Positions 1-64,000 of a stretch of 64,000 nucleotides of DNA are shown here, piece by piece. The position numbers were made by a program, and so were the translations under genes. The notes under the pieces are model-generated. The model was given only the letters and a program-made list of their open reading frames with translations. It was not told the DNA's origin and made no database searches. The DNA lies in assembly GCA_963851265.1 (NCBI GenBank), contig CAWKNZ010000007.1, positions 416,001 through 480,000 on the forward strand, in the 5' to 3' direction. Each line of letters starts with the position of its first letter. Position 1 is the first letter of the stretch. This DNA is from an uncultured Gemmatimonadales bacterium. GTDB taxonomy: Bacteria; Gemmatimonadota; Gemmatimonadetes; Gemmatimonadales; Gemmatimonadaceae.

Positions 1-206
1 CCGCGCGGCGCGTGCCGCCCACCGGGGACGTCGACGCACGCGCACACCTGCTCGCGCTCGCGGCGGACGTTGACCGGTGGCAGACGCGGCGCGAAGCCCC
101 GCGACCGACGCCCGCGCTCGTCGCGCCCCCGGGTGACCCGTTTGGCGAGGGGTGGTTCGGCGACGATTGGTAGGCGCCGTCCGGACCACCCGGCCGGACC
201 GGAGCG

Positions 207-653
207 TCAGGTGGCGTCCGGGTCGGCCATGATCTCGACGAGGTTGCCGTCCGGGTCGCGGACGGCCGCCTCGTAGTAGCCGTCTCCGGTGAGGCGGGGC
301 CCGGATTCGACGGGCACCCCGTCCGCGCGGAGGCGCGCCGCGAGAGCGTCCACCGCCGCGCGCGAGCCGACCGCGAGAGCGAGGTGGGCGTACCCGACGA
401 CCTCCCCCAGCGCCGCGGGTGCGAGCGCCGGGGCCGTCATCAGCTCGATGCGCGCGCCGTGTTCGCGCGCGGTCGGATGCGAGTCGTCGCGGACCGACGC
501 CGGGAAGTGCAGGAAGTACGACGCGAACCCCGGGCGGCGCGCGCTCGCGTAGCGCGGTCCGACGGTCGCGCCGAAGTACGTCACGTAGAACGCACGTAAC
601 CGTTCGAGGCTGTCCGCGTCGTGCGTCCAGACCGCGACGTGGTCGACGCGCAT
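207..653 (-). CDS. VOC/glyoxalase family protein
   Basis: Starts MRVDHVAVW; contains GYAHLALAVGS and GDGYYEAAVRDPDGNLVEI, typical of the vicinal-oxygen-chelate fold. Confidence 0.9.
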   Translation of the reverse strand: MRVDHVAVWTHDADSLERLRAFYVTYFGATVGPRYASARRPGFASYFLHFPASVRDDSHPTAREHGARIELMTAPALAPAALGEVVGYAHLALAVGSRAAVDALAARLRADGVPVESGPRLTGDGYYEAAVRDPDGNLVEIMADPDAT

Positions 654-684
654 GGCGTCGTGCGACGGCGAATGGGGCGCCGCG

Positions 685-1326
685 TCAGAACGCGCGGTTG
701 ATACTCTGGCCGCAGACCGTGCCGCTCACCGATCCCGTCCCGGCGGGCGCCACGCTCGCCGTGTAGTCGAGCTGACAGCTACCGCCCGACCAGCTGAATC
801 CCCCGGAAATGCGGACCGTCGCGATCCCCGACTGCGCGAACGCCGCCACCGGTATGGCGATCGCCATTGCGATCGCCGGCGCGCCCGTCACCGCGACGTT
901 GCGGTCACCAGCCGACACCACGCAGCCCTGCGGAGTGGACGTGATCGTGCTCGTGATCGTTCCGCTGCCACGCTCGTCCAGGTTTTCGGTGAAGGTCGCC
1001 GTACCCGTGACCGAACCGCCGAGCGGGCATGCCTCGCTGAACGAAACGGGTGACAGAACGAGCCGCGGCAGCCCGTCCGCTGCCGAGGCGGGCGCGGTTG
1101 GCGCGCGCGAGAACGCGAGCGACGCCGGAATGCCGGCGAGGTGCGTCGCACCGCCCACCGCGCCGTACATCTGCGCGACGAACGCACTCGCGATCGCGCC
1201 GGCCTCGTCGGCGCTGAGCCGGTTCGCCGGGTTTCTCGCGGGGTCGGTGGCGGACGAACACGCCGCAGCGAGCGTCGTGCTGGCGGCCACGCCGAACAGC
1301 GCCGGCCGACTTTTAGTGCGTAGCAT
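685..1326 (-). CDS. Hypothetical lipoprotein
   Basis: Likely start MLRTKSRP (ATG at 1326); lipobox-like LAAAC; beta-rich, Cys-containing C-terminal part. Confidence 0.6.
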   Translation of the reverse strand: MLRTKSRPALFGVAASTTLAAACSSATDPARNPANRLSADEAGAIASAFVAQMYGAVGGATHLAGIPASLAFSRAPTAPASAADGLPRLVLSPVSFSEACPLGGSVTGTATFTENLDERGSGTITSTITSTPQGCVVSAGDRNVAVTGAPAIAMAIAIPVAAFAQSGIATVRISGGFSWSGGSCQLDYTASVAPAGTGSVSGTVCGQSINRAF

Positions 1327-1398
1327 TCGGTGGACCTCTGGCGCGTGTCGGACGGGGACGAGCGCGCACCCCGCCGCTCGCCCCGCGGCCGCGTGCTC

Positions 1399-1436
1399 GT
1401 GCCGGGCAATACTGACCCGGCACCACGAGCTGTCAA
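1399..1436 (-). promoter_or_regulatory. TTGACA -35-like box with adjacent inverted repeat GTGCCGGG/CCCGGCAC
   Basis: TTGACA on the minus strand at 1436-1431; 8-bp inverted repeat at 1399-1406/1416-1423 between the end of the oxidase operon and the lipoprotein gene. Confidence 0.35.
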
Positions 1437-1472
1437 TACGCGGGCGCCGCAACGGGCCGTCCTACGGGCCCG

Positions 1473-2852
1473 CTACTGCTCCAGCGTGTACAGGTACGCC
1501 GCGATGTCGCGCGCGTCGCCGTCGGTGACGCCGAGGTTGGGCATCGCGTTGCCGGGCGCGACCGACTGCGGCATCACGATCCACTGGACCAGATGCTCGG
1601 GCGTGTTGGCGAGGTAGCCCGCGATGATCGCGCGCTCGCGCCAGCCGGTGAGCGGCGGGCCGACCATCCCGTCGGCGCCGCGGATGCCGGGAATCAGGTG
1701 GCACGATCCGCAGCCGTACGTGCGGATGGCGCGCGCGCCGCGGGCCGGGTCTGCCGCGAGGTGCGCGCCGCCCTGGATGGACGCGAGTTCGCCCGTGCTC
1801 GCCAGATCACCGCCGACCTCGCTCCCCTCGCGGCGGCCCTCGCCCCCGCATGCGCCGAGCAACACGAACACGAGGAGCGCCGCGGCCGTCGCGCCGAACG
1901 CGTGCGCCGACCGGAGCCCGCGCGCCGGCGCGCCACGCGACCGGCGCGCGTCGGCGAGCATCCACCGCGCCGCGAGTGCGAGCGCGGCGCCGACGTAGAC
2001 GAGCCCCGCCGGCACCCACATCACGAGCCCGGCCAGTTGCTGATCGGCGATGAGCGTCGTGTGCCACGCGCGCGCGCCCGCCGCGTGCACGGGGTACCAC
2101 GGCGCGCGCGAGAAGGCGAGCAGCGCGCCCATCGCGCTGCCCAGCAGCCCCATGCTCATCACGTACAGGATGCCGGCCGCCTCGCCGAGCACCCGACGCC
2201 CGGTCGGCTGCGCCACGCGCCACCAGAACAGCCACGCCGTGCCGAGGAAGCTGACGTGCTCCAGCGCGTGCACCGCGTCGTTGCCTAACGCCGCCGAGTA
2301 GAGGACGGGGACGTGCCAGGCGACGAGCGCCACCGCGTGGAGCAGCCACGCCGCGGCCGGGGTGGCGACGGCGTGCGTGACCGCGCGCGCCGCCCGCTGC
2401 GGCGCGCGCCGCGCGTTCCACCACCTGGCCAGCGCGCGCCGGGCGCCCGCCGGCGGCGCCCACGCGAGCGCGAGCGGCAGGTTGGCGAGGGCGAGCAGCG
2501 GGGCGGCGACGAGGATCAGCAACAGGTGCTGGGCCATGTGCGCCGAGAAGAGCGCGTCTGCCACGGCATCGAATGGGGACACGAGCGCGGCGAGCAGGAC
2601 GACGATGGCCGCCGCGAACGCCCGCGCCTGCGCGATGCGGACCCCGCGCCCGCGACCCGCCCGCGCCCAGATCCGGCGCACGCCGAGCGCGTACGCCGCG
2701 GCGAGCAGGAGCGACGCGACGAGCGGGCCGACGTCGGGCGCCCACCCACCGGCGGCGCCCACCGCGTGCTGGCCCACCGGGTGCGCCCACGCCACCGCGG
2801 GTGTGAGCAGGGCGGCCAGGACGAACCGAACGTGTCGCGCGGTCACCGACAT
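1473..2852 (-). CDS. ctaG: caa3-type cytochrome c oxidase assembly factor (CtaG family) fused to a C-terminal cytochrome c
   Basis: FSAHMAQHLLL, WHVP, HALEH and DQQLAGLVMWVP motifs of caa3_CtaG; C-terminal CGSCH heme motif, GPPL and distal Met (AMP). Confidence 0.85.
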   Translation of the reverse strand: MSVTARHVRFVLAALLTPAVAWAHPVGQHAVGAAGGWAPDVGPLVASLLLAAAYALGVRRIWARAGRGRGVRIAQARAFAAAIVVLLAALVSPFDAVADALFSAHMAQHLLLILVAAPLLALANLPLALAWAPPAGARRALARWWNARRAPQRAARAVTHAVATPAAAWLLHAVALVAWHVPVLYSAALGNDAVHALEHVSFLGTAWLFWWRVAQPTGRRVLGEAAGILYVMSMGLLGSAMGALLAFSRAPWYPVHAAGARAWHTTLIADQQLAGLVMWVPAGLVYVGAALALAARWMLADARRSRGAPARGLRSAHAFGATAAALLVFVLLGACGGEGRREGSEVGGDLASTGELASIQGGAHLAADPARGARAIRTYGCGSCHLIPGIRGADGMVGPPLTGWRERAIIAGYLANTPEHLVQWIVMPQSVAPGNAMPNLGVTDGDARDIAAYLYTLEQ

Positions 2853-3265
2853 CCCTCCACGAACGCGGCGCCCGTCGCCAGTACGATGCCGATGAGGGCG
2901 ATCGCCGCGAGCACGCCGCCGAAGAGGGCGAGGAACGCGGCCCGTTCATTCCGGACCCCAGTGCCGACGATGTCGGCGTGCGGAAAGCGGCGGCGCCCGC
3001 GCGCGAGCGCGACCGTCACGAGCGCCATGAGCACGAGCGCGACGGCCGACGCGGGAAGCGAGATCGCGCGCGGCCCGCCTCCGGCCCGGCACGCGTTGTA
3101 CGACCCGATGTAACTCACCGCCTCGTGGAGCGCCCAGACGATCGGTCCGAGCGCGAACCAGATCCAGAGTCGCCGCAGGGCGCCCGGCGGCGGTGGCGGC
3201 GCCGAGGGCTTCCCGCCCGATGCGGACGGTGCGGGTGCCGAGGAGGACGTTGCGGATGCGGCCAT
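2843..3265 (-). CDS. Small 3-TM membrane protein in the oxidase operon
   Basis: Three hydrophobic segments; lies between coxC and ctaG and overlaps the ctaG start. Confidence 0.65.
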   Translation of the reverse strand: MAASATSSSAPAPSASGGKPSAPPPPPGALRRLWIWFALGPIVWALHEAVSYIGSYNACRAGGGPRAISLPASAVALVLMALVTVALARGRRRFPHADIVGTGVRNERAAFLALFGGVLAAIALIGIVLATGAAFVEGCR

Positions 3266-3275
3266 CAGTCCCTCC

Positions 3276-3899
3276 TCAGAAGCGCGGCGCGAGGTAGAGC
3301 GACGTGAACACGATGAGCCACACCGCGTCGACGAAATGCCAGTACAACACCGTGTTGTTCACCGCGAGCGTGCGCCCGGGCGGAAACGCCCCCGTGATCG
3401 CGCGCAGCAGCGTGTGGCCGAGCGCGAGCAGCCCGGCGAACACGTGCGCGCCGTGGAACCCGGTGATCGTGTAGAACATCGAGCCGTACGCGTCGGTCTG
3501 CGGCCGGAACTCCGCGCGCGACCACTCGAGCCCCTGCACGCCGAGGAACACCGCGCCCATCACGATCGTGAGCGCGAGGCCCGCGATGAGGCCGCCGCGG
3601 TTGCCGCGGTCGGCGCTCCGGTCGGCCCACCACGCCGCGCCGCTGCTCGCGACGAGCAGCGCGGTGTTGGGCGCGACGAGCGCGAGCGGCGGCGCGCCGG
3701 TGGTCGGCCAGGTCGCGTGCTGCACGGCGAGGTAGAAGTAGCTCCCGAGCAGGTAGCTGAACAGCGCGGCCTCGGTCGCGAGCAGCACCATCATCCCCCA
3801 CCAGCCCACGTCGTGCCCGCCGCGCCCGGCGGACACCGGCGGGCGCGCGGGCGCGCCCGCGGCGACGTCGTTAGGCGCCGTCGCGCCGGCCGCGCTCAC
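3276..3899 (-). CDS. ctaE: Cytochrome c oxidase subunit III (short form)
   Basis: LATEAALF, FYTITGFHGAHV and YWHFVDAVW motifs; GTG start at 3899 overlaps the coxA stop (GTGA). Confidence 0.92.
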   Translation of the reverse strand: MSAAGATAPNDVAAGAPARPPVSAGRGGHDVGWWGMMVLLATEAALFSYLLGSYFYLAVQHATWPTTGAPPLALVAPNTALLVASSGAAWWADRSADRGNRGGLIAGLALTIVMGAVFLGVQGLEWSRAEFRPQTDAYGSMFYTITGFHGAHVFAGLLALGHTLLRAITGAFPPGRTLAVNNTVLYWHFVDAVWLIVFTSLYLAPRF

Positions 3900-5899
3900 G
3901 CCGTACCCCCGCCGTAGGCGGGCTCGGCGCCGCCGTCGCCGCTCCGCGGCGGCACGCCCGGCGCGTGGTGCCCGGCCGGCCAGAACCACGCGCCCAGTGC
4001 GAGGACCGTCGCCGCCACCCCGAGCACCGACGGCCAGAAGCCGCGCAGCATGAGCCCCCAGAACAGCAGCGCGAGCGCGGCCGCGAGCGCGAGCGGCCAC
4101 GGCGAGTCGCCGGGCATGTGCATGATCCCCTCGTCACCCGCGTCCATCACCGTCGTGCCGAGCGTCTCGCGGCCCTCGAGCAGCGTCGCCCCGCGCGCGC
4201 CCGAGTCCAGGGCCGCGATCTCGTCGGCGCCCTGCTCCCACAGCGGCTCACGCCCGCGCACGGTCGGGATGCGCGCGAAGTTGTACGCCGGCGGCGGCGA
4301 GCTCACCGACCACTCCAACGTGCTCGCGCCCCACGGGTTGTCGCCGGCCGGCTCGCCGCCGGCCAACGAGCGCACCACGTTCGCGAGGAAGACGAGGAAG
4401 CCGATCGAGAAGATCGCCGCCCCGATCGTCGACCACATGTTCGCGCTGTCGAACCCCATCCCCTGCGCGTACGTGTAGACCCGCCGCGGCATCCCGGCGA
4501 GGCCGAGCTGGTGCATGGGCCAGAAGAGCACGTTCGCCCCGACGAACAGCAGCCCGAACGAGAGCTTGCCGAGCCCCTCGTGCATCATCTTGCCGGTGAA
4601 CTTCGGGAACCAGTAGTGGATGCCCGCGAGCACCGGGAACACGTTCGCGCCGACGAGGACGTAGTGCAGGTGCGCCACCACGAAGTACGTGTCGGTCACC
4701 TGGCGGTCGAAGGCGACGAGGCCCGTCATCACGCCGCTCAGCCCCCCAATCACGAACAGGAGGAGGAACCCGATGCAGTACAGGAAGGGCGTCTTGTAGA
4801 CCGGCTTCCCGAACCAGATCGTGGTCACCCAGGCCACTGTCGTGATGCCGCTCGGCAGCGACACGGTCATGCTCGCCGCCGAAAAGAACGACGTCGACAT
4901 CGCCGACATGCCGGTCACGAACATGTGGTGCGCCCACACGCCGAAGCCGAAGATCGCCACCGCGACGCTCGCCAGCGCGACGAGCGTGTACGCGGCGAGC
5001 GGCCGGCGGCAGAATGTCGGAATGATGGTCGAGACGATACCGAACGCCGGCAGCACGACGACGTACACCCACGGGTGCCCGAACACCCAGAACAGGTGCT
5101 GCCAGAGGAGCGCGCTGCCGCCGCCCTGGGGGTCGAAGAAGTGCATGCCGTAGCGCCGGTCGAGCTCGAGGAAGACGAGCGCGACGGTGAGCGACGGCAA
5201 CGCGAAGACGATCGCCACCGACGCGCTCAGCGTGCTCCACACGTAGATCGGCATCCGGTTGATCGACATTCCCGGCGCCCGCAACTTCGCGATGCTGACG
5301 ATGAAGTTGGCCGCGCCCACCGTCGTCGAGATCGTCAGGAACAGCAGCCCGAGCGCGTAGAAGTCGAGGTTCGGCCCCGGCGAGTACGCGCGCGAGGTGA
5401 GCGGCACGTACGCGAACCAGCCGCCGTCGGGCGCCTGGCCGACGAGGATGCTGCCGTAGAGGAAGCACCCCGCGAACAGGAAGCTCCAATAGCTGAACGC
5501 GTTGAGGCGCGGGAACGCCATGTCGCGCGAGCCGATCAGCAGCGGCACGAGGTAGTTGCTGAAGCCCGACAGCACCGGCGATGCGTAGAGGAAGATCATC
5601 GCCGTGCCGTGCATGCTGAACAGCTGGTTGTACGCCTCGGGCGAGAGGAACCGCGAGTCGGGGCGCGCGAGCTGCACGCGCATGAGCGCCGCGTCCGCGC
5701 CGGCGAGCACGAAGAAGAACGCCGCCGTCCACAGGTAGCGGATCCCGATCGTCTTGTGGTCGACGCTCGTGAGCGCGCCGGCGAGCGTGCGCGGGGTTTC
5801 CCAGATCCACCGCAGCCGTTCGACGGCGGCGCGCGGGTCCGTCGCGCGCGGGTCGGCGGGGGCGACGGGGACGGGCGTGGGTTCGACGCGCGTGGCCAT
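3896..5899 (-). CDS. ctaD: Heme-copper oxidase subunit I (A-family-like, atypical proton-channel residues)
   Basis: DHKTIG, HGTAM, DMAFPRLN, GHPWVY, WAHHM, VAHLHY and GMPRR motifs; ATG at 5899 overlaps the coxB stop (TAATG). Confidence 0.95.
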   Translation of the reverse strand: MATRVEPTPVPVAPADPRATDPRAAVERLRWIWETPRTLAGALTSVDHKTIGIRYLWTAAFFFVLAGADAALMRVQLARPDSRFLSPEAYNQLFSMHGTAMIFLYASPVLSGFSNYLVPLLIGSRDMAFPRLNAFSYWSFLFAGCFLYGSILVGQAPDGGWFAYVPLTSRAYSPGPNLDFYALGLLFLTISTTVGAANFIVSIAKLRAPGMSINRMPIYVWSTLSASVAIVFALPSLTVALVFLELDRRYGMHFFDPQGGGSALLWQHLFWVFGHPWVYVVVLPAFGIVSTIIPTFCRRPLAAYTLVALASVAVAIFGFGVWAHHMFVTGMSAMSTSFFSAASMTVSLPSGITTVAWVTTIWFGKPVYKTPFLYCIGFLLLFVIGGLSGVMTGLVAFDRQVTDTYFVVAHLHYVLVGANVFPVLAGIHYWFPKFTGKMMHEGLGKLSFGLLFVGANVLFWPMHQLGLAGMPRRVYTYAQGMGFDSANMWSTIGAAIFSIGFLVFLANVVRSLAGGEPAGDNPWGASTLEWSVSSPPPAYNFARIPTVRGREPLWEQGADEIAALDSGARGATLLEGRETLGTTVMDAGDEGIMHMPGDSPWPLALAAALALLFWGLMLRGFWPSVLGVAATVLALGAWFWPAGHHAPGVPPRSGDGGAEPAYGGGTA

Positions 5900-6933
5900 T
5901 AGTGCAAGCTCTCGAGGTAGGCGACCACGGCCTGCAGGTCGGCGCCGGACATCGCGACGACGGGCATCCGGTTGCCGGGTTTGATCCGCTGCGGGTCGCC
6001 CACCCAGCCGGCGAGGTCGCCGCGCGTGTTGGGCAGCGTCCCGGCGGCGAGCGTGGCGCGGCTCGCCAGGTGTGTGAGGTCGGGCCCGGCCTGCCCGCCG
6101 AACTCGGTGCCGCGTACCGCGTGACATCCCGCGCAGCCGAGCGACGCGAACGCGACGCGCCCGGCCTGCTCGTCGGGGCGGGTGGCGGGCGCCGCGGGCG
6201 CGTGCTGCGCGGCGAGCCACTCGCCATACTCCACCGGCGTCTGGGCGACGACGGTGAACCCCATGTGCGCGTGCTGCTGCCCGCAGAACTCGCCGCACTC
6301 GCCGTAGTACGTGCCCGCCGTGTCGGCCTCGAGCCAGATCGTGTTCACCTGACCGGCGACGAGGTCGGTCTTGCCGGCGAGCTGCGGCACCCAGAAGGAG
6401 TGATTCACGTCTTGCGTGCTGAGGGCGATGCTGACGCGCCGGCCGACGGGCACGTGCAACTCGTTCGCGGTGACGACGCCGCTCTTCGGATAGCGCACCT
6501 CCCACCACCACTGGTGCCCGACGACCACCGCATCGGCGCGCGCGGCGGCGTCGGGGTCGTTGACGGCGAACGGCTGCGCCTGCGCGTTGGTCTTCACCGT
6601 CGACCAGACGAACACGGCGGCCAGCACGAGCGCCGGCAGCACGAGGCCTAACATCAGGATGCCGCGCACCTCGTCCGGGTGGTCGTGCTGGTCGCGCGCG
6701 GACGCCGCGGCCCCGGCGACCGAGAGGTCGCCGCGCCCGCGGTTGCGCCAGAGGGGCGTCGCGAGAAAGCCGATGAAGATCAGGAAGACGATCGTCGAGA
6801 TCGCGATCAGCGCCCAGCCGAGCGCCGCCGACTCGACGGCCGCGCGCCCGCGGGCCGCGAAGATGGACAGCGTCGTCGGCGTCTGCGTCGGGATGAGCGC
6901 GAGCACCGCCAGCGTGGCACGCAGCGCCGTCAC
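5899..6933 (-). CDS. ctaC: Cytochrome c oxidase subunit II with CuA site and fused cytochrome c (caa3 type)
   Basis: GHQWWW, DVNHSFWVP, CGEFCGQQHAHM (CuA) and C-terminal CAGCH...GPDL...MP; GTG start at 6933 overlaps the upstream stop. Confidence 0.93.
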   Translation of the reverse strand: MTALRATLAVLALIPTQTPTTLSIFAARGRAAVESAALGWALIAISTIVFLIFIGFLATPLWRNRGRGDLSVAGAAASARDQHDHPDEVRGILMLGLVLPALVLAAVFVWSTVKTNAQAQPFAVNDPDAAARADAVVVGHQWWWEVRYPKSGVVTANELHVPVGRRVSIALSTQDVNHSFWVPQLAGKTDLVAGQVNTIWLEADTAGTYYGECGEFCGQQHAHMGFTVVAQTPVEYGEWLAAQHAPAAPATRPDEQAGRVAFASLGCAGCHAVRGTEFGGQAGPDLTHLASRATLAAGTLPNTRGDLAGWVGDPQRIKPGNRMPVVAMSGADLQAVVAYLESLH

Positions 6934-7640
6934 GGGCCGGTGGTGCGCGGGGCGACGACGAGCGAGCCGGTGGCGTGGCGCGCGTGGCCGCCCGGCCACG
7001 GCTCGCCGCGCGTCTGCGCGATGGCCCAGACGTAGGCCGCGACCTCGCGCGTCTCGTCGGCCGTGAGGTCGCCGTAGAGTCCGCGCATCGGCATCGCCAC
7101 CTGCGAGCGGGTGATGTTTTCGGGCACGCCGTTGAGGATGAGAGAGTCGGCACCCGCCCACCCGGCCGCGTTCTCGATCGGCACGTAGATGAGACCGGCC
7201 GTCAGGGAGGACCCGCGCTTGGGAAGACCGGTCGCCTCCATGCCGTGGCACTGAAAGCAGCCGCCCTTCCCGTGGAAGATCGCGTCGCCCGCGACGATGT
7301 CGTCCACGCGCATGCTGTCGGGGAGGGTGGGCAGCGTATCGGGCTGAGACTCCTCGTCGGTCTCCGTGACGCGCGCCAGCGCGAGCGGGGTCGTGCTCGC
7401 GAACACGCTCGCGCCGGTCGACGACGCCGCGCCGGGCGGCGCGACGGCGCCGAGCGTGCGGAGCGCGCCATACGGCTGGTCGCTGCCGCGCGCCGCGTTG
7501 GTCGCATGCAGGAGGTCGGTCGCGAGAAGTCCTCCACCCACGACGATCACGGTCGCGACCGCCCAGACGGCGCGCCGGCTCACGCGTGGCTCCGCCGGCG
7601 GCTCTGCTCGGGGCGAATCGGTTGGCTGCGGTGTTGGCAC
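6930..7640 (-). CDS. Membrane-anchored monoheme cytochrome c
   Basis: N-terminal TM helix; CFQCH; AMPMRG distal Met; paralog of 9498..10235. Confidence 0.85.
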   Translation of the reverse strand: MPTPQPTDSPRAEPPAEPRVSRRAVWAVATVIVVGGGLLATDLLHATNAARGSDQPYGALRTLGAVAPPGAASSTGASVFASTTPLALARVTETDEESQPDTLPTLPDSMRVDDIVAGDAIFHGKGGCFQCHGMEATGLPKRGSSLTAGLIYVPIENAAGWAGADSLILNGVPENITRSQVAMPMRGLYGDLTADETREVAAYVWAIAQTRGEPWPGGHARHATGSLVVAPRTTGP

Positions 7641-7643
7641 GGC

Positions 7644-9482
7644 TCAGTGTTTTCCGCCGCTACTGCCGCCGCTACTCGGCCGCGGGAGCGTGTCGACGGT
7701 GGTGACCGTCGGTGAGGTGGTGCGACCGCGCGCGTCGAGCGTGAACACGACGACCTCGTCCCCGCGCGGCGTGTTGGCGAGCAGGTTCCCGCCCGCGGCC
7801 ACGGCGACGTACTGCACGCCGTCGATCGCGTAGGTCATCGGCGGGGCGTTCACGCCGGCGCGCGCCGTGTACGCCCAGAGCTGCGCGCCGGTGCGCGCGT
7901 CGAGCGCAAGCACCTTCTTGTCGGACGTTCCCGTGAACATCAGACCGCCCGCCGTGGCGAGCGCGCCTCCGACCATCGGCTTCGGCGTCGGCACGAGCCA
8001 CGCGACGCGCCCGGTGTTCACGTCCACCGCGGAGATCGTTCCCGTGGGCTTCGACGTCGACGGGTAGTACCGGCCGCCGACGTACCACGCCCCGGGGTCG
8101 CGCTCCTCGTGCCGGCGCTTGTACAGGAAGGGCTCGCGCAACCCGAGGATGTACACGAGCCCGGTCTGCGGGCTGTACGCCGTGGGCGACCACTGCGAGC
8201 CGCCGAAGGCCCCGATCTGCTGCACCACGCCGCCCTGCAGCGGCGGGGCGGGGAAGGTCGGGCCGATGCCCGTGAACGGATCGGAGCGGCGGATGGGTGC
8301 CCCGGTGCGGCGGTCGACGATGAAGAACCACCCGGCCTTGCCCGCCTCGCCGGCGGCCGGCACCACGCGCCCCGACGCGTCGCGCACGTCGAACAGCACC
8401 ACCGGACTGGCGAGGTCGAGGTCCCACGTGTCGTGCGCGACTTCCTGCGCGCACCACGCGCGCTTGCCGGTGCGGTAGTCGACGGCGATGATGCTGTTGG
8501 CGCACAGGTTGTCGCCCGGCCGCACCGAGCCGTCGACGTCGGGCGACGTGTTGCCGGTCGAGAAGATCGCGTAGTGCAGCACCGTGTCTATGGCCGGGTT
8601 GTTCCAGACCGGCGCGCCGCCGTGCTTCCACGCGTCCGCGTACTTGGCGCTGTCGCGGTGTTCCTGCGCGAGGTCGCGGTGGAAGTCCGCGCCGAACGCG
8701 TCGCTCGCACCGAACTTCCCCCACCAGCCGCCGTCCTCGGGTCCCAACACCGTGTGAAAGCGCCAGAGTTCGTCGCCGCTGCGCGTGTCGAGCGCGACGA
8801 CGAAGCCGCGGATGCCGTACTCGCCGCCGCTCACCCCGAGCATCACCCGGTTCTCGATCACCGTGGGCGCCGCGCTGAAGCTGTAGCCCTGGGTGTTGTC
8901 GGCGACCTTGCGGTCCCACAGCAGGTGCCCCGTCGCCGCGTCCAGCGCCACGATGCGCGCGTCGAGCAGGCCCAGAAACACCCGGCCGCCGTACACGGCG
9001 ACCCCGCGGTTCATCGCCCCGCAGCAGATCACCGTCTTGCCGAGCTCGGGTACCCATTCCCAGCGCTTCGCACCGGTTCGCGCGTCGAGCGCGATCACGT
9101 GGTCGAGCGCGGTCGAGAGGTACATCGTGCCGTCGACCACGACCGGCGTGGCCTCGAACACGTGCGGCACGCCGGTCTTGTAGACCCAGGCGACGCCGAG
9201 GCGGCCGACGTTGGTCGTCGTGACCTGTGTGAGCGGCGACCAGCGCTGGTTGGAGTAGTCGCGCCCGTTGAGCGCCCACGCGCCCGTGTCGGCGAGGGCG
9301 CGGCGGAGGGCGGCGTCGGCCGTGCGCGCGTCGTCGGTGCGCACGGTCACGTGTGCGGCGGCGTCCGGCGTCCCGGCCGCGGCGGCGCGACCGCATCGTG
9401 TGGTCGCGGCGACCGCGGCGAGCGGGAGCAGCGCGGCCGCGCCGCGGCGCAGCGTTAGGCGAATCATACTCGGCGGCATCAT
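7644..9482 (-). CDS. PQQ-dependent dehydrogenase (methanol/ethanol family), copy 1
   Basis: GRDYSNQRWSPL, EATPVVVDG, vicinal ICCG, NRG, GGEYG, TGN, HDTWDLD and repeated W-type beta-propeller motifs. Confidence 0.92.
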   Translation of the reverse strand: MMPPSMIRLTLRRGAAALLPLAAVAATTRCGRAAAAGTPDAAAHVTVRTDDARTADAALRRALADTGAWALNGRDYSNQRWSPLTQVTTTNVGRLGVAWVYKTGVPHVFEATPVVVDGTMYLSTALDHVIALDARTGAKRWEWVPELGKTVICCGAMNRGVAVYGGRVFLGLLDARIVALDAATGHLLWDRKVADNTQGYSFSAAPTVIENRVMLGVSGGEYGIRGFVVALDTRSGDELWRFHTVLGPEDGGWWGKFGASDAFGADFHRDLAQEHRDSAKYADAWKHGGAPVWNNPAIDTVLHYAIFSTGNTSPDVDGSVRPGDNLCANSIIAVDYRTGKRAWCAQEVAHDTWDLDLASPVVLFDVRDASGRVVPAAGEAGKAGWFFIVDRRTGAPIRRSDPFTGIGPTFPAPPLQGGVVQQIGAFGGSQWSPTAYSPQTGLVYILGLREPFLYKRRHEERDPGAWYVGGRYYPSTSKPTGTISAVDVNTGRVAWLVPTPKPMVGGALATAGGLMFTGTSDKKVLALDARTGAQLWAYTARAGVNAPPMTYAIDGVQYVAVAAGGNLLANTPRGDEVVVFTLDARGRTTSPTVTTVDTLPRPSSGGSSGGKH

Positions 9483-9497
9483 CGACTCGGCGTCATC

Positions 9498-10235
9498 TCA
9501 ACGCGCACCCCCCGCCGGGCGTTCGGCGGGCGTGCGACTCGCCTTGAGGCGGTTCGCAGGTTTCGCGTCGGCGCTCACCGTGGCCGGCGCACCGGTGCCG
9601 CGCGTCGGGCGGGCGGGCGGCACGCGCTCCGCGCCGCGCGGAACTGCGGATGCCGTGCCGGTGGCTGCCGCGGGCGTCGGAACGAGCGCGCCGTGCAGCT
9701 CGTGCCCGCCCGGCCAGGGCTCGCCGCGCGTCTGACTGATCGCCCACACGTACGCGGCCACGCGCCGGATCTCGTCCGACGAGAGGTCGCCGCGTGCCCC
9801 GCGCGCGGGCATCCCGATCGGGCTCCGGCTCTGCACGTCGGGCATCCCCGCGCGGATGAGCGAGTCGATCGCGCGCCACTGATACGGCACGTACGCCAGC
9901 CCGGCCGTGATGCCGTCGCCGGCCGCGGGCATCCCCTGCGCCTCGACGCCGTGGCACACGAAGCAGCCGCCCTTGCCGTGGAAGATGGCGTCGCCCGTCG
10001 TGATCTGGTCGAGTGTCATGCCGGGGGGCAGCGGCGCGAGCCGGGCCGGCTGCAGGTCGTCGTTGCGCGGGTTGGGCGAGGTCACGGCCGTATTGCCAGA
10101 GGGCTGCTGCGGGTGGGCCTGACCCTGCTGTGCGCCCGCGGCCGTCGCCGCGACCGCGAGCAGCGCGCAGGCTCGCGCGCCGAGTCGCGCGCCTCGGCGC
10201 GCGAGCCGATCGCGCACGTGCTGCACCACGGTCAT
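9498..10235 (-). CDS. Periplasmic monoheme cytochrome c
   Basis: Start MTVVQHV (ATGA overlap with upstream stop); signal peptide; GDAIFHGKGGCFVCH; paralog of 6930..7640. Confidence 0.85.
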   Translation of the reverse strand: MTVVQHVRDRLARRGARLGARACALLAVAATAAGAQQGQAHPQQPSGNTAVTSPNPRNDDLQPARLAPLPPGMTLDQITTGDAIFHGKGGCFVCHGVEAQGMPAAGDGITAGLAYVPYQWRAIDSLIRAGMPDVQSRSPIGMPARGARGDLSSDEIRRVAAYVWAISQTRGEPWPGGHELHGALVPTPAAATGTASAVPRGAERVPPARPTRGTGAPATVSADAKPANRLKASRTPAERPAGGAR

Positions 10236-12115
10236 GGCTTCCCGCCGAGCACCGGATTCACCGCCGGCTCGCCCGAGCCGCGCGCCGTGTCCTGCATCGC
10301 ACGCGCCGTCGCCGCACGGCCCACCCCACCCTCCGCGCCGGTCGAGGCGCCGGTCCGCGGGCCGCCCGAGGCCCCCGCGCCGTCGAGCGCGAACACGAGC
10401 ACCTCGTCGCCGCGCGCGCTGTTGAGCGGCAGGTTGCCCCCGGCCGCCACCGCCACGTACTGCCGGCCGTTGAGCGCGTACGTCACCGCCGGCGCGTTCA
10501 CCCCCGCGCGCGCGCGGTAACGCCACACCTCGTGCCCGTTGCGCGCGTCGTACGCGACGAACGCCGAATCGGAGAGTCCGGTAAAGACGAGCCCACCCGC
10601 CGTCGCGAGCGCGCCGCTGATCGTCGGTTGCGCGAGCCGCACCTGCCAGGCGATGCGCCCGGTGTTGAGGTCGACGGCCGAGAACGTTCCGTAGTGCCCC
10701 GTCTGCCCAGACGTGACCACGCCGCCCCAGTACTGCGCCGGCGCCTGCAGCTCCTCGTGCTGCCGGCGGTACAGCTGCGGGAAGTAGTTGCCATCCACGT
10801 ACAGGTATCCCGTCTCGGGGCTGTAGGCCGGCGGTGACCAGTCCGACCCGCCGAGCGTGGACGGCGCGATCACGACGCCCGCCTCGGTCGGCACGGTGAA
10901 CATGTTCTCCTGCGGCACGAACGCGTCGGAGCGGCGGATCGGACGTCCGGTGCGGCGGTCGAGCACGTACACCCACCCCGTCTTGCCCGCCTGCGCGACC
11001 GCCGGCACGGCGCGGCCGGTCGAGTCGCGCACGTTCACTAGCACCACCGGCGATGCGGGGTCGTAATCCCACAGGTCGTGCGAGACCTCCTGGTAGTGCC
11101 AGCGGTACTCGCCCGTCTTGAGATCGATGGCGACGATGCAGTCGGTGAACAGGTTGTCGCCGGGCCGCACGCGGCCGTCCACGTCCGGGGCGGCGTTGCC
11201 GATGTTGAGATAGACCAAGCCCAACGCGGTGTCGACGGCCGGGGTGTGCCACATCGGGCCGCCGCCGTGGCGCCACGCGTCGGGGTACGTCGCGCTGTCC
11301 CGGTGCTCCTGCGCGAGGTCGCGGTGGAAGTCGGCGCCCCAGGGATCGCGTGCCCGCCACGCGCCCCACCAGCCGCCGTGCGCGGGATCGGGGATCGTGT
11401 AGAAGCGCCACACCTGCTTTCCGGTGCCCGCGTCGTACGCGGTGACGTAGCAGCGGCCGCCCTGCTCGCCGCACGAGATCCCGGTGATGACCTTGCCGTC
11501 GACCGCGAGCGGCGCGGCGGTGATGTGGTAGCCCTGCTGATTGTCGCCGACCGACACGTCCCACAGCAGGCGACCGCTCGCGGCGTCGAGCGCGACGAGG
11601 CGCGCGTCGACGGTCCCCATGAACACGCGCCCGCCGTAGACCGCCACGCCGCGGTTGATCGGCCCGCAGCAGTCGACGGTCGTCCGGTACGGGTGCACGT
11701 ACTCCCAGCGCTTCGCGCCGGTGGTCGCGTCGAGCGCGACGACGTGGTTGCGCGGCGTGGAGATGTACATCACCCCGTCGACCACGACGGGGCTCGTCTC
11801 GAAGCCGGCGACGATGCCGGTGTGGTAGATCCACGCGGGCGCGAGTCGCGCCACGTTCGCCGTCGTGATCTCGCCGAGTGGCGACCAGCGTTGATTCGAA
11901 TAGTCGCGGCCGTACGACGGCCACGCGGCGCCCGCCGCCATGGCCGACCGAATCGCCGCGTCGGCGTGCCGCGCGTCGACGCCCGCGGACGGCGCCTCAC
12001 GCGCGTCGGCATCCGTCCCGCGACAGCCCGTCCCTGCGGCGACCCCGGCGGCTAGTACTCCCATCACCCCACGACACCTGCCCGCCCGTGCGATCGCACG
12101 GCGTAACCGCCCCAT
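10232..12115 (-). CDS. PQQ-dependent dehydrogenase (methanol/ethanol family), copy 2, probable lipoprotein
   Basis: GGAGGAG SD before ATG 12115; AAGTGC lipobox-like; DCCG, NRG, CGEQG, IGN and HDLWDYD motifs. Confidence 0.92.
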   Translation of the reverse strand: MGRLRRAIARAGRCRGVMGVLAAGVAAGTGCRGTDADAREAPSAGVDARHADAAIRSAMAAGAAWPSYGRDYSNQRWSPLGEITTANVARLAPAWIYHTGIVAGFETSPVVVDGVMYISTPRNHVVALDATTGAKRWEYVHPYRTTVDCCGPINRGVAVYGGRVFMGTVDARLVALDAASGRLLWDVSVGDNQQGYHITAAPLAVDGKVITGISCGEQGGRCYVTAYDAGTGKQVWRFYTIPDPAHGGWWGAWRARDPWGADFHRDLAQEHRDSATYPDAWRHGGGPMWHTPAVDTALGLVYLNIGNAAPDVDGRVRPGDNLFTDCIVAIDLKTGEYRWHYQEVSHDLWDYDPASPVVLVNVRDSTGRAVPAVAQAGKTGWVYVLDRRTGRPIRRSDAFVPQENMFTVPTEAGVVIAPSTLGGSDWSPPAYSPETGYLYVDGNYFPQLYRRQHEELQAPAQYWGGVVTSGQTGHYGTFSAVDLNTGRIAWQVRLAQPTISGALATAGGLVFTGLSDSAFVAYDARNGHEVWRYRARAGVNAPAVTYALNGRQYVAVAAGGNLPLNSARGDEVLVFALDGAGASGGPRTGASTGAEGGVGRAATARAMQDTARGSGEPAVNPVLGGKP

Positions 12116-12198
12116 CCGCTCCTCCCGAGTACATGCTCCGTGACGCGTGCGTCGCCGCACGTAGCATAACGCACACCGCGGCGCCCGCCGGCGCGAGC

Positions 12199-12227
12199 TT
12201 GACGGGGGTCGTACCGCACCCGACCTT
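12199..12227 (+). promoter_or_regulatory. Sigma70-type promoter for HIT gene (leaderless)
   Basis: TTGACG (12199-12204), 17-nt spacer, GACCTT (12222-12227), then ATG 6 nt later. Confidence 0.5.
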
Positions 12228-12233
12228 GCCACG

Positions 12234-12701
12234 ATGTCCGACTCCACCCGCGCGTGCCCGTTCTGCGACCTGGTCCGCGGCTCGGCCGAGGTCTCGCTCT
12301 GCTACGAGGACGCGACGGCGATCGCGTTCATGGACATCCAGCCGGTGAATCCGGGGCACGTGCTCGTCGTGCCCCGCGAGCACTACGAGTGCATCGACGA
12401 CCTGCCGCGCGAGGTCGGGGAGCATCTGTACGGCGTGGCGACGCGCCTGATCCCGATCATCCAGCAGGTCGCCGGCACCCGCGACATGAACGTGGTCGTC
12501 AACAGCGGCGCCACGGCCGGCCAGGACGTCTTTCACTTCCACGTGCACCTGATCCCGCGGCGTGCGGGCGACGGCTTCGACGTGCCGCTCCCGTTCCCCG
12601 AGTCCGAGATGCCCGACCGTACGCGCCTCGACGCGATGGCGGCCCGCATCATCGCCGCCGTGCGCGATCCGGTGCGTCGCACCGCCGTAACGCCGCCTTA
12701 G
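12234..12701 (+). CDS. HIT family nucleotide hydrolase
   Basis: CPFC, FMDIQPVNPGHVLVVP and AGQDVFHFHVHLIPR (histidine triad). Confidence 0.93.
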   Translation: MSDSTRACPFCDLVRGSAEVSLCYEDATAIAFMDIQPVNPGHVLVVPREHYECIDDLPREVGEHLYGVATRLIPIIQQVAGTRDMNVVVNSGATAGQDVFHFHVHLIPRRAGDGFDVPLPFPESEMPDRTRLDAMAARIIAAVRDPVRRTAVTPP

Positions 12702-12713
12702 TGCCCCGGGGGC

Positions 12714-12730
12714 TTGGCACGCGCGCTGCG
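12714..12730 (+). promoter_or_regulatory. Candidate sigma54 (-24/-12) promoter
   Basis: TTGGCACGCGCGCTGCG matches TGGCAC-N5-(T)TGC, upstream of the HNH gene. Confidence 0.45.
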
Positions 12731-13040
12731 TTATACGTGATTGTAAGCAAGATCGGTCGTCAGAGGGTGGACGGTCCCTGATCACACCGGCGGAGGCGCG
12801 ATGGCGGCAAGCTGGCATGCGTGCGGCGGCGGAGCGGCGGGACGCGCGGTGCGGCGCGCCGCGGTCCACCCCGCCGCCGTCGCGTCACCGCCGGTTGCCG
12901 CACCACCGCCCGTCGCCGTCCTGACCCCGGTACCGCCGCCAGGCGCAGCAGCCGCCGCCACATCCACCAGCCGACACCCCGCTTCCGGGCTTCTCCCGGG
13001 GGCGGGGTGTCGCCGTTTCGTGCGAGGATCGAGAGCCCCG

Positions 13041-13601
13041 ATGCCCCGTCCGCTCGCCCGTTCGTCCACCCGCAACGCCGCCGCCACGCGCAGCGCCCTC
13101 CGCGCCGCCGCCCTCACCGTCCTGAACGGCGGCGCCGCCCGACCCTGCACCGGGCGCCGCACGCCCGACCGCGGCGCCCGCTCCCGCGACCGCGCCCCCG
13201 CGAGCCGGCCGCGCGACTATGCGCTGCTCGCGGTCGGCGCGAAGCGCGCGATGCGCGCCGCCACGCTCCGCGACTGTGGCCGTCGCTGCGTCTACTGCGC
13301 CGCCGCCCTCTCCTTCGACACGGTCACGCTCGACCACGTGTACCCGCGCGCTCACGGCGGTCCCAACATCGCCGGCAACGTCGTGGCGGCATGCGGTCCG
13401 TGCAACCGCCTGAAGGCCGACCTCCTCCCGAGCGAGTTCTTCCTCCGCCACCCCTGGGCGGGCCTCAACTTCATGCGCTACGCGCGCACGGTGCACCGCG
13501 CACTCAAGCGCGGCGCGCGCCGCGCCGTGAGCCTCGCCTACGCGGGCGAGGCCGAGCTCGACCGGGCGGGGCGGGTGCCCGAGCGGCTGCGCGCCGCGTA
13601 G
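13041..13601 (+). CDS. HNH endonuclease (McrA-like zinc-binding); alternative start at 12801
   Basis: CVYC...TLDHVYPRAHGG...NVVAACGPCNRLK. In-frame ATG at 12801 has a GGAGG SD, so the start is uncertain. Confidence 0.8.
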   Translation: MPRPLARSSTRNAAATRSALRAAALTVLNGGAARPCTGRRTPDRGARSRDRAPASRPRDYALLAVGAKRAMRAATLRDCGRRCVYCAAALSFDTVTLDHVYPRAHGGPNIAGNVVAACGPCNRLKADLLPSEFFLRHPWAGLNFMRYARTVHRALKRGARRAVSLAYAGEAELDRAGRVPERLRAA

Positions 13602-13611
13602 CGCCCGGCGC

Positions 13612-16600
13612 CTAACGCCCCGCCGCGGTGCGGGCGGACGCGCCGAGCAGCGCGTCCGCCTCCCGCCGGCGGTCCCGCACCACGCGCTCGAGTTCGGCGT
13701 ACCGCTCGACCGCGTCGCGCCCCACCGGCTGGTCGCCCTGCGTCGTCATGCCGTACAGGTACCGCACCTCGGCCAACAGCCCTGGGCGCCCGTAGCGAAA
13801 GCGCTCGCCGGTGAGCGCGGCCTGCAAGGCGCGCAGTCGCGCGAGCCGGTCGGGCGCGCCAGCGGCGGCGGAATCGGCCGCGAGCCGCGTCACGCCCGCG
13901 GCGACGTCGCGCGCCAGCGCCTGCGCGTCGCTCACGAGGTCGCGCGCGCGCACGTTGTGCGCGAACTGCGCCGCGAGCACCGCGGGCGTGACGCCGTCGC
14001 GGCGCACGCGTGGATCTTCCTCGACGACGAGCGTCCGGGTCGCCGACCAGCCCGTGCTGTCGGCACGCGCGTCGCGCAACGCGAGCCGCACCGCGTAACG
14101 CCCGGGCGGCACCATCGGCCCCGCGCGCCCGCTGCGGCGCGGGTCGGCCGGGTCGAGCGGGCCGGGCGCCGCGAGGTCCCAGACGACCCGGTGCGCGCCC
14201 AACGAGACGTCGAGCGCGGGCGCGCCCGCCCGGACGTCCAAGGCGCCGCGCGGACGGGCGCCCGGCGACGATGATTCGGACGTGAACTCGCGGACCGGCC
14301 GTCCAGCAGAGTCGAGCACGGTGAGCGTGACGACCGCACCACGCGACCGTGGCCCCATCCAGTAGTCGAGCGTCGCGCCCGGGGGCGGGTATTCGGGGTC
14401 GGTCGACACCGCGCGCACACTCTCCTCGCCGCCGAACGCGCCGTGGTACCGCAGCCGCAGGGCCGGGCGCGGCGCGGCAAGCATCGCCGGCGCCGTGTCG
14501 AGCGCGGCGCGCGCCCTCGCATCGGCCACGGCGCGCAGTGGCGTCAGGTCGTCGAGAATCCACAACCCGCGCCCCTGCGTCGATGCGACGAGGTCGCCCC
14601 GCCGGTGCACCACGAGGTCCGTGACCGGGACGGCGGGCATCCCACCCCCGCCCGCGCGCGTCGAGTCGCCCGGCATCCGCGTGACGCGCGAGCGCGGCAG
14701 CGGCTGCCAGTGCGCGCCGTCGTCGGCCGACACGTACACGCCGAACTCGGTGCCGGCGTAGAGCAGCCCCGGGCGGACGAGGTCCTCGCGCACGACGCGC
14801 GTCGGCTCGTCGGCGGCGATGCCGTTCGTGCCCGGCGTGAGCAGGCGCCACGTGCGGCCGTAATCGTTGGTCGCGTAGAGGTACGGGCGGAAATCGCCCA
14901 ACTGGTAGCGCAGCACCGCGACGTACGCGCCCCCCGCGCGGTGCGGCGAGGGCTCCACCGTCTGCACGCGCCCGCCCGGCGGGAGCCCGGGCGGCGTCAC
15001 GTCGGCCCAGGTGCGCCCGCCGTCGCGGGTGACGTGCACCGGCCCGTCGTTCGCGCCCGTCCAGATCACGCCGCGCGCCGCCGGGCTCTCGCGGATGCTG
15101 TAGAGCGTCGCGTACATCTCCTCGCCGGTCGCGTCGACCGTGATCGGCGTACCCGAGATCGTGTTGCGGTAGCGCGGGTCGTTGGCCGTGAGGTCGGGCG
15201 AGATCGCCGTCCACGTCACGCCGCCATCCGTCGACTTATGTACGAACTGCGACCCGTAGTACACCGTGCGCGGGTCGTGCGGGCTCGTCGCCATCGGCGA
15301 CACGCGCTGAAAGCGGTACCGGAGCCCCGCGTTCGGCTCGCCGTAGAGTGACTGCCCGCCGATCCAGTACTGCCGCTCCTGCCCCGTGCGCAGGGCCATG
15401 CGGCTGAACTGCCCCTTGCACGCCCCCCAAACCGTGTCCGGGCTGCCGGGCTGTGGCATCACAGGCCCCGTCTCGCAGCCGGGACCGTGCCGCCAGGCCT
15501 GCGTCGGGTCGTCGACGCCGCCCGCCTCCAACGGGAGCGAGGGCACGATGAGCGTGCCCCCCTCGTCCTGCTGCGCGCCGTACACCCGGTACGGCACCTG
15601 GTCGTCCACCGCGACGTTGTAGATCTCGGCGGTCGGTTGGTTGAGTTGCGTGCTCCACGTGCGCCCGCCCGTGAGCGAGACGTTCACCCCGCCGTCGTTG
15701 CTCTGGATCAGCACGCGCCCGTCGTGGGGGTTGGCCCACAGGTCGTGGTTGTCCCCATGCGGCGTGGGCATCGGCGCGAACGTGCGCCCGCCGTCGGTGC
15801 TGCGGAAGAAGTCCTCCGCCCCGGCGTACACGACGTCGGCGTTGGTCGGGTCGGTCGCGAGCGTGGTGTAGTAGAAGGGGCGCGTGAGCAGCCCGGATTG
15901 CGCGTTCACCAGACGCCACGTCTCGCCCGCGTCGTCCGAGCGGTACAGCCCGGAGCCCGCCGACCCGCGCTCGGCCCGCGCCTCGACGAGCGCGTACACG
16001 CGCCGCGGGTCGGCCGCGGTGACCGCGAGATTGCTCTTCCCGAACAACCCGTTAGGCAGCCCGCCGCCGAGCTTCCGCCACGTCCGCCCCGCGTCGGTGC
16101 TCTTGTAGACGCCGCCCTCGCGCGCGCCCGAGATGATCGTCCACGGCTTGCGCTCGGCGCGCCACATCGACGCGTAGACGACGTCCGGGTTGCCGGGCTG
16201 CAGCTCGACGTCGATCGCGCCGGTGCTGTCGGAGACGAAGAGCACGCGCTGCCACGTCCGCCCGCCGTCGGCCGTCCGGTAGAGTCCGCGCGCGGAGTCG
16301 GCGCGGAACGCGTTCCCGATGGCCGCCACGTACGCGACGTTCGCGTCGCGCGGATCCACGCGCACGCCGCCGATCTGCCCGACGTCGCGGAGCCCGGCGA
16401 ACGTCCACGTCCGCCCGGCGTCCGCCGAGCGGTAGACGCCGCGTCCGGTCGAGACGTTGCTGCGGATCGCGTCCGAGCCGGTGCCCACGTACACCACGCG
16501 TGGGTCCGACGGGGCGACCTCGACCGCGCCGACCGAACCCTCGGTGAAATACGCGTCGGTGAGATTGCGCCACGTCGTCCCCGCGTCCTCCGTCTTCCAC

Positions 16601-16899
16601 ACGCCACCGCCCACGCCGCCGAAGTAGAACGTGTACGGCTCTGACGGAACGCCGGTCACCGTCGTGACACGGCCGCCGCGCGTCGGCCCGATCGAGCGCC
16701 AGCGCAAGCCGGCGAGCAGGGCGGGGTCGATCGCGGCCGCGTTGGACGCCGGAGACGGCTGCGCAGCGGAGCTCGACTGCGCACGGGAGGCCGCGGGGAC
16801 GAGCCCGGACGCGAACGCCGTAGCGCCTACCGCGGCGAGCGCGGTCACGGAACGACGGACGCGAAGCGAGCGGTGCGCGGCCGGTGGAAGCTGTGTCAT
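13612..16899 (-). CDS. Secreted VPS10/BNR (Asp-box) beta-propeller protein, glycosyl-hydrolase-like
   Basis: LRWRSIGPTRGGR, many S/T-x-D-x-G-x-T-W Asp boxes, HGDNH and GGCETG-like motif; the true start may lie slightly downstream of 16899. Confidence 0.88.
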   Translation of the reverse strand: MTQLPPAAHRSLRVRRSVTALAAVGATAFASGLVPAASRAQSSSAAQPSPASNAAAIDPALLAGLRWRSIGPTRGGRVTTVTGVPSEPYTFYFGGVGGGVWKTEDAGTTWRNLTDAYFTEGSVGAVEVAPSDPRVVYVGTGSDAIRSNVSTGRGVYRSADAGRTWTFAGLRDVGQIGGVRVDPRDANVAYVAAIGNAFRADSARGLYRTADGGRTWQRVLFVSDSTGAIDVELQPGNPDVVYASMWRAERKPWTIISGAREGGVYKSTDAGRTWRKLGGGLPNGLFGKSNLAVTAADPRRVYALVEARAERGSAGSGLYRSDDAGETWRLVNAQSGLLTRPFYYTTLATDPTNADVVYAGAEDFFRSTDGGRTFAPMPTPHGDNHDLWANPHDGRVLIQSNDGGVNVSLTGGRTWSTQLNQPTAEIYNVAVDDQVPYRVYGAQQDEGGTLIVPSLPLEAGGVDDPTQAWRHGPGCETGPVMPQPGSPDTVWGACKGQFSRMALRTGQERQYWIGGQSLYGEPNAGLRYRFQRVSPMATSPHDPRTVYYGSQFVHKSTDGGVTWTAISPDLTANDPRYRNTISGTPITVDATGEEMYATLYSIRESPAARGVIWTGANDGPVHVTRDGGRTWADVTPPGLPPGGRVQTVEPSPHRAGGAYVAVLRYQLGDFRPYLYATNDYGRTWRLLTPGTNGIAADEPTRVVREDLVRPGLLYAGTEFGVYVSADDGAHWQPLPRSRVTRMPGDSTRAGGGGMPAVPVTDLVVHRRGDLVASTQGRGLWILDDLTPLRAVADARARAALDTAPAMLAAPRPALRLRYHGAFGGEESVRAVSTDPEYPPPGATLDYWMGPRSRGAVVTLTVLDSAGRPVREFTSESSSPGARPRGALDVRAGAPALDVSLGAHRVVWDLAAPGPLDPADPRRSGRAGPMVPPGRYAVRLALRDARADSTGWSATRTLVVEEDPRVRRDGVTPAVLAAQFAHNVRARDLVSDAQALARDVAAGVTRLAADSAAAGAPDRLARLRALQAALTGERFRYGRPGLLAEVRYLYGMTTQGDQPVGRDAVERYAELERVVRDRRREADALLGASARTAAGR

Positions 16900-17020
16900 C
16901 CTGGGCGAGGCGAAGGAGCGGGCAGGCGGAGCGCGGGAGGAACGCGTCGCAGCAACCCCCCGCCCGCGCGCACGACTCCGCGAGTTCGCCGAGGGATGGT
17001 GCGCGGCGTACGGAATGACA
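16894..17020. repeat. Degenerate REP/MITE-like element with TGTCATCC...GGAATGACA termini
   Basis: TGTCATCCTGGGCGAGGCGAAGGA at the left end and GGAATGACA at the right end form imperfect terminal inverted repeats in an intergenic region. Confidence 0.4.
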
Positions 17021-17088
17021 ACGCCGCGCACGCCCCGTTCGCTGCGGCACGCCGGCAGGTCCGCACCGCGCCCGCTTGCGGAACGCAC

Positions 17089-17116
17089 AACGGCCGCCCC
17101 GTTGGGGGCGGCCGTT
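17089..17116 (-). terminator. Hairpin downstream of L,D-transpeptidase
   Basis: AACGGCCGCCCC-GTTG-GGGGCGGCCGTT, a perfect 12-bp stem. Confidence 0.6.
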
Positions 17117-17140
17117 CTCGTCAGTCGGTCGGATCCGAAT

Positions 17141-17782
17141 TCAGGGCTTGATGCGCACCGGGGTGCCGACGGGCACCTCGTTCCACAGCTCGTCGATCTC
17201 GTCGTCCGTGACCGCGACACAGCCGTTGGTCCAGTCGTAGGCGCGGTGGTCCGACCCGATTGCGCCCTCACCGTTCGGCAGCCCGTGGATCATCACGTCG
17301 CCGCCCGCGGTCACACCCATCGTCTGCGCGCGCGCGAGGTCGGCGGCGTTCGGGTAGGAGATGTGCAGCCCCTTGTGGTAGCGGCTGAACGGGTTGCGGC
17401 CGTCGATGGCGTACAGCCCTTCCGGGGTGCGGAAGTCGCCGATCTGCTCCTTCGCGCCGACCGGCTTCTGTCCCAGCGCCACGTCGAACGTGCGCACGGG
17501 GAGCCCGCCACTGAAGAGCGTGAGGCGGCGCAGCGACTTCTCGACGATGAGGCTGTCGGCGGTTATCCCGTGGCGTCCGCCGGTGATCGCCGAATTGGCG
17601 ACGGCCGACCGGGGCGCCGAGGGGGTACTCGACCCGCGTGGGTCGATGCGTCCGCCTGCATGGGCGGAGGCGGGTGCGGGGGCGGGACGCGGAACGTCGC
17701 CGCTCGGGACCAGGGCGACCGCAAACGCGGCCGGGGTCGAGAGCAGGGCGAACGTTGCCGCGACGACGAAACGGTTGCGCAT
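17141..17782 (-). CDS. L,D-transpeptidase (YkuD family)
   Basis: Signal peptide MRNRFVVAA; GDFRTPEG, ISYPN, IHG and WTNGCVAV catalytic His/Cys. Confidence 0.9.
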   Translation of the reverse strand: MRNRFVVAATFALLSTPAAFAVALVPSGDVPRPAPAPASAHAGGRIDPRGSSTPSAPRSAVANSAITGGRHGITADSLIVEKSLRRLTLFSGGLPVRTFDVALGQKPVGAKEQIGDFRTPEGLYAIDGRNPFSRYHKGLHISYPNAADLARAQTMGVTAGGDVMIHGLPNGEGAIGSDHRAYDWTNGCVAVTDDEIDELWNEVPVGTPVRIKP

Positions 17783-17898
17783 CGTCGACAGAGACAGCGG
17801 AAGGGGATGTGTGCCGGCGGGGGACCGCATGCCGGCGAGTGGAGAATGACGTCCCGCGCGCGAGGACGCAACAGCACGCCCCCCTCGCGCGAACGAAT

Positions 17899-19947
17899 CT
17901 AATAGTCGACGGGCCTCAGGTAGGCTTCGCCGATCGCCGTCGGACTGATCATCGCGACCGCGGGGAGGCGGCGCTTCCAGTGCGTGCCTTCGAGCCGCTT
18001 CTGCACGAGAGACACTTCAGCCGCGGGATACCCTCGCGCCACGAGGTCCTCGGCTCGGTACCCGGCGAGCAACCAGTTGAGCAGCTCGTCGGCGCGCGCA
18101 TAACGGATGCCGAAGTCGCCCTCGTCGGTCTGCCCCTGCACGAGATCCGCGCTCGCGGGCTTCTCGACGATCTCGCGCGGCACGCCGAGCTGGCGCGCGA
18201 GCGCCCACACCTGCGTCTTGTACAGGTCACCGAGCGGGTTGACCGGGGGCGAGTCGTCGGCGTGCCAGGTGTAGTAGCCGAACAGCCGCTCGGTCTTGTT
18301 ACCGGTCCCGAGCGGGAGGGCGCGGTAGCGAGCCGACAGGTCGAACAGCGCGATCATGCGCGTGCGGGCCATGACGTTGCCGCGCCGCGCGCCGTCCGCG
18401 TCGGGCTCGTGTGCCAAGTAGCCGTCGACCGCGGCCGTGATCTCGAGGGTGCGGGTCTGCACGCCGAGCGCGTCGACGACGAGTTGCGCGTGGGCGAGCG
18501 ACTCGGGGCTCGACGTGCGGTAGGGCATGCGCACGGTCACGACGTTCGCGGCACCGAGCGCGCGCGCGGCGAGAAACGTCGTGACGGCCGAATCGACGCC
18601 CCCCGAAAGCCCGACGACCGCCGTGCGGAAGCCGCGCCGGCCGAACTCGTCGCGGATGAACTCGACGAGCCACCGTTCGACGAGCGGCGCGTCGATCGCG
18701 AGCGAGGGCGGCAGGCCGTTGTCGGCGAGCGCGACGCGGGTGACGGCGATCGCTGGCGGTACCGGACGTCCCCCCGCCGGCGCGGACGTCGCGACCCCGC
18801 GTGCGCTCTCCCCGCGCGCCGGTGGGTCTCCCTCGGCGCCGGGCGCGGCGTCGGGCGCGTCCGCGACCGGGTCCGGGATCGTCGGCGACGTGACCGCGCC
18901 CGGCGACCCGACGTCGGGCGTGCCTAACGGAACCGCGGCGGGCGCAGCACCGCGCTCGTCGGCGCGCACGAGCGGGTGCGGCGCGTCGGACTCGGCGGCG
19001 GCCGGGTCGTAGTCGAGCGGGCGCCGAGGCCCGTCCTCGGTGCGGGAGAGGGCGCGGAGCAGGTGCGGCAGCCCGACGCGCAGGTCGCTCAGCAGCGGCG
19101 AGTCCGCGCGCACCCGCCGCACGTCGCCGAGGTCGAGCGTGACGTGGAGGATTTCTTCGTCGAACACCGACCCGCGCGCGCGCACGTCGCCGGCCGGACC
19201 GATCACGCTCGACGAACCGCCGAAGCTCTTCCCCCCTTCGCTGCCGACGAGGTTGGCGTAACACACCACCACGCCGTGCTCCTCGGCGATGCTGCGCACG
19301 AGGCGCTCCCACCGAGCCACGCTCGCGGGCCCGGGCACGTCGTCGCCGCGCGGCCACACGCCCCGCGCCGGAGCGGCGGAGAGGACGAACACCACCTGCG
19401 CGCCGTCGAGGGCGGCGATCGTCCCGGTGAGCGAGTGCCACGCGTCCTCGCACACCAGGATACCCGCCCGTCCCCACGGCGCGTCGAATGCGCGGAGGTC
19501 GAGTCCGCGCTCGACGAAGCGCTCCTCGTCGAACAGGCCGTACGTGGGGAGGAAGAGCTTGCGGTGCACGTGGCGCACGACCGGCGCGGCCCCGCCCTCG
19601 ACGCCTAACGTCGCGTAGAGCGCGCCGTTGTGGAGCGTGTCGCGCCACACCTCGTAGAACCCGACCACCGCGTCGAGCGGTGCGGCGGCGAGCCCGCGCG
19701 CCGCGCACGCGTCGCGATACGCGGCGTCGAGGTCGCGGGCGGCGGTGCCGGCCGTGACGGCCAGTTCGCGCACGCCGCCCTCGACGAAGTAGCCCGTGGT
19801 GGCGGTCTCGGGCAGCAGGACGACCTCGGGCCGCGGATCCAGCGCGGCGCAGTCCGCGAGGAGCTGCCCGATGCGGGCGACGTTCGCGGCGTAGGCACCC
19901 TTGACGGGTTTGAACTGCACGACGGCGGTCGTGAACGGAGTCGGCAT
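17899..19947 (-). CDS. nadE: Glutamine-dependent NAD+ synthetase (nitrilase + NadE domains)
   Basis: Nitrilase triad PE/HRK/CED; GLSGGVDS, GNVMARTRM, GTGNKTE and KPASADL...QTDE in the synthetase domain. Confidence 0.93.
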   Translation of the reverse strand: MPTPFTTAVVQFKPVKGAYAANVARIGQLLADCAALDPRPEVVLLPETATTGYFVEGGVRELAVTAGTAARDLDAAYRDACAARGLAAAPLDAVVGFYEVWRDTLHNGALYATLGVEGGAAPVVRHVHRKLFLPTYGLFDEERFVERGLDLRAFDAPWGRAGILVCEDAWHSLTGTIAALDGAQVVFVLSAAPARGVWPRGDDVPGPASVARWERLVRSIAEEHGVVVCYANLVGSEGGKSFGGSSSVIGPAGDVRARGSVFDEEILHVTLDLGDVRRVRADSPLLSDLRVGLPHLLRALSRTEDGPRRPLDYDPAAAESDAPHPLVRADERGAAPAAVPLGTPDVGSPGAVTSPTIPDPVADAPDAAPGAEGDPPARGESARGVATSAPAGGRPVPPAIAVTRVALADNGLPPSLAIDAPLVERWLVEFIRDEFGRRGFRTAVVGLSGGVDSAVTTFLAARALGAANVVTVRMPYRTSSPESLAHAQLVVDALGVQTRTLEITAAVDGYLAHEPDADGARRGNVMARTRMIALFDLSARYRALPLGTGNKTERLFGYYTWHADDSPPVNPLGDLYKTQVWALARQLGVPREIVEKPASADLVQGQTDEGDFGIRYARADELLNWLLAGYRAEDLVARGYPAAEVSLVQKRLEGTHWKRRLPAVAMISPTAIGEAYLRPVDY

Positions 19948-20043
19948 GCGGGGAGAATACATCGCCGGGGCCTCCGCCGACGACCGGGCGCGGCGCGACG
20001 TCGGCCCGGCGGCGTTGCGTTCCGGCGCATGTAACTTCCGGGC

Positions 20044-22164
20044 GTGCACACGCCCCGACACCTGAGTCCGCCGCCCGTCGCGCGACCCGCCGCGCTCGCC
20101 CTCGCCGCCGCGTCGCTCGCCGTCGCGACGCCCGTCGCCGCGCCCGCGCAGCCCGCCGCCCCCGTCGCCGGAACGGGCGAGCCGTGGCGCATCATCCCGC
20201 TGCCGCAGGCGAGCGTGGTGCTCGCGCGCGACGGCGCGACCGTGGTCGGCGAGATCGGGCGTCAGCTCCGCACGAGCGTCGCGCTGCGCTCGCTGCCGCG
20301 CTACGTGCCCGCCGCGTTCGTCGCCGTCGAGGACAAACGCTTCTACCAGCACAACGGCATCGACGTGGTCGGCATCGCCGGCGCGCTCAAGGACGCGGTG
20401 CTCGGCGAGGCGCGCGGCGCGAGCACCATCACGCAACAGCTCGTCGGCAACATGCACCCCGACGCGATCGACCGGCGCGACCGGTCTCCCGCGCGCAAGC
20501 TCCGCGAGCAGGAGGCGGCCATCGAGATGTCGCGGCACTACTCCAAGGAGCAGGTGCTCGAAGCGTACCTCAACACGATCTACTTCAACCACGGACGCTA
20601 CGGCGTCGACGCGGCTGCGCGCTACTACTTCGGCAAGCCCGCGGCGCAGCTCTCCGTCGCGGAGGCGGCCTCGCTCGCCGCGATGCCGAAGAGCCCCGTG
20701 CTGTACGACCCGTCCAGGTTCCCGGCCCGCAATCAGGAGCGGCGCAACACGGTGCTCGACCTCATGGCCGACCAGGGCATGCTCACCCGCGGACAGGCCG
20801 ATGCGGCCAAGCTCGAGCCCGTGCGCACCACGCCCGAGGGCGGCGTGGTGGCCGCGTCGCGCTATTTCGTCGACGTCGTGCGCGCACAGGCCGAGCGCGC
20901 GGGCGTGCCCATCGCGCAGGGCGGCTACCGGGTGGTGACCACGCTCGACCCCGCGCTGCAAACCGCCGCCTCCGACGCGCTCGCGCAGCAGGCGGCGGCC
21001 ATCGAGCGCCGTCCGGGCTGGCGGCGCCCAACGCTCGCGCAGTACGAGCAGGCGCGGGGCGCGGCGGCGGTCGGGTCGAACGCGCCGGCCGGCCCCGCGG
21101 CCGCGCCCGCCTACCTGCAGGGCGCGGTGGTCGCGCTCGACCCGGCCACCGGCGAGGTGCGCGCGCTGGTCGGCGGCCGCGACTACGCCGACTCGCCGTA
21201 CGACCGCGCGGTCAACGGCCGACGCCAGCCGGGGTCGAGCTTCAAGCCGTTCGTCTACTCGACCGCGCTCGCGGAGGGCACGCCGCCCAACGCCATCGTG
21301 GGCGACACGGCGATGCGGGTCCCGCTGCCCGACGGCCGCGTGTACAGCCCCGAGAACTCCGACGGGCAGTTCCTCGGCCTCATGACGATGCGCGAGGCGC
21401 TGGCCCGATCGCGGAACCCGGTGGCCGTGCAGCTCTGGCTCCAGGCGGGACCCGACTCGGTGGCGGCGCTCGCCCGGCGCGCCGGCATCAACACGCCCAT
21501 CGCGCCCAACCCGGCCAACGCGCTCGGCGCGACCGCGCTGCAGCCGCTCGACTTCGTGGCCGCGTACGCCGCGTTCGACAACGGCGGGCTCGCGGTGTCG
21601 CCACGCTTCGTCGCGCGCGTCGAGGACCGCACCGGGCGCACCGTCTGGGCGCCCCAGGTCCCCGCACCCGCCCCGGCCATCGACCCGCGCGTCACGTACA
21701 TCATGCGCGACATGATGCGCGACGTCGTCGACCGCGGCACCGCGACCAGCGTGCGCCGCTTCGTCCCCGCGCGCGTGCCCGTTGCCGGCAAGACGGGCAC
21801 GACGAGCGACAACGTCGACGTCTGGTTCGTAGGCATGACGCCCGACCTCGTCGCCGGCGTCTGGCTCGGCTTCGACCGTCCACAGACGATCACCTCGGGC
21901 GCCGCGGGCGGGACGCTCGCCGCGCCGGTGTGGGGGCAGATGGTCGCACGTTGGTACCAGAACCGCGCGCCGGGCGGCGCGTGGGGGCCGCCGCCGCCCG
22001 GCGTGGTGTCGCTCGTGCTCGACCGCCAGAGCGGCCAGCCCGCGGACACCACGACGCCTGGCGAGCGGAAGTACACGGAGTACTTCGTCGAGGGGACCGA
22101 GCCCGGCGCACAGACGTTCGACCCCTGGAGCGTGTTCCGCGCAGGCCCGATAATCCGGCCGTGA
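20044..22164 (+). CDS. Class A penicillin-binding protein (PBP1A family)
   Basis: EDKRFYQHNG, GASTITQQL, RK..E and YLNTIY (transglycosylase); SSFK, SRN and KTGT (transpeptidase). Confidence 0.94.
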   Translation: MHTPRHLSPPPVARPAALALAAASLAVATPVAAPAQPAAPVAGTGEPWRIIPLPQASVVLARDGATVVGEIGRQLRTSVALRSLPRYVPAAFVAVEDKRFYQHNGIDVVGIAGALKDAVLGEARGASTITQQLVGNMHPDAIDRRDRSPARKLREQEAAIEMSRHYSKEQVLEAYLNTIYFNHGRYGVDAAARYYFGKPAAQLSVAEAASLAAMPKSPVLYDPSRFPARNQERRNTVLDLMADQGMLTRGQADAAKLEPVRTTPEGGVVAASRYFVDVVRAQAERAGVPIAQGGYRVVTTLDPALQTAASDALAQQAAAIERRPGWRRPTLAQYEQARGAAAVGSNAPAGPAAAPAYLQGAVVALDPATGEVRALVGGRDYADSPYDRAVNGRRQPGSSFKPFVYSTALAEGTPPNAIVGDTAMRVPLPDGRVYSPENSDGQFLGLMTMREALARSRNPVAVQLWLQAGPDSVAALARRAGINTPIAPNPANALGATALQPLDFVAAYAAFDNGGLAVSPRFVARVEDRTGRTVWAPQVPAPAPAIDPRVTYIMRDMMRDVVDRGTATSVRRFVPARVPVAGKTGTTSDNVDVWFVGMTPDLVAGVWLGFDRPQTITSGAAGGTLAAPVWGQMVARWYQNRAPGGAWGPPPPGVVSLVLDRQSGQPADTTTPGERKYTEYFVEGTEPGAQTFDPWSVFRAGPIIRP

Positions 22165-22292
22165 AACGCGCCTGACGTGAGGCGCCGCACGTCGTGCATG
22201 ACGCGGCCGTCACGGGCACGTCACGCTCGGCACGTTAGCTTCACCGTCGGGAGGGGCGGGGCATCCGACGATTCGAGCAACGCACGGCTCTC

Positions 22293-24309
<2,017 letters not shown>

Positions 24310-24313
24310 GCCG

Positions 24314-26917
24314 TCAGCGCGCCGCCGCGGCCTCTTCCATCTCCTCCATCACGGTCTTGCGGGCCGCGCCGGCCGCCGGCCCTTGGGCCGGCAGCAGGGC
24401 GACCTCGAACACCTCGTCGAGGGTCTCGACGGGGTGGAAGGTGAGCTCGTCGCGCACCTCCTGCGGGATGTCCTCCATGTCGGCCTCGTTGGCCTTGGGG
24501 AGGATGATGTGCTTGATGCCGGCCCGGTGGGCGCCGAGCACCTTTTCCTTCAGGCCGCCGATCGGGAGCACGCGGCCCCGGAGGGTCGCCTCACCCGTCA
24601 TCGCGACGTCGCGGCGCACGGGGCGCCCGCTCATCGCGGAGACGATCGCCGTGCTCATCCCGGTGCCCGCGCTCGGTCCGTCCTTGGGGATCGCGCCCGC
24701 GGGGACGTGCACGTGCACCTCGATGTTGCCGAGCCGGTCTTCCGGGATCCGCAGGCGGCCGGCGTGCGTCGCGGCGTAGGTGAGCGCGGCGCGCGCGCTC
24801 TCCTTCATCACGTCGCCTAACTGGCCGGTGAGGATCAGCGAGACGTTGCCGTAGCCGGCCACCTGCATTCCCTCGTCGGCCGAGTCGCCGTTCCGGCGTC
24901 CGCCCGCGCTCAGCCGCCGGATGGCGGCCTCGATGAACATGATGTCGCCGCCCATCGGCGTGTAGTACATGCCGGTGGCCACGCCCACCTCGTTCTGCTC
25001 GCCGACCTTCTCGGGGTGCACGCGCGGCCGGCCCAGCAGCTCGCGCACCTCCTCGGCGTCGATCGTGTTGTCGTCGAGCACGGCCGCGTTGCCGGTCGCC
25101 ACGCGACGGGCCACCTTGCGGGCGACCGCGCCCACCTGGCGCTCGAGCTGGCGGACGCCCGCCTCGCGCGTGTACTCGCTGACGATGCGCATCACCGCGT
25201 CGTCGGTGAACGCGATGTGCTTGTCGCCGAGGCCGCTCTCCTCGAGCTGGCGCGGAATCAGGTACTTCTTCGCGATCTCCGCCTTCTCGCGCTCGGTGTA
25301 GCCGGCGAACTCGACCACCTCCATGCGGTCCATCAGCGGCCCGCTGATGTTCTGCGGGAAGTTGGCGGTCGCGATGAAGAGGCACTCGCTGAGGTCGAAC
25401 GGCACGCCCATGTAGTGGTCGACGAACGCGTTGTTCTGCGCCGGGTCGAGCACCTCGAGCAGCGCCGCCGCGGGGTCGCCCTGGAAGCCGTGACCGAGCT
25501 TGTCGACCTCGTCGAGCAGGAAGACGGGGTTCTTCGTGCCCGCCTGCTTCATCCCCTGGATGATGCGCCCCGGGAGCGCGCCGACGTAGGTGCGCCGGTG
25601 CCCGCGGATGTCCGCCTCGTCGCGCGCGCCGCCGAGGGCCACGCGCACGTACTCGCGGCCTAACGCCTTCGCGATCGACTTGGCGATCGAGGTCTTACCC
25701 ACGCCCGGCGGGCCGGTGAAGAGCAGGATCGGGCCGCGCGCCATGGCCTTGGCCTTCGCCTCCTTCGTGTCGGTCACCGGGCGGTCACCGTCGGCCGTGC
25801 TCGCGGCGAGCGTGGGCGTCGCGTCGTCGCTCTCCGGCATCAGCTCCGACGCGGGCACCTCGCCCTTCTCCTCGACTTCCCTGGCCATCTGATCCGCGCG
25901 CAGCTGGCGCACGGCGAGGAACTCGAGCACGCGGTCCTTGACGTCCTGCAGCCCGTAGTGATCCTCGTCCAGGATCCCCGTCGCGCCGTTCAGGTCGAGG
26001 CGGTCGTCGCTCCGCGTCCCCCAGGGCAGTTCGGCGATCCACTCGAGGTACGTGCGGATGACCTGCGCCTCCATCGACTCGCGGCCGGCGCGCTCCAGAC
26101 GGCCGAGTTCGCGCTCGACCTCCTGCCGCGCCTCCTTCGGCAGCGGCAGCGCGCCCAACTTCTCGCGCAGCGCCTCGAGCTCCTTCGACTGGTCGTCGTC
26201 GCCGAGCTCCTTCTGGATGGCCTTCATCTGCTCGCGCAGGAACATCTCGCGCTGGCGCTCGCCCAGCTCTTCCTGCACCGCGCTCTTGATGTCCTCCTGC
26301 GCCTCGAGCAGGCCGATCTGGCGCTGCACGAGCACGAGCACCTTGCGCATGCGCTCCTCGACGCTGAGCGTCTCGAGCAGCCCCTGCTTCTCGGCAACCG
26401 TCAGCTCGATGTAGCCGGCCACGAGGTCGGCGAACTTGCCCGGCTCGGTGACCGAGTCGAGCACCTGGTGCACGACCTCCTCGGGCAGCCCGCGGCGTTC
26501 TCCGAGCTCCGCGGCGCGCTCGCGCGTCTCCTTGTGGAGCGCCTCGAACGCGGCGTCCTTGTCGTCGAGCGGCAGCATCTCTTCGGCGGGCACCGTGACC
26601 GCATGGAGGTACCCGTCGGTCGTGGTGAACTGGAGCGCGGTCGCACGCTGCTCGCCCTGGAGCAGGAGCTGCACGCCGCCCAGCCCGCGCTGGATCTGCC
26701 CGATGCGGGCGATCACGCCGGTGGTGTAGAGGTTCTCCGACGACGGTTCGTCCGAGTTGTCGCGCTGCGCCACGGCGAACACGACGCGCTCGTCTTTGAG
26801 CGCCGCCTCGATCGCGCGCAGCGTCCCGGGCCGCCCGGCCGCGATGGGCTGTGTGACGCCGGGGAAGATGACCGTCCCGCGCAGCGGCAGGACGGGAAGG
26901 GTTTGGCGATGTGCCAT
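24314..26917 (-). CDS. lon: Lon protease (endopeptidase La)
   Basis: N-terminal LPVLPLR; GPPGVGKTS; LLDEVDK; PKDGPSAG catalytic Ser; IGGLKEK. Confidence 0.97.
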   Translation of the reverse strand: MAHRQTLPVLPLRGTVIFPGVTQPIAAGRPGTLRAIEAALKDERVVFAVAQRDNSDEPSSENLYTTGVIARIGQIQRGLGGVQLLLQGEQRATALQFTTTDGYLHAVTVPAEEMLPLDDKDAAFEALHKETRERAAELGERRGLPEEVVHQVLDSVTEPGKFADLVAGYIELTVAEKQGLLETLSVEERMRKVLVLVQRQIGLLEAQEDIKSAVQEELGERQREMFLREQMKAIQKELGDDDQSKELEALREKLGALPLPKEARQEVERELGRLERAGRESMEAQVIRTYLEWIAELPWGTRSDDRLDLNGATGILDEDHYGLQDVKDRVLEFLAVRQLRADQMAREVEEKGEVPASELMPESDDATPTLAASTADGDRPVTDTKEAKAKAMARGPILLFTGPPGVGKTSIAKSIAKALGREYVRVALGGARDEADIRGHRRTYVGALPGRIIQGMKQAGTKNPVFLLDEVDKLGHGFQGDPAAALLEVLDPAQNNAFVDHYMGVPFDLSECLFIATANFPQNISGPLMDRMEVVEFAGYTEREKAEIAKKYLIPRQLEESGLGDKHIAFTDDAVMRIVSEYTREAGVRQLERQVGAVARKVARRVATGNAAVLDDNTIDAEEVRELLGRPRVHPEKVGEQNEVGVATGMYYTPMGGDIMFIEAAIRRLSAGGRRNGDSADEGMQVAGYGNVSLILTGQLGDVMKESARAALTYAATHAGRLRIPEDRLGNIEVHVHVPAGAIPKDGPSAGTGMSTAIVSAMSGRPVRRDVAMTGEATLRGRVLPIGGLKEKVLGAHRAGIKHIILPKANEADMEDIPQEVRDELTFHPVETLDEVFEVALLPAQGPAAGAARKTVMEEMEEAAAAR

Positions 26918-27221
26918 TGCGTTGATGACCGATGCTGGGGGCGTGGCGGCGCGGCGGGCGCCGAGCGATCGCTCGGCGGAGCGGGCCGCGTCGCACGCTC
27001 CGTTCCTGCCCGGCCTCTATTGCACGATGCGCGCACCCCCGGTGTGCCACCCTGGCTTGGATTTGACGGCCCATAGCTGCGCGGGTGTCGTGGCCGGCGC
27101 GTGCTGCTGCCGGAACGGCGGCGCCGCCCACGCAGTTCCGGGCCGCAGGTGCGGTGCCTGTTCGGAGTCGCCTGCGGCTGCTACACTAGGGCTCACCCCA
27201 CCCGCTGCGACCACTCCCGCC

Positions 27222-29435
<2,214 letters not shown>

Positions 29436-29583
29436 CGCGTCCGCCCCGCCGCAGCACGGCCGGAGTGCGAGCGGCCGGGCCCGCGCGGCGGCGCGGCGGC
29501 GCGCGACACTTCGCCGCGCGGCGTGCCGTAGAGCACGCGGCCGTACCGGTCGTCGTTCCTTCTGCTTTCGCCGCGCGCTCGTG

Positions 29584-31856
<2,273 letters not shown>

Positions 31857-31860
<4 letters not shown>

Positions 31861-32420
31861 AGATCACCCTCGTGCGACACGGCCGGCCGACGCTGTGGCG
31901 CGCTGGCTGGCTGTCGCGGGCGGGTTTCGAGGCCTGGTGCGCGGCGTACGACGCGGCCGGGCTCGGTAGCGACGCCGCCCCGCCTGCCGGGATCGTCCGG
32001 CTCGCGCGGGACGCCGCGCTCGTGGTCAGCAGCGACCTGCGGCGCGCGCGCGAGTCGGCGGCGGCGCTGCGGCCGGGTGCCCCGAACGTGATCTGGCCGC
32101 TCCTGCGCGAGGTCGACCTACCGGCGGCGGCCTTCACGCCCGCGCTGCGACTTCCGCTCACCGGGTGGCTCGTCGTCGCCCGGGTGGGGTGGACCACGGC
32201 GTGGCTCGCCAGCGACGAACCCCGGGCGGCCGCGAGGACGCGGGCCGTCGCGGCCGCCGACGCGCTCGAAGCGGCCGCGCGCGGCGGCGCCGTCGTCGCC
32301 GTCGGGCACGGCGTGTTCCACGGCATGACGGCCGCGGTGTTGCGGGCGCGCGGGTGGCGCGGGCCGCCGTGGTGGGCGGGGCGCTACTGGGCGACGACGA
32401 CGCTCTCCCGCGACCCGTGA
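31857..32420 (+). CDS. Histidine phosphatase family protein (probable CTG start)
   Basis: KITLVRHG, SSDLRRARESA, LREV and VAVGHG motifs; CTG at 31857 overlaps the kinase TGA; GAGGTG SD 8 nt upstream. Confidence 0.75.
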
Positions 32421-32475
32421 ACGGGCGTCGGGCCCGGCTCCGCGTTAGGCCGGTAGGGCGCCGGCGTGCGACACG

Positions 32476-32793
32476 TTAGGCGTCGTCCAGGTCGGCGAGC
32501 CGCGCCTCGAGCTCCTGCGCCATGCCGACGTGGCCGAAGCGGTACGACGCCTCCACGCCCTTCGTGAGCGCGTCGCGCGCGCCGGCCGCGTCGCCGAGCG
32601 CCGAGCGCGCCTCGGCCAGCCGCCCCCAGCCGTTGCCCTCGTCGTCGTAGCGCGCGAGGTAGGCCTCGAGCTGCTCCACCGCGTCGGCCCAGGCGCCGAC
32701 CTTCAGCAGCTCGTTCGCCAGCCCGAACCGCGCGAGTGGGTTCCCGGGCTGCCGCGCGACCATGTCGCGGAATGTGTCGATCTTGTCGGCCAT
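32476..32793 (-). CDS. Small tetratricopeptide-repeat protein
   Basis: PGNPLARFGLANELLK...GWGRLAEARSALGD TPR-like helices. Confidence 0.8.
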   Translation of the reverse strand: MADKIDTFRDMVARQPGNPLARFGLANELLKVGAWADAVEQLEAYLARYDDEGNGWGRLAEARSALGDAAGARDALTKGVEASYRFGHVGMAQELEARLADLDDA

Positions 32794-32832
32794 CGTGGGG
32801 CGGGTCGTGAGGCGGACGGAGGGGTGGCGCGC

Positions 32833-33657
32833 CTATTCGCGCGCGAGCAGTCGCGCGATCGCGTCGCCGACGACGCGCGGCTGCTCTTCGGGGAGGAAGT
32901 GGCGTCCGTCGGCTACGACATCGAGCGTCGCGCCGGGGATGTCCTGCGCCAGCCGCTCCGCGATCGCGGGCGGAACGAACGCGTCGTGCGCGCCGGTGAC
33001 GATCGCCGTCGGCATCACGAGATCCTTGAGCCGCGGCGTCAGCGCCTGGGTTTCCGACGCGTCGAGGGCGAGCAGGTGCTCGACCAGCGCGTCGCGCCCT
33101 TCCGCGGTGCGGAACGGCCGCAGGTAGCGCGTCACGGAGCGCTCGCCCGCGTCGTGGTCCACGTAGCCCCGCAGCACCTCCTTGCGGAGCAGCGAGAGCA
33201 GGAACGTCGGCGGCAGGTGCCGCGTGAGCGGCAGCATCGCGCGCAGCACGCGCAGCTCGCGCGCGGGCCAGTCGTCGTACGCGACGGCACTCACGAGCCC
33301 GAGGCGCGCCACGCGCTGCGGCCAGCGCACGGCCATCGCGAGCGCCACCGCGCCGCCGAGCTCGTGCCCCACCACGCACGCGTAGTTGATGCCGACGGCG
33401 TCGAGCAGCGCGATGAGTCGCTCGGCGTGGGCGCGTACCGAGAGCGACTGGCCGTCGGGGCGGTCGCTGCGCCCGTAGCCGAGCAGGTCGACGAGCAGCA
33501 CGCGGTGGTCGGTGGGCAGGCACGCGGCGACCCGCGACCAGAGGTGCGACGACGTCGGGAAGCCGTGAAGGAGCACCACGGGCTCACCACCGCCACGTGA
33601 GCCCGCGGCGTGCGCGTAGAGCCGGACGCCGCCCACATCGATGAATTCGCCGCGCAT
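32833..33657 (-). CDS. Alpha/beta hydrolase (epoxide hydrolase/dehalogenase-like)
   Basis: LLHGFPTSSHLW, DLLGYGRSD, GHELGG elbow, GAHD and HFLPEE. Confidence 0.88.
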   Translation of the reverse strand: MRGEFIDVGGVRLYAHAAGSRGGGEPVVLLHGFPTSSHLWSRVAACLPTDHRVLLVDLLGYGRSDRPDGQSLSVRAHAERLIALLDAVGINYACVVGHELGGAVALAMAVRWPQRVARLGLVSAVAYDDWPARELRVLRAMLPLTRHLPPTFLLSLLRKEVLRGYVDHDAGERSVTRYLRPFRTAEGRDALVEHLLALDASETQALTPRLKDLVMPTAIVTGAHDAFVPPAIAERLAQDIPGATLDVVADGRHFLPEEQPRVVGDAIARLLARE

Positions 33658-33898
33658 CCCGGACGGGCGTGGCGTTAGGCAACCGCGCCGCGCGCGTGCG
33701 CGCGGCGTGCGGGGCGGGCCGGGTCGGGGGCGGCGCGGGGCCGGAGTGGGGCTGGCACGGGCGCAAGATGCGGCCCCGCGCCCGGACTCGACAAGTCGAG
33801 CCGGGCGCGGGGCCGCATCCCGCGCCGCCGCTGGCGGCGCCGCGCTGCAGGTGCTACTCGCGTGCGGGTGCCATATCCGCTACACGCGTCGGGTGGCG

Positions 33899-34351
33899 TT
33901 AGCGCGCCGCGCCCGAGCCGTTCACGGGCCGCTGCCGCGCGTGCGCGCGCCAGTCCGCGACGTTGCGGTCGAACGTCGCCTGCTGGTCGGGCGTGAGTAC
34001 CCCGCGGATGTCGGTCAGCCGCTGTTCACGCGTCGCGTGTGCGCGCGCGCGGCGCGCGGCGTGTGACGCGGTATCGCCCGCGACCGACCCGGGGACGCCC
34101 ATCGAGCGACGCTCCTCGCGGTAGCGCGTCTGGATCGTCTTGAGCTGCGCGCGCTGCGAGGCGGACAGCGAGATGCCGCGCAGCAGCGCGCGTCGCATGC
34201 CGCCGTGGTGCACGTGCGCTCCGCGCATGGACGACACCGCAGCGGGCGGTTGCGGCGCGCCCGACGCCGAGGTCTGTGCGCCGAGCCGCGCGCCGCCGAA
34301 CGCGACGGCACCGCACGCGGCGCCGCAAAGGATCAGAAATGAGCTACGCAT
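33899..34351 (-). CDS. Spy/CpxP-like periplasmic protein (LTxxQ motifs)
   Basis: Signal peptide; LSASQRAQ and VLTPDQQATF motifs. Confidence 0.75.
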   Translation of the reverse strand: MRSSFLILCGAACGAVAFGGARLGAQTSASGAPQPPAAVSSMRGAHVHHGGMRRALLRGISLSASQRAQLKTIQTRYREERRSMGVPGSVAGDTASHAARRARAHATREQRLTDIRGVLTPDQQATFDRNVADWRAHARQRPVNGSGAAR

Positions 34352-34433
34352 CGTCGTGACCTCTCGTGTGGTGGGTGGTGCAACACGCCCCGTTCGACGT
34401 CACGCCCGCCCCGACGTTAACCCGCGTCGCGCG

Positions 34434-34460
34434 CGACGCGTTCGACGCGTTCGACGCGTT
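34434..34460. repeat. Tandem repeat (CGACGCGTT)x3
   Basis: Three exact 9-nt units in the divergent intergenic region. Confidence 0.8.
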
Positions 34461-34496
34461 CGCACGACTACGCCGGGGCGTGCGTAGCTTTCGCCC

Positions 34497-35477
34497 GTGC
34501 TCCTCCCACCCGCCGCAATGCCCAACGCGCGAGACGCCGCCGGCCGGCTCGTCGCATCCGCCGTGTTCCCCGCCGGCTGGCCGGGCCACGACGTGCGGCG
34601 CGTGCTGGTCGCCGCGGGCGTCTCGCCCGACGAACGCGCGCGCGTCGTGCGCTGCGCCCCGGCGGGTAATCGCGGCGACGGCGCGCGCCCCGAGCACGAC
34701 GACGCACGATCCTCCGTCGTCTGCCTTCACGGGTGGGGCGCGTCGGCGTACGCGTACCGCCACGTACTCGCGCCGCTCGCCGCCGCCGGACGCACCGCGT
34801 ACGCGGCCGACCTGCGCGGCCACGGCTGGTCCGACAAGCCGCTCGATCGTGCCGCCTACACGCCGGCCGCACTCGCGACGTGGACCGTCCACCTCCTCGA
34901 CGCGCTCGGTCTCGACCGCGTCGTCCTCGTCGGACACTCGCTGGGCGGCGCGATCGCGCTCCACACGGCGCTGCGTGCGCCCACCCGCGTGGCCGCGCTC
35001 GTGCTACTCGCCCCCGTGGGCCTCGCCGCCGTCGCACGGATCGGCCAGCTGCGGTGGCTCACCCCGGACGGCATCGACACGTGGCTGCCGCGACTCGCCG
35101 CCCCGCGACTCGTGACCGCCATCGCACTGCAAACCGCTTACGGCCGGCTCGGACGCCCCACGTCGCGCGACGTCGACGAATACTGGGCGCCGACGGCCGA
35201 CCCGGCGTTCGCGCGCGCGGCGCGCCTCATCGCCCACGCCGACCCGTGGGCGGAGTTCGCGCCCAGCACGCTCGCCCGCGTGCCACAACCGGTCGAGGTC
35301 GTCGCCGGTTCGCGAGACAACCTCCTCCGCATCGAACCGCTCCGGCAACTCACGGCCGTACTCCCCCGCGGAGCGCTCGACGTGGTGCACGACGCGGGGC
35401 ACGTCCTCCCGGACGAGGTGCCCGACCGCGTGCTGGCCGCCGTCGATCGCGCGTGTGCCGCTGTCGATCCCACGTGA
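34497..35477 (+). CDS. Alpha/beta hydrolase
   Basis: LHGWG, DLRGHGWSD, GHSLGG nucleophile, GSRD and AGHVLPDE. Confidence 0.88.
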   Translation: MLLPPAAMPNARDAAGRLVASAVFPAGWPGHDVRRVLVAAGVSPDERARVVRCAPAGNRGDGARPEHDDARSSVVCLHGWGASAYAYRHVLAPLAAAGRTAYAADLRGHGWSDKPLDRAAYTPAALATWTVHLLDALGLDRVVLVGHSLGGAIALHTALRAPTRVAALVLLAPVGLAAVARIGQLRWLTPDGIDTWLPRLAAPRLVTAIALQTAYGRLGRPTSRDVDEYWAPTADPAFARAARLIAHADPWAEFAPSTLARVPQPVEVVAGSRDNLLRIEPLRQLTAVLPRGALDVVHDAGHVLPDEVPDRVLAAVDRACAAVDPT

Positions 35478-35481
35478 GCGC

Positions 35482-36363
35482 ATGTTGACGCCCCCGGGTG
35501 ACCGCACGACCGGGCGCCCTCGACCGAGCGCCCGTCGAGCGGCGCCACGGCGCGGCCTGCTGGGCGGCGGGCTGCGGCGCGCGGTGCGCGGCGCCACGGT
35601 CGCGGTTCTCGTCTGGGCGGGCGCGTCGGCGTTGGGGCTGCCGGCGTTCGTCGGGATCGCGCCGAACGACGTGTTCGCGATCGCCGGGACCGTTGGCGCT
35701 CTGGCCGGCGCGGTCGGCGGCGAACGGCTGCTGCGTACCGCGGCGACCACCGTCGCGCTCGCGCTCGTGCTCGTGACGTCGCTTCCGGTGATCGGCCGCG
35801 TCGCGCCCTCGATCGTCCGCCGCGATCGGCCGGCCGCCGACTCGGGCGCGGGCGTGGACGCGGTCGCCGTGCTCTCGAGCGGAGTCGGTGACGACGGCAC
35901 GGTCCAGGGTGAGGGTGTCGATCGCCTGCTGGACGGGCTTGCCCTCGCGCAACGCACGGCGCGCCCGCTGATCATCAGCGTCGTGCACCCGCCGGGCGCG
36001 CGCGGAGTATCGTCGCTCGCGGACCAGCGACGCATCATCGCGCTCACCGGATTCCGTGAGCGGGTATGGACGGTCGACTCGGTGAAGTCGACGCACGACG
36101 AGGCGCTCCGGATGAGCGCCCTCGCCCGCGCGCAGGGCTGGCGCCGCGTCGCGCTCGTGACGTCGCCGGCGCACACGCGCCGGGCATGCGCGACCTTCGA
36201 GCGCGCCGGCCTGGCGGTGGTGTGCACGCCCGCGACGGCCCGGGACGCCTCGTGGGGCGGTCCCACGCCCCTGCGCTCGCCCGGCGACCGGCTGCGCGTG
36301 ACGGCGAGCTGGCTCTACGAACAGGTGGGCTGGCAGGTGTATCGTCGGCGGGGGTGGGTCTGA
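35482..36363 (+). CDS. YdcF/ElyC (DUF218) family membrane protein
   Basis: N-terminal TMs; STHDEA and LVTSPAHTRRA motifs; C-terminal YEQVG. Confidence 0.82.
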   Translation: MLTPPGDRTTGRPRPSARRAAPRRGLLGGGLRRAVRGATVAVLVWAGASALGLPAFVGIAPNDVFAIAGTVGALAGAVGGERLLRTAATTVALALVLVTSLPVIGRVAPSIVRRDRPAADSGAGVDAVAVLSSGVGDDGTVQGEGVDRLLDGLALAQRTARPLIISVVHPPGARGVSSLADQRRIIALTGFRERVWTVDSVKSTHDEALRMSALARAQGWRRVALVTSPAHTRRACATFERAGLAVVCTPATARDASWGGPTPLRSPGDRLRVTASWLYEQVGWQVYRRRGWV

Positions 36364-36368
36364 CCGCA

Positions 36369-36830
36369 TCAGCGCACGCGCCCGAGCCGCGAGACGAACA
36401 CCGATTCGACGGCCGTCCCGCGCCGCACGATGACGCGCAGGTTGCTGCCCCCGTAGCCCAGCCCCGTCGCTGCGTAGGCCGCCGAATCGCGCGTCGAGGT
36501 CAGGCGCACCCGGTAGAGCGCGGCGAGCGGGCGACGGAGCGCGGTATCGCCCCGAACGTGCACCGCGACGACCGCCCCGCTCGAGTCGATGCGCACCGCC
36601 GCGCGCTCGCCGCGCCGCACGGCGAGCGCGCGCGCGACGGCGAATGCCGCGCGCACCTCCGACGCCGCCCCGCCGACCGCGACTCGGTCAGTCACGCGCG
36701 CCAGCCCGCGCATCCCGAGTGCGGACGCGAGCCCCAGAACGGCGAGCGCCACGACGAGTTCCGGGAGCGTGAATCCGGAACGTCGCCGCCACGCGACGGG
36801 CCAGCTACGCGTATAAGGATCGTGAGACAC
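36369..36830 (-). CDS. Prepilin-type N-terminal cleavage/methylation protein (FimT/GspH-like)
   Basis: RRRSG|FTLPELVVALAVLGL type IV prepilin motif; C-terminal VSRLGRVR. Confidence 0.82.
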   Translation of the reverse strand: MSHDPYTRSWPVAWRRRSGFTLPELVVALAVLGLASALGMRGLARVTDRVAVGGAASEVRAAFAVARALAVRRGERAAVRIDSSGAVVAVHVRGDTALRRPLAALYRVRLTSTRDSAAYAATGLGYGGSNLRVIVRRGTAVESVFVSRLGRVR

Positions 36831-36931
36831 ACGCAACCGTATGTGTTCGCGGCCCCGGAGCGTGTATCGTTTTGTTGCGCTGTCGCCCATTTCATCGCCG
36901 CACCGTCCCGCCGAGTCACAAGTTCCCCGTC

Positions 36932-38011
36932 ATGCGCATCGCCATTTCGACCGGGGGCGGCGACGCCCCAGGGCTCAACGCCGTCATCCGGGCTTCGGTC
37001 CTGTCCGCCACGCGCCGCGGGTGGGACGTGCTCGGCATCAAACGCGGCTTCGCCGGCCTCCTCGGTGACGACGAGGTCATCCCGCTCACGCCGCTGTCGG
37101 TGCGCGGGATCGCCCACCTCGGCGGCACGATTCTCGGCACCACCAACCGGGGCAGTCCCTTCGACTACCCGGTGCGTCAGCCTGATGGAAGCCACGTCTA
37201 CGTCGACCGTTCCGACGAGCTGGTGGCCAACGCGCGCGCCCTCGGCATCGACGCGATCATCTCGATCGGTGGCGACGGATCGCTGCGCATCGCGCAGCAA
37301 TTGATGGGGAAGGGGATGAACGTCGTCTGCGTGCCCAAGACGATCGACAACGACGTGCCCTGTACGGTCAACACGTTCGGTTTCGACACGGCGGTGAGCA
37401 CGGTGGTCGAGGCCCTCGACAAGCTGCACACCACCGCCGAAAGCCACGACCGGGTCATGGTCGTCGAAGTCATGGGGCGCGACGCGGGCTTCATCGCGCT
37501 CTATGCCGGGATCGCCGGAACGGCGGACGTCATCCTGATCCCCGAAATCCCTTACACGGTCGAGGCGGTCTGCGAGAAGGTGCGTTCGCGCGAGCGCGCA
37601 GGCCGCCGCTTCTCGATCATCGTCGTCGCCGAGGGCGCGATGCCGATCGGTGGGGCGGTATCGATTCTTGGCGAATCGATGCCGGGACAGGCGCGACGCG
37701 TCGGCGGACTCTGCGAGCCGCTCGCGCGCGAGATCCAGACGCGCACCGGCAAGGAGACGCGCTCGCTCGTACTCGGCCACCTCCAGCGCGGCGGTCAGCC
37801 GACAGGCTACGACCGCCTCCTCTCGACCCGCTTCGGCGGCGCGGCGGTTCGCGCGATCGAGGAAGGGCAGTGGGGGCACATGGTCGCGCTGCAATCGCCG
37901 CACATCGTGTTCGTACCAATCGAAGAGGTGCTCCGCAGCGAGAAGCGCGTCGAGGTCGACGGCGACATCGTCAAGACGGCGCGCGAACTCGGCATCGCCT
38001 TCGGCGACTAA
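36932..38011 (+). CDS. pfkA: 6-phosphofructokinase (probably ATP-dependent)
   Basis: TGGGDAPGLN, GGTILGT, GGDGS, PKTIDND, EVMGR and LGHLQRGG. Confidence 0.95.
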   Translation: MRIAISTGGGDAPGLNAVIRASVLSATRRGWDVLGIKRGFAGLLGDDEVIPLTPLSVRGIAHLGGTILGTTNRGSPFDYPVRQPDGSHVYVDRSDELVANARALGIDAIISIGGDGSLRIAQQLMGKGMNVVCVPKTIDNDVPCTVNTFGFDTAVSTVVEALDKLHTTAESHDRVMVVEVMGRDAGFIALYAGIAGTADVILIPEIPYTVEAVCEKVRSRERAGRRFSIIVVAEGAMPIGGAVSILGESMPGQARRVGGLCEPLAREIQTRTGKETRSLVLGHLQRGGQPTGYDRLLSTRFGGAAVRAIEEGQWGHMVALQSPHIVFVPIEEVLRSEKRVEVDGDIVKTARELGIAFGD

Positions 38012-38243
38012 ATCTCGCGCGCGCGGTAACGGCGCCCCGTGTCGCGCGTCCTTCGACGGGGACGCGGGGTGTCGCCGCGGACAGACACCGTGCGACATGA
38101 TTGGCGCCGGAGCCGTCCCGACGTTCGGCTAACGCCCGCGAGCGTAACGACTTGCGATGCGAGGCGAGGACCGCGGTGACCCGCGGACGCGGCGGCATCG
38201 CGCGTGCTTGCATTGTAGGGTGACGACGGCACGGAACGGAGGA

Positions 38244-39464
38244 ATGATGGCGAGAGCGCGACGGCAGACGGCATGGGCAGTGGTGGTCAGCGCGTCCGCC
38301 GTGCTGACGGCTGGGCCGATGCCTGCCCAACCGCCGAGCGCGCCGTCGCACCAGCCAGCGTCGGGCGGCAAGTCGGGGAAGGATCCCGACGTTCCGGTCG
38401 CCTACCGGCCGCCGCCCGGGATGTGCCGCGTGTGGCTATCGGGAGTGCCCGCGTCGCAGCAGCCCGCGCCCACCGACTGCGCGTCGGCGGTACGCAACCG
38501 GCCGTCGAACGGGCGTGTTCTCTTCGGCGACGACTACGCGAAGAAGACCAGTAGCGTCCACCGCGTGCGCCCGGCGCTGGCCTTCACCGTTGCTGCCATA
38601 CGGCCCGGCGTGACCGGCGCGTGGCGGGTGAGCGCCGCGAGTTACCTCGCGTCCGGCGAGAACGCGGCGTCGCACCCGCGCGCCGTTCCGGGCGCGCCGG
38701 ATTCCATCGCCGACGCCACGACCGTCACCCGTACCGCGTCGCGTCGATCACGCACGCGCACCGACGACGAGTACGAAGCCGGTTACGCGGCCGGCTATCG
38801 CGACGCGATGAACGGGCGCCGTCCGCGATTCCGCGGCGCCGACCGGAACGATCCCGGCACCAACGCGACGAACTACGCCCCACGCGCCGGATCGCGCCGC
38901 GACTACCCCGACGTCGGCTACGGACAGCCCGGCTATGTGCAGCCCGGTTACGGACAGCCGGCCTATGGCCAGCCCGCGTACGGGCAGCCCGGCGGTGCCC
39001 TCGTCGTCGTGCCGCCCGGGCAGGACCCGCGCTACTTCAACAGCGGCCGCTACCCACCGCCGGGCCGTGCGAACGGCGTGTGCCTCGACCGCGACGGCGA
39101 CGGCTGGTGCGACGACCCGCGCTTCGGCGGCGCGTACTGCCGCGACCTCGACGGCGACGGCCGGTGCGACGACTACCCGGCGCTCGCGGCCGCGCCGTAC
39201 CCGAGCAGCCTGCCCGACATGCGGGCCGGCGTCGACGTGCAACAGGGCCGCGGGTCGCCGGTCGCGCTCCGCTGGCTCGGCACGTCCGAGGTCGTCGCGC
39301 GTCTGGTCAATCCGAAGCGCACGGCGACCCCGTACCGCGTGCTCTGGTTCGACGCGAACACGAACGCGCTCCTCCAGACGTGGACCGACCTGGACGGTGA
39401 CGGCCTGGCCGACCGGGTCGAGATCTTTCGGAACGGGCGGCGCGTGAAGTTGCTCGGGCGGTAA
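38244..39464 (+). CDS. Secreted hypothetical protein with GYGQP repeats and DxDGDG motifs
   Basis: Signal peptide; PPPGMCRVW...QQPAPTDC; (G/A)Y(G/V)QP x5; DRDGDG, DLDGDG x2. Confidence 0.7.
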   Translation: MMARARRQTAWAVVVSASAVLTAGPMPAQPPSAPSHQPASGGKSGKDPDVPVAYRPPPGMCRVWLSGVPASQQPAPTDCASAVRNRPSNGRVLFGDDYAKKTSSVHRVRPALAFTVAAIRPGVTGAWRVSAASYLASGENAASHPRAVPGAPDSIADATTVTRTASRRSRTRTDDEYEAGYAAGYRDAMNGRRPRFRGADRNDPGTNATNYAPRAGSRRDYPDVGYGQPGYVQPGYGQPAYGQPAYGQPGGALVVVPPGQDPRYFNSGRYPPPGRANGVCLDRDGDGWCDDPRFGGAYCRDLDGDGRCDDYPALAAAPYPSSLPDMRAGVDVQQGRGSPVALRWLGTSEVVARLVNPKRTATPYRVLWFDANTNALLQTWTDLDGDGLADRVEIFRNGRRVKLLGR

Positions 39465-39510
39465 GCGGGGCGGCGCCGGCCCCCGCACGGTCCGTGCGTA
39501 GCTTTCCGCC

Positions 39511-42270
39511 GTGCGCCACCCCACCGACCGCTATCTCCCCCCCGACCACGACGCCTTCGTCGCGGCCGAGCCTCCGACCGGCCGCGTCATCGTCATCGCG
39601 CCCACACGGGCCGCGTGCGAGACGATCGAACTCGCGGTCGGCCTGCACCTCGAGACGTACCTCGAGACCCACCACGGCCCGCGCCTGCGCGAGCTCGCGC
39701 GCTCGCGCGACGGCTTCGGCATTGTGGCCGGCACGGGCACGGGGAAGACGCTCGCCATCCGCCCCATCGCGGAGGAGATCGTCGGGCGCGGCGGGACGGC
39801 ACCGCTGCGCGTCGGCGTCATCAACCGCGAGCGCGAGGCCACGCCCGACACGCCCACGTGGAACGTGATCGTCGTGACCACCGGCATCGCGCGGCGCTGG
39901 TTTCAGGACGGCGACATCCTCCCGCACGACACGCTGATCGTCGACGAGATCCACCAGACGAGCGCCGAGCTCGAACTCTGCCTCGCGTTGGGCAAGCGCG
40001 TCGGCTGCCGCTTCATCTGGCTCTCGGCGACCGTCGACCCCACGTTCTACGCGCGCTACCTCGGCTCGGCCGACGTGCTCGAGGTGACGTCGTTCGACCC
40101 GCGCCGCGCCGCGCGCGTCGAGGTGGTGAACAAGCAGCCGCTCGAGTTCCTCGACGAGCGCTTCCTGCAGCAGGTCCAGAAGGGGCGGCGCGGCGTGGGC
40201 GTGTTCCTCCCCACGCGCGCCGGCGTCGAACAGGCGGCCGAGTCGGTGCGCACGCGCGCGCCCAAGATCAACGCGGCGTACTACCACGGCGGCGAGCCGA
40301 TCCGCGTCATCCGCCCCTTCCTCGAGGGCGGCGAGGAACGCCCGTACGTACTCGCGATGACCGCGGCCGGCCAGAGCGCGCTCAACGTGCGCGGGCTCGA
40401 CACCGTCGTCATCGACGACACGCGCTTCACCAACGTCGTCGAGCGCGGGCGCAACGTGTTGACGCGCACGCACCTGGGTGCGAACGAGATCCTGCAGATG
40501 GCCGGCCGCGTGCACGGCCGCGTCGAGGGCGGGCGGGTGTTCATCCTCTCGGACCGCGACATCGAGTTCAACCTGCTGCGTCCCACCGAGCCCGAGTTCC
40601 AGCTCGCGGGCGACTCCGAGCGGGTCGCCCTCACCTGCGCCGCGTTAGGCGTGCGCGCCGACGAGCTGGAGCTGCCCGTCCCGCTCGACCGCGCGTCGTA
40701 CCGCCGCGCGTTCGCGCGCCTGCAGGCGCGCCACGTCGTCGACGATACGGGGCGCCTCTCTCCGTACGGGCGGGCGGTCGAGGCGCTGCCGGTCGACCGC
40801 GCGTGGGCCGAGCTGATCGTGAACGCCGACGACGACCTCGTGCCATTCCTCGCGGTGATGAGCAGCATCGAGTCGCTGCACCGCATGACGCGGGAGGAGC
40901 GCGACCTCGACGGCGTGGTCGTACGCGGCAGCGACCACCTCACGAGCTACAACCTGTACGCCGAGGCATTCCGGGAGGCGGGCTACGTCGGCGAGGTGTA
41001 CGGGCTCCCGCGGCACCTGTTCGAGGCCGAGAAGGTCGAGCGCTGGGCCGAGCGGCGCGGCGTCCTCGTGAAGTCGGTGGAGGACGCCGCACTCGCGATG
41101 GCCAGCGTGTACCGGTCACTCGGCCTCGCGCTGCCGCAGTCGATGCCGTGGGCGAGCGAGCGCGTCTACCGCCGGTTTGCCGAACTCCTCGCCGAGTTCA
41201 TGCCCTTCGACCTCGTGATCGACGAGGAGACCGCGTGGGGCGACAACGCCCGCGTGTCCAAGACGAGCGTCTGCGGCAGTTGGGGCGCGATCGCGGGGCC
41301 GCTGCGCTACTTCGCGGATCGATTCGGCGTGCCCCGCGCCGCGATCGAGGGCACGCAGGTGCCCCCCGACCTGCTCCGGCGCCACGCCACCTTCGGCGCG
41401 CCCGAGCTGGTCTACGACCCGCGCCGCAAGGGCCTGGCGCTCACGCGCCGTGCCGAGTACTTCGGGTTTGAGCTGGAGCGCGAGGTCGAGGTGCTGTACG
41501 CGTGGGAGGACGACGTGGCCGCGGCGGCAACGCGGGCCCTCGCCGACGCGCTCGCGCGCGGCGAGGCGCGGCATGCGGCCGTGCGGCGTAACCAGCCCGC
41601 CATCGACGAGGTGCGCGAGCTGTACCGGCGGTCGGGGGGCCGCACCCCGCGCCTCTCGGAGCGCGACCTCGCCGCGCTGTACGCGGAGCAGTTGGCGGAC
41701 GTTCGCTCGCTCGACGAGTTCCGCGCCCGCCCTCTGCGACTCGACTTCGAGGGGCTGCTCGACCAGCACCTGACGCCGCGCGAGCGCGAGCGGCTGGCAC
41801 AGCTGCCAGTCACCGCGACCGTGCGTGACCGCGACGTCGATCTGCATTACGAGGTCGAGGAATCCCCGGACGGTCCGCCGCTCGGCGTGGTGCGCCTGCG
41901 CCTCCCCGAGAAGCTCGCGCGCACGCTCGTCGAGGACGAGCTCCCGGTGTTCGATCGACCCACACGGTTCATCGTGCTGCGCGGCCCACGGGGCGCGGTG
42001 CGCGCCGATACGCTCGACGAGCTGCAGGAGGTGCTCGACCGGCCGTGGTCTCCCGACGAGGGCCGACGTGCGGACGAGCGCGCCGTGGACGAACGCGCCG
42101 GCAGCCGCGACGAACGCCGGGAACGCGCGCTCGCGAACGAACTCCATCGCCACGCGCACGGCGGATCGCCGGGGGGCGGGCCCCGCCGCGGTCCGCGCGG
42201 CAGCGGTGGCGAAGGGCGCGGAGCCGGCCCGGGCGGGCGCTTCGGCCGTGGAGGCCGGCGTCGTCGGTAG
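39511..42270 (+). CDS. DExH-box SF2 helicase (HrpA/HrpB-related, atypical)
   Basis: GTGTGKT, DEIH, SAT, FLPTR and QMAGRVHGR; RGG-rich C-terminal tail. Confidence 0.85.
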   Translation: MRHPTDRYLPPDHDAFVAAEPPTGRVIVIAPTRAACETIELAVGLHLETYLETHHGPRLRELARSRDGFGIVAGTGTGKTLAIRPIAEEIVGRGGTAPLRVGVINREREATPDTPTWNVIVVTTGIARRWFQDGDILPHDTLIVDEIHQTSAELELCLALGKRVGCRFIWLSATVDPTFYARYLGSADVLEVTSFDPRRAARVEVVNKQPLEFLDERFLQQVQKGRRGVGVFLPTRAGVEQAAESVRTRAPKINAAYYHGGEPIRVIRPFLEGGEERPYVLAMTAAGQSALNVRGLDTVVIDDTRFTNVVERGRNVLTRTHLGANEILQMAGRVHGRVEGGRVFILSDRDIEFNLLRPTEPEFQLAGDSERVALTCAALGVRADELELPVPLDRASYRRAFARLQARHVVDDTGRLSPYGRAVEALPVDRAWAELIVNADDDLVPFLAVMSSIESLHRMTREERDLDGVVVRGSDHLTSYNLYAEAFREAGYVGEVYGLPRHLFEAEKVERWAERRGVLVKSVEDAALAMASVYRSLGLALPQSMPWASERVYRRFAELLAEFMPFDLVIDEETAWGDNARVSKTSVCGSWGAIAGPLRYFADRFGVPRAAIEGTQVPPDLLRRHATFGAPELVYDPRRKGLALTRRAEYFGFELEREVEVLYAWEDDVAAAATRALADALARGEARHAAVRRNQPAIDEVRELYRRSGGRTPRLSERDLAALYAEQLADVRSLDEFRARPLRLDFEGLLDQHLTPRERERLAQLPVTATVRDRDVDLHYEVEESPDGPPLGVVRLRLPEKLARTLVEDELPVFDRPTRFIVLRGPRGAVRADTLDELQEVLDRPWSPDEGRRADERAVDERAGSRDERRERALANELHRHAHGGSPGGGPRRGPRGSGGEGRGAGPGGRFGRGGRRRR

Positions 42271-42276
42271 CCCCCG

Positions 42277-42305
42277 TTGACGATAGGACCGACCGGTCCT
42301 ATCAT
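42277..42305 (+). promoter_or_regulatory. Sigma70 promoter overlapped by palindromic TetR operator
   Basis: TTGACG (42277-42282), 17 nt, TATCAT (42300-42305); perfect inverted repeat GATAGGACCG-AC-CGGTCCTATC (42282-42303). Confidence 0.85.
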
Positions 42306-42311
42306 CCCGGT

Positions 42312-43034
42312 GTGCCAGACGAACCCGTCTCCGACCGCCGGTTCCAGATCGTCGATGCCGCTGCGCGCCTCGTCGCGCAGCGCGGCTTCGCGGGAACCTC
42401 GGTCGACGACGTGATCCGCGAGGCGCGCCTGAGCGGAAAGAGCCACTTCTACCACTACTTCCGGTCGAAGGAAGAGCTCGGCTACGCGGTCCTCGACCGC
42501 CAGTTCGATCGCTTCGCCGAACGCGGGCTCGCGGTGCTCCGCGAACCGATGATCGATCCGCTCACCCGACTCGCGCTGTTCATCGACGCGCTCGTGGGCG
42601 TGCAGGTCGCCCGCGGGTGCCGGGAGGGGTCGCCGTTCGGCACGCTCGCCGCCGAACTCGCCGACGCGCACGACGGATTCCGCGCGCGGATCGCCAGCGT
42701 CTTCGAGCAGTGGACGGCGCAACTCGGGTCGCTGCTTCTCGAAGCACGCGGGCAACTCGTGGACGGGGTCGACGTCGCACGACTCGCGCGGTTCATCATC
42801 GCGACGCTCGAGGGTGCGATGCTGATGGCGCGCGTGGCACGCGACGCGGCGGCGCTGCAGGGCATCGCGTACGACCTCAAGCGATTCGTCGCGATGCACA
42901 TGCGCGAACCCGGCCGGTATGCCGAGCCCCTGCCAGCCCGTCCGGCACGCGTCACGCAATCGCCGGTCGCGCCGGGGCCCGAAGCCATCGTCCCGCGGGT
43001 GTCGCGGCCATCCGGCGCGGCGTCAGGGGCGTAA
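42312..43034 (+). CDS. TetR/AcrR family transcriptional regulator
   Basis: IVDAAARLVAQRGFAGTSVDDVI...KSHFYHYFRSKEEL helix-turn-helix; GSPFGTLAAEL. Confidence 0.92.
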   Translation: MPDEPVSDRRFQIVDAAARLVAQRGFAGTSVDDVIREARLSGKSHFYHYFRSKEELGYAVLDRQFDRFAERGLAVLREPMIDPLTRLALFIDALVGVQVARGCREGSPFGTLAAELADAHDGFRARIASVFEQWTAQLGSLLLEARGQLVDGVDVARLARFIIATLEGAMLMARVARDAAALQGIAYDLKRFVAMHMREPGRYAEPLPARPARVTQSPVAPGPEAIVPRVSRPSGAASGA

Positions 43035-43197
43035 GTCGGGTAGGGGTGGTCGGGTACGGGCATCGCGGACGGAACGCGATCGGCAGGGCGGGACCGCACA
43101 AACGCAACACGACAGTCCGGACCACAGGTACGAGCGACACACGCAAGCATGCGGAGCCCAGGGTGGGCTCCTTCACCGGGGTGGTGGGGACGACGAG

Positions 43198-43851
43198 ATG
43201 GCGACGATCGACAACGCCCGCGACGCGCGGAGCGTAGCAGAGGTCGAACCGGGCGAGCCGGCGGCCGCGGAGCCGGTACTCACGGCCGAGGAGCGCGCCG
43301 CACGGCGCGCACAGTTTGAGCGCGAGGCGCTCCAGCATCTCGACGCGCTGTACTCGTTCGCGCTGAAACTCGCGCGCGGGCGCGACGACGCCGAGGACCT
43401 CGTGTCCGACACGCTCCTTCGCGCGTTCGAGCGCTGGGAGCAGTACCGGCTCGGGACGAACATCCGCGCCTGGCTGTTCACGATTCTCTATCACGTGTTC
43501 GTGAGCCGCAAGCGGCGCGTCGACGCGCGCGAGGTGCAGGCGCACGAGGACGCCGACGGCTGGACCGCGCACGAGCCCGTGGGCGAGGCGGACCCCGAGG
43601 GTCGGTTCTACGATTCGTTTCTCGACGAGGAAATCACCCGTGCCATCAGCACGCTCCCCGACGAGTACCGATCGGCCGTCCTGCTGAGCGACGTGCAGGG
43701 TTTGCGCTACGCCGAGATCGCGGAGGTGCTCCACGTGCCCGAGGGGACGGTCAAGTCACGCCTGTTCCGCGGCCGTCGCATCCTGCAGCGCAAGCTCGCG
43801 CGCTACGCGGTCGAGATGGGCTACCTCAAGCTGACCCCGACGCCCGTCTGA
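43198..43851 (+). CDS. ECF RNA polymerase sigma factor
   Basis: DAEDLVSDT, GTNIRAWLFTIL (region 2); YAEIAEVLHVPEGTVKSRLFRGR (region 4). Confidence 0.93.
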   Translation: MATIDNARDARSVAEVEPGEPAAAEPVLTAEERAARRAQFEREALQHLDALYSFALKLARGRDDAEDLVSDTLLRAFERWEQYRLGTNIRAWLFTILYHVFVSRKRRVDAREVQAHEDADGWTAHEPVGEADPEGRFYDSFLDEEITRAISTLPDEYRSAVLLSDVQGLRYAEIAEVLHVPEGTVKSRLFRGRRILQRKLARYAVEMGYLKLTPTPV

Positions 43852-44499
43852 TCGGCCGCGGTGGCGGGCGGCCTTCGCGCGGTTGCCGCAGGTGGCCATG
43901 GCACACCAGCGGCGGCCGCCGTTGCGCGTCGCGTCCACGAAGGCACGTCCACACCGCGGGTCCGCGCACGTGCGGACGCGCCCGGCCGTGCCCGCGACGA
44001 GCATGTCGGCCGCCGAATCGACGACGGGAACGAGGAGTCCGGCGAACGCGTCCCCCACGGTCGCGAACGTTCGCGAGTAGGCGCCTTCGGGCCGCCGTTC
44101 GAGGCGTCGCATGCCGGCGCTCCGGCCGAGCACGCGATTGATCTCGGCGAGCGCGTCGGTCTCGGCGCGCGTGCGACGGAGCGCCGCGGCGGCGCCGGCC
44201 GCGTGCACGGCCGTGTCGGCAAGGCCGCGGAGCGCGGCCCGCACACGGCGTGCGTCGACGAGGACGGCCGCCGCCCCCGAGGGCTGCTGTTCGGCCCGCC
44301 GCCGGATGCTCGGCCCGCGCTCGGCGTCGAGCGCGGCGTTCGCGACGAGCCACGACACGAAGCGATCGAAGTCGAGCAGCACGTCCGTCGCCACGTCGGC
44401 GCCGTGCCCCGGGCCCGAGTTGAGGAACGCCACCCAGAGCGGCTCTGCGGGCGGTGTCCCGCCGTGTTCCGGCTCGTGCATCGAAGGACGAGAAGGCAT
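43756..44499 (-). CDS. ABATE/CGNR zinc-finger protein
   Basis: LWVAFLNS; CADPRC...FVDATRNGGRRWCAMATCGNRAK; 3' end overlaps the convergent sigma gene. Confidence 0.85.
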   Translation of the reverse strand: MPSRPSMHEPEHGGTPPAEPLWVAFLNSGPGHGADVATDVLLDFDRFVSWLVANAALDAERGPSIRRRAEQQPSGAAAVLVDARRVRAALRGLADTAVHAAGAAAALRRTRAETDALAEINRVLGRSAGMRRLERRPEGAYSRTFATVGDAFAGLLVPVVDSAADMLVAGTAGRVRTCADPRCGRAFVDATRNGGRRWCAMATCGNRAKAARHRGRSDGRRGQLEVAHLDRVARELALQDATAAEQA

Positions 44500-44584
44500 C
44501 GCGTCACCATGCACGCCAACCCCGGGCGAGACAAGCGGCGCGCGCCGACTGCGATAGGGCCGGGGTGACCTTACATTCGCGACG

Positions 44585-45178
44585 ATGTCGAGCGCGTCGC
44601 CGTCGTCCCACCCGCCACTCGCCCATCTGCGCACGGTCGCGGTGGGGTCCACCAACCCCGTGAAGGTGGCGGCGGTCCGTGCGGTGTTCGCCCGGCTCGC
44701 ACCCGACGCGACCGTGGAGGGAGTGGCAGTACCGTCCGGCGTTCCCGACCAGCCGTGGGGCGACGCGCAGACCCGCCAGGGCGCAGCGGCGCGCGCGACT
44801 GCTGCCCTCGTGCGCCTCGGCGCCGACGTCGGTGTGGGGCTCGAAGGCGGCGTGGTGGACGAGGGCGGCGCCGATGCGACCGTCGCCCGCCAGCTCCGCA
44901 CGTGCGCGTGGGCCGCGGTCGCGATCGCGGGTGGCGGCGTACACCTCGGCGGGTCGCTGGCGATGCCACTCCCGGCGGTCGTTGCCGAGCGCGTGCGGGC
45001 CGGCGAGGAGCTCGGCCACGCAATGGACGCGCTGCTCGGCACGTCGGGAACGAAGCACGCCGGGGGCGCGGTCGGCGTGCTCACGGCCGGGCTGATCGAC
45101 CGCCGCCAAGCGTACGAGGTGATTCTCACCTACGCGCTCGCCCCGCTCCTCGCGCCCCCCCTGGGCGGGGTGGCGTGA
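44585..45178 (+). CDS. yjjX: Inosine/xanthosine triphosphatase
   Basis: VGSTNPVKVAAV, SGVPDQP, VGLEGG, ELGHAMD and GAVGVLTAG. Confidence 0.88.
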   Translation: MSSASPSSHPPLAHLRTVAVGSTNPVKVAAVRAVFARLAPDATVEGVAVPSGVPDQPWGDAQTRQGAAARATAALVRLGADVGVGLEGGVVDEGGADATVARQLRTCAWAAVAIAGGGVHLGGSLAMPLPAVVAERVRAGEELGHAMDALLGTSGTKHAGGAVGVLTAGLIDRRQAYEVILTYALAPLLAPPLGGVA

Positions 45179-45687
45179 GCGGGGACGCTCTCGCAGGGCG
45201 GGAGGGTGAGCGGCGCGCGGTGCTCGGGCCGCCGGCGGGCGCATTCGAGGTAGTGGCGCGTGCCGAGTGGGCCGACGTGGATCCGGTGGGCATCGTGCGG
45301 TACGGGGCGTACCCGCGGCTGCTGGACGTGGCCGAGGCCGAGGTGTTCCGGTCGGCGGGTCTCGAGTACCCGCGGCTCGAGACCGAGTACGGCATCGTGC
45401 TCGTGCGGCGCGTGCTGCACCTCGAGTACCTGACGCCGGCCCGGTACGACGCCGTGTTGCGCGTCGCGCTGTGGGTGGTGCGGGCCGGGCAGAGCGCGCT
45501 GACGTTCGGCGTCGCGGTGCGGGACGGCGCCGGCGACGTCGTGCACGTGGTCGGGCAGGTGGTGGTCGTGGCGGTCGGCGCGGGCACGCTCGCCAAGCGG
45601 CGATTGCCGGGCGATCTGGTGGCCCGCCTGGGTGCGGTGACCGCGATCGAGGACGCGCTCGGGGCGCGGCGTCACGCCGGCTCGTAG
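45175..45687 (+). CDS. Acyl-CoA thioesterase (4HBT/YbgC hotdog family)
   Basis: WADVDPVGIVRYGAY and EYLTPARYD; GTGA overlap with yjjX. Confidence 0.82.
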   Translation: MSGDALAGREGERRAVLGPPAGAFEVVARAEWADVDPVGIVRYGAYPRLLDVAEAEVFRSAGLEYPRLETEYGIVLVRRVLHLEYLTPARYDAVLRVALWVVRAGQSALTFGVAVRDGAGDVVHVVGQVVVVAVGAGTLAKRRLPGDLVARLGAVTAIEDALGARRHAGS

Positions 45688-45750
45688 CCGCGCCGCGCGC
45701 CGGCCGGCGCGCGTGGGAGCCCGGCCGACCGGTGGGGGTATATTGCGCGC

Positions 45751-47007
45751 ATGGCGACTCTTGACTCTGCGATGTACGTCCGGAAGGGGTTCGGCCTGAA
45801 GGCCGAGGTCCAGGCGACGCTGGCGGCCGACTACGACGGGCGGCTCGTGGACCTGCTGCGCGCGCGGAACTACACGCTCGAGGCCGGTGGCATGACGGTG
45901 CGGCTCGCGCGCGAGTTCGGCTTCTGCTACGGGGTGGAGCGTGCGGTCGACTACGCCTACCAGACGCGGGCCAAGTTCCCCGAGCGGCGGGTCTGGCTCG
46001 CCGGGGAGATCATCCACAACCCGCACGTGAACGCGCGCCTGCGGGAGATGGGGGTCGGGTTCCTCGCGCTCGCGCCGGTGGCGGCCGAGGCGCCGGCGTT
46101 CGACTACGGGCCGGTGGCGGCCGACGACGTGGTGATCCTGCCGGCGTTCGGGGTCACGATCCACGACTTCGCCGCGCTGCGGGCGCTCGGCTGCGTGGTG
46201 GTCGACACGACGTGCGGCTCGGTGCTGAACGTGTGGAAGCGGGTGGACGCCTACGCGCGCGACGGCTTCACGGCGCTCATCCACGGGAAGTACTCGCACG
46301 AGGAGACGCGGGCGACGGCGAGTCAGGTGCAGAAGCACCCGCGGGGGCGGTGGCTGGTGGTGCGGGACCTCGACGAGGCGCGGCTGGTGTGCGAGTACGT
46401 GGAGGGGCGCGGCGAGCGGGCGGCGTTCCTCGCGCGATTCGCGCGGGCGGCCTCGCCGGATTTCGACCCGGATCGCGATTTAGCGCGGGTCGGGGTCGCG
46501 AACCAGACGACCATGCTCGCGCGCGAGTCGCTCGCGATCGCGGAGCTCGTCGGCGCCGCGGTGGCGCGCGCGCGGGGCGAGGCGTACCGCGCGGAGAATT
46601 TCCGCTCCTTCGACACTATCTGCTCGGCGACGCAGGACCGGCAGGACGCGGTCGCCGAGTTGTTAGGCGAGCCGCTGGACGCGATGCTCGTGGTGGGCGG
46701 CTACAACTCGAGCAACACGATGTCGCTCGCGGCGCTGTGCGCGGAGCACGTGCCGACGTACCACATCGAGAGCCCGGAGGCGGTGGACGTGGCGCGGGGG
46801 GCGGTGCGGTACCGGCCGGCGGGCGCGCACACGTCGGAGGTGGAGGCGGAGGGGTGGCTCGGGGCGGGGCCCGTGCGGGTGGGGCTGACCGCCGGCGCGA
46901 GCACGCCGAACAGCAAGATCGGCGAGACGGTGGCGAGGCTGCTGGCGATGCGCGGCGTGCGCGCGGAGGCGCTGCTCGCCGAAGCGGACGCGGCGTTAGC
47001 CGCGTGA
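45751..47007 (+). CDS. ispH: 4-hydroxy-3-methylbut-2-enyl diphosphate reductase
   Basis: GFCYGVERA, IIHNPHV, DTTC, HEET, NQTT, DTICSAT..RQ, SSNT and TAGASTP. Confidence 0.95.
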   Translation: MATLDSAMYVRKGFGLKAEVQATLAADYDGRLVDLLRARNYTLEAGGMTVRLAREFGFCYGVERAVDYAYQTRAKFPERRVWLAGEIIHNPHVNARLREMGVGFLALAPVAAEAPAFDYGPVAADDVVILPAFGVTIHDFAALRALGCVVVDTTCGSVLNVWKRVDAYARDGFTALIHGKYSHEETRATASQVQKHPRGRWLVVRDLDEARLVCEYVEGRGERAAFLARFARAASPDFDPDRDLARVGVANQTTMLARESLAIAELVGAAVARARGEAYRAENFRSFDTICSATQDRQDAVAELLGEPLDAMLVVGGYNSSNTMSLAALCAEHVPTYHIESPEAVDVARGAVRYRPAGAHTSEVEAEGWLGAGPVRVGLTAGASTPNSKIGETVARLLAMRGVRAEALLAEADAALAA

Positions 47008-47325
47008 GGTGCGGGGCGCCCCGCGCGGCGTGCGGGGGCGCGTGGCGACGTGCGGTGACGCGCGCGCTCTGCGGCGGGTCTATGTCTGCGTACGGCGCAT
47101 TATTGTCATTTGTTGTCGTGTGATCGCCGCGCCGCGCGCGCGGCGGCACGCACCCTGCAAAAGACGACGCCGTACGTCAAACCGATGTGCGAGCCGCGCA
47201 GGCCGAGAGTGTTCAAACGGGTTGGAATGCGCGCGCGGCCGACGTACATTGGGCCCCGTTCGCGGGCCGTTCGGTACTGAACGGTTCATTGCGGTCGCAG
47301 CACTCACGTCATGCCAGGAGGCTTC

Positions 47326-48150
47326 GTGTCTCGCCGAAATTCGCTGTGGTTCGCTGGTGTTTCCCTCGTCGTCGTGTCGGCGGCCGCCGCGACGCACGCG
47401 GATGCCCAGACTCGCTCTGATCGTCGCGTTCGCCGCACGGGCAAGCAGCAGCCCGCCGCCGCGCCGCGTACGGATACCGTCACCGTGACGCGCTCGGACA
47501 CGGTCCGCGTGCGCGACACCGTGTTCGTCGATCGTCCGCTTCCGGCTCCGCCGCCGCGCGTCGACACCGTCCGCATTCCCCCGCCGCCGCCGCCCGTGCG
47601 GACCGGCTACTTCGCGGTGCAGGGCGGCGTTGGCTTCCCGCTCTCCAAGACCAAGGACGGCACCGGCGGCGGCGCCGGCTACACGGTCGGTCCGAGCATC
47701 TACGGCTCGATCGGCTTCAACGCGCCGCGCGGCCCGCTCGGCCTGCGCCTCGACGGCGGCTACCAGCTGCTCCGTGGCACGAACATCGGCGGCGGGTACA
47801 GCGTCAACCCGCGCACGAGCAACTACGCCAGCCCGGACCTCGCCATCTACTCCGGGACGCTTAACGGCGTGATCCGCGCCCGCTTCACGCACGACACGCT
47901 GCCCGGCGACTACGGCTCGTTCTACATCTTCGGCGGCGGCGGTGTGGCTCACGTCCGCAGCTTCCTGCAGAGCGACGTGTCGCCCAACGTCGAGTCGAAC
48001 CTCACCCGCGGCGTGCTGAACGGCGGCGCCGGTCTCGAGGTCGGTGGGCTCGGAACGGCCAAGCTCTTCGTCGAAGGCCGCTTCGTCTACATCCTGACCC
48101 CGGGTCAGAAGATCACGTACGTCCCGGTCGGCCTCGGCGTCCGCTTCTAA
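47326..48150 (+). CDS. Outer-membrane beta-barrel protein
   Basis: AGGAGG SD then GTG; signal peptide; Pro-rich linker; alternating beta strands; terminal YVPVGLGVRF. Confidence 0.8.
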   Translation: MSRRNSLWFAGVSLVVVSAAAATHADAQTRSDRRVRRTGKQQPAAAPRTDTVTVTRSDTVRVRDTVFVDRPLPAPPPRVDTVRIPPPPPPVRTGYFAVQGGVGFPLSKTKDGTGGGAGYTVGPSIYGSIGFNAPRGPLGLRLDGGYQLLRGTNIGGGYSVNPRTSNYASPDLAIYSGTLNGVIRARFTHDTLPGDYGSFYIFGGGGVAHVRSFLQSDVSPNVESNLTRGVLNGGAGLEVGGLGTAKLFVEGRFVYILTPGQKITYVPVGLGVRF

Positions 48151-48215
48151 GCAGACCACGCGTGACGGGGCCTCGCGCCCCGCACGCGACCGCAGGACTC
48201 GGCACTGGACCACAG

Positions 48216-48259
48216 CGTGAACCGCCCGCGGCGATGACCATCGCCGCGGGCGGTTCACG
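48216..48259 (+). terminator. Long GC hairpin after OMP gene
   Basis: Perfect 21-bp inverted repeat CGTGAACCGCCCGCGGCGATG / CATCGCCGCGGGCGGTTCACG. Confidence 0.7.
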
Positions 48260-48302
48260 TTACGGAATCCCCAACGCACCGGCTCGCGCTCCAGCCACGC
48301 CC

Positions 48303-49561
<1,259 letters not shown>

Positions 49562-49565
<4 letters not shown>

Positions 49566-50713
49566 ACGCGGCGCCCGACCCCGACGCGCCACAGGCGGTC
49601 CGCGCGGGCGAGGAGCTCGATGCGGCGCGTCTGGCCGCGTTCCTGGGGGGGCACGTGCCGGGGCTCGCCGGAGTCGAGGCCGGCGACATCAAGGTTGCGC
49701 AGTTCGGCGGTGGGTTCTCGAACCTCACCTACCTCGTCCGCGTCGGCGAGGCCGGTGGCACGACGCTCGATCTCGTGCTGCGGCGGCCACCCTTCGGCGC
49801 GCGCCGCGGGACCGGCAGCGGGTTCGCGCACGACGTCCTGCGCGAGTACCGCCTGCTCGCGGCACTGCGGCCCGCAAGCGGTCCGGCGCCGTTCACGCGG
49901 GTGCCGCGCGTCGTCGCGGCGTGCGAGGACCCCGCGGTGCTCGGTGCACCGTTCTTCCTCATGGAGCGCGTCGCCGGCGTCATCCTGCGCGGTCGCCCGG
50001 GCGACCCCATCCCCGACGCCCCCACGCTGCGCGGCCTGAGCGAGCGTTTCGTCGCCGAACTGGCCGCGCTTCACGCCGTCGATTGGCGGGCGAACGGGCT
50101 GGCCGAGTTCGGACGACCGGCGGGGTATGTCGCGCGCCAGGTGAGCGGATGGCGCGGGCGCTGGGTTGCCGCGCGCACCGGCGACGTTGCCGCCGTCGAC
50201 CGCCTGGCCGAGTGGCTCGACGCGCACCAGCCGCCCGAGCCCGCGGACGCGCTCGACCGGGCGACGCTGCTGCACAACGATTTCAAGTACGACAACTTCG
50301 TCCTCGACCCGGGCGACCTGACCCGCGTGGTCGGGGTACTGGACTGGGAGATGGCGACGGTCGGCGCCCCGCTCATGGATCTCGGAACCTCGCTCGCATA
50401 CTGGCTGGAGTCAGACGATCCGCCGGTGCTGCGCGGGCTCGGACTCGGCGTCACGGCGGCGGCGGGCAACATGACGCGCGCCGAACTCGTCGAGGCGTAC
50501 GGTCGGGCGACCGGTCGCGACGTGAGCGATGCGCTGTTCTACTTCGCGTATGGCGTGTTCAAGCTCGCCGTGGTCGCACAACAAATCTTTGCGCGGTACG
50601 CGGCAGGGCACACGCGCGACCCGCGTTTCGCGACGCTCGATTCGGTCGTCCTGGCGCTGGGAACGCTCGGTGAGCGCGCCGTCGTCGCGGGACGGATCGA
50701 CCGCCTCGGGTAG
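49562..50713 (+). CDS. APH-like phosphotransferase (ACAD10/11 kinase-domain-like)
   Basis: QFGGGFSNLTY, VLRRPP, HDVLREY, LHNDFKYDN and VLDWEMATVG; GTGA overlap with the ACAD gene. Confidence 0.9.
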
Positions 50714-50787
50714 CATCGAGTCGGTGGTCGTCCTACGGTTGCATGGCGTGCAACTCGCTATATTGCAGGAGTGTAAGACAGCAGCAC

Positions 50788-50952
50788 GGCGCGTCGGGAA
50801 GACTCTTGTTTTGACCCGACACTTTTGAAGCCGGGGACCGTCTACGTCTCGTCAACGTCATGCCCCAGTGCGGGGACGGCGGAAGGCGGGGGGCCGGCCA
50901 CCCAACTGATGTCACAAGCATCGGGGCTTCAAAACAACCTTTCCGGCGCGCC
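50788..50952 (+). ncRNA. ssrS: Probable 6S RNA
   Basis: Ends pair (GGCGCGUCGGGAAG with CUUUCCGGCGCGCC, G-U wobbles only on +; UUGUUUUGA with UCAAAACAA); central bubble and apical stem; about 165 nt; no credible ORF. Confidence 0.55.
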
Positions 50953-50954
50953 AC

Positions 50955-50994
50955 GAGAATGGGGGGCCTCGAGCGATCGAGGTCCCCCATTCTC
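50955..50994. terminator. Hairpin with GCGA tetraloop between ncRNA and convergent msrB
   Basis: GAGAATGGGGGGCCTCGA-GCGA-TCGAGGTCCCCCATTCTC. Confidence 0.7.
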
Positions 50995-51018
50995 ACGTCC
51001 GCCTGCCCGCGACCTCGC

Positions 51019-51441
51019 TCACTCGACCAATGCGGGAAGCGGCTCGCCATCCGGGACGAACGTGAGCGCGACGCCGTTGTTGCAGTAGCGCTGCCCCGTC
51101 GGCTCCGGACCGTCGTCGAACACGTGGCCCTGGTGGCCGCCGCAGCGGCTACAGTGGTACTCCGTGCGTGGCCAGACGAGCTTGAAATCGCGCTTCGTCG
51201 CGACCTTGCCGGACAGTGGCTCGAAGAAGCTGGGCCAGCCCGTGCCGCTCTCGAACTTGGCGTCGCTGCGGAAGAGGGGGTTGTGGCACGCCGCGCACAC
51301 GAAGGTGCCCGCGCGCTTCTCGCGGTTGAGCGGGCTGGTGCCCGCACGCTCGGTGCCTTCCTCGAAGAGCACGTGGAACGCCTCCCGGGGGAGCGCGTCC
51401 CGCCACTCGGCCTTCGGCTTCTCGACTCTCGTCTCGCTCAT
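51019..51441 (-). CDS. msrB: Peptide-methionine (R)-S-oxide reductase
   Basis: GTERA, CAAC, KFESGTGWPSF, RTEYHCSRCGGHQGHVF.DGP and RYCNNG. Confidence 0.95.
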   Translation of the reverse strand: MSETRVEKPKAEWRDALPREAFHVLFEEGTERAGTSPLNREKRAGTFVCAACHNPLFRSDAKFESGTGWPSFFEPLSGKVATKRDFKLVWPRTEYHCSRCGGHQGHVFDDGPEPTGQRYCNNGVALTFVPDGEPLPALVE

Positions 51442-51510
51442 CTCGCGATCACCGTGGATTGTCGTCCCGAGCCCCGCCGCGGCCACTTCGTGTCGCCGCG
51501 ACAATAAACG

Positions 51511-52689
<1,179 letters not shown>

Positions 52690-52692
52690 CGA

Positions 52693-55110
52693 TCAGTTCC
52701 TCAGCGGCTTGCCGGTCTTCAGAGTGTAGGCGATGCGTTCCTGGGTCTTCTCGTTACCGAGGAGCTTGAGGAACGCCTCGCGCTCGAGGTCGAGGATGTC
52801 CTGCTCGGTCACCGTGCGCGGCGGCCCGTCGCCGCCGCAGAGCACGTACGCGATGTTGTGGCCGACGGTGACGTCGTACGGCGTCGCCTGGCCGCTCTCG
52901 AGGAAGCTGAAGAGGGCGTAGGACAGGTTGCCCATTCCCTCGCGGCCTAACGCGCGGATGGTCTGCGGGGCGGGCGCGACGTAGTCGGGCGCGAGGTCGA
53001 GCACGCGGCGCTTGGCGTCGGCGACGAGCCGGTCTCGGTTCATCGTGATGCGGTCGTGGCGCGGGCGCAGGAAGCCCTTCTTCTTGGCCTCGAGCGCGCT
53101 CGTCGTGGGCTGCGGCGCGGCGATGAGGTTGAACGCGCGCTTGACCGCCTCGAAGGGATCGGCCTCCGCGTAGGGCTCGAGGTCCTTGGTGAAGCGGAAC
53201 AGCAGCTCCTTGGTGCCGCCCCCGCCCGGGAGCAGCCCGACGCCGGCCTCGACGAGGCCCATGTACAACTCGGCGTGCGCCTGGACGGCGTCGGCGTGCA
53301 GCGTGAACTCGGCGCCGCCGCCGAGCGTCAGGCCGGCCGGCGCGACGACGACGGGGAACGGCGCGCGGCGGATGCTCTGCACCGCGTCCTGGAAGCGCTT
53401 GATCGAGGCGTCGATGACGTCCCACATGCCCGCGATCACCGCGCCGGTGCTCTCCGAGAGGTCGGCACCGGCCGAGAAGAACTTCGGGTCGTCGTTGCCG
53501 ATGACCATGCCCGCCATGCCGCGCGACTCGACCAGCTCCAGCGACGCGGCGAGCGCGTCGAGCACCTTTGACCCGAGGGTGTTGCTCTTGGAGCGGAACT
53601 CGAGCAGGGCGACGTCGTCGCCGAGGTCGAGCAGGCGCGCGCCGGCGTTCTCGAACAGCACGTGGCCGGACTTCGCCGCGACTGCGGCGAGGCGGAGGTT
53701 GCCGTCGATCGGGGTGACGGGCGCGTAACGGCCGTCGAACCCGAGCACCTCCTCGCCGTTAGGCTGGGTGCGGTAGAAGCTGCCCTGGGCCCGCGTCAGC
53801 AGCGCCGGCACGCCCATCCCGCGCCGCTCGAACTCGGCCTTCAGGAAGTCGACGCCGAGCATGTCCATGACGCGGAACGGGCCGGCCTCGTGGCCGTACC
53901 CCCACTGCATGGCGCGGTCGACGCTCGGGACGTCGTAGGCGAGCTCTGGGCTCTTCTCGAGCGCGTAGTGCGCGTTCTCGAGGAGCGTCTGCCGCGCGAA
54001 CTCGCCGTACGGGCCGGACATGTCCTTGATCGCGGCGATGCGGCCGCCGAGCGGAAGCTTGAGCGCTGCCTTCAGCTCGGGGGTCTCGAGGCGCTGCTGC
54101 GGCTTGTAGGCGCCCGCGCGGAAGTCCCAGGTCTGGATGTCCTTGCCGACCTTCTTGTAGAACCCGCCCGCGGTCTTGTCGCCGAGTTGCTTGTTCTGCA
54201 CCATCGCGTGGAACCACGCGGGCAGGTCGAAGTTCTCGCCGGTGGCCTCGGCGGTGCCGGCGCTCACGTGCGCGAACACGTCGAGCCCCGACAGGTCGGC
54301 GGTGCGGAAGGTGGCGCTGTTGGGCCGGCCCATGAGCGGGCCCGTGAGGCCGTCGACCTCGTCGACCGTGAGGCCGAACTGCTCCATCGCGCGGATGGTG
54401 CGGGTGGAGCCGTAGACGCCCAACCGGTTGGCGATGAACCCGGGGGCGTCCTTGCAGAGGACGATCCCCTTGCCGAGCAGGCGCTCGCCGAACACGCGCA
54501 CCGCCTCGACCACCGCGGGCGCCGTGTCGGGCGTCGGGATGATCTCGAGCAGGTGCATGTAGCGCGCGGGCGCGAAGAAGTGCGTGCCGAGGAAGTGCTG
54601 CTTGAAGCGCGCCGAGCGCCCCTCGGTGAGCACGTGCATCGGGATGCCCGACGTGTTGCTCGACACCGCCGCGGTGGGCTTGAGGACGCCCTCGAGCTTC
54701 GAGTAGAGGGCCTGCTTCGGGCCCGGCTGCTCGATCACGGCCTCGATCACGAGGTCGCAGTCGCCGAGCAGGGCGAGATCGTCGTCGATGTTGCCGGTCT
54801 GGATGTAGGCCGCGCGATCGGCGTCCATGAAGGCCGCGGGCTTGGCCTTCAGGGTGCGCGCGACGGCGCCCGTGGCGATCGCGGAGCGGTCGGGGCCGTC
54901 GGTGGCGACGTCGAGCAACACCACGGGCAGCCCAGCGGACGCGGCGAGGGCCGCGATGCCCGATCCCATGGTCCCCGCGCCGACCACGCCGACCTTCTTG
55001 ATCGCGACGTGCGCGGGCCGCGCGTCGGCGGCGAGGTCCAGCTCGGGCCCGAGGTCGAATCCGGCGAACGCTGTTCGGTTGCCGGCGTCAGGAGAGGTTT
55101 CGGTGGCCAT
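52693..55110 (-). CDS. fadN: 3-hydroxyacyl-CoA dehydrogenase/enoyl-CoA hydratase (FadN-type domain order)
   Basis: GAGTMGSG, SNTSG, HFF and PGFIANR; C-terminal crotonase FSAGADL, GGGAE and EAGVGL; ends GKPLRN. Confidence 0.9.
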   Translation of the reverse strand: MATETSPDAGNRTAFAGFDLGPELDLAADARPAHVAIKKVGVVGAGTMGSGIAALAASAGLPVVLLDVATDGPDRSAIATGAVARTLKAKPAAFMDADRAAYIQTGNIDDDLALLGDCDLVIEAVIEQPGPKQALYSKLEGVLKPTAAVSSNTSGIPMHVLTEGRSARFKQHFLGTHFFAPARYMHLLEIIPTPDTAPAVVEAVRVFGERLLGKGIVLCKDAPGFIANRLGVYGSTRTIRAMEQFGLTVDEVDGLTGPLMGRPNSATFRTADLSGLDVFAHVSAGTAEATGENFDLPAWFHAMVQNKQLGDKTAGGFYKKVGKDIQTWDFRAGAYKPQQRLETPELKAALKLPLGGRIAAIKDMSGPYGEFARQTLLENAHYALEKSPELAYDVPSVDRAMQWGYGHEAGPFRVMDMLGVDFLKAEFERRGMGVPALLTRAQGSFYRTQPNGEEVLGFDGRYAPVTPIDGNLRLAAVAAKSGHVLFENAGARLLDLGDDVALLEFRSKSNTLGSKVLDALAASLELVESRGMAGMVIGNDDPKFFSAGADLSESTGAVIAGMWDVIDASIKRFQDAVQSIRRAPFPVVVAPAGLTLGGGAEFTLHADAVQAHAELYMGLVEAGVGLLPGGGGTKELLFRFTKDLEPYAEADPFEAVKRAFNLIAAPQPTTSALEAKKKGFLRPRHDRITMNRDRLVADAKRRVLDLAPDYVAPAPQTIRALGREGMGNLSYALFSFLESGQATPYDVTVGHNIAYVLCGGDGPPRTVTEQDILDLEREAFLKLLGNEKTQERIAYTLKTGKPLRN

Positions 55111-55287
55111 CAGAAGCGGCGCTCGTCGGGTGAATGGTCGGATGTGGGCGGCAGGGCTGCGGGCGTCGCGAGTGTGACACGCGACCGAGCCGCCGGTTCC
55201 CAGCCGAGAAAGGTCGACAGGGGCACGCGGCAATGCCAGGGGCGCCGGGCGAGCGGCGCGGCCGGCGCGACCCGCGCGGACAACGCT

Positions 55288-56085
55288 CTAGTGGGCGGGT
55301 GCCGGCGCTAACGTGGCGCCGAGCGCACGCCACCGCGCGGACAGCAGCCGCGCGAGCGCGTCGAGGCCCCAGACCTCGGAGCGGACGTGCCCTACGGCGG
55401 CGACCGCGATCGCGCACTCGGCCGCCGCGGCGCGGGCCGGCGCGCGCAACTGCCCGGTCACGTACAGGCCGGCCCCGCGCGCCGCCGCCTCGCGCACGAG
55501 CGCGTCGGTCATCGCTCCCACGACCGCGATCCGCGCGACCGGGCGACCGGGATCCGCGACCACGACGGCCTCGGTCCCGCCGAACGCGGCGGCGACGCGC
55601 GCGACCGCGGCGGCCGCGGGCTCGGGCGTGACGTCGCCGACCATGCCGAGTGGGCGGCCGTCGCGCGTGCCCAACCGTTCGCGCGTCCGGAACCCGAGGG
55701 CCTCGGCGAGCGGCGCGTTGTCACCCGTGGTCAGGTGCTCGTCGAACGGCAGGTGCGAGTAGACGACGCCGACCGCGGCGGCGAGGGTGCCGGGACGCAG
55801 GCGCCACGGGCGGTGCAGGAACAGCGCGTCGATCGCCTCACCCGCCGCCCACGCCCGCAGGCCGGGCCACGGCTCGAGGGCGAGACCCACGCGAGCGAGC
55901 GGCCGCGCGTCCGCATCGCCGCCGGTGGCGGGTTCGTGGAAGATCCCGCCACGCTCGTCCGCGGGGTACGCGTCGGCGCCGAGCGCGTCGTGCAGGAAGT
56001 TGGCGAGCGCGGCGAGCGTCGGAAGCGCCTCGGTGCCTACGCTTGAGCCTGCGCTGGAGCCTGCGCTGGAGCCTGCGCTAGACAT
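55288..56085 (-). CDS. NIF3/YbgI-like dinuclear metal-centre protein
   Basis: FLHRP, SHLPFD, YVTG and VGHVRSEVWG motifs; N-terminal SSAG repeats. Confidence 0.75.
   Translation of the reverse strand: MSSAGSSAGSSAGSSVGTEALPTLAALANFLHDALGADAYPADERGGIFHEPATGGDADARPLARVGLALEPWPGLRAWAAGEAIDALFLHRPWRLRPGTLAAAVGVVYSHLPFDEHLTTGDNAPLAEALGFRTRERLGTRDGRPLGMVGDVTPEPAAAAVARVAAAFGGTEAVVVADPGRPVARIAVVGAMTDALVREAAARGAGLYVTGQLRAPARAAAAECAIAVAAVGHVRSEVWGLDALARLLSARWRALGATLAPAPAH
56045..56080. repeat. 12-nt tandem repeat (GAGCCTGCGCTG)x3
   Basis: Encodes SSAG x3 at the N-terminus of the NIF3-like protein. Confidence 0.8.
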
Positions 56086-56413
56086 CGCGCCCGGCGCGAG
56101 CGCGGCGTGCGCGCACGCGCGTCGCGCGGATGCGGGTGAGCGACGTGAGGACGATCGCGAGCGTGGCGACCATCCACGCCCCGGTGAAGAGGATGCGACG
56201 CTGCATCGGCCACTCGTCGACCAGGAGGCGGCTCTTGAGTGCGAGCACGGCGACGTCGAGCACGACGACTCCGATCACCATTCGCAGCAGATGGCGCCGC
56301 AACTCGGGCGCGACGCTCGCGCGCGCCGCGGCAGAGCGGGCCGGCGAGGTGCCGGGGCGCGGAGAACCCGCGGGGGGCGAATTCGCGGGCGGGGTCGACG
56401 GATCTGAGGTCAC
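56078..56413 (-). CDS. Small 2-TM membrane protein
   Basis: Two hydrophobic helices; overlaps the start of the NIF3-like gene. Confidence 0.55.
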   Translation of the reverse strand: MTSDPSTPPANSPPAGSPRPGTSPARSAAARASVAPELRRHLLRMVIGVVVLDVAVLALKSRLLVDEWPMQRRILFTGAWMVATLAIVLTSLTRIRATRVRARRARAGRDV

Positions 56414-56508
56414 GGGCGAACCGTGGCGCGCCGCGGGGCACGGCGCAAGGCTTGCCGCGCGAACGCGTGCACGACGGGACTCCACTCTCACCACCAGCGA
56501 GGTTACGC

Positions 56509-56922
56509 GTGGCCGACTTCACCAACCCCAGCGCGAGCGTCGCCGACATGGCGGCCGGAAATCCTGGCATCAACATGGGCACGACGGGGTCCATGCGCGA
56601 GACCGAGTACGCGTCCGACGACCTCTGGGGGCAGCACGACGCGCAATTGCGCGCGCAGTATCCGACGCGCGCGTACGCGTCGCCGGAACGCTCGTACGAG
56701 CACTATCAGCCCGCCTACCGGTACGGCCACGGCGCGGCCACGCAGCACGCCGGGCGCGAGTGGTCGGAGGTGGAGCGCGACTTGGAGCGCGGGTGGGACA
56801 AGGCGCGCGGCTCGAGCGCGTCGGCGTGGCACGAGGTCAAGGATGCGGCGCGCGACGCGTGGGACCACGTGCGCGGCTCGTCGCACGCCGGCGCCTCCTC
56901 GCACACCACCACGGTCCGCTGA
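56509..56922 (+). CDS. Small hydrophilic hypothetical protein
   Basis: GAGGT SD then GTG; YEHYQPAYRYG...WSEVERDLERGW...WHEVKDAARDAWD; codon usage typical of the window. Confidence 0.7.
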   Translation: MADFTNPSASVADMAAGNPGINMGTTGSMRETEYASDDLWGQHDAQLRAQYPTRAYASPERSYEHYQPAYRYGHGAATQHAGREWSEVERDLERGWDKARGSSASAWHEVKDAARDAWDHVRGSSHAGASSHTTTVR

Positions 56923-56927
56923 CCGGC

Positions 56928-57920
56928 ATGGATACGCCCGCGTTCGACCTCTCCGCGCTGCTGCCCGGCCGGCCGCCGGGCGACGACCACGGCGCGCCGC
57001 TCCAGATCGCCGACGACCTCTCGTGGCTCCGGTGCGGGATCGTGAACGTCGCGTTCCTCGGCCACCCCGACGCAGGCGACCGCGGATGGGTACTGGTCGA
57101 CGCGGGGTTGCCGGGATTCGCCGGGACGATTGCGCGGGCGGCCGAGGCGCGGTTCGGCGGCTCGCGGCCGGCGGCGATCGTGCTCACCCACGGGCACTTC
57201 GACCACGTCGGAGCGCTGCAGGACCTGGCGGATCAGTGGGACGCGCCGATCTACGCGCACTTCCTCGAGATGCCGTATCTGACGGGCCAGTCGGCGTATC
57301 CACCGCCGGATCCGACGGTGGGCGGCGGCGCGATGGCGTTCAGCTCGCCGCTCTTTCCGCCGGGGCCGTTCGATTTCGGGGACCGCATGCGCCCGCTGCC
57401 GAGCGAGGGCGCGGTGAACACGGGGCCGGTGCCGAACGCGCCCGACTGGCGCTGGTGGCACACGCCGGGGCATGCGCCCGGGCACGTGTCGCTCTGGCGC
57501 GAGCGCGACCGCGCGCTCGTGGCCGGCGACGCGTTCGTGACGACGAAACAGGAGTCGGCGATCGCCGTGTACGAGCAGCGGCTCGAGATGCACGGGCCGC
57601 CGATGTACTACACGCCGGACTGGGACGCGTCGCGCGCCTCGGTGCAGCGCCTGGCCGCGCTCGAGCCGTCGGTCGCGATCACGGGGCACGGGCTGCCGAT
57701 GTCGGGCGCGGCACTCACGGACGGGCTGCACGCGCTCGCGCGGGACTTCGACCGCGTGGCGCGCCCGGCCCGCGGGCGGTACGCGCACGAGCCCGCGCGC
57801 ACCGACGAGTCGGGGGTCCGCTCGCTGCCGCCGGCGGTTCCGGACGTCACGCCGCTCGCGCTCGTCGGCACGGCGCTCGCGGCCGGGCTGGTCCTGGGCG
57901 CGGCGGGGCGGGAGCGTTAG
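56928..57920 (+). CDS. MBL-fold metallo-hydrolase
   Basis: LVDAG, THGHFDHVG, HTPGHAPGH, AGDA and TGHG. Confidence 0.92.
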   Translation: MDTPAFDLSALLPGRPPGDDHGAPLQIADDLSWLRCGIVNVAFLGHPDAGDRGWVLVDAGLPGFAGTIARAAEARFGGSRPAAIVLTHGHFDHVGALQDLADQWDAPIYAHFLEMPYLTGQSAYPPPDPTVGGGAMAFSSPLFPPGPFDFGDRMRPLPSEGAVNTGPVPNAPDWRWWHTPGHAPGHVSLWRERDRALVAGDAFVTTKQESAIAVYEQRLEMHGPPMYYTPDWDASRASVQRLAALEPSVAITGHGLPMSGAALTDGLHALARDFDRVARPARGRYAHEPARTDESGVRSLPPAVPDVTPLALVGTALAAGLVLGAAGRER

Positions 57921-58013
57921 GCAACCGCCGGCGCCGGCGCCGGCGCCGCGCACGCGCCGGGATCCGGGTGCGTGCGCGGCGCGAGCCGCAGCGTCAGGCA
58001 GAGCCGGGCGGGC

Positions 58014-58916
58014 TCACGAGTAGTAGCGTCGCAGCCGCGTCGCCACGCCGTCGAGGTCGGGGAAGAGCCGCCGCTCGTCGATCGTGACGAGGTCGAGCTG
58101 GTCGCGTATGCGGGCCACGTCCTCAGCCGCGACGACGAAGCGGGTGAGCGCGTCGGTGAGGCCGTGCGCGTCCAGGAACTGGTCGAACGCGTGCCCGGTG
58201 TCGGAGCAGAGCGTAAATACGGCCGACTGCGCGGCGATGCGCGCGTCGAGCGTCGGCGGCTCGAAGAGGCAGGCGAACGCGGGGATGGCGCGGGCGCGCG
58301 CCATGAGCGCCCACGGCGTGAAGTCCCGCTCGCCTCGGAGCGTCGTGAGGTCGCCCGCGAGCAGCGCGCGCGCGGGCAGCTGAAACGCCGTGTGCACGCG
58401 CAGCCAGTCGAGCCGCCAGATCACGCGTGCGGTACCGCTCGCCGCGGGCTCCTCACCCTGCGCGGCGTCGTCGGCGGGCGGCGCGCCGCCGTGGTCGCGC
58501 GCCGCGCGGTCCGCGCCGCGGTCCGGGCGACCCTCGCCTTCCGCGTCGCGACGTCCGAGGGTGGCGAAATGCGCGGCGACGAACGGCGAGTACGACCAGT
58601 CGAGCAGCCGCGTCGGCACGCCGTGGTGCTGCGCGGTGGCGAGAAGCTCCCAATCGTTCTGCATGTCGCTGCGCACGTACGGGCGCGAGTAGCGCACGAA
58701 GTTGCGGAGCACGTGCTCCTCGAGACCGGACTTCGTGTGCGGCGGGTTGACGCCGCCCAGACGGTCGAGGCTGGTGAGCATCGGCCAGCGCGAGTCACCC
58801 ACACCCCGGTAGACGCCGCTGTCGCGCCGTCTCCCGGTGATAGGGTCGGGCTCGTCAGGCGTGACGCGGTCGATGAACTCGCCGAGCGAACGGATGCGGA
58901 CGGTTTCGGTGATCAC
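58014..58916 (-). CDS. FRG domain-containing protein
   Basis: VYRG, AQHHGVPTRLLDWSYSPFVAAHFA, RIAAQSAVF and LFPDLDG. Confidence 0.9.
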   Translation of the reverse strand: MITETVRIRSLGEFIDRVTPDEPDPITGRRRDSGVYRGVGDSRWPMLTSLDRLGGVNPPHTKSGLEEHVLRNFVRYSRPYVRSDMQNDWELLATAQHHGVPTRLLDWSYSPFVAAHFATLGRRDAEGEGRPDRGADRAARDHGGAPPADDAAQGEEPAASGTARVIWRLDWLRVHTAFQLPARALLAGDLTTLRGERDFTPWALMARARAIPAFACLFEPPTLDARIAAQSAVFTLCSDTGHAFDQFLDAHGLTDALTRFVVAAEDVARIRDQLDLVTIDERRLFPDLDGVATRLRRYYS

Positions 58917-59143
58917 GCCGCCGGCGAGTGCAACCCGCGTGCTGGCGCGGGCGCGGCGGACTCTGCGTTAGGCAGTGCGCCCGGGCCCGGCAACGGTCGT
59001 ACGCGCGGGTGCAACCTACGCTCTAGTCGTCCAACAGACCGGCGACCGCGCGGTCGGACGCACGTTCCTGCGCGCGCGTGCCGGCGACGCGCGCGACGTC
59101 GGCCTGGATGATCTCGGCGACGGCGCAGCGCGTTGGCGGAGCG

Positions 59144-59623
59144 TCACGCGGGGAAGAGCTCGCGCGCCGCGTCGAGGTCGTCCGCGACGCGGGCGCGGTG
59201 CGGTTCGGGGAGCGCGTGCACGCCCGCCCGCGCGCCGTCGAGAATGCGGTCGAGCAGGGCGCGCCGTTCGGCGGTCCACGCGGGGTCGTCCGGTCCGAGC
59301 GCGAGCACGGCGCCGAGCACGTCGCCCGGGCCGTAGTCGCCTGCGAGAAAGGGCTCACGTTCGAGGCGGGCGAGCGCGAGCGGGAGCACCCACCGCACCC
59401 CCCGGCCGTGGGCCAGTAGCCGCCGCAGCTCCGCCGGGCCGAGGTCGCGCAGGGCGGATACGAGCGCCCGCGCGAGCCACGCCGTACTCCCCATGCCGTA
59501 CGCGCCCTTCTCGACGGCGAGCCCCTCGAGCTCGGCGATCGAGCGCGCGAGCGTCTCGGTCGTGAACTCCGGCGGGTACGGCGGCGGCACGAACGCCGGC
59601 GGGACGAAGGCGGGGGGCGCCAT
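59144..59623 (-). CDS. CdiI-like (contact-dependent inhibition) immunity protein
   Basis: LRRLLAHGRGVRWVLPLALARLEREPFLAGDYGPGDVL resembles the CdiI immunity pattern LR..I.Q..GL..L.P.AL..L...P..EGDYY.GDLL. Confidence 0.6.
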   Translation of the reverse strand: MAPPAFVPPAFVPPPYPPEFTTETLARSIAELEGLAVEKGAYGMGSTAWLARALVSALRDLGPAELRRLLAHGRGVRWVLPLALARLEREPFLAGDYGPGDVLGAVLALGPDDPAWTAERRALLDRILDGARAGVHALPEPHRARVADDLDAARELFPA

Positions 59624-59686
59624 GCGCGGAAGATGCACCCGCGCGCACGCACGCGCGTGGCCGAAAGGCGCCCTAGTTTCGACGAC

Positions 59687-62326
59687 GTGTCGTCCAGCCC
59701 GCGCTTCGCGCCCCCGCTACCGATCGACGAGGCGCTTCCCGCACTCGGGACCGCGCTCGCGACGTCGACACGCGCCGTACTGCAGGCCCCGCCGGGGGCG
59801 GGGAAGACGACGCGCGTGCCACTCGCGCTGCTCGACGCACCCTGGCTCGCGGGCCGCACCGTCGTGATGCTCGAGCCGCGGCGCCTGGCGGCGCGCGCGG
59901 CGGCGCGGCGCATGGCGGTCACGTTAGGCGAGGAGGTGGGCGCGACGGTCGGGTTCCGCGTGCGCGCCGAGACCCGCGTCTCGTCGCGCACGCGGGTCGA
60001 GGTCGTCACCGAGGGCGTGCTCACGCGGATGCTGCAGGAGGACGCCGCGCTCGAGCGGGTGGGGGCCGTGCTGTTCGACGAGTACCACGAACGCTCGCTG
60101 CAGGCGGACGTCGGGCTGGCGCTCGTGCTCGAACTGCAGCAGGTGCTCCGCGACGACCTGCGTGTGCTCGTCATGTCGGCGACGCTCGACGGCGCGCGCG
60201 TGGCCGCACTGCTCGGCCGCGCGGGCGACGGCGCGCCCGCCCCGGTGGTGACCAGCGCGGGACGCGCGTACCCCGTCGAGGTGCGGTGGCGCGCGCAGCG
60301 GCCGCCGCCCCAGCACGGCGCGGTCGAAGCCGCCGCCGCTGCGACCGTTAGGCGCGCGCTCGACGCGCACGACGGAGACGTGCTCGTCTTCCTCCCCGGC
60401 GCGGCGGAGATCCGGCGCGCGGGCGAGGCGCTCACCGATCCGCCGCTGCCGGCCGGCGTGCGCGTGCACGCGCTGCACGGGCTGCTATCGCCCGCCGAGC
60501 AGGACGCGGCGATCGCTCCGTCCGCGTCGGGCGCTCGGAAGGTGGTGCTCGCGACGGCGATCGCCGAGACCAGTCTCACCATCGAAGGCGTTCGCGTGGT
60601 CGTCGACGCGGGGCTCGCGCGGGTACCCCGCTTCTCGCCGCGCACCGGCATGACGTACCTCGACACGGTGCGCGTGTCGCAGGCGGCCGCGGAGCAGCGG
60701 CGCGGGCGCGCGGGGCGCGTCGCGCCGGGCGTGTGCTACCGCCTGTGGCCCGAGGCGGAGCACGCCGGGTTGCTCGCCTATGCGCCACCCGAGATCCTCG
60801 ACGCCGACCTCGCGCCGCTGGCGCTGGAGTTGGCCGACGCGGGCGTTCGCGATCCGGGGACGCTCCTCTGGCTCGACCCACCGCCGGCGGCCGCGTACGC
60901 CCGCGCGCGCGAGCTGCTGGCGCAGCTCGACGCGCTCACCGCGGCGGGGCCGGACGGGCGGATCACCGCGCACGGGCGCCGCATGACCGACGTGGGTCTG
61001 CACCCGCGGCTCGCCCACATGACCATCGGCGCCGCGCCCGACGCCGCGTGGACCGCGTGCGCGCTCGCCGTCCTGCTCGCCGAACGTGACATCCTCCGTG
61101 GCGCGTCGGCGCAACCGCCCGAGGTCGACGTCGAGCTGCGGATCGCTCTCCTGCGTCGCGGCCCGGTGCCACCGACGGTGCACGGCGCCGGCGTCGACCG
61201 CGCGGCGGTGCATCGCGTCCGCGACGACCTCGGCGCGCTGCTGCGCCGCTTGCGGGTGCGCGACGCAGCCGACGGCTCGGCAACTCCGGGCGCCACGGGT
61301 GATGCGGTCGGCGCGCTCGTCGCCGCCGCCTACCCCGACCGCGTCGCGCAGCGGCGCCCGGGACCGCCAGGCCGGTTCCTCCTGCGCAACGGGCGAGGTG
61401 TCGCGGTGTCGGCCGACGACCCTCTGGCGCGCGCACCGTACCTCGCGGTCGCCGAGCTGGTCGGCGCGCCGGGCGATCGCGAGAGCCGCGTCGCGCTCGC
61501 GGCGTCGCTGACGCTCGAACGCATCGAGGCGCAGTTCGCCGGGCAGATCGTGCACGAGGACGAGGTGGCGTGGGACGACGCGACCGACGCGGTGCGCGCG
61601 CGCCACGTGGACCGGCTCGACGCGCTGGTCCTGCGCGAGCGCCCGTCGCGGAACGCAGATCCGGCACGCGCCGCGGCCCTGCTCGCCGAGGTCGCACGCG
61701 CACGCATCGGCGCCGACGGCGCCACGCTCGACGCGCTCGCGGCGGGCGGTGTGGCGGCCTCGCTACGTGCACGCGTCGCATTCGTGCGACAGTTGGCCGA
61801 TGCCGGCGAGCCGGCGGCGGTGCGCGCGGGCCCGTGGCCGGACTGGAGCGACGCCGCGCTCGCCGGCGACGTGGGCGCGTGGCTCGCGCCACACCTCGGG
61901 GGGTTGCGGAGCTGGTCGGAGGTGCGGTCCCTCGATCTCACCGCGATCCTGCGCGGCTCGCTCACGCACGGCCAGCTCAGCGCGCTGGACGCGCTCGCTC
62001 CGACGCACCTCGTGGTCCCGAGCGGCTCGCGGCTGCCCATCGACTACGCGAACCCCGATGCGCCGTCGCTGTCCGTACGGCTGCAGGAACTGTTCGGGCT
62101 CGCCGAAACGCCGCGCGTGGGCGCGGGACGCGTCCCGGTGGTGCTGGCGCTCCTGTCGCCCGCGCACCGGCCGGTGCAGGTCACGCGGGACCTCGCGGGG
62201 TTCTGGCGGTCGAGCTACTTCGACGTACGGCGGGAACTGCGAGGGCGGTACCCGAAGCACGCGTGGCCGGAGGATCCGGCACGAGCGGAGCCGACCGCGC
62301 GCGCGAAGCGGCGGGTGGCCGAGTAG
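59687..62326 (+). CDS. hrpB: ATP-dependent helicase HrpB
   Basis: APPGAGKTT, EPRRLAAR, DEYHER, MSAT, AETSLTIEG and QRRGRAGR; C-terminal LLSPAHRP...FW..SY...RGRYPKH.WP. Confidence 0.96.
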   Translation: MSSSPRFAPPLPIDEALPALGTALATSTRAVLQAPPGAGKTTRVPLALLDAPWLAGRTVVMLEPRRLAARAAARRMAVTLGEEVGATVGFRVRAETRVSSRTRVEVVTEGVLTRMLQEDAALERVGAVLFDEYHERSLQADVGLALVLELQQVLRDDLRVLVMSATLDGARVAALLGRAGDGAPAPVVTSAGRAYPVEVRWRAQRPPPQHGAVEAAAAATVRRALDAHDGDVLVFLPGAAEIRRAGEALTDPPLPAGVRVHALHGLLSPAEQDAAIAPSASGARKVVLATAIAETSLTIEGVRVVVDAGLARVPRFSPRTGMTYLDTVRVSQAAAEQRRGRAGRVAPGVCYRLWPEAEHAGLLAYAPPEILDADLAPLALELADAGVRDPGTLLWLDPPPAAAYARARELLAQLDALTAAGPDGRITAHGRRMTDVGLHPRLAHMTIGAAPDAAWTACALAVLLAERDILRGASAQPPEVDVELRIALLRRGPVPPTVHGAGVDRAAVHRVRDDLGALLRRLRVRDAADGSATPGATGDAVGALVAAAYPDRVAQRRPGPPGRFLLRNGRGVAVSADDPLARAPYLAVAELVGAPGDRESRVALAASLTLERIEAQFAGQIVHEDEVAWDDATDAVRARHVDRLDALVLRERPSRNADPARAAALLAEVARARIGADGATLDALAAGGVAASLRARVAFVRQLADAGEPAAVRAGPWPDWSDAALAGDVGAWLAPHLGGLRSWSEVRSLDLTAILRGSLTHGQLSALDALAPTHLVVPSGSRLPIDYANPDAPSLSVRLQELFGLAETPRVGAGRVPVVLALLSPAHRPVQVTRDLAGFWRSSYFDVRRELRGRYPKHAWPEDPARAEPTARAKRRVAE

Positions 62327-62344
62327 GCCGTCGTCGAACGAGAA

Positions 62345-62376
62345 ACGCGGGGCGGGCCGTCAGGCCCGCCCCGCGT
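62345..62376. terminator. Hairpin between convergent hrpB and L,D-transpeptidase
   Basis: ACGCGGGGCGGGCC-GTCA-GGCCCGCCCCGCGT, a 14-bp stem. Confidence 0.7.
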
Positions 62377-62402
62377 CGATCGCTCCCCAGCTCCGTCCCA
62401 GC

Positions 62403-63350
62403 TCAGTAGATGTAGACCGGCGTGCCGACCGGGACATGCTGGTACAGCCACTCGATGTCTTCGTCGTAGAGCCGGATGCAGCCGTGCGTGGCCGCGTCGC
62501 CGATCGTGTCTTCGTGCGGGGTGCCGTGGAAGTAGTATCCGTCACCGAGCGCGAGGCGGAAGCGACCGAGCTCGCCGTCGATCGTCCGATTGGCCGTGCC
62601 CGCGGGGGGGATGTAGAGCGTGTTGTTGAAGATGATCTCCTCGTCGACCGGCAGCTCCTCGAACTTGCCGTTCTCGATCACGCCGGCCTTGCCGCCGCGG
62701 ACCGTGAGGAGGCGCCCCTTGCCGATCGGCATCGCCCCGCGTTCGGGCATGTGGGCGAGCTTGAGGCCCATGTTCTTCGCCGTCTCGGCGTAGTGCCACT
62801 CCGGCGGCACCCAGACCGGGTTCTCCTGCTTGCCGAGCACCGTGCGGCGGCCGCGCGGGGTCTGGAAGGTCCACGACTTCGCCCCGAAGGTGATCGTGGT
62901 GTCCATCCCGGTCGCGATCGCGGCAACGAGCAGCGTGTCGTCGCCGTCGAGCACGTGCAGCACGCGGTCTTCGAGCGAGACGGCGACGCGCATGCCGCTG
63001 TGGGTGCGGGCGAGCGCGCGCTCGGCGAGAACGCCGGCGACGCTGTCGCCCCGGGAGCGGTAATGCGTGACGCGGCGCTCGGAGGCCGGGACGACGACTT
63101 CGCCGGCCGCCATGCCGTCTATCGCGATCGCAGAGTCACGCGGGTCGTCCTGCGTGGCGGCCGTGCTGGCGACGACCGGGCCGCGGGCGGCGCGGGTCGG
63201 AGCGGGCACCGTCGGACGCGACGCGCGCTGCGCGTCGGCGACCCGCGCGCCCGACAACGTCAGGGCGAGCGTGGCGAGGGCGACCGTGGTGCGGCGGAAC
63301 GTAGACACGGACGAGGTCACGCGAAGCGGGAAGCGGGAAACGATGTCCAT
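62403..63350 (-). CDS. L,D-transpeptidase (YkuD family)
   Basis: Signal peptide; TPRG, PVWVPP, FHGT, ATHGCIRL and VGTPVYIY; start uncertain. Confidence 0.9.
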   Translation of the reverse strand: MDIVSRFPLRVTSSVSTFRRTTVALATLALTLSGARVADAQRASRPTVPAPTRAARGPVVASTAATQDDPRDSAIAIDGMAAGEVVVPASERRVTHYRSRGDSVAGVLAERALARTHSGMRVAVSLEDRVLHVLDGDDTLLVAAIATGMDTTITFGAKSWTFQTPRGRRTVLGKQENPVWVPPEWHYAETAKNMGLKLAHMPERGAMPIGKGRLLTVRGGKAGVIENGKFEELPVDEEIIFNNTLYIPPAGTANRTIDGELGRFRLALGDGYYFHGTPHEDTIGDAATHGCIRLYDEDIEWLYQHVPVGTPVYIY

Positions 63351-63582
63351 CTGGTGCTGCCTCATACTGACAGTGAACGACGAAAGTTGCGCTGAAGCCA
63401 TAGCGGCACCCACGCCGCAAGGGGATGCCGGTCACACCGGCACCCCCTCGTCGTGCAACTGGCGGTCCACATGTTAAAGGGCTGTTTGCACCCGCGCCAC
63501 ATGCGGCGCGCGCGCCACAGCCTTCGCGACCAGCGTGCCGTGACAGAATCCCAGGGCGCCAAACGACTGGCGCCCCGACCGT

Positions 63583-63876
63583 TCACCCGTGCGCGATGCC
63601 GTATCCGGCAGCGGCGAGGAGGAGCGCGCCGAGCGCCCCGACGACCGTGAAGCCCGCGCCGCGGCGCGGCTCGAGCGGCCGCTCGTTCCATTCGGCGCCG
63701 ACGCGCCATTCGCGACGACCGCGCCAGGCGCCGAGGGCGAGCATGACGAGCGCGAAGGCGACTCGGCGCGCGACGCCGGTGCCGGCGCCGTACGGCGCGA
63801 GCACGTGTCCCGCGAGCATCCCGCCGCCAGCGACGGCGAGCGCGGTCGTGAGATGGGCGACGGTGGGCGCCGTCAC
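63583..63876 (-). CDS. Small membrane protein
   Basis: Three hydrophobic segments. Confidence 0.5.
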   Translation of the reverse strand: MTAPTVAHLTTALAVAGGGMLAGHVLAPYGAGTGVARRVAFALVMLALGAWRGRREWRVGAEWNERPLEPRRGAGFTVVGALGALLLAAAGYGIAHG

Positions 63877-63928
63877 CGAGGCGGCCTGCTCACGACGCCG
63901 GCGCGCGCAGCCATCTCAGCACCTCGCC

Positions 63929-64000
63929 TCAGTGCGCGGCGAAGCGCGTGGTCGCACCGCCGGTCGCGAAGGCGAGCACCGTGTAACGCTCCGCCCGGTC
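63929..64000 (-). CDS. C-terminal fragment of a CDS running off the window
   Basis: Open frame DRAERYTVLAFATGGATTRFAAH-stop with typical codon usage. Confidence 0.35.
   Translation of the reverse strand, partial: DRAERYTVLAFATGGATTRFAAH

What the first reader, a model, noticed from the sequence alone, without database searches (positions are those of the whole stretch)
2283..60353. Highly iterated non-palindromic octamer CGTTAGGC/GCCTAACG written into genes through rare codons
Seen: at least 21 exact copies by eye. On + as CGTTAGGC: 3869, 9453, 16050, 23065, 24304, 30116, 32443, 32474, 33673, 40643, 53757, 57915, 58966, 59922, 60346. As GCCTAACG: 2283, 13610, 18922, 19603, 25658, 52945. One-mismatch copies lie at 6646, 24815 and 46661. 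A rough base-composition expectation at ~75% GC is only about 2 per 64 kb. Most copies sit inside conserved genes and use codons otherwise rare here: TTA-GGC (Leu-Gly) in ctaG, nadE x2, the sensor kinase, lon, kinase 2, the helicase, fadN and hrpB; CCT-AAC (Pro-Asn) in coxC, the VPS10 gene and fadN; GTT-AGG in hrpB. It also supplies the stop codon of four genes (13610, 24304, 32474, 57915). Because it appears in several reading frames and on both strands, selection appears to act on the DNA, not the protein. Established analogues are DNA uptake sequences, cyanobacterial HIP1, and Chi/KOPS. Inference: a lineage-specific chromosomal signal (uptake, recombination or segregation, nucleoid-protein site, or methyltransferase-driven motif) that I do not recognise as described.
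Basis: partly seen in the sequence, partly recalled or inferred. Interest (0 to 1): 0.82.

Follow-up and report, generated by a model that had tools for sequence, protein, structure and literature searches.

The report
Hyper-abundant genome word CGTTAGGC
A soil bacterium of the Gemmatimonadaceae has written one eight-letter DNA word about 1,400 times through its genes, gene ends and resident phages against its own codon habits; the word looks like a self tag linked to recombination, is spelled like the ends of integron gene cassettes, and what reads it is unknown.

Summary
The genome holds 1,396 copies. Against a codon-shuffle null the word is the top outlier of all 65,536 octamers (802 vs 23.7 in genes). 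59% of all TTA codons lie inside it.

It acts on DNA, not protein or mRNA. Both strands are used at like rates where the protein allows. It supplies 166 stop codons and is densest just 3' of genes. It shows no replication polarity beyond what gene orientation explains.

New here:
- The word sits on a sharp, symmetric, within-gene peak of GC3, while other rare AT words sit in troughs. This suggests word-centred gene conversion.
- Its positions are conserved between species beyond the neutral rate.
- One genus holds two genomes with about 4,000 copies and one with 66.
- Temperate phages carry it at host-like density.
- It matches 8 of 8 letters of the outer boxes of the genome's own integron attC sites, yet an intact integrase is neither needed nor sufficient.
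- RecC and Vsr were not found.

Best reading (0.4): an uptake-sequence-like self word spread by recombination, reader unknown. The scan has flagged this word before, in this genome and in others. My literature searches turned up no description of it.

The parts
2283..2290 (-). exact copy in ctaG, sense GCG-TTA-GGC (Ala-Leu-Gly)
3869..3876 (+). exact copy antisense in COX3 gene, G-CCT-AAC-G (Pro-Asn)
6646..6653 (-). variant TGTTAGGC in COX2/cytochrome c gene, ATG-TTA-GGC
   Evidence: the T variant is 17x enriched and has the same GC3 peak
9453..9460 (+). exact copy antisense in PQQ dehydrogenase gene, CGC-CTA-ACG (Arg-Leu-Thr)
13610..13617 (-). exact copy giving the TAG stop of the VPS10/BNR gene (CGT-TAG)
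16050..16057 (+). exact copy antisense in VPS10/BNR gene, CCT-AAC (Pro-Asn)
18922..18929 (-). exact copy in nadE, sense frame nCG-TTA-GGC (gene missed by my caller)
   Evidence: frame worked out from the ORF end at 20961
19603..19610 (-). exact copy in nadE, sense frame nCG-TTA-GGC
23065..23072 (+). exact copy in PAS sensor gene, TCG-TTA-GGC (Ser-Leu-Gly)
24304..24311 (+). exact copy giving the TAG stop of the HATPase/receiver ORF 23497-24309
24815..24822 (-). variant AGTTAGGC in lon, CAG-TTA-GGC
25658..25665 (-). exact copy in lon, GCG-TTA-GGC (Ala-Leu-Gly)
30116..30123 (+). exact copy in Ser/Thr kinase gene, ACG-TTA-GGC (Thr-Leu-Gly)
32443..32450 (+). exact copy outside my called genes, 31 bp before the next copy
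32474..32481 (+). exact copy giving the TAA stop of the minus-strand TPR ORF 32476-32793 (GCC-TAA)
33673..33680 (+). exact copy outside my called genes, 16 bp beyond the start of hydrolase ORF 32833-33657
40643..40650 (+). exact copy in conserved 919-aa ORF with no Pfam family, GCG-TTA-GGC
46661..46668 (+). variant TGTTAGGC in lytB/ispH, TTG-TTA-GGC
52945..52952 (-). exact copy in FadN-like 3-hydroxyacyl-CoA dehydrogenase gene, GCG-TTA-GGC
53757..53764 (+). exact copy antisense in the same gene, CCT-AAC (Pro-Asn)
57915..57922 (+). exact copy giving the TAG stop of the metallo-beta-lactamase-fold ORF 56928-57920
58966..58973 (+). exact copy outside my called genes, between ORFs 58014-58916 and 59144-59638
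59922..59929 (+). exact copy in hrpB, ACG-TTA-GGC (Thr-Leu-Gly)
60346..60353 (+). exact copy in hrpB in the rarer frame C-GTT-AGG-C (Val-Arg)

Best explanation
YGTTAGGC (mostly CGTTAGGC) is a DNA-level self word. A sequence-specific reader, not yet identified, favours DNA that carries it, and the word is tied to homologous recombination.

The most likely mechanism is that of DNA uptake sequences. Fragments bearing the word are preferentially taken up, or preferentially recombined, during natural transformation. Word-bearing alleles therefore replace word-less ones (donor-advantage drive). The word accumulates wherever coding allows: compatible codon frames, stop codons and 3' gene flanks.

Shown: hyper-abundance, DNA-level action, strand symmetry, placement limited by constraint, positional conservation, a local GC3 peak, patchy phylogeny, and presence of uptake-machinery genes.

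For: 1. Enrichment under a codon-aware null: 802 vs 23.7.

2. DNA-level action. 523 of 3,056 [ASTP]-Leu-Gly sites (17%, 10.4 expected) and 126 of 579 x-Pro-Asn-[GAVDE] sites on the other strand (22%, 8.6 expected) carry the word. 73 of 744 TAG stops and 93 of 435 TAA stops come from it.

3. Strand balance of 708:688. The 162:83 co-orientation near a gene-orientation switch equals the product of gene bias and sense bias.

4. Density by location: 1.10 per kb in convergent intergenic gaps, 0.24 per kb in divergent ones, 0.25 per kb in coding DNA. Of 201 intergenic copies classified, 119 lie 3' of the nearest gene, at a median 18 bp from its end.

5. Deficit of close pairs: 53 pairs closer than 300 bp vs 122 expected, and 130 closer than 500 bp vs 197 expected.

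6. Link to recombination or nativeness.
- Density rises from 0.085 to 0.45 per kb with gene GC3.
- GC3 is 0.960 within 100 bp and falls to 0.933 beyond 1.5 kb. Unconverted [ASTP]LG sites are flat at 0.927.
- In 170 long genes with a single copy, GC3 is 0.963 near the word and 0.936 far from it, p = 4e-19.
- The peak is symmetric.
- The peak is seen for sense and antisense copies.
- It also appears as a total-GC peak in G012, G001 and G004.
- TGTTAGGC shares the peak. CGCTCGGC is flat. Non-word TTA codons and the reversed word lie in troughs.
- GC content tracks recombination in bacteria (Lassalle 2015, PMC4450053; abstract read).

7. Maintenance. 13 of 20 copies are kept in place between G292 and G235 at 81% DNA identity (p = 6e-6 against a null of 0.185). 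5 of 7 are kept between G000 and G001.

8. No replacement word in a poor relative (G006), as expected for an add-on reader.

9. Uptake genes are present: ComEC in 31 of 31 genomes; 9 pilin-like ORFs, 2 secretins and ComEA-like proteins in G000.
Against: No reader was found.
- Two pilin candidates and the HHH_3/ComEA-like copy number do not track richness.
- ComEC is universal, so it does not discriminate.

Transformability of these bacteria is unknown to me, and no paper links uptake sequences with Gemmatimonadota.

Few inverted terminator-type pairs were seen: 28 pairs closer than 150 bp, 12 of them inverted, and some of those are attC sites.

Temperate phages carry the word at host-like density. 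This fits any process acting on resident DNA at least as well as it fits uptake.

The GC3 peak could instead mean that the word persists best in old native segments.

The letter-for-letter match with integron attC ends is unexplained by this reading alone.
Confidence: 0.4

Rival explanations
1. Repair or mutational drive inside the cell, of the HIP1 or very-short-patch kind. A sequence-specific repair or modification enzyme keeps converting near-words into the word in any DNA that lives in the cell.
For: Temperate phage genomes carry the word at host-like density throughout. G317 (45.6 kb, CheckV 100%) has 35 copies vs 4 of the control word, including copies in the terminase, head and tail genes. 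One genus holds genomes with about 4,000 copies and one with 66, which fits gain or loss of a single enzyme. Cyanobacterial HIP1 is a precedent for a word written into genes (recalled).
Against: Vsr was not found in 0 of 10 rich relatives and was found in 3 of 21 others. The word is not palindromic. The commonest orthologous state, CGCTCGGC, is two changes away, and no single precursor word is selectively depleted once the null's inflation is allowed for. A pure mutational drive does not predict the kilobase-scale GC3 peak or the deficit of close pairs. Methyltransferases were not searched.
Confidence: 0.13
2. Chi-like signal. The word attenuates or redirects a helicase-nuclease (AddAB/AdnAB type) and so protects DNA and stimulates recombination on DNA that carries it.
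For: Density of about 1 per 3.3 kb, like E. coli Chi (recalled). An AddAB/AdnAB-like gene pair lies at C3:244523-248949. The word is tied to GC3 peaks. Phages carry it. There is a weak excess on the majority-gene strand: 100 of 515 vs 28 of 245 compatible sites, p = 0.007.
Against: Strands are 708:688 genome-wide. Local co-orientation is explained by coding. The GC3 peak is symmetric around an oriented word, 0.9517 vs 0.9533 in the first 100 bp, whereas Chi acts to one side (recalled). RecC was not found in G000 or in 29 of 30 relatives. A poor relative shows no alternative word, although weaker Chi-level enrichment would escape that 80-kb test.
Confidence: 0.15
3. Integron-linked word. The dispersed copies are read by the integron integrase or a relative as R-box-like sites, for example as landing sites or decoys for cassette recombination.
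For: The word matches 8 of 8 letters of the outer boxes of attC sites. At least 12 of G000's own attC sites (96-121 nt) end in RYYTAACG...CGTTRGGY. The cassette arrays of poor relatives carry CGTTAGGC every ~550 bp. Integron integrases are common in the order: 18 of 31 genomes over the cut-off. Earlier notes of this scan say the same word fills unrelated soil bacteria (not tested here).
Against: An intact integrase is neither needed nor sufficient. It is over the cut-off in 5 of 10 rich and 13 of 21 other relatives. G001 (97% complete, 2,137 copies) has only a fragment with a stop, and G000's own intI is split by an insertion. G288 (66 copies) has two or three. Dispersed copies lack the inverse box and hairpin, since their flanks are unconserved. 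Genome sites used by IntI1-3 have only a GWT consensus (bioRxiv 10.1101/2022.09.11.507474, passages read). Insertion into conserved genes would be harmful.
Confidence: 0.12
4. Binding site of a chromosome-organising protein (KOPS/AIMS-like, nucleoid occlusion, or a nucleoid-associated protein).
For: It is an asymmetric 8-bp word of the size read by FtsK-gamma-type domains (recalled). The longest word-free gap in G000 (45 kb, about 0.001 such gaps expected) covers gidA-parA-parB-mnmE, the origin region.
Against: No polarity. The origin gap is not conserved: G012 has normal density there, and G001 and G004 are only thinner. Most copies lie inside genes. Absence from most relatives without any replacement is odd for a core organising system.
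Confidence: 0.08

Closest known systems
DNA uptake sequences: DUS of Neisseriaceae and USS of Pasteurellaceae (properties recalled, not from a call)
   Same: A short non-palindromic word, hundreds to thousands of copies, on both strands without replication polarity. It is written into genes in the frames that proteins tolerate, is enriched at gene 3' ends, is more evenly spaced than chance at short range, and is shared by related species.
   Different: Different phylum and a different word. No demonstrated competence or uptake bias, and no receptor found. Few inverted terminator pairs. Very patchy even within one genus. Also present in temperate phages. Identical to integron attC ends.
Integron core site / attC R box (GTTRRRY consensus recalled; R and L boxes described in PMC12614218, passages read)
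   Same: Letter-for-letter identity with the R''/R' boxes of this genome's own attC sites and those of relatives.
   Different: The 1,396 copies are single and have unconserved flanks. They lack the L boxes, hairpin and cassette context. Most lie in frame in housekeeping genes. Richness does not follow the presence of intI.
HIP1 (GCGATCGC) of cyanobacteria (recalled)
   Same: An octamer hyper-abundant inside genes through codon choice, of unknown function, and conserved in place between species.
   Different: HIP1 is a palindrome containing a methylation site. This word is asymmetric, and no modification link was tested here.
Chi sites of RecBCD/AddAB (recalled)
   Same: Similar density, a recombination link, and asymmetry of the word.
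   Different: No co-orientation with replication beyond coding effects. Symmetric composition profile. RecC not found.

Membership tests
DNA uptake sequence (DUS/USS) | Short word far more frequent than composition and codon usage predict | tested here: met
   802 vs 23.7 under codon shuffle, top of 65,536 octamers; 21 vs 1.03 in the window
DNA uptake sequence (DUS/USS) | Both orientations about equal, no replication polarity | tested here: met
   708:688; local 162:83 explained by gene orientation times sense bias; weak residual of 100/515 vs 28/245
DNA uptake sequence (DUS/USS) | Import machinery encoded (ComEC, ComEA, type IV pilus or pseudopilus, secretin) | tested here: met
   present in rich and poor genomes alike, so not discriminating
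DNA uptake sequence (DUS/USS) | Sequence-biased uptake by competent cells | not testable with these tools
   needs an isolate and labelled-DNA uptake or transformation competition
DNA uptake sequence (DUS/USS) | A dedicated receptor (ComP-type minor pilin in Neisseria) | tested here: inconclusive
   two pilin-like proteins and HHH_3 copy number do not follow richness; specificity cannot be read from sequence
DNA uptake sequence (DUS/USS) | Enrichment at gene 3' ends, often as inverted pairs in terminators | tested here: inconclusive
   3'-end enrichment met (1.10 per kb in convergent gaps); only 12 inverted pairs closer than 150 bp, several of them attC sites
Chi | Preferential co-orientation with replication | tested here: not met
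Chi | Directional effect to one side of the word | tested here: not met
   proxy only: the GC3 profile is symmetric
Chi | RecBCD or AddAB present | tested here: inconclusive
   RecC not found in 30 of 31 genomes; AddAB/AdnAB-like pair present in G000
KOPS / AIMS | Strong strand skew that flips at origin and terminus | tested here: not met
Integron attC / attI site | Core sequence GTTRRRY | tested here: met
   8 of 8 match with the ends of the genome's own attC sites and relatives' arrays
Integron attC / attI site | Paired inverse core plus L boxes forming an imperfect hairpin, or a second integrase box as in attI | tested here: not met
   flanks of the 1,396 copies show no conservation beyond codon periodicity; attC-type pairs only on C10 and C6
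Integron attC / attI site | Dependence on an integron integrase | tested here: not met
   5 of 10 rich vs 13 of 21 other relatives have intI over the cut-off; G288, poor, has intI
HIP1-type palindrome | Palindromic word containing a methyltransferase site | tested here: not met
   CGTTAGGC is not self-complementary; methylation not testable; Vsr not found in rich genomes

The most novel reading that the evidence does not exclude
Every attC site carries two inverted copies of the word. Cells that import or favour DNA bearing CGTTAGGC would therefore preferentially capture cassettes from any donor. The same bias then drove the word through their own chromosomes and prophages. This would couple natural transformation (or another DNA-acceptance step) to integron cassette traffic. 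It would also explain why one and the same word is hyper-abundant in separate lineages, and, per earlier unverified notes of this scan, in other phyla.
Probability: 0.1. Interest if true: 0.9.

Novelty: new variant of a known kind. Interest (0 to 1): 0.72.

Why it matters
Genome-wide self words are known from very few bacterial groups. Each one exposed a specific DNA-recognition machine: ComP for DUS, RecC for Chi, FtsK for KOPS.

This one has four notable features.
- It lies in a little-studied soil phylum.
- It overrides an extreme codon bias, accounting for 59% of all TTA codons.
- It marks local peaks of GC3, which makes it a possible natural marker of gene-conversion centres in bacteria.
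- It is spelled like the recombination core of integrons.

Tried and rejected
- Protein or mRNA-level cause (a TTA-codon effect): rejected. The antisense frame is used at a similar rate, the word is used as a stop codon and in non-coding DNA, and antisense copies share the GC3 peak.
- Part of a longer repeat: rejected, because the flanks are unconserved.
- GC skew for finding replichores: uninformative in this genome. No KOPS-like skewed octamer was found.
- Origin-region avoidance (45-kb gap at gidA/parAB): not conserved in G012, only thinner in G001 and G004.
- 'Dialect' word in a poor relative: none in 80 kb of G006.
- Reader candidates by presence or absence: intI, pilin C1:169074, minor pilin C9:34212, HHH_3/ComEA-like, ComEC, RecC, Vsr. 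None tracks richness.
- DNA identity near shared copies is higher (0.85-0.89 vs 0.78 beyond 1 kb). I do not count this, because shared copies are by selection in conserved DNA.
- Sequencing runs: the best holder has 13% of the words, so nothing was laid. No data on population variation or read ends.
- HK97-type capsid prophage in G000: not found.
- Literature. 'CGTTAGGC' occurs in 223 papers; in the listing of 15 I saw only primers and unrelated uses. 'Gemmatimonadetes + integron + attC' gave 2 unrelated papers. 'GTTAGGC + integron' gave 111 papers; the listing of 12 was mostly primer uses. 'uptake sequence + Gemmatimon' gave 0 papers. No listed paper joins uptake sequences with biased gene conversion.

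Full report
**1. Observation**

The octamer occurs 21 times in the window at exactly the listed coordinates, 15 on + and 6 on -. Dinucleotide shuffles give 1.03 expected, with a largest value of 5 in 100. The three near copies at 6646, 24815 and 46661 keep GTTAGGC and differ only in the first letter.

The window is G000:C7:416001-480000 of a 4.6-Mb, 12-contig, 73% GC genome. Related loci carry titles of Gemmatimonadaceae and Gemmatimonadota MAGs.

Genome-wide there are 1,396 copies, 0.27-0.41 per kb on every contig, split 708 forward and 688 reverse. Of 2,173 GTTAG pentamers, 1,762 lie in GTTAGGC and 1,396 in CGTTAGGC. The first position is C 1,396, T 243, G 69, A 54. The word is therefore YGTTAGGC. 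Its flanks show only codon periodicity.

**2. Codon-aware null**

I called genes with my own scripts. A strict GC3 filter gave 2,156 ORFs. A codon-score caller gave 3,728 ORFs covering 90% of the genome. The caller is imperfect: it missed nadE in the window.

I shuffled synonymous codons within each gene 30 times. This keeps the proteins and even the TTA codons the word itself contributes. The shuffles give 23.7 (sd 4.2) sense copies against 802 observed. That is the largest deviation of all 65,536 octamers, followed only by words that overlap it. The antisense reading is 236 vs 18.8.

778 of 1,315 TTA codons (59%) and 172 of 2,105 CCT codons lie in the word.

**3. DNA level, not protein or mRNA**

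In the strict gene set, 523 of 3,056 [ASTP]-Leu-Gly tripeptides (17.1%; 10.4 expected from codon usage) are spelled nCG-TTA-GGC. On the other strand, 126 of 579 x-Pro-Asn-[GAVDE] sites (21.8%; 8.6 expected) are spelled G-CCT-AAC-G. The other two open frames are used at 24 of 2,288 and 34 of 1,345 sites. The 3.4:1 excess on the sense strand therefore reflects how common Ala-Leu-Gly is, not a strand preference.

The 1,396 copies divide as follows:
- 778 in the sense main frame
- 172 in the antisense main frame
- 65 and 23 in the two other frames
- 154 across gene ends
- 204 outside called genes

The word supplies 73 of 744 TAG stops and 93 of 435 TAA stops.

Outside genes it is densest in convergent gaps (1.10 per kb). 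Tandem gaps have 0.35-0.48 per kb, divergent gaps 0.24 and coding DNA 0.25. Of 201 classified, 119 lie 3' of the nearest gene at a median of 18 bp, in either orientation (61 vs 58).

Close pairs are scarce: 53 closer than 300 bp vs 122 expected, and 130 closer than 500 bp vs 197 expected.

The window copies sit in ctaG, COX3, a PQQ dehydrogenase, a VPS10/BNR gene, nadE, a PAS sensor, lon, a Ser/Thr kinase, a conserved 919-aa ORF, a FadN-like gene and hrpB.

**4. Polarity**

GC skew is uninformative in this genome. On contig C2 gene orientation switches at about 1.35 Mb. There the word is co-oriented with the majority gene strand 162:83 (66%). This is what 78% gene bias times 77% sense bias predicts. 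No KOPS-like octamer stands out.

Per compatible site, the majority strand is used somewhat more often: 100 of 515 vs 28 of 245, odds ratio 1.9, p = 0.007. That is a weak effect, far from Chi or KOPS behaviour.

**5. A composition peak centred on the word (new)**

Word density rises five-fold with gene GC3. It is 0.085 per kb in the lowest quarter and 0.45 per kb in the top tenth. The share of compatible sites that carry the word rises from 7% to 30%. This holds although the word itself lowers GC3.

Around word copies, with the word's own bases masked, GC3 is 0.960 within 100 bp, 0.944 at 300-500 bp and 0.933 beyond 1.5 kb. Around unconverted [ASTP]LG sites it is flat at 0.927.

Within 170 genes of at least 1.8 kb that hold exactly one copy, GC3 is 0.963 within 150 nt and 0.936 beyond 600 nt (paired Wilcoxon p = 4e-19). 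It declines monotonically to 0.925.

The peak is symmetric about the oriented word: 0.9517 vs 0.9533 in the first 100 bp. It holds for sense copies (0.960 to 0.932) and antisense copies (0.950 to 0.933).

Controls:
- TGTTAGGC has the same peak.
- The usual synonymous spelling CGCTCGGC is flat (0.931 to 0.929).
- CGTTCGGC is flat.
- CGTTGGGC has a small peak.
- Non-word TTA codons lie in a trough (0.893 to 0.919).
- The reversed word lies in a trough (0.908 to 0.921).

Total GC shows the same peak in samples of G012 (0.625 near the word, 0.585 at 1-1.5 kb, 0.549 beyond), G001 and G004.

GC content tracks recombination within bacterial genomes (Lassalle et al. 2015, PMC4450053; abstract read). 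I therefore read the peak as word-centred, orientation-independent gene conversion. The alternative is that the word survives best in the oldest native segments. That reading is also recombination-related and is not excluded.

**6. Phylogenetic pattern**

I call a genome 'rich' if it has at least 300 copies and more than twice the count of the reversed control word.

Among 31 genomes of the order, 10 are rich: G000-G004 of the same genus, plus G008, G012 (6,360 copies in 5.1 Mb), G017, G018 and G030. The others hold 3-194 copies.

In a sample of 301 genomes of the phylum:
- 10 of 71 in the window's family are rich.
- 2 of 125 in a second family are rich. Both are in genus g72, which also holds three intermediate genomes.
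- 0 of 105 in the other ten families are rich.

These tallies include the unpublished genomes G011, G078, G117 and G198. All four are poor, and nothing rests on them.

Within genus g42, two genomes hold 3,896 and 4,141 copies and a third holds 66. In syntenic DNA, G292 and G235 have 0.87 and 0.82 copies per kb and G288 has none in 26 kb. At 9 orthologous sites G288 has ordinary spellings such as CGCTCGGC.

Copies are kept in place beyond the neutral rate. 13 of 20 are kept between G292 and G235 at 81% DNA identity, p = 6e-6 against 0.185. Of the window's 7 coding copies inside alignments, 5 are shared with G001 and 4 with G004, while each relative has 10 copies of its own.

New copies arise by synonymous and by amino-acid-changing substitutions, not by insertions.

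A poor relative (G006, 80 kb) has no hyper-abundant octamer of its own. The same test recovers the word in the window, G001, G004 and G012.

**7. The integron connection**

In poor relatives the few copies cluster at about 550-bp spacing on one strand. Each is embedded in a conserved ~35-nt repeat. These are attC sites of integron cassette arrays.

G000 has its own integron.
- At least 12 attC sites of 96-121 nt lie on C10:188.9-212 kb, and one lies on C6. Their outer boxes read RYYTAACG...CGTTRGGY, with consensus GCCTAACG/CGTTAGGC.
- The cassettes are mostly toxin-antitoxin pairs, with two identical IS110-family copies among them.
- The intI gene is split by an inserted large serine recombinase gene.

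The word is thus 8 of 8 the R box of the resident attC family. The general GTTRRRY consensus is recalled, not from a call.

Yet the dispersed copies are single, without an inverse box or hairpin, and richness does not follow intI.
- A match over the family cut-off is found in 5 of 10 rich and 13 of 21 other relatives.
- G001 (97% complete, 2,137 copies) has only a fragment with a stop codon.
- G288 (poor) has two intI matches over the cut-off and a third just below it, and the rich G235, G292, G299 and G159 have one each.
- Genome sites used by IntI1-3 need only GWT (bioRxiv 10.1101/2022.09.11.507474; passages read).

**8. Phages**

I examined 80. 53 held only the seed pair, but several are word-rich.

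- G317: 45.6 kb, CheckV 100%, with an integrase. 35 copies (15 forward, 20 reverse) against 4 of the control word, spread over the whole genome. Copies lie in the large terminase, the head protease/major head gene and the tail genes, in the same codon frames as in the host.
- G318: a provirus, 18 copies in 49 kb.
- G319: 43 copies in 41 kb.
- G320: 16 copies in 41.7 kb.

The selection was seeded on the word, so these are examples, not a frequency. Temperate phages of presumably rich hosts thus carry host-like densities. The force acts on any long-resident DNA. This fits a population-level drive on prophages, an intracellular repair drive, or selection on phage DNA to look like self.

**9. Candidate machinery**

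- ComEC is present in 31 of 31 genomes.
- G000 has 9 pilin-like ORFs (one in the window at 36717-36791), 2 secretins and ComEA-like proteins.
- None of the tested candidates follows richness.
- RecC was not found in 30 of 31 genomes.
- An AddAB/AdnAB-like pair exists in G000.
- Vsr was found in 0 of 10 rich and 3 of 21 other genomes.

**10. Verdict**

The word behaves like the uptake sequences of Neisseriaceae and Pasteurellaceae in every feature that sequence alone can show. It also marks local GC3 peaks, consistent with recombination centred on it. I therefore favour an uptake-sequence-like, donor-advantage self word (0.4).

Its rivals are a repair drive (0.13), a Chi-like nuclease signal (0.15), an integrase-linked role (0.12) and a chromosome-organising site (0.08).

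Earlier notes of this scan reached the same DUS-like reading and noticed the integron match, in this genome (e1-7820584) and in others. They also claim the word fills unrelated soil bacteria, which I could not test. New here are the GC3 peak with its controls, the excess positional conservation, the within-genus contrast, the word-rich temperate phages, and the negative tests for intI, RecC, Vsr and pilins.

My literature searches found no description of this word as a genomic signal. I saw only listings.

Noticed in passing
G000 C6:1-6300 and C10:188000-215025 (outside the window): A chromosomal integron. intI is split (model positions 2-265 at C6:5244-6044 and 260-313 at C6:3005-3166) by an inserted large serine recombinase gene. 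The cassette array consists mostly of toxin-antitoxin pairs (BrnT, HicAB, DUF433/DUF5615, DUF4926/DUF6883), with two identical IS110-family transposase genes inside it. intI and the cassettes are on the same strand.
   Followed up: partly
G000 C1:182875-227962 (outside the window): The longest word-free stretch of the genome (45 kb; about 0.001 such gaps expected). It holds gidA, parA, parB and mnmE, i.e. the origin region. It is thinner but not empty in G001 and G004, and has normal density in G012.
   Followed up: yes
IMG/VR records behind L185, L149, L168, L173 (handles G317-G320): Temperate phage and provirus genomes of 41-49 kb and 65-72% GC carry 16-43 copies of the word, including in structural genes. 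The reversed control word occurs 0-4 times.
   Followed up: partly
genus g42: G235, G292 vs G288: Two genomes with about 4,000 copies and one with 66 in the same genus. G288 shows ordinary Leu codons at 9 orthologous sites.
   Followed up: partly
L001 (G021:C95:1-20000), L002 (G019:C3), L003 (G021:C80): Long integron cassette arrays in word-poor relatives, with about 550-bp cassettes and a highly conserved 3' half of attC (GCGCCGCAGCTTAAGCGCGATCCGTTAGGC-like).
   Followed up: partly
window 39511-42270 (+): A 919-aa ORF with no Pfam family at E<=1e-6. It is conserved at 70-85% DNA identity across genera of the family. One word site in it is shared by G001, G004 and G012 but reads CGTTGGGC in G000.
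   Followed up: no
window 36717-36791 (-): An N-terminal methylation (type IV pilin-like) motif, one of nine in the genome. My gene caller did not call an ORF there.
   Followed up: no
G000 C3:244523-248949: An AddAB/AdnAB-like pair of PDDEXK_1 nuclease-domain ORFs. The search reports one in-frame TGA within the match to the longer one.
   Followed up: no
G001:C5:733354-735281: The gidA match is split into two overlapping pieces (residues 12-411 and 409-643). This is a frameshift or an assembly error in that relative.
   Followed up: no

Follow-up and report, generated by a model that had tools for sequence, protein, structure and literature searches.

A heme-copper oxidase subunit I with tryptophan at the D-channel glutamate site and threonine at the K-channel lysine site is encoded in the window (the whole 64,000-nucleotide stretch of DNA, from an uncultured Gemmatimonadales bacterium, analyzed here), and it belongs to a clade that spans several phyla. 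We give roughly even chances to the reading that this enzyme would be an accessory caa3-type A-family O2 reductase that has a single, Glu-less D-type proton path and pumps little or nothing. The residues replaced, E286 and K362 of canonical enzymes, are the textbook basis of A-family proton delivery and pumping.

The subunit I gene and its channel residues

The coxA/ctaD gene (3896..5899, minus strand) encodes a 667-aa subunit I with an A-family fold, a Trp277/Thr353 variant. Its product passed the A-family profile TIGR02891 in a profile search (690.6 bits against a cut-off of 670.75), and its AF2 model (pLDDT 84, pTM 0.88) had T. thermophilus caa3 (2YEV) as the top fold match, with caa3, bo3, and aa3 enzymes as the best matches, TM values of 0.7-0.8 to A1-type oxidase structures, and a two-helix C-terminal extension (helices 601-617 and 621-638). 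The sequence-only reading had placed a Trp codon at the Glu position of a helix VI motif, WVFGHPWVY, and Thr in place of the K-channel Lys, and both assignments were confirmed by sequence and alignment. Trp277 (codon TGG, 5069..5071, minus strand), within GHPWVY (5063-5080, minus strand), occupies the D-channel Glu site, that is, E278 of Paracoccus denitrificans and E286 of Escherichia coli and Rhodobacter sphaeroides. Thr353 (codon ACG, 4841..4843, minus strand), within SLPSGITT, occupies the K-channel Lys site (K354 and K362, respectively), and Ser350 (4850..4852, minus strand) occupies the K-channel Thr site (T351 in P. denitrificans, T359 in E. coli). Because positions 273-274 are Phe-Gly, subunit I also lacks the A2 Tyr-Ser motif, as had been claimed.

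The remaining P. denitrificans equivalents, obtained by stepping from subunit I through a Phenylobacterium type-b oxidase to PDB 1AR1, are A356=S357, D126=D124, N115=N113, N133=N131, N198=N199, Y55=Y35, Y279=Y280, and T402/D403=H403/D404; alignment with E. coli CyoB additionally gave D126=D135. The six metal-ligand His (His97, 275, 324, 325, 410, and 412), Tyr279, and Arg472/473 are present, and the D-channel entry motif DMAFPRLN (5501..5524, minus strand; Asp126 and Asn133) is kept along with Asn115, Asn198, and Tyr55, so that the retention of the His, the Tyr, and the entry Asp/Asn was read correctly from the start and the A1-type entry set Asp124/Asn113/Asn131/Asn199 is complete. The Mg-site motif QVTDTY (4685-4702, minus strand) contains Thr402-Asp403 (4691..4696, minus strand). 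This Thr-Asp pair, first taken as a sign of divergence, is indeed present but does not serve as a marker: it is common among canonical oxidases (of 47 canonical controls with both Glu and Lys, 28 carry Thr at the site and only 8 His), and it also occurs in solved mycobacterial aa3 oxidases and in the canonical oxidase of this genome.

Operon and host genome

The subunit I gene is one of nine minus-strand genes, running from PQQ dehydrogenase 2 to a ctaG-cytochrome c fusion and spaced by -10 to +15 bases. PQQ-type dehydrogenase 2 (10232..12115), which is 56-58% identical to dehydrogenase 1, precedes a c-type cytochrome (9498..10235), PQQ-type dehydrogenase 1 (7644..9482; adjacent Cys pair and a lanthanide-type D-x-D motif), and another c-type cytochrome that is a probable dehydrogenase acceptor (6930..7640). 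The coxB gene (5899..6933; start codon inferred from a GTGA overlap) encodes a subunit II with a CuA motif (CGEFCGQQHAHM) and a fused cytochrome c, without the Glu that canonical enzymes have at the K entry, where TM2 begins. Downstream of coxA/ctaD are coxC, encoding a short subunit III (3276..3899), a small membrane protein gene (2843..3265), and a caa3-type CtaG assembly factor fused to cytochrome c (1473..2852). The small membrane protein had no Pfam or NCBIfam match, and similar proteins occur in 40 of 48 Trp-type loci.

Both window dehydrogenases carry the extra Asp (D-x-D) at the metal site, and the lanthanide-type second Asp was found in all 59 pattern-matching dehydrogenase ORFs among the 73 listed, the other 14 being unmatched by the pattern. 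The two proteins are approximately 30-32% identical to XoxF3 of Methylocella tundrae, compared with 67% for the dehydrogenase on contig C9 of the same genome, and 30-35% identical to XoxF3-like proteins. At this level of identity, dehydrogenase 1 is not XoxF3 itself, and membership of either protein in the XoxF3 clade, judged by pairwise identity, was rejected.

A PQQ dehydrogenase was found in 27/48 Trp loci, 2/11 Lys-less Glu-type loci, and 0/29 canonical loci, whereas any dehydrogenase seed searched was found in 29/48 Trp loci, leaving 19/48 with none of the searched types; these loci, those with at least 6 kb of sequence on each side, include near-duplicates and kin, and the counts are therefore not an independent-sample test. 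The proposed tie to PQQ modules thus held as a frequent association but not as an obligate or Trp-specific one, because Glu-retaining sister oxidases (on C9 and at locus L118) also adjoin PQQ dehydrogenases. The host genome contains four A-family subunit I genes, namely, a canonical one on C2, Trp-type ones on C7 and C10, and a Glu-retaining Lys-less one on C9, and the last three adjoin PQQ dehydrogenases. Homologs of ctaA and ctaB were found, and pqqB/C/D/E gave no match at the threshold used in this 94% complete genome. A canonical PTG[IV]K oxidase coexists in 37 of 38 carrier genomes, which favors an accessory role for the Trp-type enzyme.

Distribution and phylogeny

Among the best 120 of 8000 candidates scored (query included), 119 proteins have GHPWVY and one has GHPDVY, and none has Lys at 353 (Ala 51, Ser 38, Gln 22, Thr 6, Gly 3). 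The change from GAG/GAA to TGG requires at least two base changes, and contig C10 of this genome encodes a second GHPWVY paralog. These three observations place Trp277 beyond chance and rule out the sequencing error that had been named as a possible refutation. The sequencing runs listed included no RNA run and all had small shares; four of them yielded only short contigs from relatives, none across the stretch, and were uninformative on this point. The nearest named record among the matches listed was a Gemmatirosa MAG (93%). An exact DNA pattern for WxF[GA]HPWVY, which had no matches in controls, detected the motif in 21/301 genomes of the host phylum and in 35/151 Burkholderiaceae genomes (Paraburkholderia kururiensis family sample). 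Trp-type proteins also occur in Caulobacterales and Hyphomicrobiales, and they were read on plasmids of cultured Mesorhizobium, Paraburkholderia, Burkholderia sp. THE68, Methylocella, and Methylocystis. Subunit I gave dN/dS values of 0.10 and 0.33 against two congeners (L031 and L337, identical across the compared part, were counted once); the gene is intact and maintained, not decaying. A description of Trp at the Glu site was not found in the literature searched, whose coverage excluded most subscription journals and bioRxiv supplements, and the string GHPWVY matched no paper in that search.

Phylogenetic placement was assessed with an IQ-TREE tree of 46 out of 179 representatives, computed without the two trait columns; canonical oxidases served as the outgroup. 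All 37 Lys-less sequences formed one branch (100/100), inside which the Trp type falls. One sub-branch (100/97), containing the C9 paralog of this genome and Rhizobium and Azospirillum proteins, keeps the Glu and has a D entry rebuilt with extra Glu residues. In the other (90/95), the D entry is retained and position 277 is Glu, Asp, Leu, Phe, or Trp. Support is weak (76/15) for the branch of which the main Trp group forms one side, and L200, another Trp sequence, groups with sequences carrying Glu or Leu (100/100). FastTree suggested that Trp arose once (0.97), but this was set aside given the 76/15 obtained without the trait columns. On this branching order, the Lys loss is older, marking the larger branch, with the Glu site changeable afterward and the Glu-to-Trp replacement coming later. 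The clade-wide Trp and the absent Lys support the original suggestion of a divergent subfamily with altered proton routing.

Search for compensating residues

Residues were counted in 98 Trp-group representatives clustered at 80% identity, with alignment gaps excluded; because Trp or Phe at 277 was the criterion for the group, a count at that position is circular. The K-channel Lys occurred in none of them, its site holding Ala, Gln, Ser, Thr, or Gly across the clade (Thr353 in 12/98), and position 350 was Ser in 90 and Thr in 8. The D-channel entry was retained (Asp/Glu126 in 96/96, Asn133 in 95/96, Asn198 in 97/97, Tyr55 in 93/93, and Asn115 in 79/95), with erosion in some Trp subgroups, where 8 representatives have Glu for the Asp and Phe for Asn115. 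Since these very sites have been remodeled in the Lys-less sister branch, the entry residues are not merely structural, and the D entry is taken to be under selection. Tyr279, the cross-link residue, was present in all 98, and the ligand His and the Arg pair were conserved.

In subunit II, the canonical K-entry Glu before TM2 was present in 100% of 64 canonical proteins versus 6% of 96 Trp-type proteins, and the second, TM1 Glu of canonical subunits (84%) was likewise absent from the Trp type. The window's subunit II has a Glu 12, not 7, residues before the TM2 Pro (five further upstream); one alignment put this upstream Glu in the canonical column, and 6% of the group share it. A K-analog of the B type was also rejected: positions 286, 290, and 356 are Tyr, Tyr, and Thr in 4/4 B-family controls and Met/Thr, Ser, and Ala in the Trp group. 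The K side therefore appears, from these alignments, to be closed.

Compensating acidic or basic residues at equivalent positions, another condition under which the original reading was to fall, were not conserved in either subunit: across the Trp group, subunit I has gained no conserved acid or base and subunit II shows no conserved buried acid, a buried subunit II Glu considered as compensation not being conserved within the group. A Glu engineered at I112 of R. sphaeroides rescues E286A. At the equivalent position 107, however, no Glu was among the residues listed for the 98 representatives (Ser 39, Ala 18, Leu 16, Gln 12, Met 6; canonical enzymes have Met). An A2-type substitute was likewise rejected, with Phe273 in 100%, Gly/Ala at 274, and no Tyr-Ser before the helix VI His. 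What the Trp group gained is a set of small polar residues, namely, Ser111, Ser114, Thr193, Ser/Thr at 225 and 227, Thr311, Thr314, Thr392, Asn419, and Tyr181, their three-dimensional placement and that of the proposed bypass residues being taken from alignment and helix register. In the window protein, position 311 is Ser and position 314 is Val. Tyr105 covaries with Asn419, Tyr occurring with Asn in 79/79 and all 8 non-Asn cases being Phe. The helix VII position matching Thr314 lies near the active site according to the I280T paper (PMC3706435), whose passages on it mention no channel.

Transcription of the Methylocella tundrae ortholog

M. tundrae T4 ctaD_1 (T4_00360), approximately 56% identical to the window protein, is Trp-type (GHPWVY, PSAIA), and the transcription described here refers to this ortholog. 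Its TPM values were 3.1, 87.6, 192.2, and 46.6 (Awala et al. 2024, Supplementary Dataset 5, PMC11102522), those of xoxF3 were 14.6, 140, 728, and 122, and those of the canonical ctaD were 742, 625, 126, and 732 in the same dataset. The column order, inferred as methanol+O2, methanol+N2O, methane+O2, and methane+O2+N2O, was derived from the published log2 fold changes (+4.82 and -2.21) and the computed ratios (+4.81 and -2.05). The highest ctaD_1 value fell in the column inferred as O2-replete methane growth, where it exceeded canonical ctaD (192 versus 126), and the operon was 17- to 60-fold upregulated in anoxic methanol+N2O cells according to the authors' note (PMC11102522). Transcription of the ortholog is thus regulated and covaries with xoxF3/J3/G3, its activity being putative. 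The dataset labels the enzyme "A2-caa3-type" (PMC11102522), although it has Phe-Gly rather than the A2 Tyr-Ser.

Comparison with known oxidases

The enzyme groups with A-family subunit I proteins and its subunit II has the CuA ligands. With the A1-type oxidases (1AR1, 1M56, 7RH5/6ADQ, 2YEV, and E. coli bo3) it shares the fold, the six His, the Tyr, the Arg pair, the D-channel entry, and a CuA subunit II. It differs from them in having Trp for Glu278, the Glu of the A1 motif XGHPEVY, and, across the Trp clade, in having Thr/Ala/Gln/Ser/Gly for Lys354, Ser for Thr351, no subunit II entry Glu (Glu78 in the A1-type K-channel set), and extra conserved Ser/Thr/Asn sites. It resembles the B-family ba3 oxidases (1EHK/1XME) in lacking Glu at the 277 site and in having Ser350 and, in the window protein, Thr353, but differs from them in its A-family sequence, the kept D entry, and the absence of two helix VI Tyr and the second helix VIII Thr. 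The loss of the active-site Tyr marks non-O2 families (Murali et al., PMC11214002). The Trp-type enzyme keeps Tyr279, unlike the NO reductases (cNOR, qNOR, eNOR, sNOR, nNOR, bNOR), and has the six His ligands and cross-linkable Tyr of heme-copper O2 reductases.

The window operon fits COX operon type a-II in its layout. In that type, subunit I is 630-670 aa long and ends in a two-helix extension, subunit II is fused to cytochrome c, and PQQ dehydrogenases are frequent neighbors (Degli Esposti et al. 2014, PMC4013037); the window has a 667-aa subunit I with the two-helix extension, the subunit II fusion, and the PQQ dehydrogenase neighbors. Type a-II was defined by operon layout, the word "channel" occurring 0 times in the main text and supplement (PMC4013037), and was filed under A1 in a 2019 follow-up (PMC6431628). 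The a-II-like Rhizobium and Azospirillum proteins compared here, same-genus stand-ins for the listed accessions, differ in keeping the Glu, with Lys replaced by Gln, the D-entry Asp replaced by Asn, and extra Glu residues present, and they form the sister branch. The type a-II list includes a 650-aa Methylocella silvestris protein (PMC4013037), and the Trp-type M. tundrae protein matches it in length.

XoxF3-cox clusters have been reported in Gemmatimonadetes and Acidobacteria (Voutsinos et al. 2024, PMC10875860) with a layout like that of the window: PQQ dehydrogenase, cytochrome c, CoxII/I/III, a small hypothetical protein, and CtaG. In M. tundrae T4 this cluster is T4_00353-61 (PMC11102522), and its subunit I is Trp-type; the passages on XoxF3-cox in these papers (PMC10875860, PMC11102522) discuss no oxidase channel residues. 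Acidophilic iron oxidizers have A-family oxidases without K354 and subunit II E78 (bioRxiv 10.1101/2020.03.01.968255). Those enzymes, which lie outside our trees, are classed as A2, with Ile-type substitutions and a D-channel reported as kept, and the passages on them mention no Trp at the Glu site. The operon layout is therefore already published, as type a-II and XoxF3-cox, and the Trp substitution is the part not found in the literature searched.

Discussion

In the mechanism that we propose for an accessory, weakly pumping or non-pumping enzyme, electrons from the neighboring periplasmic alcohol dehydrogenases would pass through cytochrome c, CuA, and heme a to heme a3-CuB, where O2 would be reduced to water. 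The chemical protons would come from the cytoplasm along one Glu-less D-type path, with a water/Ser/Thr wire past Trp277 that may comprise Ser111, Ser114, Thr193, and the small or variable residue at 107. Pumping would be lost because a protonatable gate residue is missing, while the short quinone-independent chain would still separate charge. O2 chemistry is favored because Tyr279 is invariant and the ligand His and the Arg pair are conserved, and the suggestion of a different chemistry is correspondingly disfavored. Several observations weigh against this mechanism. Trp is bulky and could obstruct the D-channel instead of letting protons by, and in canonical enzymes losing either residue cripples turnover, as seen in E286 mutants. 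K362M, for its part, is an inactive K-channel (PMC10341450). Additionally, some Trp subgroups erode the D entry, the M. tundrae operon is also upregulated during anoxic N2O respiration, when the enzyme would have no O2 as substrate, none of the dehydrogenase types searched occurs at 19 of 48 Trp loci, and the pqq genes sought were not matched in the host genome.

Unlikely, in our view, yet deserving attention is an enzyme that still pumps 0.5-1 H+/e- through a rewired Ser/Thr/Tyr/water gate, as do A2 and B-family enzymes without the Glu. The D entry, the Arg pair, Asp398, and Trp161 are all conserved, new hydroxyls appear on helix VII (Thr311, S/T in 96/98; Thr314, 93/98) and at Thr392 (96/98; Asn in B-family controls), Ser225/227, and Tyr181, and a single channel suffices for pumping in B- and C-family enzymes (PMC11214002); however, the A2 Tyr-Ser, the B-type K-analog, and a conserved buried acid in subunits I and II are all missing. 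We hold it less probable still that turnover is low or the substrate another one, the protein acting as an O2 scavenger, a peroxide or NO reductase, or a redox sensor because both channels are effectively shut. The loss of both textbook gates, the rise of the M. tundrae transcript in anoxia with N2O, and the rarity of the enzyme as sole oxidase of its genome fit this explanation, but the Tyr is invariant, no Glu/Gln/Asn FeB-type ligand is present, the ortholog peaks in the inferred O2-replete methane column above canonical ctaD, and the dehydrogenase layout fits a sustained electron sink.

Quite improbable, we consider, is a reduction of O2 with periplasmic protons, non-electrogenic and cNOR-like, which would make the enzyme a pure electron dump. 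Trp could block the cytoplasmic route and the periplasmic dehydrogenases release protons on that side, yet new conserved acids are absent from the periplasmic side of subunit I and the cytoplasmic D entry is strongly conserved. Sequencing errors or a decaying paralog have a negligible likelihood: the genome does hold three further A-family subunit I genes, but the motif is shared by nearly all best-scoring proteins across several phyla, dN/dS is below 1, the operon is intact, and the ortholog is transcribed, so that conservation already refutes this explanation.

Beyond the accessory, little-pumping O2 reductase that we prefer, we put forward, tentatively and with more doubt than belief, that the Trp type may constitute a large, unrecognized A-family O2 reductase class, fast without a gating Glu or a K-channel and relying on a hydroxyl/water wire only, and that soil bacteria may use it as the terminal oxidase dedicated to their lanthanide-PQQ and flavin dehydrogenase chains. 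A widespread, conserved enzyme without either textbook residue, and with a transcribed ortholog, is a natural mutant for separating the needs of chemistry from those of pumping, and its occurrence in cultured bacteria would offer a culturable test of proton movement by these oxidases. Genome annotations treat genes of this kind as ordinary pumping aa3/caa3 oxidases, and one is labeled A2 in a published dataset; genome-based physiology may thus credit soil bacteria and methanotrophs with too high an energy yield from lanthanide-dehydrogenase chains. If the Trp-type enzyme also pumps, A-family pumping would need no protonatable internal residue.

A motif scan revealed that five further Gemmatimonadota A-family oxidases (L315-L318 and L330) lack the K-channel Lys and carry Ile, Leu, or Ala instead. 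Because L315 and L316 were placed outside the main branch of Lys-less oxidases, this residue may have disappeared on multiple occasions. In the genome of the window, the third PQQ-linked oxidase (contig C9, about 94281-95993) retains the gating Glu, with Gln in place of the Lys, Asn in place of the D-channel entry Asp, and additional Glu residues in helix IV. Its locus lies close to a XoxJ homologue, and the accompanying dehydrogenase shares 67% identity with Methylocella tundrae XoxF3. A second Trp-type oxidase operon of the same genome (contig C10, about 169603-171480) encodes a subunit I 57% identical to that of the window; a separate PQQ dehydrogenase, a cytochrome c, and a CtaG are also part of this locus.

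Six Trp-type enzymes from Burkholderiaceae (L039, L044, L046, L050, L052, and L113) read AHPWVY, with Gly274, at what is presumably the O2-access constriction, replaced by Ala; no PQQ dehydrogenase was found at these loci with the seeds used, and a multi-heme cytochrome c lies 3' of the oxidase operon. A Trp-type subgroup (L047, L048, L150-L152, L160, and L197) displayed Glu at the D-channel entry Asp, Phe at Asn115, Gln at 107, and no Asn419, with coxB downstream of coxA.

In the window, the oxidase operon is flanked by a putative HIT-like protein (12234-12701, minus strand), which had no match in Pfam/NCBIfam, and a putative HNH-like ORF (12801-13601, plus strand), both recognized by eye from motifs. 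The two PQQ-type dehydrogenases (7644-9482 and 10232-12115) carry CCG and D-x-D motifs and belong to a clade with just 30-35% identity to XoxF3-like enzymes; similar pairs recur at other Gemmatimonadota Trp loci. On a Mesorhizobium sp. INR15 plasmid (L112, 2208-5532), pqqABCDE lies immediately 5' of genes for a dehydrogenase and a cytochrome c and of the Trp-type cox genes, forming a self-contained module. Since no pqqB/C/D/E was matched in the genome of the window, the Gemmatimonadales organism may scavenge PQQ.
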